This document shows, in pieces, positions 1 to 64,000 of a stretch of DNA of 64,000 bases (positions are counted from its first letter, which is position 1; every line of letters starts with the position of its first letter). Source of the stretch: Laetmonice hystrix (taxonomy: Eukaryota); assembly GCA_965235115.1 (NCBI GenBank), contig OZ249436.1, positions 19,842,001-19,906,000 on the forward strand, given 5' to 3'. The position numbers were made by a program, and so were the translations under genes. The notes beneath the pieces are model-generated. The model made no database searches. It worked only from the letters and a program-made list of their open reading frames with translations, and was not told the DNA's origin.

Positions 1-1169
1 AATCTCAGAACTAAAAATGAAGATACCGAATAAAAATGGAAACGTTTTGGCAACATATAATTTCAAACGTTTCACCATTTGGGCCGACTTGTTGGCTACA
101 GATAATTCAACACATTGATGTTCAGTATTTTGCAGGGATAAAAATGTACAATAACAATCTTCGGAAAGATTAATGTAAAGGGGACAGCCAAAACTCCATA
201 CAGTTACCTCTCATCCTTAATCTAATAGCAATACCACGTTAGAAAACCACGTTAAAAAATGTGACCCCTCCGTAACTCATTGCTTTGCTTAGATTTGAAC
301 AATTCATTTATTTTATTTACATTTAGCTGAGACAGCTGCCTCAATGAAGTTCACTGCCCTGGGCATCATGAATAAAGCGGTCGGGCGTCATGAAAGGGAG
401 CGGTTGCCCCCTAAATCTACCACTGGAATGAGGCTACTCTCACGTAGAAGTGTAAAGGCCTCTCAGACAGATGCTATCGTAGGAAGTCTCTCTCGCGTGG
501 AAGGGTCAAGCGACAGTTGCTTGCAATAGAATCTTGCTGGCTCGCTGCCAGCACTTGCAGATAGTGACTGTCGGCATTTTTCCCTCAGGTGGAAGGAACA
601 AAGATAGTTCTATCCGACAGCCTTGCGAGAAATGTCTCTATTTCCCTCTCACGTGGAAGGTCGCCTTCGAATAAAGTGTGAAGTCAAATCTAGCTTAGTT
701 CCTTTGTCACGTGAAGTTTTCGGCAGTTACTTTGGTTGTGACAGCCTATGTACCCAACCATTTTGACATTAGTTTCAAAAGTTGTAATACAAGTTTGACC
801 GACCTGACGAGATGGTAGGGGAATTTGAAGCACGCCCATGTCTCCCCCATCCGTGTCCACACTAGTTGTTCAACGATGACGTCATAGAGCAGTTCTATTT
901 CTCTAAGTGGCTAACACGCTGAGATGGTCTGAAAATGGTGGTCTTTATGAAATCGCTGAAAATACTTCAATAATGACTGTTGGCGGACTTCTTCGTCTCA
1001 GAGATAAGGTAGCCACAAATCGTTTGTTCACATCACGATATTTTTGCACGCGCACTGTTACCATCGCGTTTAGATTATTTTAACTTTCGGGGGGGGGGGG
1101 GGGGGGTATTATGTAACTAATAAGTGAAATAGTTAGTGGTTGTCATTAGTAAGATATAGTGACAGTGAT

Positions 1170-2606
1170 TTATATGTTTCTTCCTGAGAACATATGTTCT
1201 ATCTGTTCTATTGTCTTGTCTTTCGTTTCTGGGAGAAAAAACAATGAGTAAATGACTGAAAATAGATTCATTGCAGCAAGAATCCAAAATGCCACGTAAT
1301 CGCTGGTTATTTCAACGATGGCCGGAAAGCTCCGCATCAGAACAAACGCAAAAAGGTACGAGAGCCCCGCTGAAAAACTTGTTATGAATGCCCGACCTTT
1401 GTTGGGCACAATTTCAGTTCTGAGCAGAGGAATTGCAACTCCAACACCCAGCCGATTGGAAATGGCGTAAGATATCAAACATACAAACGAAGCCCATCTC
1501 CTAGCTGTTAGATCCAGAAACCTCTGGCAGAAATACAAACATCCCAGGCTAGCAAGTGTCACCGTTAGAAAAGCCAAAGAGGTGATGATGATTGGACGCC
1601 TGCCTATCTTGGCGACGAGGAAAATAGCCAGGAGCCCAGATGAAAAGTCGACAGCGCCATAGGTAAGCATCGGCAGCCATACGTCACCTTCCCAGCCAAG
1701 ACGACTGACGATGACGTCAAAATAAGACAAGATGATATGTATCCCGGTTGCCGGATATACAAAAGCAAGAGCGACTGCAATTATGGCCGGTTTGTAGGTC
1801 CCTGGCTCTATGAAACTGTGAAGCCATGACATTGAGGGGGAATCGCGGTTGGAGTCGGCGGATGCTTTCATGTCTTTGTACTCCTGGTTAATATCAACAT
1901 GATATCCCCGAAGTTCTGTGAGTGCTGAAAGTGCTTCGTTGTCCTGACCCTTTAAGAGAAGCCACCTTGGAGATTCTGGTATCGTCAACATGGCAAGTAG
2001 ACAGACAGTAGAAACACCAGCAGCAATGAGAGCTAGGTATCTCCATGGGAGGAAGGCTCCAACTGTCAGGTTAACGAGATTACTGCCCGCCAAAATAACG
2101 CCAGCCACTATGGCCAGGATACCTCGCAGACGGCTGGTAGTTATTTCACAAATATATATATATGCGGACGTGAAATAGAGCGTCCCTGCAACTCCAGTCA
2201 GTAGTCGGCCAAAATATAGCAGCGTGACGTTGGTGGAGGCTGCTATCAGTGCCCATCCAAGGGCGGAGCTGAAGGATACGATGATGTTGGTCAGCTTTCG
2301 TCCAAACCAATCCAGCAGTGGCACTCCGACAACGGCCCCCATGGCCCGGCCAATCATGAGGCAGGAAAGGAAGACGTACAGCTGGTCAAGCGTGACCAGT
2401 CCCTCGTCAACCATGGCCGGCCCGCTGACCCCTGTGAATCCTGTTGCCAGACCGCATGGCAATCCATTTGCACAAACTATCAGTGATGTCATAATCTGCT
2501 TATACATTTCTTCCGAGGTGTTTTTCTGGCCATTGAGCGGTGAACGATCAGTAAGCCTACTGGCACTCATTATGTCGAGGCAGTAGATCTTGTAATCCAT
2601 GCACAT
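1170..2606 (-). CDS. MFS sugar porter (SLC2/Tret1-like facilitated sugar transporter), intronless CDS, 478 aa
   Basis: Uninterrupted ORF with about 12 hydrophobic segments and the sugar-porter motifs DWFGRK, YICEI...RG, PESPRWL, KIGRR and PETK. The exact start Met is uncertain. Confidence 0.9.
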   Translation of the reverse strand: MCMDYKIYCLDIMSASRLTDRSPLNGQKNTSEEMYKQIMTSLIVCANGLPCGLATGFTGVSGPAMVDEGLVTLDQLYVFLSCLMIGRAMGAVVGVPLLDWFGRKLTNIIVSFSSALGWALIAASTNVTLLYFGRLLTGVAGTLYFTSAYIYICEITTSRLRGILAIVAGVILAGSNLVNLTVGAFLPWRYLALIAAGVSTVCLLAMLTIPESPRWLLLKGQDNEALSALTELRGYHVDINQEYKDMKASADSNRDSPSMSWLHSFIEPGTYKPAIIAVALAFVYPATGIHIILSYFDVIVSRLGWEGDVWLPMLTYGAVDFSSGLLAIFLVAKIGRRPIIITSLAFLTVTLASLGCLYFCQRFLDLTARRWASFVCLISYAISNRLGVGVAIPLLRTEIVPNKGRAFITSFSAGLSYLFAFVLMRSFPAIVEITSDYVAFWILAAMNLFSVIYSLFFLPETKDKTIEQIEHMFSGRNI

Positions 2607-3997
2607 TCGTTAAACGCCAATAACGGACGTACAGTTACGCTACGCATCCATGTACACCATGTGCGTCACCGATAGGTGCCTGTCGATCTCATGCGTCTAC
2701 TCCTGTGCGCGTTTGAAGAATGTCAGCGGAGAGATTGCTTTCCCTTTTTCTGCTGCATATCACTATCATGGCAACCCTGTAAACACGCTCACATTCGCGC
2801 CCATTTGCTGAAATGAACGCTCACAGATCCTGAACGGGACTCTGGGCAAGCTGCAGGGATAACGAGGACACCGGGGCGAACTACTTTCACCGTAGCACAT
2901 GGAAGACATGGCTTCCTGCGTGACACCAGTCAAACCGGCGGCGGTTAAGCTCAAGACAGTCAACCAGCGCAAGTTTAATTTAAGACCTGTTCAACAACAT
3001 CAGCCATCTTGCCAACGGGCACGCACTACTTTGTATCCACGGTGTAGTAATCTAACGAGTGTCACGAGTGAGGTGGCGCGGATGCTCCTAATCGGGCCGT
3101 GAGTGATATGTAAATCCCCGCACGAACGAAGATTGCCGAAGATTGCCGAAAGGACTCGAGTGTGAGAATGCCCTGTAAACTCAAGGAAGGCGGATGGAGA
3201 CAAGGGCTTGATATCTGCATGAGCATCTATAGGCTATTGCATCTATTGCCAGTGATAATTTTTACAGCAACTGGCTCATTTCGTCACAGCCATTTTAACA
3301 CCCACAGACATCTTGCTAGGTACAATAGTCCCAAAGGACAGCAGTGGCAATATTTGAAATGGGAAAAACTATAGCGGTATCCCAGTGTGTAGTTCCAAGG
3401 CAAAGTTAGTTGAGATTGCGTTAAAGGGAGGCAAATAAGGTTTCGTAGACCAAATGGAACGCCAGCATTTACCTCAGGGCAATAAATGTATATTGACGAA
3501 AAGTGAAAAAGTCTGATTACTATCCGCAATGATCTGGAATGTCCTATATATCATTGTCTGAACGCAGTCGTATACGTTCGTAACAGAGTTCTGCAGATCT
3601 TGCCGAATGCGAACCGTCACTGTCTGGTCACTGTCTGATCTCTGTCGGATCGCATTCGGGAGAATCGGGACGCTGTCGGGACAGATTCGGTCGTTTTTTA
3701 CCATGCGAAAGATACAAATCGGATCAGAATCGGATTGAGAACGGGATAATCGGGACCAATTCGGCTGGAAACAGCTGAATCGGGACGCTTCCTGAACAAT
3801 ATCTGATGGTTGTCGTGATTAAATAAATATTTTTACAAATTTCCAGCCACGAATCACAGGATCTTGATCCGACTTTTGACATGTTTTAATCGGGAATGGT
3901 CATATGCGGACTTAGGCCTAGTCATGCTATTAGTAAAAAAAAATTGTCAATATTCTCATTAGGAACTACTCTCACTATCAGTGGTGCTCATATACCT

Positions 3998-4259
3998 GGG
4001 CCCGGTTTTTTTGTTTACTTTTCCACCGTGAGCAAGGGTGAGCTGAGCTGAGCAAGAGTGAGCAGAAGCTCATGCTCACCGTTTTGCTCACCGTTTTCTT
4101 TTTTTGGGTGTTTTTCCGTGAGCTTGCTCACCATGAGCACGCCTCATGGAAAAAGCAACCCAAAAATACACGAAAACGATGAGAATGAGCTCATGCTCAC
4201 CCTTGCTCAGCTCAGCTCACCCTTGCTCACGGTGGAAAAGAAACAAAAAAACCGGGCCC
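3998..4259. mobile_element. MITE, nearly fully palindromic (GGGCCCGGTTTTTT... termini)
   Basis: GGGCCCGGTTTTTTTGTTT..TTTTCCACCGTGAGCAAGGGTGAGCTGAGCTGAGCAAG is mirrored by CTTGCTCAGCTCAGCTCACCCTTGCTCACGGTGGAAAAG..AAAAAACCGGGCCC. A related left end starts near 10513. Confidence 0.8.
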
Positions 4260-4904
4260 TGAACTCTCATCATGGTTGGAAATCTTGACACTATAATTTT
4301 CATTAGGTCACAGCTGAACTGTGACCTAATAGAACTCCTATCAGGTCGGACACCTCGACCCCACGCGAGCGCGTGCCCCCGCTACGCCAGTGCTCAACCC
4401 TGAACTTTCATCACGGTCGGAACTCGGAACTCGGAACGGTGGGCGCGCTGTATAACGTTAGTGCGGGCGGAATGACGATGGCAGGTCCTATGGCCTATTC
4501 ATAAGGTTAACCTCAGGGTTAACTTCTGCCCGGTTAGCCTGGGCTGGGCTCAAGGGGTAGGATGCAGGATGCGCGATGCCCCTTGGCCACTCAAGATGAT
4601 GGCTGCTACACTTGGCGATCGAACAGGGGTCCGCCCACCCGATTTGCCGCCTCATTTCAACCAATTAGATGGCGCGAAATGCGAATTTCGATGCGCTGGC
4701 CGCAGTCATAATTTCGACATAGGCCTATTATGACGGAGCCTTATTAGTGCAGGCCTATGTCCGGAGGTCTATGTCATCAGCACCTGCCAAAATGAATAGC
4801 GGTAATAACACAACAACCCTTGCAGTTGAAGCCCGTCTGCTATCTCCTGCTATGCCTTTTCCTTCTGACCCCTGTTGGCGTCTCGGCCTCTCGGAACACA
4901 TCTG

Positions 4905-7182
4905 AGGCCCGTTTCATAACTCGTTAAGAAAATGCGTTAATTTGTACGCGCTTGTTTATACTAGCCCGAAGTTTAACGCATTTTGCGTAACACGGTTTCA
5001 TAACTTGTAAAATGATCGCGCGTAAAACGATGTTGGGTTCGTTAATATACGCATTCGTTATTCAACGCTGAAAAGGCCGCTTGTGCTTGCGAAAAATATT
5101 AAATTTAGAGATCACACCAGGGCTGCGCTACCAATCACCACCTTGTGGTTCGATTGCGTACTACAAGATTTATTAGAAGATTATCATGCAGCTTAAGTAG
5201 GCCCCAATCATCCCCAATATGTGTGAAGAGTTGAGTGGCCTATAATGCTTAGTAATGCAATCTCGTACATTCGTCAGAGGACGCGGATGTGAAAGGAGAG
5301 GAGCGTTCTTTCCAGAATAATATATTGTCATCAGGTTTTAGTCATGCGCCCCCAATATTCATCTCTGAATCTGTGTTATCATAATATTTTGATTACTGCT
5401 ATTTTGTTGAGCCAACGCTTACGGGCCAAGTTTTGGTGGAAGAGGATTCACAAACACAGGAGCTCACCTCCGCTGTGCCCCTCATAGGTGTGGGAACCAA
5501 GGGGTGGGAGCAAGGTGGCGATTCCCCAACTTTGTATTGGCGGAAATAATATATTGTTTCGCCCCAATCTAATTAAAATTAGTTATTGGTATTCCGCGTC
5601 TATATCGGTTGTGTTAGTGCTGTCTCCGCTCCATACCTATATAGTATGGAACACATGCGATATAACTAAGATCTAATTTTAATTAGATTGAGTTTCACCC
5701 CCTCCCTATTATTTGCCATTTATATTTTAATAACAGAGATATGCCACTGCCATGAGACCAAAAATCAGGACAAGGAAAGTCACACTTATAGCTTTGGGCC
5801 ACAGAGGCCTCTGAATAGTTGACATTGTCTATTTTTTTTGACATATTTAGCTTATTTTGGATTCCAAGGGATTCCAAGCATCATAATATTATGATGTCCT
5901 ATTCAGTGGCAGCAGTAAGGAGACAAAGTTTACTTGTTGATGCATATTTGATGAAGGCACTGCAGTGATCGGGGGGGGGGGGGTCCAGGATTTTGTAACG
6001 GGGGGTTCAGAGGTAAAATTTGCTTAGGGGGAGGGGTCAGCGCGGTCAATTTAGATGTTCTTTCGGGGGAAAAGAGACATTGGTTGCCAAGGGGGGTTTG
6101 AAACCCCGACCCCCCCCCCCCCCCCGGCGCTGGGCCGGGCCATGCCTCAGTCTCGCTCCGCCTTCAATGAAAATATGGTTCCCATGCCTATGGTCCCTAT
6201 CCTAAAAGGAAACGAACCAAGCGTTGCTAAAATTTAACTACAATATATGTGTTGGTGAAACGAACTGTATGTAGTGTGTTCATTGCAAGAAAATATATTA
6301 TCTAAATGTTTGAGTGACAGGTTCTCTGGTATGAAAACCGCGATGGTTCATTGCCTGTCCCCTGTCTCCTTGTTGAGCCTCTGCTAAATGACGGCTAGAT
6401 AGAGAGGAGGAGGCGTGTATAATTATTGGTATCCCGCGATTAATTGCAATATTGTGAAGACATGCTATTGCAAATACAAACCTAGCCTACGTAGTAAGCC
6501 TCAGCCAGTGAGGCTTACGACCACTCAATGTTAAAAATTGGTGTGTCAGTGGCAGCGCAAATGCATGTACCGATCAACTCACCGGCATCCATTTATCAGG
6601 GGCAATGTCTTCTTTTAGTTGTTCGACAAGTATTTTAAGGATAAAACATCAAATTCCGAAGTGTCGTACAGCTGCGGCTTCCGTGGCCTGTTTATGTCCC
6701 AGCATGCATCTCTTAGACCTAGCAAGGTTCCCTGCTCTACGTATGTCGTAACATAGCGGACGCGTCTGTTAGGCAGGGTACCAGGCTACTCCCTGACCCG
6801 GGAGGTCAAAATGGCCGCGATAGGCAGAGAGCGAAATTCGTCGATTCCAGACTTTGTGCTGCCCTTATTAGCTATGTCTCGTCGAGCTTTCCAAACTTGG
6901 AAATAAGTGAGATAAGTTACTTGAAGCGTGTTTATTAGTATTCAGTCCAGATATATGGGCGGGGGAGGGGTTTTCATGGTGGTTGGATGATTTGACCGAA
7001 CACACCAGGAACTTGCACTACGTGGCGCCCGTCTCTGTATACGGTAGTACAGAGTACTAGTCCCCGGGTCACTCTGTATGGTAGGCCCGCTTTATGAGTT
7101 ATGCAACCGTTTAACGCGTTTTTCGTTTATTAACGCGTTTCACACCTTAACGAGCGCACAAACTTAGTTATGAAACGGGCCC
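4905..7182. mobile_element. Non-autonomous TIR element, PIF/Harbinger-like (about 2.3 kb, probably with nested inserts)
   Basis: TIR GGCCCGTTTCATAACT (4906-4921) and its exact reverse complement AGTTATGAAACGGGCC (7166-7181), flanked by CTG...CAG (CWG). No transposase ORF. Confidence 0.65.
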
Positions 7183-8044
7183 CAGCTTCACTCTCAGTGA
7201 ACCGACGAAAAGAAACGGCCAGGTCAGCGATCGCGGTCAAGTTCAAGTAACCAGCGCGTGAAACAAACACGCCCCTAGTTCCTAAAGGGATTCCCCCGTT
7301 GCGATTTTACTCACAACGAGGCTTGGGGATTCCTCTCAACCGTGGAGCTGTAGTGGACCATAAACATACTTGGTGCATCGTGCATGATCTTGCCGGACAA
7401 CGATGGCAAATCCAGAAGATATTGTAACTTTGACAAGAGGAGATGACGCTTCTGCTTCGGTTCATTTATACGGTGGGTAATAGGTTGATAACTCAGGGGT
7501 ATCAGCTCCACAAACAATGACTAACCGCTGGATATTCAACTTCACAGGACAGGCAAAGCGAGAGGACGTTTCACCCCAGTAAATCCGACACGTAGATATA
7601 TGGCCTTCGTGCCACGCCCACGGCCAGGGGTCCCGGGTACTAGAGTATTGTATTAGTCCATGGGGGTAGGGCCTAGCTACCCATCCCGATCTGGATGCAG
7701 GTACGATGGGTGGCAAAGAAAGATCATCGGTCGCTTATTGCAAATTGAAAGTTGGGTCAGCGGATCAGCTAAGCCTCAGAAAAGATCCTACCATCCCACT
7801 GTGGACTACCGGACGAGGGTAATTCGCATTACCCTCGTCAAAATGACGACCAGCGACCGCACGCTTCGAGAAGTTTTCCCCATTTTTCTCCCATTTAGAT
7901 TTCTCTGAATGACCTCAAAAGTAGTTGAAATGTGAGGAAAGATGTACTTAATGTGCACAATCCGCTGTCTTTTCGTAGCTGTTGGTAAATGCCGTGAAAA
8001 TAGCCTGTAAAGTTCGATTCCAAGAACCCCCAAAAACCTATACT

Positions 8045-8525
8045 TCGATTTGGTTGAGAAGTTCTAGGACTTTTTTACTTTTGGCACCCATTGTGGCGGC
8101 CATCTTGGATATATGTGTTAAAGGATTGCTCCGATGTGAAATTTTCTTTTTTCCATTGGATTCACTGCCCACAAAAACTTAGACACCAAAATGAGCTTCT
8201 TAAGTGATTTGGTTGAGAAGTTATAGGCTAGTACATTTTCACTTTCAGCTTCCATTGTGGCAGCCATCTTGGATTTATGCGTTAAAGGAGTGATCCGATG
8301 TGAAATTTTCTTTCTCAATTGGATCCCTGTCCCTATATAACAACCTTGGCCTATAGGCCTACTTAGACACCAAAATCAGCTTCCTAAGTGATTTGGTTGA
8401 GAAGTTATAAGACTTTTTCACTTTCGGCTCCCATTGTAGCGGCCATTTTGGATTTATGCGTTAAAGGAGTGATCCGATGTGAAATTTTCTCAATTGGATT
8501 CCCTGCCCCAAAAAAGTTATAGACT
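8045..8525. repeat. Three diverged tandem copies of a ~160-180 bp unit
   Basis: GATTTGGTTGAGAAGTT...CCATTGTGGCGGCCATCTTGGAT...GTTAAAGGA...CCGATGTGAAATTTTCT recurs at about 8048, 8207 and 8390. Confidence 0.75.
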
Positions 8526-11500
8526 AATGCCAGTAATGACCCGTTGCAAGAACATTTTGCGAAGTTAATCCCAAGAATGGCTTAACTCAGTTAGGGGCCT
8601 AGGCCTAGGCCTCCTAGCCTAGGCCCCTATATAAGCTATCTAGCCTAGATTTAAGGTTGAGTACCCGGTAGGCCTACGTTTGGTAGTCCTGTTTAATGGA
8701 ATTCTTTTGTGCTTGGCCAGCGAAATAAGGGCCAGTCTCCAAAAATGAGAAAAGGCTAGAAAATTCTGACTTTCTGGGAACTGAAAATACATGTAGGCCT
8801 AGCCTACGGTAGCCTATATTAGGGTATAACCATGAGTGGGCCACTTGGGAAAGGTATAGGCCTACTTACCATGAGTTGGCCACTTTTAGGGGTTCATTGC
8901 TGCCACTAAATTACATATTCGAGGGTGCTTCCATCTGGTGTCAGTAATTAATGTCGAAACGTTTCATAGCTGCCATCTGACGAGTTTGTCAGTAACAAAA
9001 ATTACGATGTCGCGAAATGTTTTCCCAGAGAATGTTACCAGTTTCTCCCACGTGACTTGTGACGTAACTTTCGGTGTGTGGAAATTTTCATTTAGTGCTC
9101 ACCATATGAAACGTCCTACTGGAAACATTTGCCATGCTTGGTATAGCCACTAAAACTCGTAGAAGATTGTACTTAATAGAAAAATAATAATTAGGCCTAG
9201 AACACAATTTTTATATTAGCTTTTTTTTTGGCAATCTAGGCCTATATGTCAGGGTCACCTTGAGTGGGCCTCTGTTAGGCCTACCATGAGCGGGCCACCC
9301 CCAGTCACCATGAGTGGGCCACCCGCCGGGTTACCACCCACTCAAAGGCCCCCATAGCTAATATTTTAAGATTAAGATAAGTTTCCGAAAATAATTGAAC
9401 CAAATACTTTATTTGAGCATTAAAGGGAATAGAACAGTTCAAACTATCAATATAAGGGTGTTCAGCATGAACAAGCTTGTTCTTAGGCCTACCTACAATT
9501 CTGTGATTATCTGATCTTTAGGCTAATAGGCCTAAAGGAATAATCAACCGAAATGCAGGGGCATAGGAAGCTGGGGGCAGAGGGGGCTGCTGCCCCCCCC
9601 CCCCCCCAATATTTATAAAATGACTGCATGGCTCAATGCAAAAGCATCTAGGCGTAAGTCATTGTGACGTCACTTCTGCCCCCCCCCCCCCAATATTTTT
9701 TTTCCTTCCTACACCGGTACTGAAATGTAGAGACATTCTCCCGCTGGCTTCGTCGGTTTGTTTACCCTATTTGGCCCTTACCGCGGATCTCAATCTATTA
9801 ATAGATATAGGCTCCCGCTGTCTCGCGTGGGAAATAGCGAATGACCCGGGCAGTAATTTTAAAAAGTCGCCGTTGACAGTGTTCCACTTATCGGTGTGAC
9901 CTTAGACACTTTATAATGTTACTGCAGGGGCGTAGACAAGGGGGGGGGGGGGGGGCTTGGGGGGGCTGAAGCCCCCCCCCCCATGTCCAGAAATTCATGA
10001 CGGGCGCCTTGCGCATGCGCAGTTCCGGCCCATTGGGCCCACAGCCAAATCGAATGGAGAGATTATTTAAATTGCCTGTAGAGGGCGGTAAAGTATAGCA
10101 GTGCCATTTGCCTGATCGCTGTTCGAACCAGAGAGGTTTTATAGGTATTCTCTCAAAAAATCGTAGCAATCTGACCATTTTTTCCTATTTACATGGTGTG
10201 GTTGAAGTATGAGGACCCAGACCAGCCTTTTACCGGGAAGGCGAGGGCATTTTCCGCATGTCACAACATTATCAACGGTGCTCAGCACCACAATAATGGG
10301 AGATACTCTAGTTGCACGATTAATAGACAGATGGCGACACTGTACTGTACCCGACAAGGGATGTTTCAAGGAATTCCGAGGAAATTTTTTCGTTTACATG
10401 GGGGGGTTGAAGTTGAGCTGTTTTCACTGACATGAAACATGTTAGGTAGGCCTATGGAAGAAACTGGGGAAGTCCCGCTTCAGAAAAAAAGCTAAAATTC
10501 CTTTCAAGACCTGGGTCCGGTTTTTTGGTCATCGTCTCAGACTCATGCTCATCTCATCTCATGCCATGGTGAGTCTCGGTGGAGATCAAATCGGTTTTTT
10601 TTTAGTTGAGATTGAGCTTTAGTTCAGTTGAGAAATCGTCTCAGACTCAGTCGTCTCACTGGCCGAAAATGGAATAATCGTGACGACACAATGGGTGCAA
10701 CAATCACCAGTCCATTGTGACGTAACAAAGGTAACCAGCGATACTAGCGCTTGCAGCGCTCCCTGCGGATTTTTCATGTCAGCTTTTTCTGGGTATGCCC
10801 CAGATTTTACCACTTGTCTACGCCCCTGTACTGGTGTTCAAAGGTAGGCCTACGTTAGTGAGGAACTTTTCTATTCCCTTTAAAGTTGAGGAACGCAAAT
10901 GGAAAGCATTTTTGGTGGCAGTGAAGGAAGAAAGAAGGCTCAGTGAAACGGGAGAGGTGCATAGGTGGCTAGTAGAAGTCTAGGCCTATAGGCCTACCTA
11001 ATAGCAAAGAAAGAAAAGCAATAAAAGGTAAAACAAAAAGTAGGGTTCAAGTGTAGGTAAAGGGAAGCTTGGTAGGCCTATCTACGGATGATCAGTGTAG
11101 ACCTCTAAGTAATTAGGCCCTAATGCTGCCACATGTAGGCCTAGCCTATATAGTGTCTAGATAATAATATGATGTAGCTATAGGAATAATAATAATAGGC
11201 CTAATAATAATAATAGGCCTAATAATACTAATAATAGGTAATACCACGTGCGGTCCACTCATGGTGACCCCCCGGTCCACTCATGAATGGTGACCCCTGG
11301 CCCACTCATGGTGATTTTGGCTCACAACTTTTCGATTCCTCACACTAGGCCCTAGGCCTATTAGATCGCTGTTTAGGCCCAGGCCGAGGCCTACCATGCT
11401 TTGACCATCTTTGCTTACCACATCTAGAGCGCCCTCTGTCGGGGATAGTGGGGACGCATCGTCACTGGCTGCCAGTCCATCGTCAAAGACGTACGGTCGT

Positions 11501-11653
11501 CACGTGACCAGTATAGTCGTTTTGCCAGGCCGAGATCGAAATGATCTTTGCCCTAGCCTAGGCCTAGGCCTAAAACAGTATTATGGTTAGGGTTTAGAAG
11601 TTTCTCTTTATGCTTTATCCTTGAACGTTATGAAAAGTAATGTTGTAGGGATC

Positions 11654-14600
11654 ATGTCTCAGCATCAAGACAAAGCAAACGCTGCATTTTCGGAGAGAGA
11701 GGTTGATGAACAGCATCTTGAACATGGCCTACGGAATCGTACTGAAAATGAAAAGGAAGACCTAGCAGTAGCATTCCAAATAGGCATGGACGATGGAACG
11801 CTTGGATTTGGAGAATCAAAGGATTCAATACGTAGGTAGAGCTACTTGAAGTTTACAAGTGTAAGACATAGCCTTTTAGTCATTGTAGTATGGCATGATG
11901 ATTTAGATAGATCTAACGTTACTAACTTTTAGTTTTAGACGTCGTTAGAGACTAGATCTAACGTTAGATCTATTCTAGATTCTATCCTTATTTTTAGTCA
12001 AAGCTCCAGCATAAAAATTGCAGGATGACCCGTCAAACCCTTGCCTTGACCTTGGCCTTGGCCTTGCCCATGCCCTTGCCCTTGCCCTCGCTTGAAACGA
12101 GAGCCCTGAGTTTAAGAGCCTAGCCCTAGGGGGGGGGGGGGCAAGCTTGCCCCCCCCCCCCCGGACGTTTGCCCTTTGTTTGCTGAATCCGTTTCATATC
12201 TAGGTAGGCTCTAAATCTCCCTGGTAAAGTACAGAATAATTATTAGGCAACACTGTCACGTCATCGCTGAAAATATTGGGGGCTTAAGTTAAGCCCCCTA
12301 GCTCCCCCCCCCCCCCCGAATTACCGCGTTAGTCTAGACTAGGACCAGGCCTATACTATAGTGCCCCCCCCCCCCCCCAAATGGCTCTTTCTTTGGACAG
12401 TTTGGCGCCGCGACCACTGCCACTGGTACTTACGTAACTAGTCTAGGCCAGAGATCTTCCATTCTAGTACCACCATCTCTGTTTCTATTACTTAGGGGGA
12501 AACCATTAGATATTGAGGGGGCCCTGGGTGTTTTTGGAAATAATTATAAATAACTTGGGGTGGAAAATTGCTGAAATAAATAAATTCTCCCTGGTTATGC
12601 CCGAAATAACTAGACTCTGGAAATAAATCTCATGTGAAATCATTAAAATTTTGCCATGAGGGTTGGGAAAAAATTGAGGCAGTCCACTCTTTGAAATAAA
12701 ATAAAAATTCCCAAGAAAAGACCCAGCCCCCCCCCCCAATATCTAATGGTCGCCCCCTTACGCTAACAAGCTGAAAAATATCTGTTGTTGGACTAGAGCC
12801 CGGTCTCTCCAACACACTTTAAAAGTATCACTATGAGTGTCACTCAAATCGACTCAACTCTTGACACTAGAGTAGAGTCTAGTCTTGTATTTGATGTAGA
12901 TGTGAGTGACACTTCTAAGACTTAAGTTACAAGTTACTTGACATCTATAGGCGGATCCAGGGGGGGTGTCGGCGACGTCCGGACCCCCCCTCAAATTTGC
13001 CAAATTAATTTTTTTATAACCAAAATGCCTTATTGTTTTTACAACGGACCCCCTCCCCCCCCTCGATTTGCCCTTTTTATGCTGGACCCCCCTCGGACCC
13101 CCCCTGAATGTAGACCCTAGAACCGGGCCTGCCCTGATCTGGATAGTCTATTCTACTAGTCTAGTGTCTAGATCTATCTGGATATTAATTTCACTCATTA
13201 CGCCATTAGCGGCGGAACAGATCTATACTGAGAATAGACCTAACGTTTTGCCTATCTGCGGGAGTGCTTATTGCTATTGGGTAATGGCGGGGCGGGGGGC
13301 ACTTTCCGTAGCCGTAGCGTAGGGTAGTCAGTAGCGTACCCGGGGGGGGGGGGAGGGGTGGTGCTTGGGGTGCTCAAGCACCCCCCCCCCCCCTCAATTT
13401 CCCCCCAAAAATGTTTAAAGGTGAATGGGGGAACCACCTACAGCTCCCTCCCAATTTGTAGCGCGTATACGACGTTGGTTATTTCCAGCACCCCCCCCCC
13501 CCCCCTGGGTCCAGTTTCTGGGTACGCCACTGGTAGTGAAGACGTGATAGAGCCTATTAGAAAAGACCCCATCACTTTAGATCTAGATTTAGCTATTATT
13601 TTACTGAAAATCTGCAACAACTAGCTTGTACTTGTAGTCAGTGTAGCGTAAGAATACTAAGATGAAGATGTCTCATGTTTTGCAGCTGAAGAAGCTAAGG
13701 AAACCCTAGGAATGGAGTCAATGAAAATATCGGTTCCAGCATCGCAAACCGAAAGCCAGTTGGAGAGTAATGAAGTTTCCTACAGTGGCATGACCAGATG
13801 TCAAGCATTGAAAGAAAGAATTATAAATCGCATTGATTATTTGCTTGGACCATCCTCAACCAACCGCCACAGCTATGCCGTATTTAGAAGTACGCAAAGT
13901 ATGGCTGGTGAAAGGGCAAGACAGAAGCGACTGAATCGATTTATTGTTCATCCTTTCAGCAAATTCAGGTTTGCATTCAAGCATTCTGATTGGAACTCAT
14001 CCCTGCTTGGGGCTGGGGTGGGGCGGGGGATTACGTAGACTTGTTTGCTTGTAACTGCAATATGTCGGGGAACATCAGAAGTCACTTTGAAATTATATAA
14101 TATTGACACGGGGGGGGGGAGGCTATGCCCCTCACTTAAATTTTAGCAGAAAATAAAAATGAATTCTTATTTCCGTTGGATATTTTCCCCATTAAGTTAG
14201 TATGATAAGTACTTTCCAATTCCAAGTTAAACTTGCTGAACCATGTGGCAAACAAACAACAAAATAAATAGGGTTCCCTCAGGAATAATCTTGAGAATGA
14301 GGATTCTTTTTGGTTTTCTATTATTTAGTTTTGAAATGCGTTTGATGTTTCTTGTCGAACCTTGTAAGTCAAATTATAATTGGTTTCAGGGCTGTGTGGG
14401 ACGTGATCATGATGTTGATTCTTATTATAACAATAATAGTCTTGCCCGTTGAAGTTGCCTTCTACTCCAATGATCTGTGGAATATCAGCTGGAAGACCTT
14501 CAACTTGACGCTTGATACTATTTTTTTAATCGACATAATCATCAATCTGCGAACTGGTTTTGTGAGGCAAGAAAACGACGGGGTAAGTCACTTTAATTTG

Positions 14601-17600
14601 GCGTGCCGTGATTAAAATATTTCCTTTTGACATGTTCAATTTTTGACTGGCCCAAATAGAAGGTTCATCTCGGATTTTGAAACTCCAAGGTGTCTTTGCT
14701 TAAAGTAGTTAGAAACAAATTTAAGTCCAAACTCCAATAATTGACTAAGGTGGTTTAAAAGAGAGCGGTATATTTTCGTATAATTTGGATGGATAGTAAT
14801 TAATAAAATTATAAATAACAAACTACATTTACGGATCAGCCGTCATCCGTGCCTGATGATCTTGAATAATCTGTCTTTGTTTATTATATTTCTTTCTCCC
14901 TCAGAACTTAGGAAGATGTTGAATATTGCAGGTGGTCCTCGACAACAGGGCAATCATCAAACACTACCTGAAGTCTTGGTTCCTGATCGACTTCATTGCC
15001 TCTGTTCCCTTTGATTACATTATCCTGAGCGCCACAAGCTCCACAACATCCATCGACGCTGTCAAACTGGCAAGCACACTGAGAGCGCTGAGGTTGACCT
15101 TTGCCTTTACTTTCGTTAAATTTATTCGTGTAGAATTGATGACATTTCAACTCCCGGATCTAGAGGTCAAATCCGGGATGAAGAGCGGAGATTCGTTCCA
15201 GTGCAATCTTATTCGTACCTAGAATCTGTGTTTTATTAGGAACTTAAATCAAATGCAAATCACTTTCATTTAGGTTAATAAAGCTTGTCAGTCTGTTGCG
15301 TATTCTTCGCCTGGTCCGTCTCGTTCGTTATATGGAAAAGATCAGAGAGGTAAGACAGATTTGAAATATTAGTACTACTGTAGTGTACTGCTCTGTAACT
15401 CGGTTCTTTACATGCCGTATCGCGCCGTAAAATTTCGCACATAGATCTATATGTCTTACCTGAATATGTCTTATCTGAAGTTATCATAACAAATATCGAC
15501 AACATACAGAACTGTACATCTATAATATGATCTTGGTCTTGGAGTCTTCCTATATTCTTTGGCTCTTTGCAGATGTTGAATGTGGGCGCCAAGTTCGTCA
15601 GCATTGTAAAACTTATCGTGCTGATTTTCGTATTCGCTCACTGGAATGGCTGTATACAGTATCTTGTTGCCTACATCGAGGGTTTCCCGGAGACATCGTG
15701 GGTGTATCGAGCAAACCTCCATGTGAGCATGCATGTCTCGGCCTACTTTCTTTTCTCCGTTTTAACCTAGGCCTGAGTCCTTGCCTGTGTACGGAGCCCT
15801 GTTGGGGACATGAAGAAGAAAAAAAATCGCTTCAGTGAAATTATTTTGTGGTGATCTCGTAATTCCCACTTAATGACGTTATTAACTCGTTATTACGACT
15901 TAATGACGTCACCAAGTCGTTATTACGAGTTAATCGCGTTCTTTTCAGAGAAAGAATTTTGTGATGATTTCGTAATAATGATTTAGTGACGTCATTAAGT
16001 GGTAATAACGAGTTAAAGACGTCACGACGTCGTTATCATTAAGCCGTAATAAACCGTTAATGACGTCACTATAAGTGGTAATTTTACGAGATCACCACAC
16101 ATTTTTTTCCCTGAAAGGAGTGCGTAATAACGACTTAGTGACATCATTGACTCGTAATAACGAGTTGATGACGTCACTAAATGGTCATTGCGAGATCACC
16201 ACCAAGTTTTTTCTCTGAAACGAATTTGATTTTCTTCATGCCCCAAAAGGGCTATTTACCTGTGTCGTGTGTTTGCCGTGACTGATAAGGAGGGCCGTAC
16301 CTAAGGAGGAACAGCCCCCCCCCCCCCCCCCCCAGTAATCATGGTGAATAAGTGCTTTTTACGAGCAGGTACTGTAATTTTTAATGGTGTGAACTCGTGA
16401 TCAGGGTGCCTTTCTGAGCCTAGCCCCCCCCCCCCTCCCCTCGGCAATTTTAGGCTCCGTCCGGCCCTGATAAGGCCGTACGTAAGAAACAACTGTGACA
16501 ATATAAGTATATTTTCAGCATCCCAATGAGACCCAGTGGGCTAGATACGCACACTCTCTGTATCGCAGTATGTCCCATATGATTAGCATTGGATATGGCT
16601 GGTCGCCTCCACACGGTACGTCTGAAATCGTGATGACTATATGTTCAATGATGACTGGAGCGTCCTTCTACGCGCTATTCATCGCACATATATCGGCCAT
16701 CGTCATGAGCATGGATACATCAGGCAGACATTATGAAGAAAGGGTATGTGTTGATCCATGTCAAGGAGAGGACCCCCCCCCCCCCCCGTACACTTAACTG
16801 TAATATTAGAATATTCCGCCAACAACATGCGGACAGTTGCATGTATACGTCTAAATTATCAGAACTTTTATGTCTGTAAAGATTCCGTTTTAATTCCGTC
16901 AGGTATGTGAGGTGAAGGATTACATGCGTTATCGCCAACTTCCACCTGCCCTGCAAAAACGAGTTCTAGACTACTACGAATACAAATATCAGCACAAGTA
17001 CTTCGATGAACACTCCATTTTGAACGAAAGACACATGTCATATCCACTCAGGAAGGTATTTCACAGTACCGTCTGACCATATAACTTGATGTTCTATTTG
17101 GAGGGCTTACTCAGGCGTGAAGACCATTGCAGAGTTTAGATGACAGACTGGAAGAATTATAAGATAAGAGCATATGGGTGCCGTGCCGCGATCAATAGGC
17201 CTACTATACTAGTACTATACTTGCTAATGGGGGCAACAGACTAATGTAAAGTAGCACAGGAGAGCAAAACTTAAATAGAATTCTGACAGTAGGATTTTGT
17301 CTGAATATAGGCCTTTTGTAGAGGTTCAACCGTTTCATCATCACCACAGGACATTCTGATGCACAACTGCCGCAGCCTGGTGCAGAGCGTACCGTTCCTC
17401 ACGAACGCCCCCTCAGAGTTCCTTGTGGAGATAATCCTCAAGCTTCATATGCACGTATATTTCCCCGGTGATGTGATCGTCCAGGCGGGTACGGCATACT
17501 GTGTGTACTTTATAACATGGTCAATCCCTCATAGCACCACTTGAAATCAAGTGGTTTGAAAGGCATCATAATTATTGAAAATCTCAATTGGAAAAATTGA

Positions 17601-18900
17601 AGGGTGTCCATAACCTTATATACTGGATTATATTCTGAAAAAACCTTTAATTTGACACGGGGACACGGAAAACAGAATATTATGGTTGCAGGAAAGAAAG
17701 GCGATGGGATGTATTTTATCGAACATGGAGCTGTCAACGTTATACTGCCTTCGGGAGAAATTGTTAACGTACTACGAGATGGATCACACTTTGGCGGTGA
17801 GTAACGCTAGATCTACAGAATTCTTTCAAAACAGTTTCTTTTGGAAAGTTCCGATGCCCATAAGAATATTAGACCGTTTCTATTGAAGTATATACTGAAC
17901 AGCAATGAATCCCATAGGTCCAAATGTATATTTAATATATATTTTCATCACTAGTAGGATGAACAGGAATGTTGTGGTCTGAGTAGTATATTACCCCAAG
18001 CCAGGATCACACGTCTGGTTTCTTGTCAAACATCCAATGTGACTCTTCCTTTCAAATGAATTTGAGCTGCTGCTATATTTTCAGCCTATGCGTTTTCATT
18101 GCCGTTCAGTAACAAGGTTGAATTCTTTGTGATTGATAATGGCGTACCAACGTTTTTATTGCATATGACCACCATCTTGAAATTTCTTCAATCAAACAGA
18201 AACTACATGTATATGTGCCTTTTTGGACTACTATCCCCATTGAGTCAATAAACTAATCTAATCTAATTTAATCTATAAAAGAGGCTACATATTTTCAGAA
18301 ATTGCTCTGCTCTTCAAAGAACGTCGTGTAGCAAGTGTCATTACGAAAGAGGTGTGCTACATTTATCGATTGTCAAAGAGTGATTTTGATGAGGTCCTGG
18401 CAGAGTATCCAAAAATGAGACAAGTTATGATCAACGTGGCAAAGAAGCGTCTCGGAGAGACGAAGAAGAAACTCGGCATGCACGCTGAGTAAGTACAATT
18501 CTCACGAATTGATGCCCAGTAAAGAGTGAGTGCCAACAATATCGCACCTGCTTTTCTGTTTGTACAGGAGAAGATTTGTTATGAAAATATGATTATGTGG
18601 GTTTTTTTTTTTTTCAGTTCAAAGCCAAAGTTTAGGAGACACCATAGGGCTGCTAACGAGTCAGCTGAACAAACTCAGAATGATCCAAATCTGGAGGATT
18701 CGTCCGATTCCTTTGACTATGGCGAAGATGCTCTTGGCCTTGACGGTCCTAAAGGTGGCGATTGGAGCAACAACAACAACGTCAACAACAGCACAAACAA
18801 TAATGCGAACAGAACGGTAACCTCAGAAATGGAGATGGTTGGCATTCCACCATTGCTCCTGGATGGTTTTCTACGGCGGAGACAACCTTTTACGGAATAA
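11654..18900 (+). CDS. HCN-like (hyperpolarization-activated cyclic-nucleotide-gated) cation channel, about 711 aa, 12 coding exons
   Basis: GT-AG exons join in frame: 11654-11831, 13686-13968, 14390-14582, 14932-15092, 15274-15349, 15573-15722, 16519-16743, 16903-17055, 17350-17488, 17692-17796, 18299-18488, 18618-18900. Motifs: IVHPFSKFR..WD (HCN domain/S1), S4 LRALRLIKLVSLLRILRLVRLVRY, HWNGCIQY (S5), pore SHMISIGYG, C-linker YMRYRQLP..LQKRV.DYYE, CNBD FGEIALL..RRVASV. Exon 1 is the least certain. Confidence 0.92.
15788..16260. mobile_element. MITE in HCN intron 6 with internal TAATGACGTCA-type repeats
   Basis: Imperfect inverted ends (GCCCTGTTGGGGACATGAAGAA... / ...TTCTTCATGCCCCAAAAGGGC) plus inverted GTGGTGATCTCG / CGAGATCACCAC. 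Confidence 0.65.
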
Positions 18901-20052
18901 TGTAATGAGAATGAATCATCAATGATTTTCAACTTGCATCTACACAATTCAAACAGAATTGAAAAAGAATGAAAAAATGAAAAAGCAAAGGACACAGCCG
19001 TAGTCAAAGGAAAACAATTGTCACGGAAAAATTCCTTTCGCATTCTCTCAGTTTATTGTAAGATTGAATGGCGTCTGCAACTTAAATATATATGTTTGGT
19101 CCATTTATATACCAAAGGAAAGTGAAGCGATAATAGCCTATCATGACATCCTTGGTAAACGCCGGAGAAATAACAGCAGAAAGGTATAGACTTTAGATCT
19201 CTGTCAAAAAATAAGTGGAAACAAAATGCACCTAGATTTGGAAATACTGTATGTAGGGGAAAACGTATTGTTGAAACTGTAGTTATAAAATGTTCCGTAA
19301 ATGACGTTTAACTGATGAGGAGAAACGTTAGCTAGTTCAGGTTTTTAATGCAATCGGCATTTGCAATCAGATCATTCGTTAGTAAGATTCAAGTTGTTAG
19401 TTCGCGGGTTGAACTAGACTATGGTGTTAGTGTTTATTTGTAACTTATCTGTAATAAGGCTTCAGCTGCCATAAAAATGTACAAACGTTTCACATGTTAT
19501 TAATATGGTAATTAACAGACGATTAGAAAAAAAGCTAAATTAGCGGGAATGTACTTCACAGAGCAATAAACGAGTTTACAATTTGATACATTCCTTACTG
19601 CGATGAGAGAGACACAGAGTGGGAGACAGATATAGACAGAGAGAGAGTGGGAGACAGGTGTAGACAGAGACAGAGAGATAGTGGGAGACAGGTATAGACA
19701 GAGACAGAGAGATGCTTGCTACTCGGGTGAGAAACACCAGCGATTTGGTAACAGTCGCTTTTTGAAAGCGATGACATTCATATCGCAATATGTCTGTATT
19801 CCGTGGCTGCCTCCAGACAAGCCTCCCGCCTCCTGCCACCAATTCCTCCCTTGGTCCTCCGTCTGTATTCCGTGGCTTCCTGCCTCCAGACAAGCCTCCC
19901 GCCTCCTCCCACCAACACACATTCCTCCCTTTCTCCTCTCTGACAGAGACCTTGTGTCCTTGTAGGGCCTGATCACAGTCCTCTCTAGCCGTAATAAAAA
20001 CATACACGCAGCACACCACAAGACGTCGGAACCAATTAATAGAGCAGAGCTT

Positions 20053-20476
<424 letters not shown>

Positions 20477-22152
20477 TTGCTGACTTTCATTTTCTCCAGT
20501 AATTTATAAACTATCATTATAAGTCGATAGAAAAGGAGGTGAGGCGCAGTGCTGGGATATATTACGGTAACATTAGTTACGTTTTAATTTCACAAATGTA
20601 CATTTCATTCATTTTCAGCAAATGTAGGTCTATAAGGCTGTTTGGACCTGCTGAAGATTATAGTTCATGCACTGGGCTTTTGCCTTTGTGCCACAAGGTG
20701 AAAGAAAATGAAGGAAAGGAAAGCTTTAAATCGAGAATGTCTTCATTTCGTCAAGGCAATCCATTATGAATATTTATATATTTTCCGAAAAGGGCATTCC
20801 TTCATATTTTTCCATGTAGTAATGGATACAAGTCAATGTAGCTGAGAAAAATTATCACAAAGAACTCTGTTTAGCAGAAAGGTAACATTTAACAATAATT
20901 TAGCAGCACACAATATTTACAGTATAATAAACATAATATGTACACGTCTCGAAATTATATCAATACGACATATATTATGTTTTTGAAGCGCAAACGATGT
21001 GCTCGACTATATTAAATGTTGATCACATCTCAGTAGCCTAGGGTCAATGTTAACTAATATCTATCGTACAAAATATATACATATCACGATAAACGTTACC
21101 GTGGCAATTTTATGAATATCATTGACTTCACATGCATCCACTTGTTGGACACGTTAATCAAGCAAATTACAGGCCTTTCTCTAGTACTGACTACTGTGTA
21201 TACAATGACAATTCGCAATGACAGTAGGCCTAATCCAACAAACTTTGTCGTAAACGAGGCTTCATACAGTGCGATTTAGTTAAACAGTAACTTGAGTAAG
21301 AATTGGTCAATAGGTCTATGCATGATTCATTTAACACATCTACATGTAATTAGGCACCAGACATGCTTAAACGTCAGACCTGAGAGAGGTGTACCTGTAA
21401 CCAACGACTCGTATCTGTAAAATCATTAGGCCTAAAATTATACGGACATCTGGGTCCTGACATTGTGGACACCTCAATTTGTATTAACCTAAATATAGAA
21501 TAGAAACAGTGCATTTACCGACAATGTTGGTCCGATCATTATTAGAAAACTGGAATAAGAGTAAGAACTGGGACACATTCGAAAATAACCCATAAAACTA
21601 CTACATTTCTATGAAAGCTATAAACTGTGTCTTTGAAGACACGTCGACAATATGTCGAAAGAAATGGTATTGCCCTCAGCAATCAACACAGCTTGGCTCT
21701 AACAAAACAAACTCTACACCATTTATTACATCATAAAACATGTACAGTTAACTTTGGTTCATTATAGCAGATTAACGTCCACCATGTGGGTTGGTGTTTG
21801 GTTTTCTTCTTGTTTCACTCTGACCTTCCGACCGTCTGACAAGGAATGACTATAGATAAGGAACGAAGTGTACAGATCATGTCAGTCTTCGTTATCAGAC
21901 ATGACTGCCGTATTGCATGGCTGACGGTTTACGCTCAATGCACTAATCCCTTCATCCATAATTTTACACGTACATCATGTCCGCGCCGATAACGCATTCA
22001 TTTTCAGCTGATAAACATTGTATCCTGTGCCCGATTACTTTGACCATATAAGCCTATAAGTAGGCCTGACAGGACTGCGATGTGGTCACCACATAAATTC
22101 TTGAATCATTTAAACTCAGTTTAGTTTAATTAGCCTACCACCATTCGCTCTT

Positions 22153-25100
22153 TCATATTGGGGCCACCTGGTTCACGTTTGGTTTCAACTCTTCCATCAG
22201 CTTCAACTTCTCCTGCAAACAATAATCTTCAAAATAACACTTCCGAATTTTTAGACCAAGGCGACTTTTTTTTCTTGATTTTTTTTTCACGACGATACTG
22301 TTTGGTGTAGGACTATGGTATATAACTAAATAGATAAGAAGATCTGATCTAAGCCAATAACGAACCTTTTGTTTGGCGTCCATCTTGTTGTATTCTCTCC
22401 AACGCCGTGCCACCTGAGGCAAACAAAGCAATAATTGAGCCTGAAAACTTCTGTTTTATAGCTTCGTTGTTAACCTGCACTTTAAATTTATAGATGTAGT
22501 GTTTCCCTATGTCCTTTTAGTCAACACAGTAATGAAAGCTTCTTGGAGAACAATCAAATGTGCAGTATTCAATGAAGCATCAAAACCTCACTTACCAAGC
22601 ATCGACTCCAGGTGAAAAATGTTACATTAAACGCAAGATACATGCCACCAAGAATGACAAAAGCGTATATATCAGCCCTCCTGGCCATTGCGATATCATA
22701 GGCCAGCAACGGAACTATTGCATGCCACACGCAGACGAGACATAAGATGCCCATCGAACTCAATATATATTTATCCTGGAAAGAAAAAAATCGAGTTGCT
22801 GAATACTGTCTTTTTGATGGGTGTAACTTCTTTCAATAATCAACTAAGCCTATATAGAGAGGTAATTAGCTTACTTTTTCTATGTAGCCAGTGGCGGACC
22901 CCTGGGAGAGAACCTTTTTGAGCATTTGATTTGTGTCCCAGATGCCAGGAAAACGCATATTTGGCACTTTACTTTTTTTGGGGGGTGGACCCCTAGACCC
23001 CCGCTAAAGGCTTTGGCGCTCACATGGGGGGGGGGGGCTACCCCCTCCCGTCAAGAAATCCTGGATCCGCCCCTGGTAGCGGTATACCGGCAATAGACCT
23101 AGACTTTTAAAGATGAACAAACTTACCAGGTACGTCAGGTAAGAGACCTTGGGCAAGGTTTGGTTGACGGTAAACTTAAAGGTGATGTTTGACAAGAGTA
23201 AGATGAATGTGAGCTGGATCCTGTTTTCTGGCTTGCCGAGATTTACCGAGAACGTCGCGAATACAAGTGTGCATATGAATATCTATATGAAACAGATGAG
23301 AAGAAAATTATTTCGAACACATGATATAGGAAGGTTATCAGAAAGAAACTAGCAAAATGAATAGTAGGTCTAGCCAAATGAATAAGCCCTCAACATATTT
23401 ATGTTTTATAGCTTATTATTTTACCTGTATACAAATGCAAGATTCCTTTTTGACATAATTGAAGTGACCTTGTTTAGGCAAGGATTAAAGTGATGTGACC
23501 TTGTTTAGGCAAGGATTAAAGTGATGTGACCTTGTTTAGGCAAGGATTAAAGTGATTTGGCCTTGTTTAGGCAAGGATTAAAGTGATGTGACCTTGTTTA
23601 GGCAAGGATTAAAGTGATGTGACCTTGTTTAGGCAAGGATTAAAGTGATGTGACCTTGTTTAGGCAAGGATTAAAGTGATGTGACCTTGTTTAGGCAAGG
23701 ATTAAAGTGATGTGACCTTGTTTAGGCAAGGATTAAAGTGATGTGACCTTGTTTAGGCAAGAATTAAAGGTATAAAGAAGACGACAGGCCTATTCCTAAC
23801 ATACCATGACAAGTATGATATTCCAGAAGAAGAACTGTGAACGACGAGTCGCCTTACAGGAGATAGACACCGCCGGGTGTTTATGTTTACTGTTTTGGTA
23901 CACGTTGGTCGTTACCTGTAGTAATGACAAAACGTGCATGAAGGCCCATTATCTTCACTTCCTTCTCTAGTAGGCATATAAGTCAAATTTGGTGACCTTG
24001 ACAAAGACGAGGTCTCGTGGAAAGTGATAGATTATAGCGTCGTTTCTGTTAAGAACTTTGCACCCCTGTTGCTTAATCAGCTCAAATAAGCTTAAACAAA
24101 TATCCAACACAGGATTCATTTATAAGGTTATAGTTTCTATTATCAACGTGGCAGCGCTGCGAGGGGAGGTGGTCTCACGAAGGGATGATGTCGATATCGA
24201 CAGAATTAGGGGGAATACAAATGTATAATTATAGGGTGAGGCGTGAGGGCTATGGGCGCCATAGCCCCCGTCCAAATCCGAATCATGCACCTTCAAAGCC
24301 TATACTTTCGAGCTACATGTACATTCCAGGGTGCGCCTATGAGCTGTAAAGGTTTTACAAACCCGTGTCCAGGTATTGATGTGTTTGTGAAGATGCCATT
24401 CCTGCTCGTCCACAAACGACTGTATGTTGACGGAGGATACCTCACTGTCGTCAGCCTTCAGGTCCACCTCCTGCTCTCCTCGCTCGGTTGTAATCGTCAA
24501 CGTCAAATCCTACCGACAAAGTTGTAAGTATAACTGTACACTGGGGGTGGAGCGTAAGAGTAAGAAATTATATCCCAACGATAATATTCACTTGCAGGAC
24601 GTTGATGAAGTAACCAGAACAGGACAATAAAGGTAAACGAAGACTTTGTTTTAATCTGAAGGATGACATCAGAATGATGGTTACCTGAGTATCGAACGGG
24701 TATTGCATGAGCTCCATCCGTTCGAAGAACGTTCCTTTGACACGACGTCTTTGGTACACCGTGGCCTCCCCCTTTTCATTATAGGACACGATTTGCCACG
24801 CTGATTCCTTGGGTTCTCCCATAGCATTTTCTATGTACAACTTTGGGTCCCAGAAAACGTCTTTTGCACAAAGTTCAAACTGTGTGTTCTAAAATAACAA
24901 CAGAATAAATAGCCTATGCGTTTCATCATTTAAAGTAGCATTTAAAGTAGTCCTACCTATATGGACTGTCTCCAATCGGGATTTAAATTAAAGCGGAAAT
25001 CTTTGAAATACGAAAATATCTTTCCAGGCTTGTCGCTCGTGGGAGTAGATCTTCAAAATTGGGATTTTCAAGCAAAATCGGGATAATCCCAACGAAAATG

Positions 25101-28100
25101 GGATGGTTGGACACTGTAATACGGAAATCTGCATTTAACTGTGTCAGGCTGAATCAATCGCAGTCATAAACCGAGGGTTTGTCACTTCGATTCTTCTTTT
25201 ACCTGACCCCTCCCCCCCCCCCCCTCCCTAAACGATAGAAAAGAACTGACCGTATGTTGCCCATCCAATATTGGTTCTCGCCATCTCGCTTGAATAAAGG
25301 CGTCAGCATTAAACTTCTCAGCAACAGTGTCAATCTCGCCAAGTTTGAGGAAAACCACTCGCAGGTATATGATCACCTTTTCAGAAAAAATTAAACCTGG
25401 TCAAATAAGGTGGATGAAACGGGAAATAAAATATTATTTTCTAATTCCATGTCATTTGGTACCGAAAAGTTACGAACATAGTTTAGAATATAGTGTGCCA
25501 TTAAGATATCATGAAGTTGTGTTTTGTCTATACAAACAATATAACATTCAAATTTCGTTGACGGGGATCGTAATAGCTCCTTTGTGACAGTGACCGGGGA
25601 CCAGTTTGTAAAAACTTAAGATCTTGCTTAAGTTTAAGCTTAACGCTTCTGATTGGCTGGTCTGAGCTGACCAGCCAATCAGCTTGAGCGTAAACAGGAT
25701 CTATAAGCTTTTATCATAGATCATGTGTAGGAGACATCTATGCTTTTATGAACTGGGCCCATGCTATTGATCAGAATCTATAAGCACAATTTTTAATATT
25801 CCGGTATAGGCCTAAATAATAAAATACATATAAGTTTGTGACACTATGGGAGTAAATCATATCGAACAAGCTTCGTGATTGTGAAATATTGGTGGCTATA
25901 TAGCATATCCCCACCGTTTAAAAAATATAACAAGCAAACAAACAAACAAACGCTACAAGTACTTTTACCACGGGTTGCCTATTAATAGCGGTGTATTCTA
26001 CGCATCTTAACACACACGACTCTGGCAGAACCGAGGGTTTAAAAAAAATGCACGGAATCTCTTCATTTCTTTACACATAACTAGCTTCCTACAGGGAGCT
26101 CCTTCTGCCCATTTTGCAGATTTGTGTTCACTAACTATCCGCACAAAACAGCTATAGGCCTAAGACTGACTGCTGATTTTAGTGGAGGACACTACAATAC
26201 CCTGTTACACGCATCCAGAAAGTGTTATCTCGACTCCAGTACCTACACTGGAGTAGGTTCATTCCATAGCACAGCCACAGTGATGTCCCGAGAGAGGCGA
26301 GTCATGGCCTGGATGACCGAAGCCTGGCTAGTACTAATTTTACCTGGCTCCCGATTCCCCCACCGGCTCCGAACAGGTAGACGTTAACCCTTTACATTTT
26401 CTTGTTTATGCTGTAAGGGACCTCGGCGATGGAGAGGGCCGTCAGTTAGGATCATAGGTATCCGATTCCGAGCGACCCCGGACAAAAGGTGTTAACAAGG
26501 AGAGCATGTGTATAATAAACACACGCTAAGCTCTGTGATAATGTTGCGAAAGTAGGTAAAACAAGGAAAAAATATCAGTTTAACAACAGTGGAGTTTTAG
26601 TACGATTCCTACGTAATAAGCAAGCATATAATTCCTTCGCAAAACCTCCATCAGTATTCACTGAGATAAAGGCGTCATGAAAATACCACTCTATAGCTCT
26701 TCTTACTAGTTATTAGTGCATGTACCTATATGTACCTATATTTATATGCTATATCTAACGGAAACAAATAACTGCATACTTACATACGTACACATATTGA
26801 CATACACAGTTACATAGGTATACGTATACGTACGAACAACACATACATGATATTGACCTTCTATAGAGGGCCAAAGATAGCAGAAGGCGGACCGCTGTTC
26901 GGGAGGGCATTCGTCTTTAAGGGCATAACCCTTTCAACACTAAAAGGACACGAATGGTTTGATTGCTTGGTTCTTGTCATTATACTCACATGGGAGTTTC
27001 TTAATCTCACTGGAACCCCGGTAGTATAACTAAATATAGCCTCTAGGTGCCGTGCCCACCCAAGTTGCATGTTGGGGCCTCAATACATCATGCACCCGTT
27101 CATCTATAGCTTTATCGTTGTTAGTATATGACCACTATACTCACGAAAAACATTCACCTACTAATCTATAGGCAGATCTATATACTATTGTTTGTTTACA
27201 ATTAATTTTCTATATTGTTGACTCAAGCTATAGCGCAGGTGGCTTAGGGGTGAAGGTGTACGCGAGGCAGTTGGGAAGGCATTCATGTAAGCCTACGAGT
27301 TGGTATATCGTACCCGCTTACGGCTACTCCTCATCAGTAGGGTAGGGGGTTTAACTCTCACCCTGCGGGCCGGCCGTTCCAGCTCGTGCCCCAGGGTAGA
27401 GGATAGGTTGTACATGCCGATGGTTTCCAGCTTGCCGATTGATATACTAGAAGTCCACAGGTGAAGGTACGTGGGCGTGGTTCCTTTTCACCTCTCCCGC
27501 ATGTACACACATGTCGTCAAGGGAACCCGGCCCAGCTGCCAGAGTACCCTATCTCGGACATTGAGACCTGGGATACTATCAACGTTTGTAATGGCATCCA
27601 AAGAGTATCACGCATGTTGGCATTACACATCTAATTAAATGTACGATGTTAGGATGTCGACTTTCGAGTCCATTGAAGTTTGTTGACGTATCCTATCATC
27701 ACTGTCTTTCGGACTAGTTTCAAGCCTAATATTAGCAAACAACGTGCATGAAGGAAGTGCCGTGCCTGGTGTAGCCTTCCTTAGTCACGTGACCTGATTC
27801 CGCTGTACTGACCTAAGTCCAAACAAACTCCAGCTATAGACGACCATAGTCGGGCATAAGCAACAGTATTCTGGCTGTGTCAACTGGATGGGTGCCTATA
27901 ATTGCACGTACGACCGTTTGCATTGCATCAAAGGTTGCGCAGGCGTCTTTGCACGAGTTCCTTCACTCTAGTTGCAATTACATTTTTGGTTAACACGAAA
28001 TGGACAGGCGTTTTGCCCCTTGCAAACAAGGGAAGAGTTAACTTGAAGTGGCTGTTAACCCTATTAAAATAAGAGTGCGTGGCGCGTACTCCAAATGTAA

Positions 28101-31100
28101 GACTCCATTGGCTGAGATATGATGGTGTGGACTCCTTCTATTGACGTGGATGTGCCCAGAGTTACAGATAGCATACATTACTGTCGCGGTAACGCATGCT
28201 GCAGTGGGCCTATATGTTAACCAAAGAACGATCCAGGTAGTTATTTGAAGGCAACATTTCTGCTCCAGCTGTGTAGACCCAATTGAGGTTGTCCGAGGAT
28301 TTGCAGATCACCAAAGAAGACCGAACGACACCCAGACTAGAAACATACGACACTCCTTAAAACTGAACACACTTAATGTTTGATGGCTGAAGCACTATAA
28401 ACAGGTACGACCACTTGAACGACGGTGATAGATATCGTACTGACGACTGAGCCCCAGCACCTGTAAGTCCAGTATCGGCCATTTTGCAGGCCTCGGGAAG
28501 TGGACAGCTGGAGAGTGTCGTGGTGGTTCTTGTGCAGGGCGGGGGAGTAAGAGTTGCAACCGGGACAGCAGCAGCAGCAGCAGCAGCGCGGCAGGCAGGC
28601 AGGTGGGCAGAGATAGCCCTCCAATTATATATATACCCGTCCTCTGGGAAGTCCTCCGAGGTTACGGTACCACTACAAGTCTAAGGAGTAGAGGTGTAGG
28701 TAATCTCAGAGGTACTTCGCATACGTTAGCCATTACAAGAGTGCTTGGTAAACGCTGAAGTTCGTCATAACAATTGCTCTATACGTGAAGAACTTGAAAA
28801 CGAATCCTCGAAGTTCTGGCGATTCACAGAGCAAGGACGATACAATGGCAAAACTGTGAATCACTGGATTGTTATTGGCTTTCATACTCTTAATTAAGGA
28901 AAGAAAAAACTTGAAATTATGTCAACCTCGTTGTAACATGTTTTTCCTTCGCGCCACGTTAGAATGTAATTCAGACAAGACTGATACCGACCTCGGAATT
29001 GCATTTACTTTGGCTTCAACAGTAGTCCTTCGTGTTGCGGAAATGTCAACTGATCAACTGTCAACTGATAAGGGACAGATAAATACCTCATTGCAAACAT
29101 AATGTATAAAAAAGAGACGAAATCAATTATATTAATTCAGGAGAATATAATTAAATATGGACCATTATAATATTAGGGAGCAACACACCCATGGATGAAT
29201 ATCACATAAATATCATCAGGGAATAAACAACATGCATGGCGCGATCGAACTTTTGGAACCCCCTCTGACTTATCTTGGACACGCCCACATTGTGATCCGA
29301 TTTACAGAACAATTTCCTGTTTGTTTGGCGGGTTGCGTAACATTTCAAAGTAATTAATAGCTAGTTTCGTAACAACTAAAGGAATCATGTCAACCTGCGT
29401 TCCGGGAAGCCAGTTCGGCCTGGTTTTACGCTTACCTCGTCAAAATCTATGCACCTTCTGTCCCTAGGTTTAATATACGTATGTATTGCAAACAGACATC
29501 AGCGAAAAGCACTGTCACCTTCACATTCCACATTTCTGGTCGGGAACACTCAAAAACAACGCTGCTTTCCGCCATCGGGAATGTGTAACCTGCAGACATA
29601 GCGTTGCAACGGGTGAGATGCTCACGTGATTGTGACTATAGTTTCGCGTTTTGTGAAAAGGGTGTAAAGTCGCCCGGCTAAAACTCTATCGCAAAAAGAC
29701 GCGCGTCATTCCAAATTTGCTGTTTTTTAAATATTTTAAAAAGATATTCACGAATCCAATCAGGCAAGTAGGCAGTGCTATGGAACATAATTACCATGAC
29801 TATATACAAGCAGTATTTTCGCCAATTTGTAAAATCTAAATGAAATAATTGACACTATTCCTTTAACGTATTGTCAATATTAAAGACAGTATCTCGCGCC
29901 TAGGCACATACGTGATTACGTGGCCTTTCGCAAAACAAATATGTAAGCACTTCACAAAGTCATATAAGCTCCCCTATAACTTTTATGCACGTTTGATGGG
30001 TATTCTGTAAAAAAAATAAAAGTCTCAAAATTGGCTTTCAACCGATTGAAAATCTTCCCAGGCCAAGTGAATTGTATAGGCTGGCTCTGTCTGTTCGGTA
30101 CCGGTTCCCACGCGTATATTAATAGATGGCTATATATGTTCCTGTACGATTCGTTTTTCTTTATACTCCTACTATAAAATGTGTATACTTCCTTCAACAT
30201 CATCTAGGAGCATTAATTACTGCTGTTTACTCATAACAAGTGCTGACAGAATCAATACGACAGCAATCAGTACCATAATAAAGTATAGCCTACGTTCGTC
30301 AATAGGGGGCCTATAGTGAGGAGCTGAGCATGAATCTGTCGATCCCGTGTAAGAAATATACTGCAACGAGACCCAAAATGTGAAGCAATCTCTTTTTTTA
30401 AAATGTAATCATCTAGACTATAGGGACTTCTCCAAACTCATTCTTTGACACCTTGTTTCTCTCTAAGGAGGCATGTTAGAAATGTGGTCTGCAGTTACCT
30501 TCCTGCGGTTAGTATAGTTGTGCTTGCAGTTAGATGACTACCTGACTGACGGTGATGGATGCTACCATCATGGCTAGATACGCTAAGGCCTATATATAAT
30601 CCAGAAACGCGAGAACCAGCACAAAACTAACAGGAACAGCAGCGCCAGCGGTCTCACCCAAACTCCCCACCCGGACCGACATTTCTGGTGCCCAAAGTGG
30701 CGCACTGGGCCAACACTACAGTCAGCGTCCCTGTGCTATTACTCCGCCCGGAGTCCGAGTCGGACTGCATATGTTGTTCATCTTTGTATACCTGTAGGTT
30801 TAAAACAGCAGACGTTAGGCCTATGCCTATACGTGTATCAGATGGGCGGTTACCGTATACACGACAAATTACAGTCTGTAGCCTAGATTTCTCGAATTCT
30901 CACCTAAAAACTTAGAGCTTACTGTTTGGCAAGGCTTCACGTCGCAGACGTAAATTGGGGCACTGACTATACACACAAAACAAAACGGTCCCAATTGTAA
31001 ACATAGGACTGTGAGAAGCCCGTGGGGGCAAAGCTCACCAATAGACGAAGATCTATGCCGGTCCACGAGGCCTATTCTCGGGGATATACTTAATCGCAAG

Positions 31101-31653
31101 CCACCACACTCCAGTAAGAATAAGACAGAAGGGTATAATAATTCCTGTTTATGGTATACTAACATATATTCAGATTGGTCAGAATACCAGATAGAGTCTA
31201 GGCCTACCAGAAAATTACCCTCACCTTGTCATCACGTTTTATTTCAGCCTGCTCTTCAGTTTCCTGAACGGTAGCGTATTCATTTGAAACATTTTCCACA
31301 TGAAAAGCCTCATCTTGTGGTCTTATTCCAAACGTGGCATCGGTTCTAACACCTGACACAGTCGATTTTGAAACATGTCTTCTCCGTAGACAAGGTCCAT
31401 TTCCGTTCTCTAGTTGTCCTATTCCTGTTTGGATTGTGAAGTCTAGCGTCTTAAGCGCATCAATGATGGGATTTGGATCCATGGAAGTTGACCTCGTTTC
31501 AATACCTGATGCCACAGAACTGTCCCTTGACGCGTCTTCCATACTGGCGTTCGTATCATTCCTAATTTCGCAGGTTGATTTAAAACTGGCGTGTTGTTTG
31601 ATCTCACGCCGCATCTGTACACATACCGTCCGGTAAGAGCGGGGGATTACCAT
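22153..31653 (-). CDS. Pentameric ligand-gated ion channel subunit, Cys-less (Pro-loop) type, about 486 aa, 9 coding exons
   Basis: Minus-strand GT-AG exons, all phase 0: 31653-31225, 25376-25251, 24888-24685, 24509-24363, 23915-23805, 23282-23127, 22775-22596, 22413-22366, 22212-22153. Motifs: EIDTVAEKF.AD..IQARW, FWDPKLYIEN, ELMQYPFDTQ (Pro-loop without cysteines), QEW, RRSQFFFWNI (pre-M1), LPKVSYLTYLDKY (M2-M3). The start codon and exon 1 are less certain. Confidence 0.88.
23462..23769. repeat. 31-bp minisatellite, about 10 copies
   Basis: Unit GTGATGTGACCTTGTTTAGGCAAGGATTAAA is near-perfectly repeated with no unique spacers. It lies in a pLGIC intron. Confidence 0.95.
25596..25760. mobile_element. 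Short Harbinger-like MITE
   Basis: Imperfect TIRs GGGGACCAGTTTGTAAAA / TTTTATGAACTGGGCCC and an internal palindrome CTGATTGGCTGGTC..GACCAGCCAATCAG. Confidence 0.5.
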
Positions 31654-32136
31654 ACACACGTTAGTCTACGGCTGAGAATCTCGCGTCAAACATCATCCAT
31701 TCAGGCTGCAGGTCTATATTCGTTGCCTATACGGTTTTGGCCAGGAACAACGTGCTGTTGATCTAAAGTCAACACTCATTGAATAGCCTAATGCCTATAG
31801 GCCATATTTAGGCAAAGTTTATGTCCAGTGTAATGCGGCGAGGACCAAGCCGGTGGCACCGAAGGATTCTTTTCGTCAATTTTGGGTCTATTAAGGGTGA
31901 AAAGGAAGACTTTCATTTTTAACTAACGTGTATATGATATTTGTAATGTTTTTGTATAATCGTGAACATGAATCATTAGAAGAGGAACATTGAATGGTTG
32001 AAATAGGGCCTAATACCTTCTGCAAAGGACATTTTCGGAACGAAATTTATTGTGTATTTGGTAGGCCTACGCTTCACATAAAGGCAGGGTAAACACCCAC
32101 GGCAAATAAGGTTTCGTAGGCCAAATGAAACACTAT

Positions 32137-32758
32137 ACACATGTTGACTGGTCAAGAGGGCAACAGCATACGTCTGTTCCCCCCGAGGGACATGTTGATC
32201 ACCCCAAAATCAATCTATTTCCCGAGGGCATCGCCCGAGGGAAATAGATTGATTTTGGGGTGATCAACATGGCCCGAGGGGGGAACAGACGTATGCTGTT
32301 GCCCGAATAAGGCCAGTCAATATGTGTTTTATAACACGCCATACCTACATGCATTTCATTCAAAAGTAAACAGCGATTCCCGGCGACTGGGTGGGTTATT
32401 TTTAGTGTTCCTCCTGTGAGTGTGGCCTACATTAATTAGACGTCACTCACTGTGATGCCACACTCACTGTGATGCCACTAGCTCCTATCTAGGCCTACTC
32501 CTAGATCTGAATCTCTCTTTCATATAAATTCAAAACCCTTGTCAGTGCGGAAAAGTCGTCCGCTATTGTCTCAGAAGTTCTGCAGGCAAGGTAGTCCTAT
32601 TGCTATCACGCAACGATTTGTCGAAATATTTCCCATGGGCAATAAATAGTTCGACAACTATTGCCCGGTAAAGCATGAGACAGCATTAAAATGATTCGGA
32701 CCACGTGACCAGGAACCGACCAATCAGAGCGCAGGAAAGAAAGTAGGCGTGTTATAAC
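32137..32758. repeat. Palindromic repeat element: ~190-bp hairpin plus adjacent TTATAACACGCC...GGCGTGTTATAA-bounded unit
   Basis: 32137-32327 folds on itself (e.g. CATGTTGATCACCCCAAAATCAATCTATTTCCC / GGGAAATAGATTGATTTTGGGGTGATCAACATG). 12-bp inverted ends at about 32329 and 32758. Confidence 0.75.
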
Positions 32759-33307
32759 TTATAATAACGGAGACTTTTGAGTGGCAACTTGGGACTCTGT
32801 TGCCTCGCGGATTACGGCGGCTCGCCAAAAATCGACCTGTTTACAACCCGACCGTGACGTTATCACTTCCTATCTTGTGCATTCTCACGCTCGCGCCCCA
32901 CGCGGAAGGGGGGGGGGATTCGCCAACAGGTAGGCCTACTTGTAATGTAAACAGACATTCGTCCGCATTAGGCTATTTACTGCAACGGTTGAACAGGCAA
33001 CATGCCACGCACAGGGCACAAGTTCAGCTGAAAGACGCAGGAAACGTGAACGAGATATTACTTTTTGAGTTGTTCGAGTTGCGACCCAATGATAATGGCA
33101 ATATCAATGCCGGACTTGCTAAGATCCTTCTACTAGGCAGGTGATACTTTGCACGACTGACGAATTCATGTTAATATGTCCAGATTATCGTCCTTTTCTC
33201 AGCTAAAAGGCAGGTATTACCTATGATAGCGTTTCTGCTTGATGTTGAAAGCGTTTGGGGGAAATATAGGAGAATTGTCAACATTCGATGTACGTGTATT
33301 CGTTTAA

Positions 33308-33871
33308 AGGGAAATGTGAGTGTTCAAAGCGCCACCTAGTGAGTCGCGTTGGTACCACGGGGAAAATGTGAGTATTCAAAGCGCCGCGTAGTGAGCTTTA
33401 ACAGAAAAATGTTTGGCTTATTTATGCAGTCAACTAGTTTGATGTGGAAATCAGTAGTATTTTTTAAATGATGAACCAAACTGTGTGCCAGAACCTGTCT
33501 ACTCCATTGAATGCTATAGTTAAGATTCGTGTTTTACCAAGGCACTGACTGTTTGGCAGGCTGTAACCTTTTTTTTGATTCGGTGACCCCCAATTTATTT
33601 TGTTTTAAATATTAGTCCTGATCCACTTTATCTTGTGACCGAGTTTCAGGGGAAAATTGGTGGTCATTTTTTAACTATTAGTCAAAATGTCTGAAAAATC
33701 CTGTTTTCCCCATTGAAACCTATTGTAAAGACCCATCTTTTACGGAGGCCTTTATAAAAAAATCTAATTCGGTGACATATGATTTTTTTGTTTCTTTGTA
33801 CTCCTAAGGACAAAGACTATCCCACATGAAAATATTTTGAAAATTCTAGTGGTCGATTCGAACATTTCCCT
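33308..33871. mobile_element. Non-autonomous TIR element with TTAA target duplication (Kolobok-like)
   Basis: TTAA|AGGGAAATGT ... ACATTTCCCT|TTAA. Confidence 0.65.
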
Positions 33872-33917
33872 TTAAATGTAAACCCGTGACCTAAATAACT
33901 ACATATAGAAATACAGA

Positions 33918-34035
33918 AGAGAGAGCGAGAGAGAGAGAGAAAGAAAAAGAAGAAGAAGAAGAAGAAGAAGAAGAAGAAGAAGAAGAAGAAGAAGAAGAAG
34001 AAGAAGAAGAAGAAGAAGAAGAAAAAGAAGAAGAA
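33918..34035. repeat. (GA)n/(GAA)n microsatellite
   Basis: Direct read of the repeat tract. Confidence 0.95.
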
Positions 34036-35959
34036 TTTAAAGGTTTTACAATAACTATGAAAACAACAATCTAGTATTTGCTAATCAGTGTCATGATAGT
34101 CATTCATCTCTGACCTTATAACCTCGGTGAGCTAATGCATGTGTGTATTCTTTAAATGTTTTTCTCTTTTGCAAATCATGCACATTTCTATGGTAGCCTG
34201 GAAATGACGTGCATTCCCGAATTTTTATTTTCCTGAGTTTTTTCAGGACTTTTGTTTTCCTTACTTTTCTCTTCCGTTTTACGGACTTTTTATTTTTGCA
34301 TTTTGTACAACAAATATTGTTTTCGTTTCTCCCGACTTTTGGTTTTCCTGACTTTTTTTTAAGCTAAATAAAATTATTTGATTCATTAGGGTGGGGGGGG
34401 GGGGGAGAAATCTAAAGTATTTTCTGAAGTAGATCTACATGTATTAGAGATGGGCCTGTTGTGTTTGAAGCCCACAAGAGGGCGCACACACCAATCTCTG
34501 TTTTCCGAAAGAGGCCGCTGGACCCGCATGGGATAGATCTCGGCCTATTAGAGTCCGGTATAACGTCAGTCACTGCCTGATGTATGGAGTGGCTCGATAT
34601 TAGGCCTAAAGTGAAGAGGTTGCAACAGAGGTTGAATAGACTTTTCCTTTTCGGCCTTGACTTCTTGTATAAATAAAGTTTTTAGTAAAAGTTCTACATG
34701 ATTTTTCTGTCTATGGGTAGGCCTATATGTAACATTGCCCAGGGTCCTGGTTTTATATCAAAACACACAGGCCCACTCAAAACAAATCCGGACCTACCAA
34801 GTGCTGCATGGGCCGGGGGGGGGGGGTGACGCGTACCCCACGTCACCCCCCCCCCCTGGCTACGGGCCTAGCAGTGGTCATTGCTCTGACGGTCTTACCT
34901 GCATCGATCGTAACAGCTAGGCCTAGTTATAGCCACACATTGTATACATTTTGATTGCCAGAATCCAGCTGATTTTAACGGAAATTAAAAGTCGAGAAAA
35001 CAAAAACAAAAACCAAAGTATTTTATCTGAAAAAAAGTAAGGAAAATTAAAAGTCGGGAAACGGAAGTAGGCCTAATAACTCGGGAAAACAGAAGTGAAA
35101 AGTCACTCAGGAAAACGGAAGTGGAATGTCGAGAAAACAAACACCCCCCCCCCCCCCCCATGATGAAGAAAGTCAGGAAAATGAAAAGTCGAGAAAACGA
35201 AACAAATATTTTTTGTGGCCAGTCAGGGCCGTGCCCGGGGGTGGGGGTGTCTGTAACACCCCCCCCCCCCCCTAGGTGACAAAGATTTCTTTTTTTAGGC
35301 TTTTTAGGTCCTATAGCTAGCCTACTTGGATCCGTCCACTGTAACCCCCCCCCCCCCCCGCACCAATAACCCCCCACGGCCCCGGGCCTATAGTCTATGT
35401 CCTTTCTCAGCCAAAATACTTAGGCCTATAGGCCTATAGGCCTAAGTAGGCCTACTGTCTTTGCTGTGCTGTGGCGGGGTGCATGGGGTGGGCCTTTAGG
35501 CCAAGGCCTATATTTAAATTATTATAGGCCTATAGGCAGAGAGTGTAGTTTAACAGACTGCACAATCACGCCCGGCCCTTGAACCCCACACCATAGAACA
35601 GTGGTCGTTTCCCACTTTGGCCACTAGGCCTATAATATAGGCTATAGGCTACCAGAGCATTATTTTCCCCTGCCCCCGCCCGACCTTTGGATAGTTAGGC
35701 CTAGGCTAGGGAATTGTGGCAAAGCTCCATACACTTCCAATGGCAAAAGTCAAGGGGAGGGAAAAAGTGGGGGGGGCCAAAAGATACTCTGGCCCCCCCT
35801 CATTTCAAAGTGGGGGGGGGGCCATGACCCCCTGGCCCCCCCTTTTTCTACGCCCCTGCCCGGTTAAGAACCCCTGCCATATAGAAATAGACAACACGTC
35901 AGTCTAGTTCTATGCCCACACAGAGCCGGGCGCTCTCATCGTACGTAGGTGGCTACTGA

Positions 35960-36060
35960 ATACGGACCGCTCCCTTTCAGGCACAGTGTCGCCATCTGTA
36001 CACGGTTAGGAAGTTCACGCTGGGCATCCGATGCGGGCAGGAGAGGAAGACAACACAAAG
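35960..36060 (+). promoter_or_regulatory. Candidate promoter / non-coding first exon of the constant-exon zinc-finger gene
   Basis: CpG-rich patch with GTCGCCATCT (YY1-like, 35988), ending at a donor-like AAG|GTGAAG (36060/36061) upstream of the acceptor at 37834-37835. This is inference only. Confidence 0.3.
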
Positions 36061-36838
36061 GTGAAGGTGTGCTGATGAGGGTTTTTCCTAAATTATTTGA
36101 TGTGTATTCCTCAAGTTATTAATTAATCTACCTTAATGCCCCGTCAGAGATATTGTAGATAACTCAGATCGCACGATCGTTGTGTGTGAAACGGTATATT
36201 CGGAAAGATGCCATCACACCGGTAAAATGGTGCTTCTGATGAAACCGCCGCCATATTGGAAAATGTAAAATTTGCGAACAATGCTGGCTGATGTGTACAA
36301 GCATGGATGAGCTAGCTAGATATTGGGAATCCTCAATAACGGTCTTAATCGGCCCTCTATCCAAACTGGGACATTTAATGTATAGTTGCTGTGGTTCCTG
36401 TCGTGTCGGGGCGTTGTGATCATTATGCGAAATGCCTGGGCTGGGGTGATTTACTGGCGCAGTGTGAGAATAGCATTTTGCCAATGACGATTATGGAGCG
36501 GGAGGGAGCGGCTCAAGCTCCACCAAAACCGTCGGTTATAAGACCCAGTGTCTGTTACTTTTAGTGCCTATTCGCTGTGTGTGTTATTCATTTATAAATA
36601 ACCATGTTGCCAAGCACCGGAATTGAAGGACCTGAAAATGCTCTAAATTGATCCTCTTAAATTTGGTGCTAGACGAATGCTATGCCTGTAGATGCCTAAC
36701 TGTATCTAAGTCAAAGTACATGTCATAGGCCTAAAATGCCTAAATATTAGGCCTAAAATGCCCAAAATGTCTAAATATTACTACTACCTAGGCCTACATG
36801 GTACACTACATTAATACAATGCTCAGGGTGTGCGTCCA

Positions 36839-37137
36839 TTTCGGCCGCCTGCCGGTTCGGCCGCCCGTATGGTTAACGTTAGGGTGTAGGGGCCTATATC
36901 GAAATCGGCCGCCGCTCGAAGTCGGGTTAGGCCTAGGCCAGGGTTAGTTTAGTCCCGCGGGCGGCTCCGACGGCAGAGCCGGGGGTGCTGCGTGCAAAGC
37001 CCGATCGTCTTTAGGTTATTACGGGCGGCCGATTTCGAGCGGCGGCCGATTGAGTGACCAATAGCACCGCGGCAGTGACCCGCGGTGAAGCTGGTCACTA
37101 CAATATACGGGCGGCCGAACTGGCAGGCGGCCGAAAC
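36839..37137. mobile_element. MITE with GC-rich TIRs
   Basis: TTTCGGCCGCCTGCCGGTTCGGCCGCCCGTAT is mirrored by ATACGGGCGGCCGAACTGGCAGGCGGCCGAAA. Confidence 0.75.
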
Positions 37138-37869
37138 GACTGGCGAGCATGCTCAGTAGGTCTAATGTTAATGCAGTAAAGCTGTTGGCTAAGCCAAGCC
37201 CAAGAGCAAGGCTCAGGCCAGGGATTCTAATTTCTAGTTCTAAGGCCACTTAAAATTAATAAATTGTTTTACATGACTCCAACTTCTGAAATGTTGGTGA
37301 GTAGGGTATTTTATATTTTATATTTTTCCTTGACAAGAAGGACAGCAGAGATCACCAATACTGGAAAAATACTTTTAATTTCTCAATATCTCAACATTTT
37401 GTACAGCCCTCCTATACCTTGAGGGTCACTTTAACTGTAACACCCTGACAGAACTGTGGGAGACGGTTTTGGGGATGAAAAAAACGGACTTTTTGAAAAA
37501 TATAAAATATAAAAAAAATCGAGGCGGCGCCAAAAAATTGAGGCGGCCGGCCATGTAAAACAATTTATTAATTTTAAGTGGCCTAAACTCTTTTAGTAAT
37601 TGATCAAACCTGTAGTCAGTTCTTTGCTCCTGACTAGGGATTGACTTTTTCTTAACAATAACATAACCAATTAAGTCAATCTGAAATTGGTTAAGTACTC
37701 CTGAAAAAAAGGCCGTTTGATTTTGTTGATGGATTAAACTTTTACCCCGCCAGACAATATCTTTGAATCTCAAGCTTTTTACTCTTGTTAAAAGGCAACC
37801 ATAGATAACCATGTATCATTTATTTTAAATTGCAGAAAAGTTTTCCTGTGTGATGATCAATTTGCCAAA

Positions 37870-38820
37870 ATGAAGCCTGACCAAGAACGAGTCAAGAATC
37901 TGTTACTTGATACAGTGACATTGCTGTGTAAGAACAGTCTCCAGTTTGAAAACCAGCTCCGCGTAGAAGGTCTCCTTGGAGTTGCTGTGGATGATCAAGA
38001 TGTGTTTTTCTTACACATAAGTGAAAATTTTAAAAGCGCTGCTTATCTTGAAAAACTGGAAGCAGAGGCAGCTGCAGAAGCCGCAGCTGCAGAAGCTGCA
38101 AAAGTGTCGCAGAAAAATGAAAGTGCCAGTGACAAGGCGCGGTGTAGCCCCAGACTTTCACCTACAAGTGAGGAGGGACAAGAACAGCATGAATTGCACA
38201 ATAAACCAACAAACAGTGCTAAAGTCAAACATGAATCAAACTCTAAGCACCAGGAAGATGCTCTGACTATTAAGTCTGAAACGGTAGAATCTTTGTCAGA
38301 AGAAGAAGATGTGATGATCACAGGGTCTTCTAGTTTAAACTCGCCAGAAAATGTTGCACAGTCAGCCATGATGGTGGCTGGCAAGCGCCGAGCAGAGCGC
38401 CGACCTAGAACTAGAAGTCCATTGAAAAGCTGTAATAGTTCTATTGATCATTCTCAAACCTCAGAGATTGGGGAATCAGACTATGCCAACAATTCATATT
38501 CTCATCATGAAGATGGAGCCATGTCAAGAGGCCAAACCTTTGAACACTATAAATATGATGCAGGCGATTCATTTAAACAGGAATCAGACTGGGGGGAACC
38601 CCCTGCCAAAAGACATGCTAATTCTGGTACTACACATCCCTGGCCAAATGTGGCTGGTTTTGGGGACTTAGCAGCACAGGCTGTGCAAGCATCATTCCAG
38701 GAGTCTGAGGACAGTCAAGTATCTGGAGGTGGTGACATCTCTCAACCGGGCTGTTCCACATGGTCTAGTCAGCTGCAGGCTTCAAGCCTAGGTGCTACCA
38801 ATTCATCTGGGCAAGAAACG
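37870..38820 (+). CDS. Constant (shared) coding exon of a multi-isoform DNA-binding protein gene: ~55-aa N-terminal domain plus low-complexity linker, 317 codons
   Basis: Acceptor TTTTAAATTGCAG at 37835, ATG at 37870 (AAAATG), open for 951 nt to the donor ACG|GTGGGT (phase 0). The N-terminus MKPDQERVKNLLLDTVTLLCKNSLQFENQLRVEGLLGVAVDDQDVFFLHISE looks folded. The linker has SUMO-like KxE motifs (VKHE, IKSE, FKQE) and an NLS-like PPAKR. Confidence 0.8.
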
Positions 38821-39107
38821 GTGGGTGGATCTTGTATACTTTTAATTTTAGTGGACGTTCAGACAAAGCCTAAAGTTATATAACTGTATCTTGCTTTATA
38901 TCAGTTTGGTATAAAATTCAATATTGGAAAGCAAAAATATTTGTCTTCACTCTTTGGAAAATGAAATTCGAGAAGGAACCTCTTTATTCCCACGTCCATC
39001 AAAAACAGGGCTTGACATGACTATCCTGCTTAAATATCAGTTTGGTATGAAAATCTATTGGAAGCAAAAATATTTGTTCTTCACTCTTTGACATTAAAAG
39101 CAGTTAA

Positions 39108-41086
39108 AGTGGCACTAAAGATTCGTTAAATACTTACCATTGAACCCCAGGGACACCATGTTAAATTTTGAGGTTCGAGTGATAAGCGAAACATGAGTTA
39201 TGTCGGGTGTTCGAGTTACCCTAGCGCCCGTCCGCTATTTTCTCAAGCCAGCGCAGGCTGGAAACTAGCGGTAATCTATTTATAAAATAGATCACAGAGT
39301 ATGGCAGCGGAGTCGGAAGCCAATGGAGCCATATTTTGCCATTCTGTTTTTAACATACGGGAGAATTGCAATATAATCATACCATTGGCCGTTTTGTATC
39401 TTGTGTCTTAGAAACGAACTTACCTGATCTTTATTTTATCTCATATTTCTCCCCAATAGTAAATCTACACTGGAACATTATATAGGCTTCGTTAGGACTA
39501 ATATTAATTCATATACGCTCAAATAATAGGTTGAAATGTCCCACCCGTAACACCGTTTATCTCTAGGTTTCTATGTTTTTTTCGCAATTTCTAATAAATT
39601 CTTTATCCTTCTCTAAAAAGAGTCTGTATCAGTTTTATCAAGAATTTCTTTGGGTTCAATATGCTTTTCTTGTCATTTTCAATATGTGCCAGATTTTTTT
39701 ACATGGCCTCATTTTGGCTTTCGTACTGTTTCCTCAGTTTTTGATGTCCCACCCGAAACAGTGCGAATAATTCAAACTTGAGTGTCTAGTACTTTTCATT
39801 ATTATTACTAAATAAAGGTTTTTCAAGTTTGCTTTGCAGCACAAGCAAAATTTCAATCATAGTATCAAAATTAAATGAGAAAATATCTCGCAATCGATTA
39901 AAATGACGTTTGTTCCATCTTGTTTGTCCCACCCGTAACACTATAATCATGAAAAAATGGCTACAATAAGATTGAAATTGAAATTTTATTTTGATAAATC
40001 GATTAGGCAGTGCGAAGGTGGCCAGCGTTGTTTTTCTCTTCTTACACGCAAAGGTTCAGATATTGGATATTTTTCATTAATCCGTCCCGCCCGTAACGTG
40101 TCCCACCCGTAACGCTTACTTTCACCCTAACCCTACTAATTTGGCATTTATCAACTTAAATTAGGATTTTGTGGCAAACTCGATCCCTATGCAATTTGGT
40201 AATAATTGTTATGCAAAAATTCCAATGGTATATAACAAATACGGTTAATTGGTCAGAAAAAGCTTGGTTTATTAGCTTGTGTTTCTTTTTTTTTGGTTTA
40301 AATTTAAATAAAATTATTTTTTTTAAATATATTTAGGTTTTCATGGTTTCATGTGGGTGATTACAGATTTACCTTTGCAAACAACATTGAAAAAGGTTAC
40401 TTTCATGCAAAAAGAATCCAAAACATTAAGATATGTGATAATTTGTCCCACCCGTAACACATAGAGTACATCTTCATTTCGCTAATTTACAAGATTTTGT
40501 GAGTAGTCTTAAGAGTGAAAAATAAATGATTCAAAACATATTTTAATTATATCATCATTTTAGATGTTATAAAGGTTGTAATGAATGAATTAAAATTTGT
40601 ACAAAAAACGGAACTTGCTAAATTTGGAAATTTTGTCCCACCCGTAACACAAATTTTACAATTACAGAAAAAGTAATTCACCATTTTATTCCTATTTGCA
40701 TAGGAAAATGCATATGTACTAAACAAGCAAGTTAGGACCTTTAAAATAAATAGAGCCTTATTATTTATCACAAAGAAATTTATATTAAAACCGTTACGGG
40801 TGGGACAGTAAATACACGTGTTCTTCTTTTCAGAAGTATGGTAATAATAAAGATGTTTAATAATAAGGTCAACCAAAATAAAAATAAGGTAGAGCAACAT
40901 GTAAATTTTCATATTAAATAAGTAATTTTGGTGGCAGTGAAAAAAAAAATTGCCTAAAATGGCGCGCTTGGCGGTATGATTATATTGCAATTCTCCCATA
41001 CTTTAGCTTATCGCTGGACCCTGAAAATTTAACATGGTGTTCTGGAGGTCAAAGGTAAGTATCTGAGGAATTTTTGGTGTGTAACT
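39108..41086. mobile_element. Kolobok-like non-autonomous element (TTAA TSD) interrupted by a nested element
   Basis: TTAA|AGTGGCAC... to ...GTAACT|TTAA. Both arms match the uninterrupted copy at 43745-44103. Confidence 0.75.
39359..40997. mobile_element. Nested non-autonomous TIR element, 4-bp TSD (Sola2-like)
   Basis: Perfect 25-bp TIRs GGGAGAATTGCAATATAATCATACC / GGTATGATTATATTGCAATTCTCCC flanked by ATAC on both sides. The internal motif TGTCCCACCCGTAAC repeats many times. The superfamily is inferred from the GRG terminus and 4-bp TSD. Confidence 0.8.
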
Positions 41087-42705
41087 TTAATGACAGTTAC
41101 TGCCCTGGCCCTGGTAAACAGTTGCAGGCATGCAGCAGTAGGCCTAAAAGTTATTATTTCGCCACTACTTTTGGGTGTCAGACTCGTGGAGAGTTTGAAC
41201 CCAAATGACATTAGAACCACAAATTAAAATATTTGATGGGACCAGTATTGACCTGGTAATCATGTGAGCAGAACTGCTGAATCACAAGTGGAAGAACAGT
41301 CTTTGGGGTCAGTGCTAATGTCAAACCCTGAAAAAATAATAATCAGAGAAGTAAAGCAGGGCTTGTATAATACAGGCTTTGTCTGGCATCTATTAGTGTT
41401 TGACCTTTATGGCTGTTGGAAAGAAAAGTGAAATATTTTTACTGGACTGGACAAAGTACAAGTACTAAGTATTCACACTGGGGAAGGGGATTTTAGAGAA
41501 CTATGTGTCAAAATTTAATTTGCGAATCTGTTGGTAGCTTGGTAAGCATGTCACACGGGACTGGATCAATGTCCTATTCATTCTGAACATTCATAAAATC
41601 CAAAAGTTCACATAATTTTCTAAATATCAGTGTCTAAATTATTATTAACAGGTGTTTTTTGGATTTAGTGTAGCTAAGATATTGTTATGCATAATGTTAA
41701 GAAAAAGTGAAAACTCAAATAAAAAAAGTTATTAAAATGGACCCGGTGTCATCTTTCTTTTTCTATTTATTTATTTTAAAATGATTAGTCTAATTGGGAT
41801 CATTTACATGCTTGATACTAACCTAGAAATAATCTCTCCGCCTAAGCTGCTGTAAAATTGAATAAATGTCAACAACAGTTCAACCACAACATTTTGTGAT
41901 CTGGAGTGAAATCTACGTGTGAACTAAACTGAAGGTTGTTTCGTCATTGACAGCTGTATCAGTGGATTTAGAATATTGTTTTAAAAGTTGGGGTTTCAAA
42001 ATTTTGTGACTTGCTGTTTACAATTCAATAACTAAGTGTAGTTTTCAGAGACAAGGAGACCTGTTTAATTTTTAATGTACCTTGTACTTGAATATTTGTC
42101 CAGATCCTATTTATTAGTTTCTTGCTGTTGGAAAATATGTCAAGCTTAGGTTCAAATTATAATATATACTTTGGACCTGTTGATGGGTGACCTTAAGAAA
42201 TTGTTTGTTCTCAAGAATCTGGCCGTATGACTCGAAATCTTGTGGTTTGAAAATCTTTTTAAACGGCTTCCATTTTTTTCAGACATGATTTCACACACTT
42301 GCGGACACCTAAAAATTTAAAACAAATTTCTCCCTGCCTCATCAGACTTTTTCCAAGAAAATTCTTCGGAACAAACAAATTTTTAAGGCCAGCCTCATTC
42401 AGAGACTGTGTCACTGTCAGGGCTTAGTTGATAAATCACAGTTGTAGCATAGGATCCTTTCAAATTTTCATCCTAGTTTTGTGTGTGCCCAGCAGTAATT
42501 TCTGTCTGGAGGGGCAGGAAGGAAAGTTGTTGTTACCTATTTTTATGAACTGAATTTACATTCTTTTAAAAAGATAAAGTTAGAATTCGGTTTTCAATTC
42601 TCAGTTTCAGCAACTGTGTAGTTTTATCACATGCACCATATTGCATATTTTTAAACTAGTGTTGCTTTTATTGCTAATATTTGCAACTCAGATCGCCCAG
42701 TTTAA

Positions 42706-43437
42706 GGTGGCTGCCTGGTTACGAAAATGGTCTTTCTGCGTCGATTTCTGCACGGCCTGTCAACGGTTTGTGGCAGAATCTCATCACGACACCATAATGA
42801 ATATTAAAATAAAAATTACGCAATATGAATGAGAAACTATGATGATATGTTAAATAATAGGGAAAGGAATCACAATTTATTTGTCGAACTGAAGTTAGTT
42901 GGTGTTTTCAAGACATCCATGCCTGGGCTTCTGCTAGCCGTTTGCCACGTTCGCATTTATATAACAGAGGAAAACAACAGAGGAAAATGGCGAAAGAAAA
43001 TATTGCAAAAAATACCATATTTTCGCCACACTGGCAAATATAAGAAATAAGATTTCCCAGAAAGGCAAGGAAATTATTGCCATCAGAGCACTAAACCTAC
43101 ACATAAAACGTTCCATGTTGTATGAAAAAGTGTTTATTTCACGTATCAGAACTTTGCCTTGTCTTTATTAATATTTCTGTCGGAGATGTGGATAAAGAAA
43201 TTCTGATGTGGCTACAGGATTTGGTTACCCGTTTAGCCACGGTGGCTAAAGAAGATTATTGGCAAGAGGAAGCCCAGCACACATTTTGAGATAACCCTAT
43301 TATTGCTCATCCCGCCAGTCATTTTGTGAGGGAAGGAACAAAACATCTTTTAAAAAGAAGGGAGAGACTAACCTAAACCTATTGCTGTGCAGTTTGGTGG
43401 ATTTCTCATGACTTTCATTTTAAACCAGGCAGCCACC
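42706..43437. mobile_element. Kolobok-like non-autonomous element
   Basis: TTAA|GGTGGCTGCCTGGTT ... AACCAGGCAGCCACC|TTAA. Confidence 0.75.
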
Positions 43438-43744
43438 TTAACTTAAGCCAAACTACATTTAATTTAGACCTTGATCAATGCTCATGAATTGAAACTGTTT
43501 TGAAGTGCCTTGGATGATGTTGGCAAGCATTCAAAAATAAGACGTTATTCATGCACCTGATTCAAAATGTGTGGTGGATCGAACAAAGTGGGGATTGTTC
43601 TTATATCATGAAGTCAAGTTTATTTTCTCACGTCAGTCTTTGTTGTATTTCTGAGGCTTGTGGATCATGATATATTTATTTTTATGGCTGTGTAAGTGTA
43701 TTGCACAGCAAAAAACATGTTGCATGTCAGTCAAGTGATATTAA

Positions 43745-44103
43745 AGTGACACCAAGAATTACTCAGATACTTACCTTTGAACCCTAGTGACACACCATGG
43801 TAAAATTTCAGGTTCAAGCAATAAGCGAAACTTGTTATGTTTGGGCTCCGAGTTAACTGTTTGGCCCATCTGCTATTTCGCTAAAGCCAGCACTGGCGGA
43901 GAGCTAGTGGTAATAGGTCATAGAGTAGGCCTACTGGTATGTCCAAAGATGGCAACCGAATTGGAGTGGAAGCGAGGAGAACAGCAGAGACATATTTTTC
44001 CATTCCATTTTTAAAATACCTTCGCTTATTGCTCGAACCTGAAATTTTAACAAGATGTCACTGGGGTTCAAATGTAAGTTTCGGAGAAATTCTTGGTGTC
44101 ACT
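43745..44103. mobile_element. Kolobok-like MITE (same family as 39108-41086)
   Basis: TTAA|AGTGACACCAAGAATT ... AATTCTTGGTGTCACT|TTAA. Confidence 0.8.
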
Positions 44104-44813
44104 TTAAGTGACAGAATGACAGACAGAGGATTTTAGATAGTGTTGAACACCTGTTGAGCACTGCTGAAAGCACAAACTATTGACTTGGGAATTGGGATGG
44201 TAGATTTCGTTTTTGGTATTTGCTTTCAAATATTTATCAAGAAAAATTATTACCTGCTTTAACATAGTAAGGGCAGCAGCCAACTTTGGAGAAAATAGAA
44301 TTAAGTCAAATTACCAATGATCTTAGTTGCATAGTCAGATAATGTTTTGAATGGTTTTATGAAATTGAATAATAAACAGTATGGGTACTTGCAGAGCAGT
44401 TTTGCAAAGTCAGTTAACTTTTTGGATGGTGTGGGTCCAGTTTGAGAGCTAAGACACCGACACATAGAGCTGGACTGTTACAGTCAAAATGGCTGCCTTG
44501 CTAGTGGTAGGAGCAGTCTGTTGGCAAGAGGAACCTGAACACAAAACTCCCACAGAGGACAAAACTGGACCAATAAATCGGCTCGTGCAGTCATGCATGC
44601 TGCATGCATGCTCATCTAATGGCGACAACCAGATGGGACTGTATGGGACGAGATGGCAGATATTCAGGCTGGCTATTTTGTATCAATTCATTTCTAGCAC
44701 AGTACCTGCAGGTATTTAAAAAAAGGCAAACTTTGAAATGACTGCCAGTGTAACTATCAAAGTGTGTACGAGATGCACGGCATTGACAGCTTCACTGCTT
44801 GGCCATCTTCCAG

Positions 44814-45218
44814 GGAGCAGAGGTGGCCGGTGCAGACCAGGGCATGGACACTTCCAGATCCTTTGTCCTACCCTGGACTGTGGGCAGTACTAGGGTAGGA
44901 CTACAAACCCAGCTGAACCACGCCTTATTTTCTGACAGCATTCCAGAACTTTGCTGCATGCAGTGTAAGTGCCAGTTTCCATCGGCAGCAGCTTTGTCGC
45001 AGCATGCAAAGTCTTGCCATGAAACAATCAAGCGACATCAGTGTTCCATCTGTGGACTGTCTTTCTGCATGCCCTGGGCACTACGACGGCATCAGCTAAC
45101 TCACACGGGGGAAAAGCCTTACAAATGCCCTGTTTGTGGTAGTGCCTTCTCTCAAAATGGGACTATGTATCGACACATGCGGAAACTCCATAACATGGAA
45201 CCACCCAGCAACATTTGA
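44814..45218 (+). CDS. Alternative terminal exon A: 3 C2H2 zinc fingers
   Basis: Acceptor TTGGCCATCTTCCAG| in phase 0. [31 protein letters not shown], then stop. Confidence 0.85.
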   Translation, partial: GAEVAGADQGMDTSRSFVLPWTVGSTRVGLQTQLNHALFSDSIPELCCMQCKCQFPSAAALSQHAKSCHETIKRHQCSICGLSFCMPWALRRHQLTHTGEKPYKCPVCGSAFSQNGTMYRHMRKLHNMEPPSNI

Positions 45219-46312
45219 AGATGTATAGAAATATACGTACATGTATATGAATAATTTGTTTCATTTGGAAATCTATCGGGATCATAACATACCAAGAGAA
45301 CATCTCTAGTCTACATTCCGGAGGCTTAAATTAGACAGGGCTAACACTACTCTGGAGGAACAGAGGGCCAGTTATGTCTCCTTGGGTTGCACCACTAAGA
45401 TGTGCCGTCATAGTCTGAAGCAAACCTTACTGTATACATCTGAAACAAGGAACAGAAGTAAGCTTGAACTTTGTTTATGTTATTCACTTGAGTTTGGCAG
45501 AAGGTGAAAAAACTGTTACTGGCATTGTTACAAAGACTGTTTGCTGTTTCTGATTGCACCAATTGTACATGCTAAACTATACATGTACAAGACCCAGTGT
45601 TGGCAGTGATCGAACTTGATGCAGCAAAGATTGCCAAGTAAATACATCTTATAAAAATTGTCTTGTTTTCCATCACTCTTTTAAAAACATAGAGGTAGAA
45701 AATTTACAAAAGTAGGGGAATTTAGGACTACCAGACCTGCAACAATAATTTCATTTGTGATAACTGTATACTTGTACTTTCGGATTAGCCTGATTGTTTG
45801 TAGGATATACATTCTTTATAGAAAATATTTATTCCTTATAATCACAACAGGCTGGAAGAAAAAAGGTTGCAAAATAATAAATGTAATTTGTTATTTTTGC
45901 AAATTTGAGATTTAATTGTAAAAGTTATAGTTAGCAGACCTGCACTTTCATATCGCCAATGTTTAAACATTTTTGAGCATTTGATAACTACACTCCTTTG
46001 AAGCATTTTACATTGCTCCTTATAATAAGTTCAGTTAAGAGCATTCTGTCCAGTCTGAGAAGTTTGTCAAATACATTACATAGCAATATCATGTGCCAAG
46101 TCAGTAAACGGGTTACCCCAAAAGGATGTCAATATCGCTTTTTACCGATCAAGCTAAGATGTCAAATATATATATTATTGGTGTAGAAGTAAGTACTTTT
46201 CCAGTGATTTTCCCAAAGTAGGTCTTTACGAAGCCAGCATCTGCCACATCTGCCAATCCACGGGAGAGCTGTGGAGAGGTTTTACTGATATGAGTCCTTG
46301 GTGCTGTTCCAG

Positions 46313-46765
46313 GAGGCGATGCCCTGGGTGCAGCCAGATGACCGTTGGCCGGATGCTGGCAATAATCCTACATACAGTCTCAGAGGCAGTCGCACCTCAG
46401 TCGAAATGATGCACAAAACAGGGGAGCTCTACTCTTGTAATGTGTGTAAGGCAGCCTTTGCAAAGCCAGGAACTTTAGAAAAACACATGGCTAAGCACAC
46501 CGGTGAAAAACGTTGGATCTGTTCAGTGTGCTATACTGCCTTTGCACGGAAGGACTACCTAACAAGTCACATGATGGTTCACACTGGAGAGAAACCGTAC
46601 AAGTGTCACTTGTGTCCAGCAGCATATCGACAAAAAGGCAAACTGAATAAACACATGAGTTCTGTTCACCCAGATGAAAAGATAGTGTCTCCTCTAAAGA
46701 CGATTGCTGGATCAGTTAGTGGTGAGATCATGAGCAGAAAGCTTGAGCACTCACTGGGGATTTGA
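46313..46765 (+). CDS. Alternative terminal exon B: 3 C2H2 zinc fingers
   Basis: Acceptor TTGGTGCTGTTCCAG| in phase 0. CNVC, CSVC and CHLC fingers with TGEK linkers, then stop. Confidence 0.87.
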   Translation, partial: EAMPWVQPDDRWPDAGNNPTYSLRGSRTSVEMMHKTGELYSCNVCKAAFAKPGTLEKHMAKHTGEKRWICSVCYTAFARKDYLTSHMMVHTGEKPYKCHLCPAAYRQKGKLNKHMSSVHPDEKIVSPLKTIAGSVSGEIMSRKLEHSLGI

Positions 46766-47866
46766 ACAGTTGCAGGGTTCTTGAGCTGGATTTTCAGGTG
46801 GGAAGCGTTTGGCGAGAAAAGCATTGCTGGTCATACCACCGCCCGCTATACATGTACACAAATGCCTAGCACAGGGGATAATTTACTTCAGAAGAATTGA
46901 TTCGCAGTGACTGTTACTCAGAAGGGATTTGAATAGCAATTCATTGCGAAGCATACTGTTTTTGAATTGCAAAGGGGTGAAATTGGGTCGCAAACTGCGA
47001 TGCGATACCAGGTAAATTATGCCCTGGAGCAATCATCTAAAGATAATTTATGTTACAGATAAATTCTTGACTTAGGCCTATTTCTATATTTTCTTTATTT
47101 CTCCTACTTGCAGACTTCTTTTTACGAGATTGTAGCCATATATTCCAGAACTGCCATCACACAATGCAAATGTAAATGTATTTATATTCATGTTCAGATT
47201 GTTGATAAACTACTTATTATAACTTGGGCCAAGTTCAGGCATTATGATTTGATCAATGTAAGTTTTACTACTTGTGGACAAAATGTGTAAATTTTCAGAC
47301 CACCAGCAGGTTGATTGCATTATTAGATGGAAGATAGACGTAGTTTCAGTCCAAGTGAATATGTGAAATCCGTGAATCATAGAAACCAGCACTTTGCTTC
47401 TATATTTACTGTTCATTCTGTGTCTACAGTTTAGCACTGATGCACCACCTTGTAATGTAATGGACATCTCTTACATATTGTAAAAGATGGTTGAGTTATA
47501 GGGTCGTTTTTGCAGTGAGAAAGTTGGCATCAACACAAGGATATCTAGTCAGCCACTTATGGTTAAGGACCTTAGGTCTTTTAAAATTTTTAACAGATTT
47601 TAATGTGATCGTCTTTGTAAAACAAAGATGTATCATTATCAGAACTAGTGTCCCATTATGCAAAATGCGTTGTACACAAACAATAGTGAGGTTAAATATG
47701 ACTGAAAAAATAAAGAATTAAACCCGTTAAATCTGGTGTAAATATTTAACACAGCAGGAATGTTCATCTCTAGAAGTCCTTGCATTGTGCCCTGTATCTA
47801 GCCAGATTATTTCGTCTGTGGGTTACCAACATTAGATAGTTAAGCAGTACCTTGCACATGTTGCAG

Positions 47867-48199
47867 AACATCTGGCCAGGAAGCGAGCATGAAGGAGCTG
47901 TTGGCTTGGACTCATCAAGACACAGGAGTTCAGTATCATTGCTACCCTCCAAGTTGAGCGTTGGATATATTCAGGCCCAGCCCAGTAGGCGTGATGGAAG
48001 TTCTCCTGCTCACGATGATCGCAGACATCGTTGTTCCACCTGTGGCCTAGCATTTACTATACCGTCAAAACTACTCCGCCACATGCGAACACACACTGGA
48101 GAAAAACCCTACAGGTGTATGACCTGTGGGGCAAGCTTCTCGCAGGACGGCTCACTGAACCGACACATAAAACAAAAACATGGAGTGATTATTCCATAG
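47867..48199 (+). CDS. Alternative terminal exon C: 2 C2H2 zinc fingers
   Basis: Acceptor TTGCACATGTTGCAG| in phase 0. [33 protein letters not shown]. Confidence 0.87.
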
Positions 48200-48596
48200 A
48201 AAGGCCAGTGTTCACAGACCCTCGGTTTGAAAGATAGGAAGGGGATGGGGGGGGGGGGGGAGAACCTGGAGAGCCCTGATTAGTGATGTGTTTGAAAGTT
48301 GGCCACCATGCATTATGACCTTTGAAAGAAACCAACCTAGTAGTACTGAACAGCCATAAGACAGGAGGAAGCATTGGAAATTAGAAATGCAACTGATAAC
48401 AGAACTTGGTACTTGGTAATCTTTGCTATGCCATTTACTTGATAACCGCCTTTTGGTAGGTGTTTGCATATTTGTTTATTTCATCCAGGCCGATGAAAAA
48501 AATTAGTTTCATATCTTTGTGAATGGTCTAAAAACGAATCAAGAGACCAGAGCGAAAATACCTGAGTCTTATGAGGCCTGCCTTGGCGTGTTGCAG

Positions 48597-48917
48597 AGAT
48601 TGTGGCCACGGAGTTGGTATGGGAAGACTTCACAGCATTCGCCACCAACAGCTCGGGATTCCGACCCCAGCAATAGTTGGGGGACACCTCAGTCAAATAG
48701 AAGACTGTGTGGTACAGTGACAAAAGATCACGATCAACGACCCTGCTGTACGCTCTGTGGCCTCCTGTTTCCCTGTCGGTCGAAACTAGTGCGTCATATG
48801 CGAATCCACACAGGTGAAAAGCCGTACACCTGCAGCATATGTGGTGCAAGTTTCTCACAGAATGCCACGCTAAGAAGACATATGAAAGGAACACACAAAC
48901 TGATTGATCAGGAGTAA
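48597..48917 (+). CDS. Alternative terminal exon D: 2 C2H2 zinc fingers
   Basis: Acceptor CTTGGCGTGTTGCAG| in phase 0. [33 protein letters not shown]. Confidence 0.87.
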
Positions 48918-50351
48918 TGCATGTATCTACGATGCTGGTGACAAGATAACTGGTACCGGTATTCAGTTTATACTACATGTGTATAAGGGCAAACATCCAT
49001 CACGGCGAAGAATTTAAACAAACAGTGATAGAATGATAGAGGAATTACATTTTGTAGTAAATTGCTTTTATCCATCACCTTGTTAGCTTGGGATTATATG
49101 CTAATCAAATTCCAGTCTGGGAACGTAAAAGTTGAAATATTACAAAAGTGGGTATTTTTGGACAGCACTATCCCTGATACTCTTATAAAAAAATAGTTTT
49201 TATTTATGTTAAACTGTGGTCTTGTTAGCTGCACAGTGATTTGTGTGCAGACCTTGCCAGCACGGTAATATTTCACACCTGGAGCAATTATCTGGAGGAT
49301 GTGTCGCATTATAGTCGTACTATTTTCATCCACTAAATGACAGAAGATTAATCGGTGCGATTTGATGGAAAAGACAGTTTATTATTCATATAATTGAATT
49401 CATTCAAGATTTTAACATATTTTATCATCTATTTACATCACGAAAAGTCTATATAAAAGGATATTTCTGCTCAGCCAATTTAGACTTTCATCGATGGAAG
49501 AAAAGTTTCATACCATATGAGAAGTACATGTACTGGTACTTCAGTACATCATAGTTATTGCATACATTGAGGAGTATTGCCCATGTATAATAAGACGGTT
49601 ATTCATTTGTTGTCCAGATTAATACAGAACAGTAGCAAGTCCTCAAGTTTAAAACCATCAGACATTACTAATATCTCTTGAGTGACATTAGAAATAGTGC
49701 AGATTGCATATGCCACAATGGTTTTCATTCTAATGATTGTTGACTATTGCCCGACTGTTATGACGGTACAAGAATTTTAGCCCTTGCTTCTCGTGATATT
49801 ATAAATATTCTCAGATCTGAGATCAGGTCATCGTCCGTGACCTCCCAAACCAAACTGGTGGTGCCTCTTTTGAGCACTTTTGAAACTATTATACCTGTAG
49901 GCAAGACAAGGCCACGTTATGTAGGCTGAAGTGTAGTTTGAAGAGTTTGGAACCTCTACTCTGAAATGTCAGGTAGATCCTAATGCGGTCCAATGATAAT
50001 GTTCAAAGTTTTATGAATTCCTTAGCTATACATCACATTTTTAACGTGTGTTCTGAAAACACCAGTTTTTAACGTCTTACCCAGAATATTTCTAATATTG
50101 GAGCAGAGATCATCTCGGTATAAATTGTTCAATAGGAGCTGTGGTCCCGTCGGCAGGCTACAATTCCAATGTGAAATATGGCCAGACTTTTTAACGGATT
50201 AACTTTTTGCATTTACGAGGAAAATGGTTCAGACAGTCATTAGAGCAAAGCTCAAGGTGTAAAATGTTCAGAATAAACTTGCCGTTATTGAGCCACCGTG
50301 TACCTCTACCTTCGACCATGGTCTGCATGTATGTTGTGTACGGTTTTGCAG

Positions 50352-50678
50352 AGAACCCTGGAACTGCCAAATCTGGAAGTGTACAGAAGCAACAGTGGCT
50401 CTCCGCTTCATGTCTACTCTGGAGGTCTTGGAGAGTCGGAAAGAAACTGCAGTTCAGTGGTTCAAGACGAAGTTGATAACTCACTGGAATCAATTCGAGG
50501 CCAGCAAGCCTTCCGCTGCTCCTACTGTGGACGCACATTTAGATTGACAGGAGATTTGAGGAGACATTTGATGACACATACAGGAGAGAAACCCCATCGT
50601 TGCAGTGTCTGTGGGCATCACTTCGCCAGATTAGACAGCTGTAGACGGCACATGAAATTACACAACAAAGTGTCTTAA
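50352..50678 (+). CDS. Alternative terminal exon E: 2 C2H2 zinc fingers
   Basis: Acceptor TGTACGGTTTTGCAG| in phase 0. CSYC..DLRRHLMTH-TGEKPH-CSVC..RLDSCRRH. Confidence 0.87.
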   Translation, partial: RTLELPNLEVYRSNSGSPLHVYSGGLGESERNCSSVVQDEVDNSLESIRGQQAFRCSYCGRTFRLTGDLRRHLMTHTGEKPHRCSVCGHHFARLDSCRRHMKLHNKVS

Positions 50679-50822
50679 TATCTGATCAAGATCTTTCCGC
50701 TGGTGTAAGGGACTGATGCTCATTTCTTTTCAAACAAAAAATAGTCATCTAGTGTTAATGATCTTATGTCAGTACAGAACAAAAAAGTATTTCAACATAC
50801 TCTCTGCTTGGACATTTTGCAG

Positions 50823-51122
50823 AGACGAAGAGATTACCAATTCATAGGACACGTGGGCAGTGGAGGTTCAGTTCATCTGGAAAGAAGGCCAAAGCATATC
50901 GAGGAACTTAACAGTGTAATGCCACAGCAGGCTGAAGCGGGTGGACGTTACATGAATCTACACAGCTGTTTTTACTGTGGGAGACAGTTCAGACTGAGTA
51001 GCGATTTGAAACGTCACATGCGATCACATACAGGGGTAAAACCTCACACCTGCGATGAGTGTGGCATAAGTTTTTCAAGACTTGACAATTTTAAAAGGCA
51101 TCTCAAACGGCACTCGAAATGA
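50823..51122 (+). CDS. Alternative terminal exon F: 2 C2H2 zinc fingers
   Basis: Acceptor TTGGACATTTTGCAG| in phase 0. CFYC..DLKRHMRSH-TGVKPH-CDEC..RLDNFKRH. Confidence 0.87.
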   Translation, partial: RRRDYQFIGHVGSGGSVHLERRPKHIEELNSVMPQQAEAGGRYMNLHSCFYCGRQFRLSSDLKRHMRSHTGVKPHTCDECGISFSRLDNFKRHLKRHSK

Positions 51123-52004
51123 GAAGTGCAGTTAGTCATGACAGGCAAGTTCAAAAGTATCTGGTCAAGTGAACTGAACTGGGAAATGCACAAAACTGGA
51201 AAATTGAACTTTTTCCACTACCACCACTGAAAGACATTTCAATTTGTGATTTTTACCCCTACAGTAAGATCAATAACGACGACACCAAGAATGCCAACCC
51301 ATAAAGGCATGAAGGACAAATTTGTTCAGGATATATACAAATGTATATATACATGTATTCTCCCATGTCAAAAGTAATGATGGATTACACCAAACGGGAT
51401 TAAAGATTTTAAACAGAATGTGATGGCCGTTTGGTTCTTATTGAGTCAAACTTTTCAAACGGTTGAAATGTCCCTACCCTAATTTTTGTGTCAGAAAATT
51501 CAGCTGAGAGTTTCCCCAAATAAATACCCAAGGGTAGTGAATACGACTGTGGGAAAACCTTTGTGACTCCAATTTTAGAGACCAACGTCGTACACTGCCA
51601 TACAAGGCCAATGACTTGACTCTCCCCCCCCCCCCAAAAAAAAACAAATATCTACCCAGAAATACACTGGTCAGATGTAAAGGCCGATACAGGTAGACCA
51701 TGAAAATTGATAAACAGATAGGTGACATCAGGTGGCCAACACAGTGTTTTGTTTAAGAAGTATGCAAAGAAATGGATGTCAGATGATTTTTACATACCAG
51801 TACTCTTGGTGATAGAAGGTGCATTCACTCGGTACACTTTAGTTTCTTTAATATAATACTTTTTCAAAGGAGGGTTCAGGCTATTCATTGCTGTAATTTA
51901 CATCAGATCTTGGCATTCTCTGTCTGATGCTAGAACGCTCAGGATTATAGCACTACTAGGTAGGAAAGTCTGAAATGCTCATCCTCTACTTGCACATTTT
52001 GCAG

Positions 52005-52310
52005 ACTGGATGGAATTGCAAGAACCAGCGACAGTTCGTCAGTGGATACTCTGCTCAGTATGCTGTCATTGTGCAACAGGGAGTGTATCCTTCGATGCCA
52101 AAATCTGATGGATTTGGCGAAGCCAGAATACTTGGGAAGTGGACTAATCAATCCTGTGACTACTGTGGACGTCAGTGCAGGGGCGGTTGGGACATGCGCC
52201 GTCACATGTTGACACACACAGGGATTAAACCACACATCTGTAAACACTGTGGCAGTGCATTTTCTCGACTCGACAACTATAAGAGACACATGAAGCAGCA
52301 TGAAAACTGA
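52005..52310 (+). CDS. Alternative terminal exon G: 2 C2H2 zinc fingers
   Basis: Acceptor TTGCACATTTTGCAG| in phase 0. CDYC..DMRRHMLTH-TGIKPH-CKHC..RLDNYKRH. Confidence 0.87.
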   Translation, partial: TGWNCKNQRQFVSGYSAQYAVIVQQGVYPSMPKSDGFGEARILGKWTNQSCDYCGRQCRGGWDMRRHMLTHTGIKPHICKHCGSAFSRLDNYKRHMKQHEN

Positions 52311-52567
52311 AGACTTCAATCTCACTTTTATGTCATCAAATGGGTGGGTGTGATTGCCAACCTTTTGAGGTGCCGATTCTTAATGGTAGATTCGAAAAGA
52401 AATTCAGTAGGTGACTGTTGGGTCCTTTAGTGAGCTTAGTTGAACAGTGAAAGGGAGCTTTCCGCAGGATATCAGTGACTAGGTGCATTTGTTATCTTTG
52501 TCCCAACAAATAAATACCAGTCCCAAGGAGTTCTTGGTTATAAGTATTTCTCTTCAACTCCTTCCAG

Positions 52568-52945
52568 GCTAGTGACGTGCAGTTTGGCCAGAATTATTCT
52601 CCGCCCTTCCTTCATGATGTTGGAATACGGAAACATTCAAGAGCACGTCACGGAGACCAGTATGACCAGACTTACTTCTGTCATCTTTGTGGCAAAGGGT
52701 TTGGAACACGTGGCTCGCTTCGGCAACATGAGAAGTTTCACCAAGAGAAGCAACATAGATGCGACATTTGTGGCTCCTCATTTACCATGGCGGCCGACCT
52801 CCGCCGACATGTCCGTATCCACACAGGGGAGAAACCCTACGTATGTCAGACGTGTGGCGCCGCCTTCTCCCGAGCAGATAGGTACAGGACACACATCACC
52901 TGCATCCATCATGACACTGAGGAGACAGTCGCAGTTCAAACATAG
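52568..52945 (+). CDS. Alternative terminal exon H: 3 C2H2 zinc fingers
   Basis: Acceptor TTCAACTCCTTCCAG| in phase 0. CHLC, CDIC and CQTC fingers with a TGEKPY linker. Confidence 0.87.
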   Translation, partial: ASDVQFGQNYSPPFLHDVGIRKHSRARHGDQYDQTYFCHLCGKGFGTRGSLRQHEKFHQEKQHRCDICGSSFTMAADLRRHVRIHTGEKPYVCQTCGAAFSRADRYRTHITCIHHDTEETVAVQT

Positions 52946-53723
52946 CACATTCATGGAAAACGCTGTTAAAACAAAAACTGATAGTGTGGAGAATTACAAA
53001 GGTCTTTCTTCCCTCAAATTGAAACTCAATTCCTTTCTCACCAGAAGAAACCCCTATATTTGGTAATGTTTCTGAGGCATGTCGCCAGTAAAACAGAACT
53101 TGTGATGGTTGAGATATAGGAGACTAATCAGATGTGATAACTTTTTCATCCATATGCGACAACAGAATTATTGACCTCTCGGGGATAGGTAGACTTGGAG
53201 CTAATTTCAGCTCTACCCGGAGACTTTAGGAAAATAGGTGTGGTGTAAGCAGAATACGTAATAGGCCGATGCTGAAAACCAAGCCTGTGTTGGCTCTCCA
53301 CTAGGTGCCGTAGATAATACTATAGGAACCCTGCCTGTGTCAGTAATATCAAACCTGTTTGTACTTGAGAAATGTTAGATCACAAGAATTGCCTTACTGT
53401 GCCAAAGGATAGACCTGGGAAGGTGTCATCGTACCAATGTGGACTGCGATCTTATACAATTATGAGAAAGAATCTTTGTCTGAATAGGTTTCTTTTTCAA
53501 CAGTGACTATCACATAGATCACTTTTTATGTACGTTTGCACCCAATATAATACATACTGGGGGTTCCGTTGTTTCCATTTATGAGGTACTTCTTAGAACA
53601 GGTAGCATTTGGAACGTGATGCGTCTGTGTATATTGTATGGAACCAGTTGACACCAATTTCAAGCTGCAATAAATCTACAAATAGATAAAATTATGCATT
53701 ACTATTTGTTGACCATTTTCCAG

Positions 53724-54167
53724 ACGGTGGAAAAGGAGGACATCCCAGCAGATGGCAGGCACCGGGAGGCTGTTTGGATAAGTACTGGTGCCATAGAAGA
53801 CAAGTCTCTGGACCCTATTGGATCTTCACCTCAATTATCCCATCAGTATGGCAATGTTTCGATGATGCCTTATCGTTCTCCTGACAGCCCTCCAAATTAC
53901 CATGATTCCCAGAGTAAGCCACACCAGTCACGCAGTCATACGTGTGATGTGTGTTCCAAGGGCTTTAAGAGAATCAGCCACCTGCAGCGTCACAAACTAA
54001 CCCACACTGGAGAAAAACCGCACAAGTGCTCGGTGTGTGAGGTCCGCTTCGCTCGCACCGATAAACTGAAAAATCACATGACTACGCACCATCCCTTAGT
54101 TATGTCTTCACCCTCACGAGTCTACCGTCGTGACTACCTTTCGGAAATGAAGGATTTTAATGCTTAA
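53724..54167 (+). CDS. Alternative terminal exon I: 2 C2H2 zinc fingers
   Basis: Acceptor TTGACCATTTTCCAG| in phase 0. CDVC..RISHLQRH-TGEKPH-CSVC..RTDKLKNH. Confidence 0.87.
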   Translation, partial: TVEKEDIPADGRHREAVWISTGAIEDKSLDPIGSSPQLSHQYGNVSMMPYRSPDSPPNYHDSQSKPHQSRSHTCDVCSKGFKRISHLQRHKLTHTGEKPHKCSVCEVRFARTDKLKNHMTTHHPLVMSSPSRVYRRDYLSEMKDFNA

Positions 54168-55429
54168 ACGTGTGTCAGTTGGACACACAAGTGTACCTTG
54201 AACCTTGTCATGATTCGGTAGATTTTTTCATTTAGTGAGCAGTAGTGAACGATTGTGACAGTTGTCGCAATCTTTTAATTAGAACTAGAGTTTTTTTAGG
54301 ACAATATTATATGTTTGGAAAAGTCGCCAATTTACGTAGCTAGTGGGAGTCATTTGTTGACAGTATGTACGACCTAGAAAAAACTACCCAGATGAACACG
54401 TATGTACACGTCTTGGTACGATTGTTCATTGAAAACTGCATTGTAAAACAGCTTTTGATACATACACGCATATCTATTCTTCGCCAGTTGAGAATAAGGG
54501 TTGCTGGTTCCATGATGCCCTTTGTTTGTTTTGAAGAACTACATCTGAGAGAAGTTTCTGTTGGTTGTGTAAACACTACCGGCATTCTGTCAAGGTGACC
54601 TTCATTGAGATACACATGTATTACAGATGTGAATCTCTACGAAGAAGGAAGAAGAGAACCCACGTTTTAACCATTACGGATTGATATATTTCCCGGGAAG
54701 GCAATACAGAAAACTGGAGAGAATGCCCACCGATTCAGTGACAAACCATTGAGCAGTCCGCGACATTCTAAACTTGCACTGTTCTGAAATCTTAATCTTG
54801 ACTTTCCCATTGGTGAACATTTGAGACATCGTACTTACACATACCAGCCATCATTTCAGTCCAACCAGTATCAAGGGTACGTATAGGATTTAGTACCGTG
54901 TGTTTGATCTCTAAAAGTTTCCAAAAAATTAATATTAGGGACATGGTAGAGGGGGGCCGATTCTTGTCAAACAAGTTGGTCGTGTGATAGTTGGAATATC
55001 AACTATACTTTATTGATCCAAATTGGTTTTAGGACAATTACTAGAATGTCTGGAGATTTTGCTCGGACACTTTGACTCTTGTATCACAACACTCCTGGTA
55101 CATGTACATAGAATATCCTCATTACGTTAGCAATCCCTGCCACTTATTGAATAATGGGAAGGTGTACACGGTGTTAACATTCTGACGGTCATTTTCCCAC
55201 CATGGAAAGTTGGCCACTCTTCTGTCTGTTGCATGATGCCGAGCCAAACCTTCACAGAACAGACTTCTTTAGGAAATATTCTTAGAAAATTAAGGTGAGC
55301 CTTGCATGAATAAAATAAGGAAGAGGCACAGCTCATCGCTTGGCAGTGGAATGGCTTGAGGAGTGTTGCTGACCGTAAGTGTGGGAATTTTAACCTTTCA
55401 CAGAATGCCAATGTCTGCTGTGTTTGCAG

Positions 55430-55816
55430 AGGGTGATCAGTCGCCTACCATTGCACTCCTCCCGGTGGAGCACAAGCACCCCATACGTGATAGCGCCCGG
55501 CATGGCCCAGTCCGCTCAACAGTCTCCGGCAGCAAATACAACAGAGACGCCACTAAAATGTTTTGTCTGCCATGCCAAATTTGAGCTTCGCAGTGACTTA
55601 CGGACCCACATGAGGAGCCATTCGACAGCCCCAACCTATAGGTGCCCGTTCTGTCAATTGACATTCCTACGAGTAAACGATATGCAACAGCATGTCGCCT
55701 TGCATTCCGTGGAAAGGCCTTTCAAATGTGGGGGATGTAACGCTACTTACACAAGCACTGAACATTTGCAGAGGCACCAGGCAATGAACTGTCGGGTATT
55801 TCGGCAGAACCCATGA
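55430..55816 (+). CDS. Alternative terminal exon J: 2 C2H2 fingers plus 1 C2HC finger
   Basis: Acceptor CTGCTGTGTTTGCAG| in phase 0. CFVC..HMRSH, CPFC..HVALH-SVERPF-CGGC..HQAMNC. Confidence 0.83.
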   Translation, partial: RVISRLPLHSSRWSTSTPYVIAPGMAQSAQQSPAANTTETPLKCFVCHAKFELRSDLRTHMRSHSTAPTYRCPFCQLTFLRVNDMQQHVALHSVERPFKCGGCNATYTSTEHLQRHQAMNCRVFRQNP

Positions 55817-55900
55817 ATCATAAATAAGTATTTGGTTTGATACTAGGCCTAAGCAATTCCTTTGTAATCAATGATTGGAACCCAACAGGCAATATTTTTA

Positions 55901-56235
55901 GGGCATCAATAAACAGCGAACTGAACCAACTGCGCAAACTTAGATCGATTAGTCGTGCTACAAGCCTGTGACTTCAGGTATGACGTCACGGCCAGAAGTT
56001 AGTGCCTATTTTACAAAAATTTTGGGACTAAACTAACACTAACCCTAGGCCTATCCTTTACCCTAACCCAAACAAGCTGTTTCATGTCGGAATTAGTCAT
56101 AATTTAGGTCGGCTGTTTCCGTGTTGGTGTCAATAGCCAGTCCCTATCGGGAATCCCCCCCCCCCCAGGCGTAACTAATCGATCTGAGTTTGCTCAGTTC
56201 ATTCAGTTTGCCCAGTTCGCTGTTTATTGATGCCC
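55901..56235. mobile_element. MITE with 9-bp TSD (Mutator/MULE-like)
   Basis: TIRs GGGCATCAATAAACAGCGAACTG / CAGTTCGCTGTTTATTGATGCCC flanked by ATATTTTTA on both sides. Confidence 0.88.
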
Positions 56236-57287
56236 ATATTTTTACTAGTGACCAAAGAAAGATTCTGTAAACTAGGACATTTTCAGGGGCGTGTGGAACA
56301 GAAAGTTCGCAAATTCACCACCACAATGTGAAAATGGAAATGTCAAATTTTAGAATTATATGTATTTTAACATTTGGGGGATTATAATGAGAAGTCCGAT
56401 TGAGAAATTCACGAAAATTCCACGGTTTAGCTTTTAGCACCAGTTGTATATATTATGCCGTGGTTCACTGTTGCTATGAAACATAATTGCATGATGATAC
56501 ACCTAATTTATAAGACACAATCCTATGGAGAAATGGAAGAAATGCAGCCATTTGATTGACATATCCATTGTATATAAAGTTATTTTACACTGAACGTAGA
56601 TCTCAGCACAATTATTCTTGATGTGGTAACTTTGTGTACTGACATTACGGACAAAACTATTTCCTGATAGACATGCCTCTGTGCTATTAGTGTTTTACAT
56701 GATTACACATACGTATACCTGGTGACCATAAATAAAGATTATTCCTACATTTGTGACTGGTAGTACTCGTTATCTCAGCAGGTTTATGCCATCATCAACT
56801 GATACATTATGTTGCCCGCTTTACCCCGTTCATGAGTGTTCACACTTTGTTCACACACAAAGGTCGGTTCACACTTTGTTTACACAAAAAGGTCGATGAA
56901 CAATGACATGTAGGGAAAGTTACCGGGATTGGACCCCTTAAGGGAAAATACCGATGTAGGTTACAAAAAAAAGAGTTACCATCTAATAAGTCAGCACTTT
57001 GGTATTGTTGGGGCATGCAATATGTTTTGGTTCAACGCACTTTGCTACAAGTTTAATTGTTCAAGAGCAAACGGAATTTGTTTTTTAATGTCGATCTGGT
57101 CCAATCGTAGAACCAGCATCCGCGAATGGACCATATGTCACCATATATACATAGTTGGACAAATGAAGATATTATGTGAGGGATAGTCCACGCCCACGAA
57201 TGGGTCCATGCAGGTTATACGCCGAGGGCGATGCACGAGGCGTATAACCTGCATGGAGACATGAGGGGTGGCCATGGACTATCTCAC

Positions 57288-57497
57288 TTAAGCCCGGGAT
57301 ACACGAGGAGATTTTTCGCATGCGACAGTGTCGCATGCGACGAATCTTATCATGTAGACACCCTTGCGCCACCTTGCAACATGGTGCATGCGATTTTTTT
57401 TCTGTCGCATGGGATTGTTGCGTGCAGCAATCCTTGCGACAATTCGCATGCGTCAGAATCGCATGCACCTGGAATCGTACCGTCTAGCCGACCTTGC
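57288..57497. repeat. Degenerate MITE-like element rich in TCGCATGCGA palindromes
   Basis: Repeated GCATGCG/CGCATG motifs in both orientations. The termini are only weakly inverted. Confidence 0.4.
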
Positions 57498-58363
57498 ATC
57501 AACATCGCAAGTGACGACCTTGATGACCTAGGCCTACAGGTCTGGACACGTGGACGTCAACAAAAGTATTGCTGCTTTTTTCCTTCGCCTTGTAGTAGTC
57601 CGTGCCATGGTGTAACTTGTGAAAAGGGGTAACTTCGCTCGTGTAACTGCCACATGACATCCCACTCTACAAATAAATGCATGGCGAAGGCAAGTATATA
57701 TGGCGTCACTGAAAATAATGAATTATTCATTATCACATGAGGTGATCAATATAAATGACTAGAAATATTTGTAAATTTGCCATAGGGTGGCGCTTCCCGT
57801 CTCTTGTACTTTGTTCATTCGGAACACCTCAGCCCAAGTTTTGGTCGCTTCGCTAGTTGTGGTTTCGGACCTCGCAAGCTGTAGATATATGACAGAGATT
57901 CCACGGGTTTGGGCACATCACAACTCGCATAGTGCGCAAAGTAGTTCATAGATCGTCGGCATTTGGCCTGACGCAGGATTATTCATGGGGAAAGATGGAT
58001 AATTTCCAAAGATTTGTAGTCTCGATCGTTCTTAGCAGCCGCGACACATTCAGTTTTGCAGTATTTATGAAATCATACGACTTTACTAGCTTGCATCAAC
58101 ATAAGAAAGATGTCATATGCCCGAAGGAATCCCGAGGGAATCCCGAGGGAATCCCGAGTGAGACAGCGCATCCGTGGGACGAACGTTGACCTCTGTCTGA
58201 CGATAAACAATGCCAATAGGAATGTCACCATCTAAAAAGTATCTATAGAGACCTGAATAGATTTTCTTTGACGTTTAATCCACTTGTCAGAGGTATCAAG
58301 CAGAGATCTGCTTTTAAACAAGCCAGACACTGCTTGTCTTTCACCTTTGTCAGTGTGTCGGCC

Positions 58364-58473
58364 GTCGCCATTTTGACCACGTTGTGTCACGTGATAAAAG
58401 AAGATCCAACATGGTGACGACCTTGCGAGGGCCGAGAGGATCTGGCCCGGACAGTCCCGAGGTTGGCCGAATG
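58364..58473 (+). promoter_or_regulatory. Candidate internal CpG-rich promoter with a short ATG-containing exon
   Basis: CGCCATTTT (YY1-like, 58366), TCACGTGA E-box (58387), CAACATGG start context (ATG 58411), then 21 open codons ending at ATG|GTACTT (phase 0). Confidence 0.35.
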
Positions 58474-58527
58474 GTACTTTGTTGTGAAAGGTGTCAGCGG
58501 TACTAGGCTAATAAAGCCATGCTCACG

Positions 58528-58851
58528 GGGCATCAATAAACAGCGAACTGAGCGAACTGAGATCGTCTAGTTATGCCTCGGGGGATTCCCCATAGAGACT
58601 GGCTATTGACACCAACACGGAAACAGCCGACCTAAATTAGTTTGACTAATTCCTACACGAAACAGTGTGTTTGGGTTAGGGTAAATGTTAGGCCTAGGGT
58701 TAGTGTTAGTTTAATCCCAAAATTGTTGTTAAAATAGGCAATAACTTTCTGCCGTGACGTCATACCTGAAGTCACTGGCTTGTTGCATGACTAATCGATC
58801 TCAGTTCGCTCAGTTTCTTCTGTTCGCTCAGTTTGCTGTTTATTGATGCCC
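58528..58851. mobile_element. Second copy of the MULE-like MITE, inverted relative to 55901-56235
   Basis: Same TIRs, 9-bp TSD ATGCTCACG on both sides. The internal sequence is the reverse complement of the first copy. Confidence 0.88.
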
Positions 58852-60805
58852 ATGCTCACGTGCCACGGTTGTAGGGTAAAGCCAGGAATCCATTGTGTAC
58901 CAGGCCCGTAGGCTGGTCTGAAAATGGGTGGGTTACTTATCAGGGGCGGACCCAGGATTTTCAAAACGGGGGGGGGGGGGGGGGGGGGCTATGGATAAAG
59001 GGCATATTAACAGGGCCGTAGTTAGTAATGTCTGAGTGTGGGGGCAGTCAGGGGCAAATCCAGAAATTTGGTAAAGGGGATGTCCCCCATGGGTGCCAGC
59101 GCCGAAGGCGCGAAGCCATGAAGGCAGGGGCCTAGCTAGGGGCCCTTCCCCAGAAAAAAAATTAAATTACAGTGCCAAATACGCGATATAGACCAGCCTT
59201 TAGGGCTATAATAGGCCTAGACAATTGGACATTTAGATTTTAAATATCTTTCGTAAAATAAAAAAGGGCACTTGAGGGGGAGAGAAAAGGGCACATGGGG
59301 CGAGAGGGGGTGCACTGCTTAGGCCTATAGTGAAATGAGTTCCATAAATTTGCATGGGGTGGATTCAGAGCTGTTTCTTGACCATGCACTGATATTGAAA
59401 CTTGTTTCCAATAGGCCTACCAGTGGTTCCAACGTTTAAGAATGTGAAATGCACCAGCAAAGCCACTGTAGGGAGCACCATAGGCACGAAGCGTTTGTAC
59501 TAGGTGGTACGGGGGCATGCTCCCCCGGCAGGATTTTTTTTAAAACTAGGAGTGAAATGATGCATTCTGGGGGCATTTTGGCCATGTTTCAGAAATCTGA
59601 GAGCAAAATTTTACTGAGGCACAGTATACAAGGAATCTCTTTAGATTTTTAGATTGGGAAGTAACCCCCCCCCCCCCCCCCCCCAGTGGTTCTCGCCTCT
59701 TCTGAGATACCAGTGGCAGTGCAGTTCGGCCCCTGGTCAGGTCATATTGAATATTTGCGTGCTAGGGGGGTCTGAATCTGGGGTCCGGTACATGTTCCCC
59801 CAGAAAAAAATGAAAAATTGGAGGCCTAACAACCATACATCTGTGGTTTTTTTCAATTGGTGGGGCATAGGCCTATTTGTGCCCCCTCCTCCAACTGAAA
59901 AATCGGTCCCGCGCCCCAGCATGGGCAGACCTTTTTACCTTGACTATATAGGCGGACCTTGGCTGCCTCTGCGGGTAGGTTACGAGTAACCCAAGTAACC
60001 CCCCCAGCCTACGGGCCTGTGTACGTAGTGTGGGCGGAGTGCATAATGTGTTTTCATTGTTTTGATTACGCAATACGCACTACGGACACTGTTGATTCTT
60101 CTTGGATCCGTAACAAACCACAAGAGCTTGTCTGTTGAGGTTCCTATAGAGTATGTTTTATTCAGGGGTCTCTCGCCATACACACTAAGCACTTCATCTT
60201 TCAGTTGGATCTGTGCGATAAATCTGTCCTCATGTACCGTTATCAGACCGAACTGACAGTGTCAGTGATGTCAGAAGCAATTTTTTGAGGCCCCCAAGAG
60301 CATTTTAGGCTGTGTGCGTGGCAGCGGTAAAATAGAACACATTAGGCCCACTGAGATATGAATCGGCACGTGGGACCGGGGGGGGGGGGGGGCAAAACAT
60401 AGACTGGCATAGTCTGGGGGCATGGACCCTGTGGGGGGGGGGCGGGGGTGGCAAAACATAGTCCAGGGGGCATGGACCCTGCTGCCCCCCTTCTGCCATC
60501 ACTGACTGGTGCAATATAGTGTTTATCCCCATGTTGATAGTGGGAAAGCCTAAATAGGAACTAGGCCCCTATGCCTAGTTATTTTGCTTTGTGCTGTAAT
60601 CTCAACGAGTACAGACTCTAAATTTCAGTTGTGTAAAAGGAATGCCCGACTAATCTAGGCACAAATAACCAATGTTTAAAATAACACCATGACAGAAGGG
60701 CGACCATGGGAATGTTCACTCGTATTCAAGTGGAATGATTAAAGAAATGAATAGTTGGCAATTGATTTTTAACGGGCCGTCTTTCTGCTTGTGAAGGTCT
60801 ACCAG

Positions 60806-61198
60806 GAGGGCGGTTGGAGACCTGAAGGAGACGTAGGCCTAATCAACAAATTCAGAACAGTAGATGCTGAACGTAGTAACCAGTGGCGGCATCGCTGTCG
60901 TAGAAGGAGGACCAATCAACAAGGACGAGAGATTCGACAGATTGGTTTGGCCGAAAGACAAGAAATAATTCAGCGCATTGTGGAGGCTGGCGGTGATACG
61001 GTCACGGGAAAGGCGCCCCTAGGCACCCTGACACGGGTCGCCGAATTATATCACATCGGCAAGTCTACCGTGTTCAATATGTGGAAGTCTTATTGGAAGT
61101 TTCAGTCTTTAGAACATGACCCCCGAGTCTTACAGCGACTGAGCGATGGGCAAAACTGTACAAGGTCTGGTGAACCAGCCGGGACCGGAAATGTGTAA
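60806..61198 (+). CDS. Alternative terminal exon K: helix-turn-helix domain (paired/Tc1-type transposase DNA-binding-like)
   Basis: Acceptor GTGAAGGTCTACCAG| in phase 0. RRRTNQQGREIRQIGLAERQEIIQRIVEAGGD...TLTRVAELYHIGKSTVFNMWKSYW has an HTH pattern. Stop at 61198; no DDE domain follows. Confidence 0.62.
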   Translation, partial: EGGWRPEGDVGLINKFRTVDAERSNQWRHRCRRRRTNQQGREIRQIGLAERQEIIQRIVEAGGDTVTGKAPLGTLTRVAELYHIGKSTVFNMWKSYWKFQSLEHDPRVLQRLSDGQNCTRSGEPAGTGNV

Positions 61199-61571
61199 TG
61201 AGCTCACTGCCCTAGCGCGGCTTTAGCCTTGGCCTAGGCGGCTAAAATAACGGTCACTGCTTCTACCTCATCCATCTACTCTTGGTGCATGCTCGCTTCA
61301 AACTAATAGTTTGCACACGTCTACTTCATGTTCCATGGGGAAGTAATTATATTCAGAAAACTTTGTATGACTGTCAGGTCTACGGTGCATTTATTGAAAG
61401 TAGGCCTCTTCATATCCTGCTTATGGTAGACTTCTATTGTCGGTAGCCTACTGCAGAGCGTCATGTTCCTCATTTTAGTATTGCTGTATACTCTAGTCTA
61501 TATAGAGCCATGGTGCAGACAAGGATCAAAGACTTGTTTAATGACAAAAAGCTGTATTGCCAATGTTGCAG

Positions 61572-61889
61572 GCAAGAGGCAATTGGATGGAACCCACACA
61601 TCCCCAGATTAAAGTGGACTCCAGAGGGATGCAGAAATCACAAGTCTTGTTCAGCACGCATCAGGACCAAAGTATAAATTGTTCTGAGAGTCTGCAACAC
61701 CGAGTCATGAAAACGTTTGCCTGCCAAACGTGCGGCGCCACATTCGCAAACAAGAGTAACCTTCGGCGACACCTTCGGACTCACACGGGCGAGAAACCCT
61801 ATGTCTGTAGTGCCTGTGGTACAGCTTTCTCCCAGTCCAATAATCTCAAGGCTCATATACGGCGCGGGCACACCCAACTACCCAGTTAA
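61572..61889 (+). CDS. Alternative terminal exon L: 2 C2H2 zinc fingers
   Basis: Acceptor TTGCCAATGTTGCAG| in phase 0. CQTC..NKSNLRRH-TGEKPY-CSAC..SQSNNLKAH, with AATAAA at 61930. Confidence 0.87.
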   Translation, partial: ARGNWMEPTHPQIKVDSRGMQKSQVLFSTHQDQSINCSESLQHRVMKTFACQTCGATFANKSNLRRHLRTHTGEKPYVCSACGTAFSQSNNLKAHIRRGHTQLPS

Positions 61890-64000
61890 AACGGGTTTTC
61901 ACAACAAACCTTTGACAGGCCTCTGATGGAATAAATTTGCCTCAACACTTGCAACATAATGAGGCAGTGCCATGACAACAAAGAGCAGTTGGAGAAGCAG
62001 AATAATGCAGTTCATATCTACTAAGCAATTAGTGGTTGGATTTTGATGATAATCTCCATTGTCAAGATGTATCTGCAAAGCTTCAGCAAACAGTCTAAAA
62101 ATGTATCAAAACGTGTGTTTTTTAGCCCCCAACCCAAAGGAGTGGGGGCTTCTGATTCACCCTCCGTCTTGACGTCCGTTTCTCAGAAGTGTATTGGGTT
62201 TTTTTATATAGTTCAAAATGGTCACTCAACAGCTGTCTTGGATGTAAACTCATTTCGAGCAGTAACTTAGACAAAAGATTCCGATTTCTTTCAGATTTGG
62301 TGCAGAGAAGAAGCACATGAGGGGCAATTTATAACCTACTCAGCAGAAAAACCCACAAAGTTACATGACATGACATGACAGACATTTGACATGAAATTTC
62401 AAGGGGAGGACCCCCTCCCCCCGCATGCACGCCTCGAGCCCTCGGCGCTGGCAGTACGGTCACATGATTTCCAGTTCCCCCCCCCCATTTTTTTGAGCTT
62501 CCGACATCCCTGAAATGGTGGACATAAAAGATACTAGCTACTGAAATTCGGACTCCTGACCCCGACTGTGTTTCATCATTGACTCAATAATCACCAATAA
62601 TGCTCAGTATTCTGAGCAAACTTTGCAAACATATTGGCCAATGCATATACTGAAAGATTGATTTCATTATGTGTCCCAAAGGGCAATTAAAATGTTCACT
62701 TTCTTACTTTGTGCGTTTATATTTTTGTTCAGTATATATGGTAATGTATGCTTAGTTCAGAGCAAATAATTATGGCAACATGGCAGCCATATTTCTTTTT
62801 TGACCCTCGAAATAACACTGTTTTGGCTCATATCTTGAAAATAATGTAAGATAACACAATAGTTACTATTATTGACAGACATGGGTGTGTGGTAACTCTT
62901 TGGGTTAAGAGGTGCAGAGGGGTTGATTTGCCCGAAATTTCTCCGTCCGATTTGTTTTCTTTTTGCTCTGCCTAAATTTTCACCACTGTTTTGCCTGAAT
63001 TTAGGGGGGAGGGGCCCCCCGCCTCGTACGCCTATGTTGACAGATAGGAAGTCATATATTAAGTCCGTTTGAGGCCATTTTCCAAGACCTTTACAGGTCA
63101 ATCCAAGGTCATGAATATTTTCAATGGCCTGTAACAGTTCATGATAATGACATTAAGGGACAATCTAAGAACCAGGCAGGTCAAACATATTTTTTATATC
63201 ATTCAAAATGGCCCCTTGGTGGCCATCTTGGATATAAACACATTTGGAGTAACAAAATTGTCTGAATTTCTTTCAAACTTGGTGACAAAGGAAGGCATAT
63301 GAAAGGCAGCAAGCGTGCATTTTTTTGCGTTAGTGTTCAAGACAAACGAAGGTGAGCAAGTCATATTATAAAGTTTCATTTGTCAGTATTTCCCTTTACA
63401 TTGAGTGACCTTGTGAGGTCAATCAAGGTCAGAGACATTTTCGACAATTCATATCTAGAAAACACTTCAAGGTAACCACTTACTACAAATGGTGGATGAA
63501 AACATATATGAAGTTTCTTTGTGACTTATGTATCAAAGATGTTCTCACATTGTCTGTATCTCAAAATTGATTTCTGGACCCACAGATAATTAGGCCTAGT
63601 GCCTACCCAGTTGGAGACTGTGACTACGACGTTTGCTTGTTTTATCATCTTTCTCGTGATATTTATTAGGCTAAATAGTTAACTGTCCTCACCGCACTTT
63701 GAAAAGGTAGCTGATTATTTGAGTAAACTTAAAAATACATTGTACGTAACTTCGAAAATAAAACACTTACCTGTCACCTATAGTAACCTATTGACATGTG
63801 AAGACACACTGTTCCTACAGTACTGCAGTATGATGATATTTGTTAACTAGGATTTGGGCCGAAGCTATTAACAGATAACAGCAGGAGTTTGAATTTGCCT
63901 CGGGGCGCTGCAACTGACGTCCCATAATAGTCCCAAGTCCTGGGGAATCCCATGCTAACTTCTGGTATAGCTCCACCATATTTGATCATCATCATAGGCT

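Follow-up and report, generated by a model that had tools for sequence, protein, structure and literature searches.

A constant exon without a BTB domain and its array of alternative DNA-binding terminal exons: a probable convergent lola-like locus

The window analysed here, a stretch of DNA of 64 kb, contains one constant exon, which we call the head exon, and downstream of it on the same strand an array of twelve short cassettes, eleven with zinc fingers and one with a helix–turn–helix (HTH)-like module. The features are as follows; cassette coordinates include the stop codon.

37836..38820, + strand: constant exon (coding part 37870-38820, 317 codons)
38821..38826, + strand: phase-0 splice donor GTGGGT, read as ...GAAACG/GTGGGT at 38820/38821
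44814..45218, + strand: cassette 1, three C2H2 fingers
46313..46765, + strand: cassette 2, three fingers
47867..48199, + strand: cassette 3, two fingers
48597..48917, + strand: cassette 4, two fingers
50352..50678, + strand: cassette 5, two fingers
50823..51122, + strand: cassette 6, two fingers
52005..52310, + strand: cassette 7, two fingers
52568..52945, + strand: cassette 8, three fingers
53724..54167, + strand: cassette 9, two fingers
55430..55816, + strand: cassette 10, two fingers by pattern and a C2HC-like third by eye
60806..61198, + strand: cassette 11, HTH-like module with a sub-threshold DUF7769 match
61572..61889, + strand: cassette 12, two fingers

Reading of the sequence and its frame confirmed the 317-codon exon with a phase-0 GT donor at 38820/38821 that had been proposed in a preliminary description of this DNA. 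The exon is spanned by an open frame from 37792 to 38883, in which its end is in phase 0, and its start codon is the ATG at 37870 (K-M from 37867). Since an AG occupies 37834-37835, position 37836 is itself probably a splice acceptor. The protein begins with a head domain of approximately 55 residues, represented in the profile by the motif M-K-x-D-Q-E-R-V-x-x-L-L-x-D-T-V-T-L-L-C-K-N...E-G-L-L-G-V...V-F-F-x-H-I, and continues into a disordered region, in which several short motifs are conserved (an acidic stretch with VMITG, the basic KRRAxRRP, EPPxKR, PWPN and SQPGCSTW). The absence of a BTB domain, also claimed previously, was upheld by a Pfam scan of the constant exon, which gave no BTB family, nothing above E 0.05 and no family for the head domain. 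The head domain likewise found no match in a PDB sequence search or in Foldseek at E≤0.001. Over its roughly 55 residues it is predicted to fold into one helix and a two-stranded hairpin, with a best VIA-wide Z of 4.0; pseudopilin and MADS-like rows at Z 3.1-3.8 were taken to represent the common helix-hairpin arrangement. The ESM Atlas returned, as a lead only, a ‘hypothetical protein’ cluster at 0.76, in which Annelida were commonest.

In all twelve listed cassettes a CAG precedes the start, which is in phase 0, and the frame remains open to the cassette's own stop on the strand of the head exon, as originally described; the linker of each is unique. A C2H2 pattern scan of both strands of the window returned 27 matches. 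Downstream of the constant exon, on the + strand, are 25 of these (44952 to 61871), and the remaining two, at 2736 and 28520, were judged by eye to be cysteine-rich chance strings. Two zinc-finger cassettes, 44814 and 53724, were included in the Pfam scan, where they scored 45.8 and 33.9 bits for zf-C2H2 (cut-off 25.2) and 49.9 and 43.7 bits for zf-H2C2_2 (cut-off 40); for the nine unscanned finger cassettes we relied on the pattern C-x2,4-C-x12-H-x3,5-H. The two to three fingers expected in eleven cassettes were thus borne out by the pattern scan, and for two of them by Pfam. There are 24 distinct base-contact signatures among the window's 25 fingers and the 11 finger cassettes all differ, which suggests that the cassettes would read different DNA.

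The ‘HTH’ label attached to cassette 60806 held only in part. The cassette itself is sound, having its own acceptor and stop, and an HTH identity is plausible, but its sole Pfam match, DUF7769, reaches 17.9 bits against a cut-off of 27, and the scores of two paralogous cassettes, 18.3 and 14.8 bits, also fall below that cut-off. We ruled out a transposon fragment, since the HTH cassette has just four matches in the genome, all four in head-exon loci, downstream of the head exon and on its strand.

The suspicion that the array extends past the window proved correct, with three more intact cassettes and two decayed ones, giving at least 15 intact terminal exons at the head-exon locus (12 in the window and three beyond). 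Cassette 61572 has a frameshifted duplicate beyond the window, and dN/dS between cassettes 65853 and 68519 is 0.51. To see which parts of a cassette are retained after duplication, we averaged the identity per segment over 21 pairs of duplicated cassettes. Mean identity was 0.83 from −40 to −1, 0.79 in the linker and 0.75 in the domain, compared with 0.52 from −100 to −41, 0.47-0.48 from −300 to −101 and 0.45-0.46 after the stop; what is conserved is therefore the coding sequence together with its 3′ splice site. In 20 of the 21 pairs nothing is conserved upstream of −40, and therefore no conserved promoter is visible. The exception is the pair 65853/68519, in which approximately 190 bases upstream of the acceptor are 98% identical while the coding part is 77% identical. 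This block contains CCAAT- and TATA-like strings that would suit a promoter of its own. It was ruled out as a repeat, having only two copies in the genome.

The phase of the acceptors was assessed across six loci by taking the best-scoring acceptor within the interval open in the finger frame of 113 cassettes. This acceptor was in phase 0 in 94 of the 113 (P about 1e-27 with the open-interval restriction); when the restriction was lifted, phase 0 was observed in 75 of 114 (P about 1.5e-12). In 20 of the 113 cassettes there is no in-frame ATG ahead of the first finger; the other 93 have one and could, on this ground alone, be translated by themselves. The acceptor logo from 108 sites has T at −6 (86%), T at −5 (85%) and C at −3 (96%), corresponding to the consensus T-N-T-T-[G/C]-C-A-G. 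We also scanned the first intron (38821-44400) against the 400 bases upstream of 16 acceptor positions for docking/selector RNA pairing in the style of Dscam and PGRP-LC. Reverse-complement 8- to 10-mers did not exceed the same-sense controls in frequency, nor was any of them common to four or more cassettes.

Four sequencing runs from one sample and study were available. Three of these (X1-X3) cover introns evenly and behave as DNA, whereas X4 (59 million letters) has exon-shaped cover, and it is from this cover rather than from the record that we take X4 to be RNA. X4 contig 22 covers 37834-38820 and terminates exactly at the donor. Contig 23 begins at 46312 (cassette 2) and contig 28 at 52567 (cassette 8), each carrying 28 additional letters without a match in the local DNA, the pattern expected of a k-mer contig that is spliced to another exon. 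Contig 27 spans 50823, the exact acceptor of cassette 6, to 51418. All three are continuous from the acceptor across the fingers to a point beyond the stop. No junction was read letter by letter, and among the joints listed none came from X4. Contigs 25 (48497-49470), 26 (49655-50485) and 29 (55363-56042) pass the acceptors at 48597, 50352 and 55430, respectively, beginning 67 to about 700 bases upstream of the acceptors that they cross; these cassettes are therefore represented in X4 by unspliced or independently started RNA. Conclusions were drawn only for parts with X4 cover, which excludes, for example, cassettes 1 and 9. As weak hints of polyadenylation, contig 27 ends 14 bases past ATTAAA and contig 25 ends 13 bases past TATAAA.

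The locus is not alone in the genome. The head domain has 36 matches, so that the single-locus picture drawn initially was right in design but understated the scale, the family comprising at least 36 loci. We read six of the 35 paralogues at 30 kb, plus the neighbouring locus B and one paralogue of 5.7 kb. A same-strand cassette array lies downstream of the head exon at all six loci fetched at 30 kb, with about 4 to about 40 cassettes per 30 kb, and locus B and paralogue C1:31.68M have the same head-plus-array layout. Every cassette seen is on the strand of its head exon (approximately 114 finger, 56 second-end-domain and four HTH cassettes). The donor is similarly constant: G/GTNNGT in phase 0 ends seven of eight head exons, shortly past a PGCS[ST]W motif.

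The second end domain, of 200 residues, is represented by at least 17 exons at locus B. A genome search with a single protein as query found 56 matches, all 56 on the same strand as a head exon and within 51 kb downstream of it, although only 0.17% of strand-specific genome space lies in such a position. A Pfam scan of this domain gave no match and Foldseek none at E≤0.001, and the PDB sequence search returned only SeqA at E 0.11. It may have an HUH/Rep-like nuclease fold. The best VIA Z was 7.0 (2x3g), with generic ferredoxin-like folds interspersed among the Helitron, Rep and TnpA(REP) chains at Z 5.1-6.2, and His-x-His was not found in the invariant columns. Syntaxin rows from the Atlas (0.84-0.89) were rejected because the model is alpha/beta.

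A head-domain profile search gave 1562 clusters at E≤0.001, 973 of them at E≤1e-10, and the named relatives are exclusively annelid ‘hypothetical proteins’. In predicted proteins of other organisms the head is joined to different ends. Head-to-finger proteins include P0155 and P0099 (fingers by Pfam) and P0142, P0140 and P0257 (by eye), the predicted proteins P0251 and P0279 join the head to HTH_psq, and P0152 joins it to the second end domain. Proteins predicted in other species continue without a break into ‘V...’ at the position of the donor. P0257 diverges from its read-through relative P0190 just past ‘...SES’, where P0190 goes on ‘VSG...’.

Taken together, five independent lines support the arrangement proposed in the preliminary description, one head exon with mutually exclusive terminal DNA-binding exons and without BTB: the phase of the acceptors, the conservation from −40 to the stop, the X4 breaks at the donor and at three acceptors, the same layout at paralogous loci, and the joining of the head to varied ends in predicted proteins of other organisms. 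The locus is most probably a convergent, non-BTB lola-like system. We consider it likely that it is one transcription factor gene, whose constant head exon is joined in cis to a single last exon out of a set of 15 or more, and we infer that the joins are made at 38820. In the mechanism that we propose, the head exon would encode a helix-plus-β-hairpin domain and a disordered region with nuclear-localization-like and other motifs, and its single phase-0 donor would be joined to one of the last exons, at least 15 in number, each supplying its own 3′ splice site, linker, DNA-binding module (two or three C2H2 fingers or, once, an HTH-like module), stop and 3′ end. The outcome would be a set of proteins that have the head in common and read DNA with differing ends. 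We regard ordinary cis splicing within a long primary transcript as the most probable route; selection of a last exon would be coupled to the polyadenylation site of that exon. The array probably grows and decays by tandem duplication, and the same design would operate throughout the family of at least 36 head-exon loci.

An alternative that we think unlikely is trans-splicing as at Drosophila mod(mdg4), whereby each cassette would have its own promoter and an outron, and its acceptor would be joined to a separate head transcript. This is the route of the fly precedents, as far as the sections available of PMC11426971, PMC6237743 and PMC12692577 describe them. X4 contigs that begin 67-100 bases upstream of the acceptors at 55430 and 48597 and cross both would fit such a route, but contigs cannot reveal RNA starts. 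The 98% identical block directly before 65853 and 68519 would fit it as well, but its counterpart is unconserved in the other 20 duplicate pairs. Moreover every cassette seen is on the head-exon strand, so that nothing requires trans joining, and cis joining appears the better reading.

We give very little credence to the proposal that the cassettes are small zinc-finger genes, independent of one another and arranged in tandem, each with its own promoter and first exon, beside an unrelated head-protein gene. The in-frame ATGs in 93 of 113 cassettes, the X4 contigs that are unbroken at an acceptor and the reporting of the head exon alone by gene callers on related genomes are all in keeping with this proposal. 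However, 20 cassettes have no ATG at all, other contigs start exactly at 50823, 46312/3 and 52567/8, and conservation begins at −40 rather than at an upstream exon or promoter. The predominance of phase-0 acceptors, the tie of 56/56 second-end-domain exons and 4/4 HTH exons to head exons, and the head-plus-finger proteins of other organisms also argue against it. Chained use, in which a cassette linker would serve as an internal exon with its own donor and distal cassettes would be reached via proximal linkers, is highly improbable, given that contigs 23, 27 and 28 are unbroken and that the 28 unmatched letters, equally long in both contigs of G-starting cassettes, fit one upstream partner.

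The BTB genes of the fruitless, broad, tramtrack and pipsqueak type have a common protein-interaction head and alternative finger or psq ends. HTH_psq ends also occur in relatives of the present family (P0251 and P0279), whereas the head domain and the animal lineage differ. In lola, a constant 5′ coding part is joined to a 3′ terminal exon taken from a large alternative set, the majority of which encode a pair of C2H2 fingers and their own stop. The layout of the TTK group, a constant 5′ part and then DNA-binding terminal exons with their own stops, was found here in all 12 window cassettes and in the three beyond. In the portion available of PMC11426971, lola is credited with 20 isoforms, 17 of them with fingers, and the TTK-type BTB is described as arthropod-specific. 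The lola head is such a BTB domain, in contrast to the helix-plus-hairpin domain without a Pfam family described here. In addition, lola has several constant exons and reported trans-splicing, whereas the present locus has a single coding head exon and nothing points to a need for trans joining. The arrangement is also repeated across at least 36 loci of this genome, and at some of them 30 kb hold about 40 cassettes.

At mod(mdg4) a constant part is combined with at least 30 alternative end exons carrying a non-C2H2 module (FLYWCH), an arrangement comparable to that of locus B with its 200-residue domain, although the mod(mdg4) head, unlike the present one, is BTB. Independent promoters, some opposite-strand exons and obligatory trans-splicing are reported for mod(mdg4) in the parts consulted of PMC13490949 and PMC6237743. 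Here, by contrast, the exons are all on the head strand, and 20 of the 21 duplicate pairs have no conserved upstream promoter. A full-text literature search found no account of a non-BTB array of this kind or of the head domain; what it returned dealt with BTB genes of flies and arthropods, with protocadherins or with unrelated subjects.

To our knowledge, the diversification of transcription factors through exchange of DNA-binding end exons behind a constant head has been regarded as special to the BTB genes of arthropods. If our reading is true, the use of an unrelated head for the same purpose in a different phylum would clearly exemplify convergence in gene architecture, and would do so at dozens of loci, with arrays that exceed lola and mod(mdg4) in size. 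The family would provide a second, independent system in which to study how one donor picks among tens of terminal acceptors. Gene counts and transcription factor catalogues of such animals would be systematically wrong, since annotation turns the head exons into short orphan proteins and either makes tiny finger genes of the cassettes or misses them. Two nameless domains, the head domain and the 200-residue end domain, are also brought to notice.

A broader reading, which we offer tentatively and which leans slightly towards doubt, is that these loci constitute a spiralian (annelid-type) transcription factor superfamily of at least 36 loci and several hundred factors, an independently evolved functional analogue of the arthropod TTK-BTB group. 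It would have three or more unrelated kinds of end module (finger pairs, HTH, the 200-residue and possibly Rep-like domain, and others), and the head domain, which we infer to oligomerize, would let isoforms pair with each other. The annelid relatives NP493_1657g00059 and NP493_714g00029 (Ridgeia piscesae) and LSAT2_010159 (Lamellibrachia satsuma) are 63-67% identical over the head domain. Annelid relatives are annotated as single uncharacterized proteins, and the names returned carry no domain, isoform array or function. They have the PGCSTW motif in common with the present head exon, with the donor a little further on, at a distance of about 10-25 residues in the loci of this genome and about 40 in two annelid proteins. 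LSAT2_010159 has two fingers at its end.

The preliminary description had proposed that one constant exon (the head exon) is joined to mutually exclusive terminal exons encoding DNA-binding domains. This proposal is supported and extended by acceptor phase, the conservation of duplicated cassettes, genomic linkage and RNA-like contigs, and we regard the architecture of one head with alternative last exons as likely. In the source assembly (627 Mb in 35 contigs; window G+C around 42%), the head exon lies within the following frame:

37792-38883, plus strand: open frame with an ATG at 37870 and a phase-0 donor, GAAACG/GTGGGT, after 38820

Reading this frame and its consensus donor confirmed a 317-codon exon with a phase-0 GT donor at 38820. 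An AG lies directly before 37836 (...aaattgcAG), and contig 22 of X4, a sequencing run taken as RNA-like from its cover, begins two bases upstream, at 37834; therefore the head exon is probably preceded by an untranslated exon, to which its own acceptor would be spliced. A Pfam scan of the exon returned no family, BTB included, which agrees with the earlier statement that a BTB domain is absent. From an alignment of 27 relatives, the N-terminal head domain is predicted to comprise a helix (3-23), two strands (29-39 and 45-55) and a short helix. Modelling gave a mean pLDDT of 86, with two of the five models dropping to 52-55, and no relative was found in the PDB by sequence, by Foldseek or by VIA (best Z 4.0). 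A unit this small and hydrophobic would probably associate with itself or with a partner. The remainder of the exon is disordered and contains short motifs that are conserved both between species and between paralogues. These include PWPN, SQPGCSxW and an acidic run with V/I-rich residues behind it, which we take to resemble a SUMO-interaction motif; basic KRR stretches look like putative nuclear-localisation signals.

Downstream of the head exon, all 12 cassettes, starting at 44814, 46313, 47867, 48597, 50352, 50823, 52005, 52568, 53724, 55430, 60806 and 61572, are preceded by CAG and open from there to their own stop, as first described. Scanning the whole window on both strands for the C2H2 pattern gave 27 matches, 25 of which are on the plus strand within 44952-61871; the remaining two, which are chance strings rich in cysteine, were rejected as fingers. 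The initial classification into 11 zinc-finger cassettes and one HTH cassette holds for the fingers, zf-C2H2 families being confirmed by Pfam in both cassettes scanned, and is less secure for the HTH cassette at 60806, which scored 17.9 bits against DUF7769, below the cut-off of 27. Finger framework positions are nearly invariant and base-contact positions are variable: among the 25 fingers in the window there are 24 distinct signatures at -1, +2, +3 and +6, and the 11 finger cassettes all differ. By the zinc-finger recognition code, different contact signatures would specify different DNA targets. Two recent duplicate cassettes have a dN/dS of 0.51, which shows constraint together with rapid change.

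The expectation that the array runs past the window was borne out by three more intact finger cassettes in the next 44 kb. Features of this region (stretches L009 to L014, with window-continuation numbering where stated) are as follows:

L009:1660-1852, with a copy at genome C1:19910326-19910518: block of about 190 bases immediately before two duplicated acceptors
L009:1853-2266, acceptor near 65853: intact finger cassette
L009:2293-2442 (66293-66442): decayed HTH-cassette copy containing two stops
about L009:2734-3019 (near 66734): decayed, frameshifted copy of cassette 12
L009:4519-4977, acceptor near 68519: intact finger cassette
L009:5537-5875, acceptor near 69537: intact finger cassette (genome span of all three, C1:19907853-19911875)
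L010:471-1568, minus strand: Harbinger/PIF-type transposase frame (DDE_Tnp_4, E 2.5e-14) between two converging arrays
L010-L014, genome C1:19916001-19950000, minus strand: a neighbouring locus (locus B), convergent on the first

Segmental duplications past the window are 83-88% identical, and the array ends near 69.9 kb, where the Harbinger-type transposase frame follows. The head exon of locus B encodes the same head domain and has the donor CAG/GTGGGT. The same strand downstream carries finger frames, one unclassified frame of 182 codons and no fewer than 17 alternative exons, each about 220 codons long, opening after CAG and bearing a conserved domain for which no Pfam family was found.

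Four runs, all from one sample, contain the head exon; run type was read from cover, none being recorded as RNA. On 36400-56399 three of them cover exons and introns alike, and these are DNA. X4 (59 million letters) covers the head exon and most cassettes and leaves the 5-kb first intron almost uncovered, and therefore behaves as RNA. Within this run, contig 22 (37834-38820) ends at the donor, contig 27 begins exactly at 50823 and ends 14 bases past an ATTAAA, and contigs 23 and 28 begin at 46312 and 52567, each with 28 extra letters that match nothing locally. The joints listed included none for X4. A k-mer contig ends where paths diverge, and begins at the first exon base where spliced and unspliced paths converge. 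Divergence at one donor with many acceptors, together with such convergence, would explain the contig breaks, and a contig of the spliced path alone would retain some 29 letters from the exon before it. This reasoning predicts a cassette beginning with G, as is the case for both that have the 28-letter overhang. Against the simple picture, contigs 25, 26 and 29 cross the acceptors at 48597, 50352 and 55430 from upstream, and therefore unspliced or separately started RNA of these cassettes is present in X4.

The same layout was found at paralogous loci. Reading 30 kb downstream of six of the 35 paralogous head exons revealed same-strand cassette arrays at all six, two of which run past 30 kb. 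Five contain about 19, 5, 40, 4 and 37 finger cassettes, and the sixth has six cassettes of an unnamed module (the second end domain). A G/GTNNGT donor in phase 0 is present in seven of eight head exons, shortly past a conserved PGCS[ST]W. Acceptors were chosen with a crude score based on pyrimidine content, Y at -3, R at +1 and the AG-exclusion zone. The best AG up to 330 bases upstream of the first finger is in phase 0 in 75 of 114 cassettes (P about 1.5e-12), a proportion that becomes 94 of 113 (P about 1e-27) for the best AG inside the interval open in the finger frame. No in-frame ATG precedes the fingers in 20 of 113 cassettes, which excludes independent use of at least these cassettes. 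The 108 acceptors chosen give an exceptionally tight logo (T at -6, 86%; T at -5, 85%; C at -3, 96%); the score gave C no preference over T at -3.

We compared 21 pairs of duplicated cassettes with coding identities of 67-92%.

Mean identity of duplicate pairs by region (0.45-0.52 is the level of unrelated DNA under global alignment)
Further upstream: 0.47-0.48
-100 to -41: 0.52
-40 to -1: 0.83
Linker: 0.79
Domain: 0.75
Behind the stop: 0.45-0.46

Because conservation is confined to the stretch from -40 through the coding part, the unit kept by selection is the 3' splice site plus the coding exon.

A single donor would face numerous acceptors that are strong and closely alike; behind each come a stop and, as the contig ends hint, a separate 3' end. 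The simplest mechanism would be that a long primary transcript is spliced in cis and that the choice of exon is coupled to polyadenylation, as for alternative last exons. Joining of head and cassettes by trans-splicing, as in mod(mdg4), could draw on the X4 contigs that pass acceptors unspliced and on the block of about 190 bases, which contains CCAAT- and TATA-like strings and is 98% identical before the acceptors at 65853 and 68519, whereas the exons behind it are 77% and the flanks 70-90% identical. This block, of which the genome has two copies, may reflect gene conversion, or may be a promoter or a splicing control element. However, trans-splicing is not needed, since all cassettes are on the strand of the head, and 20 of the 21 duplicate pairs have no upstream conservation; we therefore consider it unlikely and favour cis joining. 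The first intron showed no docking/selector complementarity to the acceptor regions. The possibility that a cassette is a gene with its own promoter or upstream exon was rejected, since identity outside the stretch from -40 to the stop is at the level of unrelated DNA.

Linkage to head exons extends to the other types of cassette. A 218-residue query with the second end domain gave 56 genome matches in 10 loci, all on the strand of a head exon and at most 50.4 kb downstream; positions of this kind make up only 0.17% of strand-specific genome space. This domain has no Pfam family, and its model has a pLDDT of 91.4. The best structural match is the viral Rep-like protein 2x3g (Z 7.0, rmsd 3.1, 112 aligned), alongside a Helitron transposase (Z 6.2), Rep endonuclease domains (Z 5.1-6.1) and TnpA(REP) (Z 5.9). 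Since these Rep-type matches are of middling score and interspersed with generic ferredoxin-like folds, it is only a lead that the domain may be Rep-like in origin and a domesticated DNA-binding domain. Besides itself and its decayed copy, the HTH cassette matches two cassettes on contig 1 that lie downstream of another head exon, at distances of 2.4 and 4.0 kb, giving four genome matches; the three intact ones are all below the Pfam cut-off. As all four are in head-exon loci, the HTH is a regular cassette type, and its interpretation as a transposon fragment was rejected.

The first 88 residues of the head domain have 36 matches in the genome, each located where an open frame begins (the frames having 200-620 codons for 35 matches and 71 for the weakest). 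Contig 1 (73.8 Mb) holds 31 of them, several as close divergent or convergent pairs, and the family is locally expanded there. When 1.84 billion representative proteins were searched with a profile of the domain, 1562 clusters reached E<=0.001, of which 973 reached E<=1e-10. None of ten clusters looked up had a name, and the three named entries among 120 listed matches of a second search are each a 'hypothetical protein' from the tubeworms Ridgeia piscesae and Lamellibrachia satsuma; judged by these relatives, the source animal is probably an annelid or closely related to one. The majority of database members are gene calls in a single frame, running past the donor into '...V' and the intron, and this read-through in predicted proteins shows conservation of the donor position across species. 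Among 34 longer matches scanned, Pfam found C-terminal fingers in two predicted proteins (P0155 and P0099); by eye, C2H2 fingers are at the C-terminal end of P0142, P0140 and P0257. HTH_psq occurs in P0251 and P0279, and P0152 has the second end domain, in the form of about 220 residues seen at locus B. P0257 and its read-through relative P0190 diverge right after '...SES', P0190 going on 'VSG...', at what is the predicted exon end.

The present system works like lola and mod(mdg4), for which PMC11426971 gives 20 isoforms, 17 with fingers, and at least 30 isoforms with FLYWCH, respectively. Their heads are TTK-type BTB domains, not found outside Arthropoda according to the same source (PMC11426971). 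In contrast, the head exon studied here lacks this defining BTB head and the locus is not a member of that family; it is a convergent counterpart of the lola design without BTB, and family-wide. The BTB-plus-psq theme recurs in relatives of the present family as HTH_psq ends. No literature on a non-BTB array of this kind or on the head domain was found in openly available full text.

DNA-contig depth, about 50 in other parts, rises into the hundreds and up to tens of thousands at 36400-37733, 39068-41068, 42403-44403, 46405-47071 and 55743-56399; these are high-copy repeats that flank the head exon and interrupt the array. Elsewhere in the window, an intronless 479-codon sugar transporter frame (Sugar_tr, E 8.5e-58) occupies 1170-2609 on the minus strand, and a long GA/CT-type microsatellite at about 19970-20500 translates to (RE)n or (SL)n in every frame.

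Follow-up and report, generated by a model that had tools for sequence, protein, structure and literature searches.

In several insect genes a constant N-terminal exon is combined with exchangeable C-terminal exons. This is the layout of Drosophila mod(mdg4) and lola and of the insect TTK-BTB factors. According to the accessible part of a study of these factors, mod(mdg4) gives rise to at least 30 isoforms and lola to 20, of which 17 differ in their terminal C2H2 fingers, and the TTK-type BTB domain is arthropod-specific and absent from annelids and molluscs (PMC11426971). The insect TTK-BTB factors also carry transposase-type FLYWCH, Psq HTH, and BED domains, and the BTB-C2H2 family has, in the available text of another report, repeatedly been joined with DNA-binding domains of transposase origin (PMC1702500).

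Captures of transposase domains are also known outside this family. For the tetrapod host-transposase fusions a sequence of insertion, splicing, and then selection is described in the part of the report available to us (10.1101/2020.05.07.082677). The Caenorhabditis F-box A2 genes are presented, in the accessible text, as a multigene family with a captured Tc1/mariner HTH alone (PMC12062965). A transposase origin of the paired domain has been proposed in print, at least in excerpt; the PAIRED domain has six helices according to the available portion of the source (PMC10379824), and the DD37E transposase families include, in the excerpts at hand, L31, L18, Mosquito, and TRT. For Capitella and molluscs TE-derived factors have been catalogued, and the accessible part of this catalogue mentions neither paired domains nor isoforms (PMC10027918). 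Our literature search, which covered mostly freely readable articles rather than subscription journals and supplements, found no account of the gene family or of the HTH exon described below.

Here we analyze 64,000 nucleotides (the window) of the Laetmonice hystrix genome (assembly GCA_965235115.1, 627 Mb), positions 19,842,001 to 19,906,000 of the 73.8-Mb contig OZ249436.1. A first-pass annotation, made by a model from the letters alone, had pointed to a transposase-like HTH captured as one of several interchangeable terminal exons, which is called cassette K.

Results

The gene has a constant 5' exon followed by an array of alternative terminal exons of the same phase, namely 11 C2H2 (ZF) cassettes and K (Table 1). 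The constant exon starts with an unnamed domain of ~55 residues (N-domain) and continues with a low-complexity linker. The N-domain matched neither a Pfam family nor, in Pfam, BTB, and its 23-row profile found nothing better than E 0.83 among the PDB sequences. Its ESM Atlas match (0.75, Annelida) lies below the reliable range, and the prediction of a two-copy complex without alignment scored 0.01, which is no evidence on pairing. All 11 ZF acceptors of the window end in TT(G/C)CAG, poly(A) hexamers follow only 6 of the 12 cassette stops at a distance of at most 700 nt and are uninformative, and past the window edge there are four further ZF frames, three of them with acceptors. As unrelated neighbours the window also contains, by motifs, an intronless ORF at 1170-2609(-) which we take to be sugar-transporter-like, exons at 13661-18900(+) presumably of an HCN-like channel, and exons at 23004-24888(-) presumably of a ligand-gated ion-channel-like gene; a long tract of AG dinucleotides is found near 19970-20500.

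Table 1. Features of the gene and of cassette K (positions in the window)
Feature	Position	Strand	Remarks
Constant-exon acceptor (probable)	37835|37836	+	in 5' UTR
Constant coding exon	37870..38820	+	ATG 37870, 317 codons, phase-0 donor ACG|GTGGGT at 38820|38821
C2H2 terminal cassettes A-J (n=10)	44814..55816	+	2-3 fingers each, own stop each
Phase-0 acceptors of A-J, first five	44814, 46313, 47867, 48597, 50352	+	
Phase-0 acceptors of A-J, last five	50823, 52005, 52568, 53724, 55430	+	
K acceptor region (putative)	60776..60805	+	pyrimidine tract, followed by two AGs in frame that would start the exon at 60797 or at 60806
Cassette K	60806..61198	+	130 codons without stop, then TAA; between ZF acceptors 55430 and 61572
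Transposase-derived part of K (residues 35-115)	60908..61150	+	N-terminal arm to linker
K helix 1	60947-60985	+	AlphaFold model, alignment
K family-specific GG..TG..P.G insert	60986-61024	+	alignment
K helix 2	61025-61051	+	AlphaFold model, alignment
K recognition helix 3	61061-61102	+	then linker up to expected second-HTH start
C2H2 terminal cassette L	61572..61889	+	two fingers, phase-0 acceptor

Splicing of the array was followed in four sequence runs (X1-X4) placed on positions 42100-62050, a stretch which begins downstream of the donor at 38820. The runs X1-X3 behave as DNA. In X4, whose type is not on record, three of the eight pieces listed (of 105) start at the predicted ZF acceptors 46312/46313, 50823, and 52567/52568, and two of these three carry in front 28 unplaced letters, as a shared upstream exon would leave. 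These starts hint that the array is spliced as modeled and have no bearing on K. The X4 depth is zero over the bin of K, with 28 of the 30 bins covered; since contigs drop rare forms, this speaks neither for nor against the use of K. As all cassettes seen share the strand with their own constant exon, cis-splicing would suffice.

K is open, has a phase-0 acceptor and a stop of its own, and lies between the ZF cassettes J and L, exactly as the first-pass annotation had it, and the peptide pieces quoted there are present in the translation of 60806-61198. The open frame around K extends over 141 codons, and an openness of the length of K was matched by 16 of 20,000 mononucleotide shuffles. The predicted isoform comprises 447 aa when the exon starts at 60806 and 450 aa when it starts at 60797. 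The acceptor had been described as like those of the ZF cassettes; this holds for the phase, since both candidates are phase 0 in the frame of K, but not for the ending TT(G/C)CAG, which neither has. With a matrix built from the window's 11 ZF acceptors the two candidates score 7.2 and 6.2 (leave-one-out range of the ZF acceptors 5.5-23.1) and rank 10 and 13 among 1,554 background AGs, that is in the top 1%. As splice sites they appear plausible but weak.

The AlphaFold model of K is a three-helix HTH with helices at residues 48-60, 74-82, and 86-99 and a pLDDT of 83-97 over residues 41-100. The conserved HTH positions are intact, basic residues are retained in the HTH arm, and several arginines in a row stand ahead of it. 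Foldseek with this model returned nothing at E ≤0.001, the PDB sequence searches with K and with the alignments A1, A3, and A4 gave chance-level matches alone, and the ESM Atlas match of K (0.88, DUF7769 clusters) is below the reliable range. A scan of the genome with PF24964 yielded zero matches, as did its controls, and is thus uninformative. The 5' part of K contains an imperfect direct repeat (60822-60849 and 60895-60922, 28 nt, 75%, spacing 73), the second copy of which overlaps the start of the HTH arm.

The suspected transposase origin of the HTH is supported by BLASTP. K matches two full-length DDE_3 transposases of bivalves, P0018 from Argopecten (E 2e-10, 33% over 76 aa, its residues 4-79) and P0017 from Pinctada (FSP39_011539; E 9e-10, 31% over 86 aa, its residues 4-89), both IS630/Tc1/mariner transposases with a DD37E catalytic triad. 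Arm, helix 1, the GG..TG..P.G insert, helices 2-3, and linker are shared by K and these proteins. Against four transposase N-termini the E values range from 1e-9 to 1e-13, and the core identity of K to the transposases is 32-39%, whereas the best of the three Pax domains of this genome gave E 0.87 and a PAX (PF00292) Pfam match is absent from K up to E 1. An insert of 11 residues between helix 1 and helix 2 is common to K and the transposases and is absent from Pax; the transposases themselves match Pax with E 3e-6. The second HTH is missing from K, as the alignment stops at its residue 115, corresponding to residue 89 of P0017, and the stop follows 15 codons on. Only the first three of the six helices of a PAIRED domain are kept.

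K belongs with other stand-alone HTHs. All eight of these have the motif W-x-x-(Y/F/H/R)-W after the recognition helix and none of the four transposase N-termini does; the mark of the eight is the second tryptophan, four residues past the conserved one. In a tree rooted on Pax the eight group in a single branch (92/90) that lies within the transposases; the sample has four transposases, and the genomic context covers three of the eight. The AU test left a group of the exons with Pax unrejected (p 0.152). Judged by these comparisons, the HTH of K is derived from a transposase, being homologous to the first ~75 residues of the bivalve DD37E proteins, and it would represent a capture independent of Pax from the same superfamily.

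In the genome searches only the best candidates are scored, so that all copy counts are lower bounds. With K as query four of five candidates matched: K itself, a local duplicate, and two exons termed H1 and H2. The duplicate (140 nt, 83% identical, with stops) lies 5.5 kb downstream and adjoins a duplicate of L. H1 (164 codons) and H2 (142 codons), at a distance of 11.8 Mb from K, are uninterrupted frames, each with a phase-0 acceptor that ends in CAG. In their array they occupy the first two places after a paralogous constant exon, whose donor is CAG|GTGAGA in phase 0, and two ZF cassettes come after them. All four matches lie in two arrays, and dispersed multiple copies were not found in this lower-bound count, so that K does not look like the multi-copy decayed fragment against which the first-pass annotation had cautioned. 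K, H1, and H2 share 32-44% core identity with each other and differ in their recognition helices. Searches with the relatives P0004, P0002, and P0007 had the same three exons as best matches.

Other genomes contain relatives of these exons. For two proteins from another assembly, the core of P0006 is 79% identical to that of H1 and the core of P0005 68% identical to that of H2, and the flanks are unrelated. They are apparent orthologues of H1 and H2; for each the longest contig is given as 573,335 nt, and they probably lie on one shared contig. P0002 is the top match of K among 1.84 billion representatives and K is the top match of P0002 in this genome, with 38-40% identity and a long branch. 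P0003, P0004, P0010, and P0011 from other genomes form a further class of stand-alone HTHs with a conserved C-terminal extension, for which no separate locus was matched in Laetmonice hystrix. No annotated protein with a constant domain fused to the HTH turned up in the word-indexed searches, which is weak evidence (with K, 11 candidates of which 0 scored; with alignment A1 against longer proteins, 0 matches among 8,000 candidates). A metagenome scan with P0007 gave no match, and three loci from a scan with P0008 were dropped after the one inspected, L038, proved to be a chance match in a bacterial phage-like region.

The N-domain is found at no fewer than 36 loci of the genome, 30 of these matches on contig C1 and often in divergent or convergent pairs. 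The cassette contents were inspected for this gene and for the genes at C1:19.95, 31.68, and 31.69 Mb, and these three paralogues have the same layout of constant exon and array. A further unnamed cassette of ~220 residues has 56 matches, all of them on the same strand as, and within 51 kb downstream of, one of 10 constant exons. Seventeen such exons, mostly with clean phase-0 acceptors, form an array in L016-L018 on the minus strand (C1:19918549-19938108) behind the constant exon C1:19946376(-). This cassette has no Pfam match, and the HUH motif is absent from its alignment; its model is a confident fold that weakly resembles HUH-Rep domains. Two arrays share a third type of non-ZF cassette, ~170 aa long and again without Pfam match, at L018:7170-7691(-) and L024:8473-9051(+) (35% identical). 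Downstream of the constant exon C1:31691610 there is a phase-0 cassette-like exon (L025:3183-3815(+)) which encodes a long helix, basic and charged, and might be a basic-region module for DNA binding. The suggestion that the array can recruit any DNA-binding module stands insofar as non-ZF modules do occur in the arrays, and is too wide because the other non-ZF cassettes are putative binders at most.

At the array end, recent local duplications are found in L015 (2492-2709, 4305-4443, 4509-5261, 3730-4269, and 6396-6980): a decayed partial K copy, a frameshifted L copy, an L remnant, and a near-identical pair of ZF cassettes. These copies reflect birth and death of cassettes. Between two tail-to-tail arrays lies a frame (L016:2471-3568(-)) which we take to be a decayed PIF/Harbinger-like nuclease. 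In another part of the genome, C30:1559723-1562921(-), ~20 tandem repeats of ~180 nt, all of which match the PAX profile at its positions 22-65, adjoin a Pax exon and thus are a tandemly repeated piece of a paired domain.

The absence of TIRs and of a catalytic domain around K, noticed already in the first pass, was confirmed: there is no TIR pair hugging K, no DDE frame nearby, and no DDE_3 Pfam match in K. Apart from homopolymers, one inverted pair of 23 nt (87%) surrounds K (59094-59116 and 62431-62453, 1.7 kb upstream and 1.2 kb downstream); it encloses cassette L as well, and its left arm is within a high-copy repeat. TIRs with a TA duplication were thus not found for K, and old TIRs could have decayed. 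When the genome was searched with the full transposase P0018, one of five candidates matched, which is exon H1, and no catalytic body of the family was recovered. P0007 found the three exons and three weak stop-containing matches; L032, the one inspected of these three, was rejected as cognate transposase, since it is a decayed ordinary Tc1-like element without the insert. In the DNA-like runs the contig depth over the bin of K is 48-62, as for the ZF cassettes, and 10^3-10^5 over nearby repeats, a crude measure which is not a copy number. Small inverted-repeat elements abound in this genome. Within 55901-58853 of the window an element of ~330 nt, whose inverted ends measure 43 nt, occurs twice; the copies point in opposite directions, lie ~2.3 kb apart, and surround other high-copy repeats and palindromes.

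Discussion

The simplest account of these exons appears to be one old capture followed by duplication. A DD37E-type IS630/Tc1/mariner element would have inserted long ago into such an array, by which its first ~75-80 codons (arm and first HTH) would have come within reach of the phase-0 donor, and the element ends and the catalytic part would have been lost. The captured exon would then have been duplicated within and between arrays, giving K here and H1 and H2 in the paralogous gene, and the copies would have diverged in the recognition helix. In the present gene the choice of one alternative terminal acceptor would join the constant exon to one end. When K is chosen over a ZF exon, the predicted 447-aa isoform would consist of the shared N-domain, then a disordered linker, and finally one HTH whose arm is basic, and would direct the N-domain to a different set of sites in host DNA. 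The view that the exon class is a domesticated cassette, as the first-pass annotation had suggested, is supported by two paralogous exons, both intact and placed alike in a second array, and by apparent orthologues in another genome. That the K isoform itself is produced and reads host DNA sites seems to us reasonably probable.

The rival explanation which survives best accepts the domestication of the exon class and sees K itself as decaying or silent, with splicing to it now lost. Its acceptors, which depart from the consensus and score near the bottom of the ZF range, would fit this, and so would the turnover just downstream with its decayed partial K duplicate and frameshifted L copy. Nevertheless, we regard it as unlikely, because the 141-codon frame is open despite a core identity to the transposases of just 32-39%, the acceptors belong to the top 1% of the background AGs and have the correct phase, and the conserved HTH positions are intact.

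The first-pass annotation had also considered that K might target the constant domain to transposon ends. In this case the K isoform would bind the terminal repeats of its parent transposon and silence or mark them in the style of the KRAB-transposase fusions. In fact KRABINER and other fusions repress via their cognate TIRs, according to the accessible part of the report (10.1101/2020.05.07.082677), and any of the many small inverted-repeat elements of the genome could be a non-autonomous relic. However, only the first HTH and thus half of the bipartite domain is left, and the recognition helices of K, H1, and H2 differ, the exons being just 32-44% alike. P0018 led to exon H1 alone among five candidates, and P0007 to the three exons and to weak stop-containing matches, of which L032 lacks the insert; as the searches score the best candidates only, they do not prove that a cognate element is absent. 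Taken together, transposon ends are an improbable target.

Tc1-like and paired DNA-binding domains are bipartite, and one HTH separated from the other may have a low affinity for DNA. K might hence be used as a protein-contact module or yield a dominant-negative isoform that does not bind DNA, for which the F-box A2 proteins are a precedent in the part of the literature available (PMC12062965). This too has a low probability in our view, as K occupies the slot of a C2H2 cassette and its arm has kept the basic residues, with the arginine run ahead.

The transposase homology and the many repeats of the array region could also mean that K is a piece of a transposon which happens to lie within an intron of the array. 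This is very unlikely: all three intact copies lie in arrays, on the strand of the gene, in phase 0 and open, none has catalytic sequence, the core is conserved in other genomes, and the depth of 48-62 differs from the 10^3-10^5 over nearby repeats. Descent from a duplicated Pax paired-domain exon, to which the start NQQG bears a resemblance and which the AU test leaves standing (p 0.152), is scarcely credible in view of the missing PAX match at E up to 1, of the E values of 0.87 or worse for the genomic Pax domains against 1e-9 to 1e-13 for the transposases, and of the 11-residue insert common to K and the transposases only.

We thus prefer the domesticated cassette, a reading now better grounded than in the first pass, whereas expression and target of K remain predictions. 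Bivalves still have recognizable members of the donor transposase family, and of the captured exon there are several copies that have diverged from each other; thereby the step proposed for the origin of the Pax paired domain, in which a Tc1-like HTH is captured, the element is lost, and new targets are acquired, becomes traceable. An array with a standing phase-0 donor offers a low-cost route to domestication, since an additional end can be put to the test while the existing ones stay in use. More tentatively, and with rather less confidence, the BTB-less family of at least 36 genes could be a general adaptor library in which one front domain is combined with hundreds of ends stocked from mobile elements, including the DD37E HTH and a possible dead HUH-Rep cassette. 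Compared to lola and mod(mdg4) it would then be a far larger equivalent that arose by convergence, possibly recognizing mobile DNA, and K, H1, and H2 would in effect be a second, independent 'paired-like' transcription-factor domain.

Comparison with known systems

Both swappable DNA-binding ends and the capture of transposase domains have been described before, and in insects the two occur together on BTB domains; in the present case they are combined on a front domain unrelated to BTB and in a different lineage of animals. The present gene is lola-like in its layout, yet it is outside the lola/mod(mdg4) family because the BTB domain is missing, and at least 36 genes share its front domain. 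In contrast to the insect systems, the captured module is a paired-like DD37E HTH, which forms one cassette among C2H2 cassettes.

With KRABINER, SETMAR, and PGBD3-CSB the gene has in common that a transposase DNA-binding domain is spliced, here by prediction, to a host regulatory domain; in K, and likewise in H1 and H2, the transposase domain lies inside the host gene, on the same strand and in frame with the host exon. Unlike these fusions K is from an invertebrate, consists of the first HTH alone, and has no cognate element that our searches could find; moreover, it is one of a dozen or more ends and has been spread as cassettes over paralogous arrays. Compared to the bivalve DD37E transposases K is devoid of the second HTH, of DDE, and of a TIR. 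The PAI subdomain of Pax is a distant homologue to which K is no closer than chance. The F-box A2 genes are a fixed fusion with an F-box as host domain and with a role that, in the accessible text, is reported as not transcriptional, whereas K is a predicted alternative exon.
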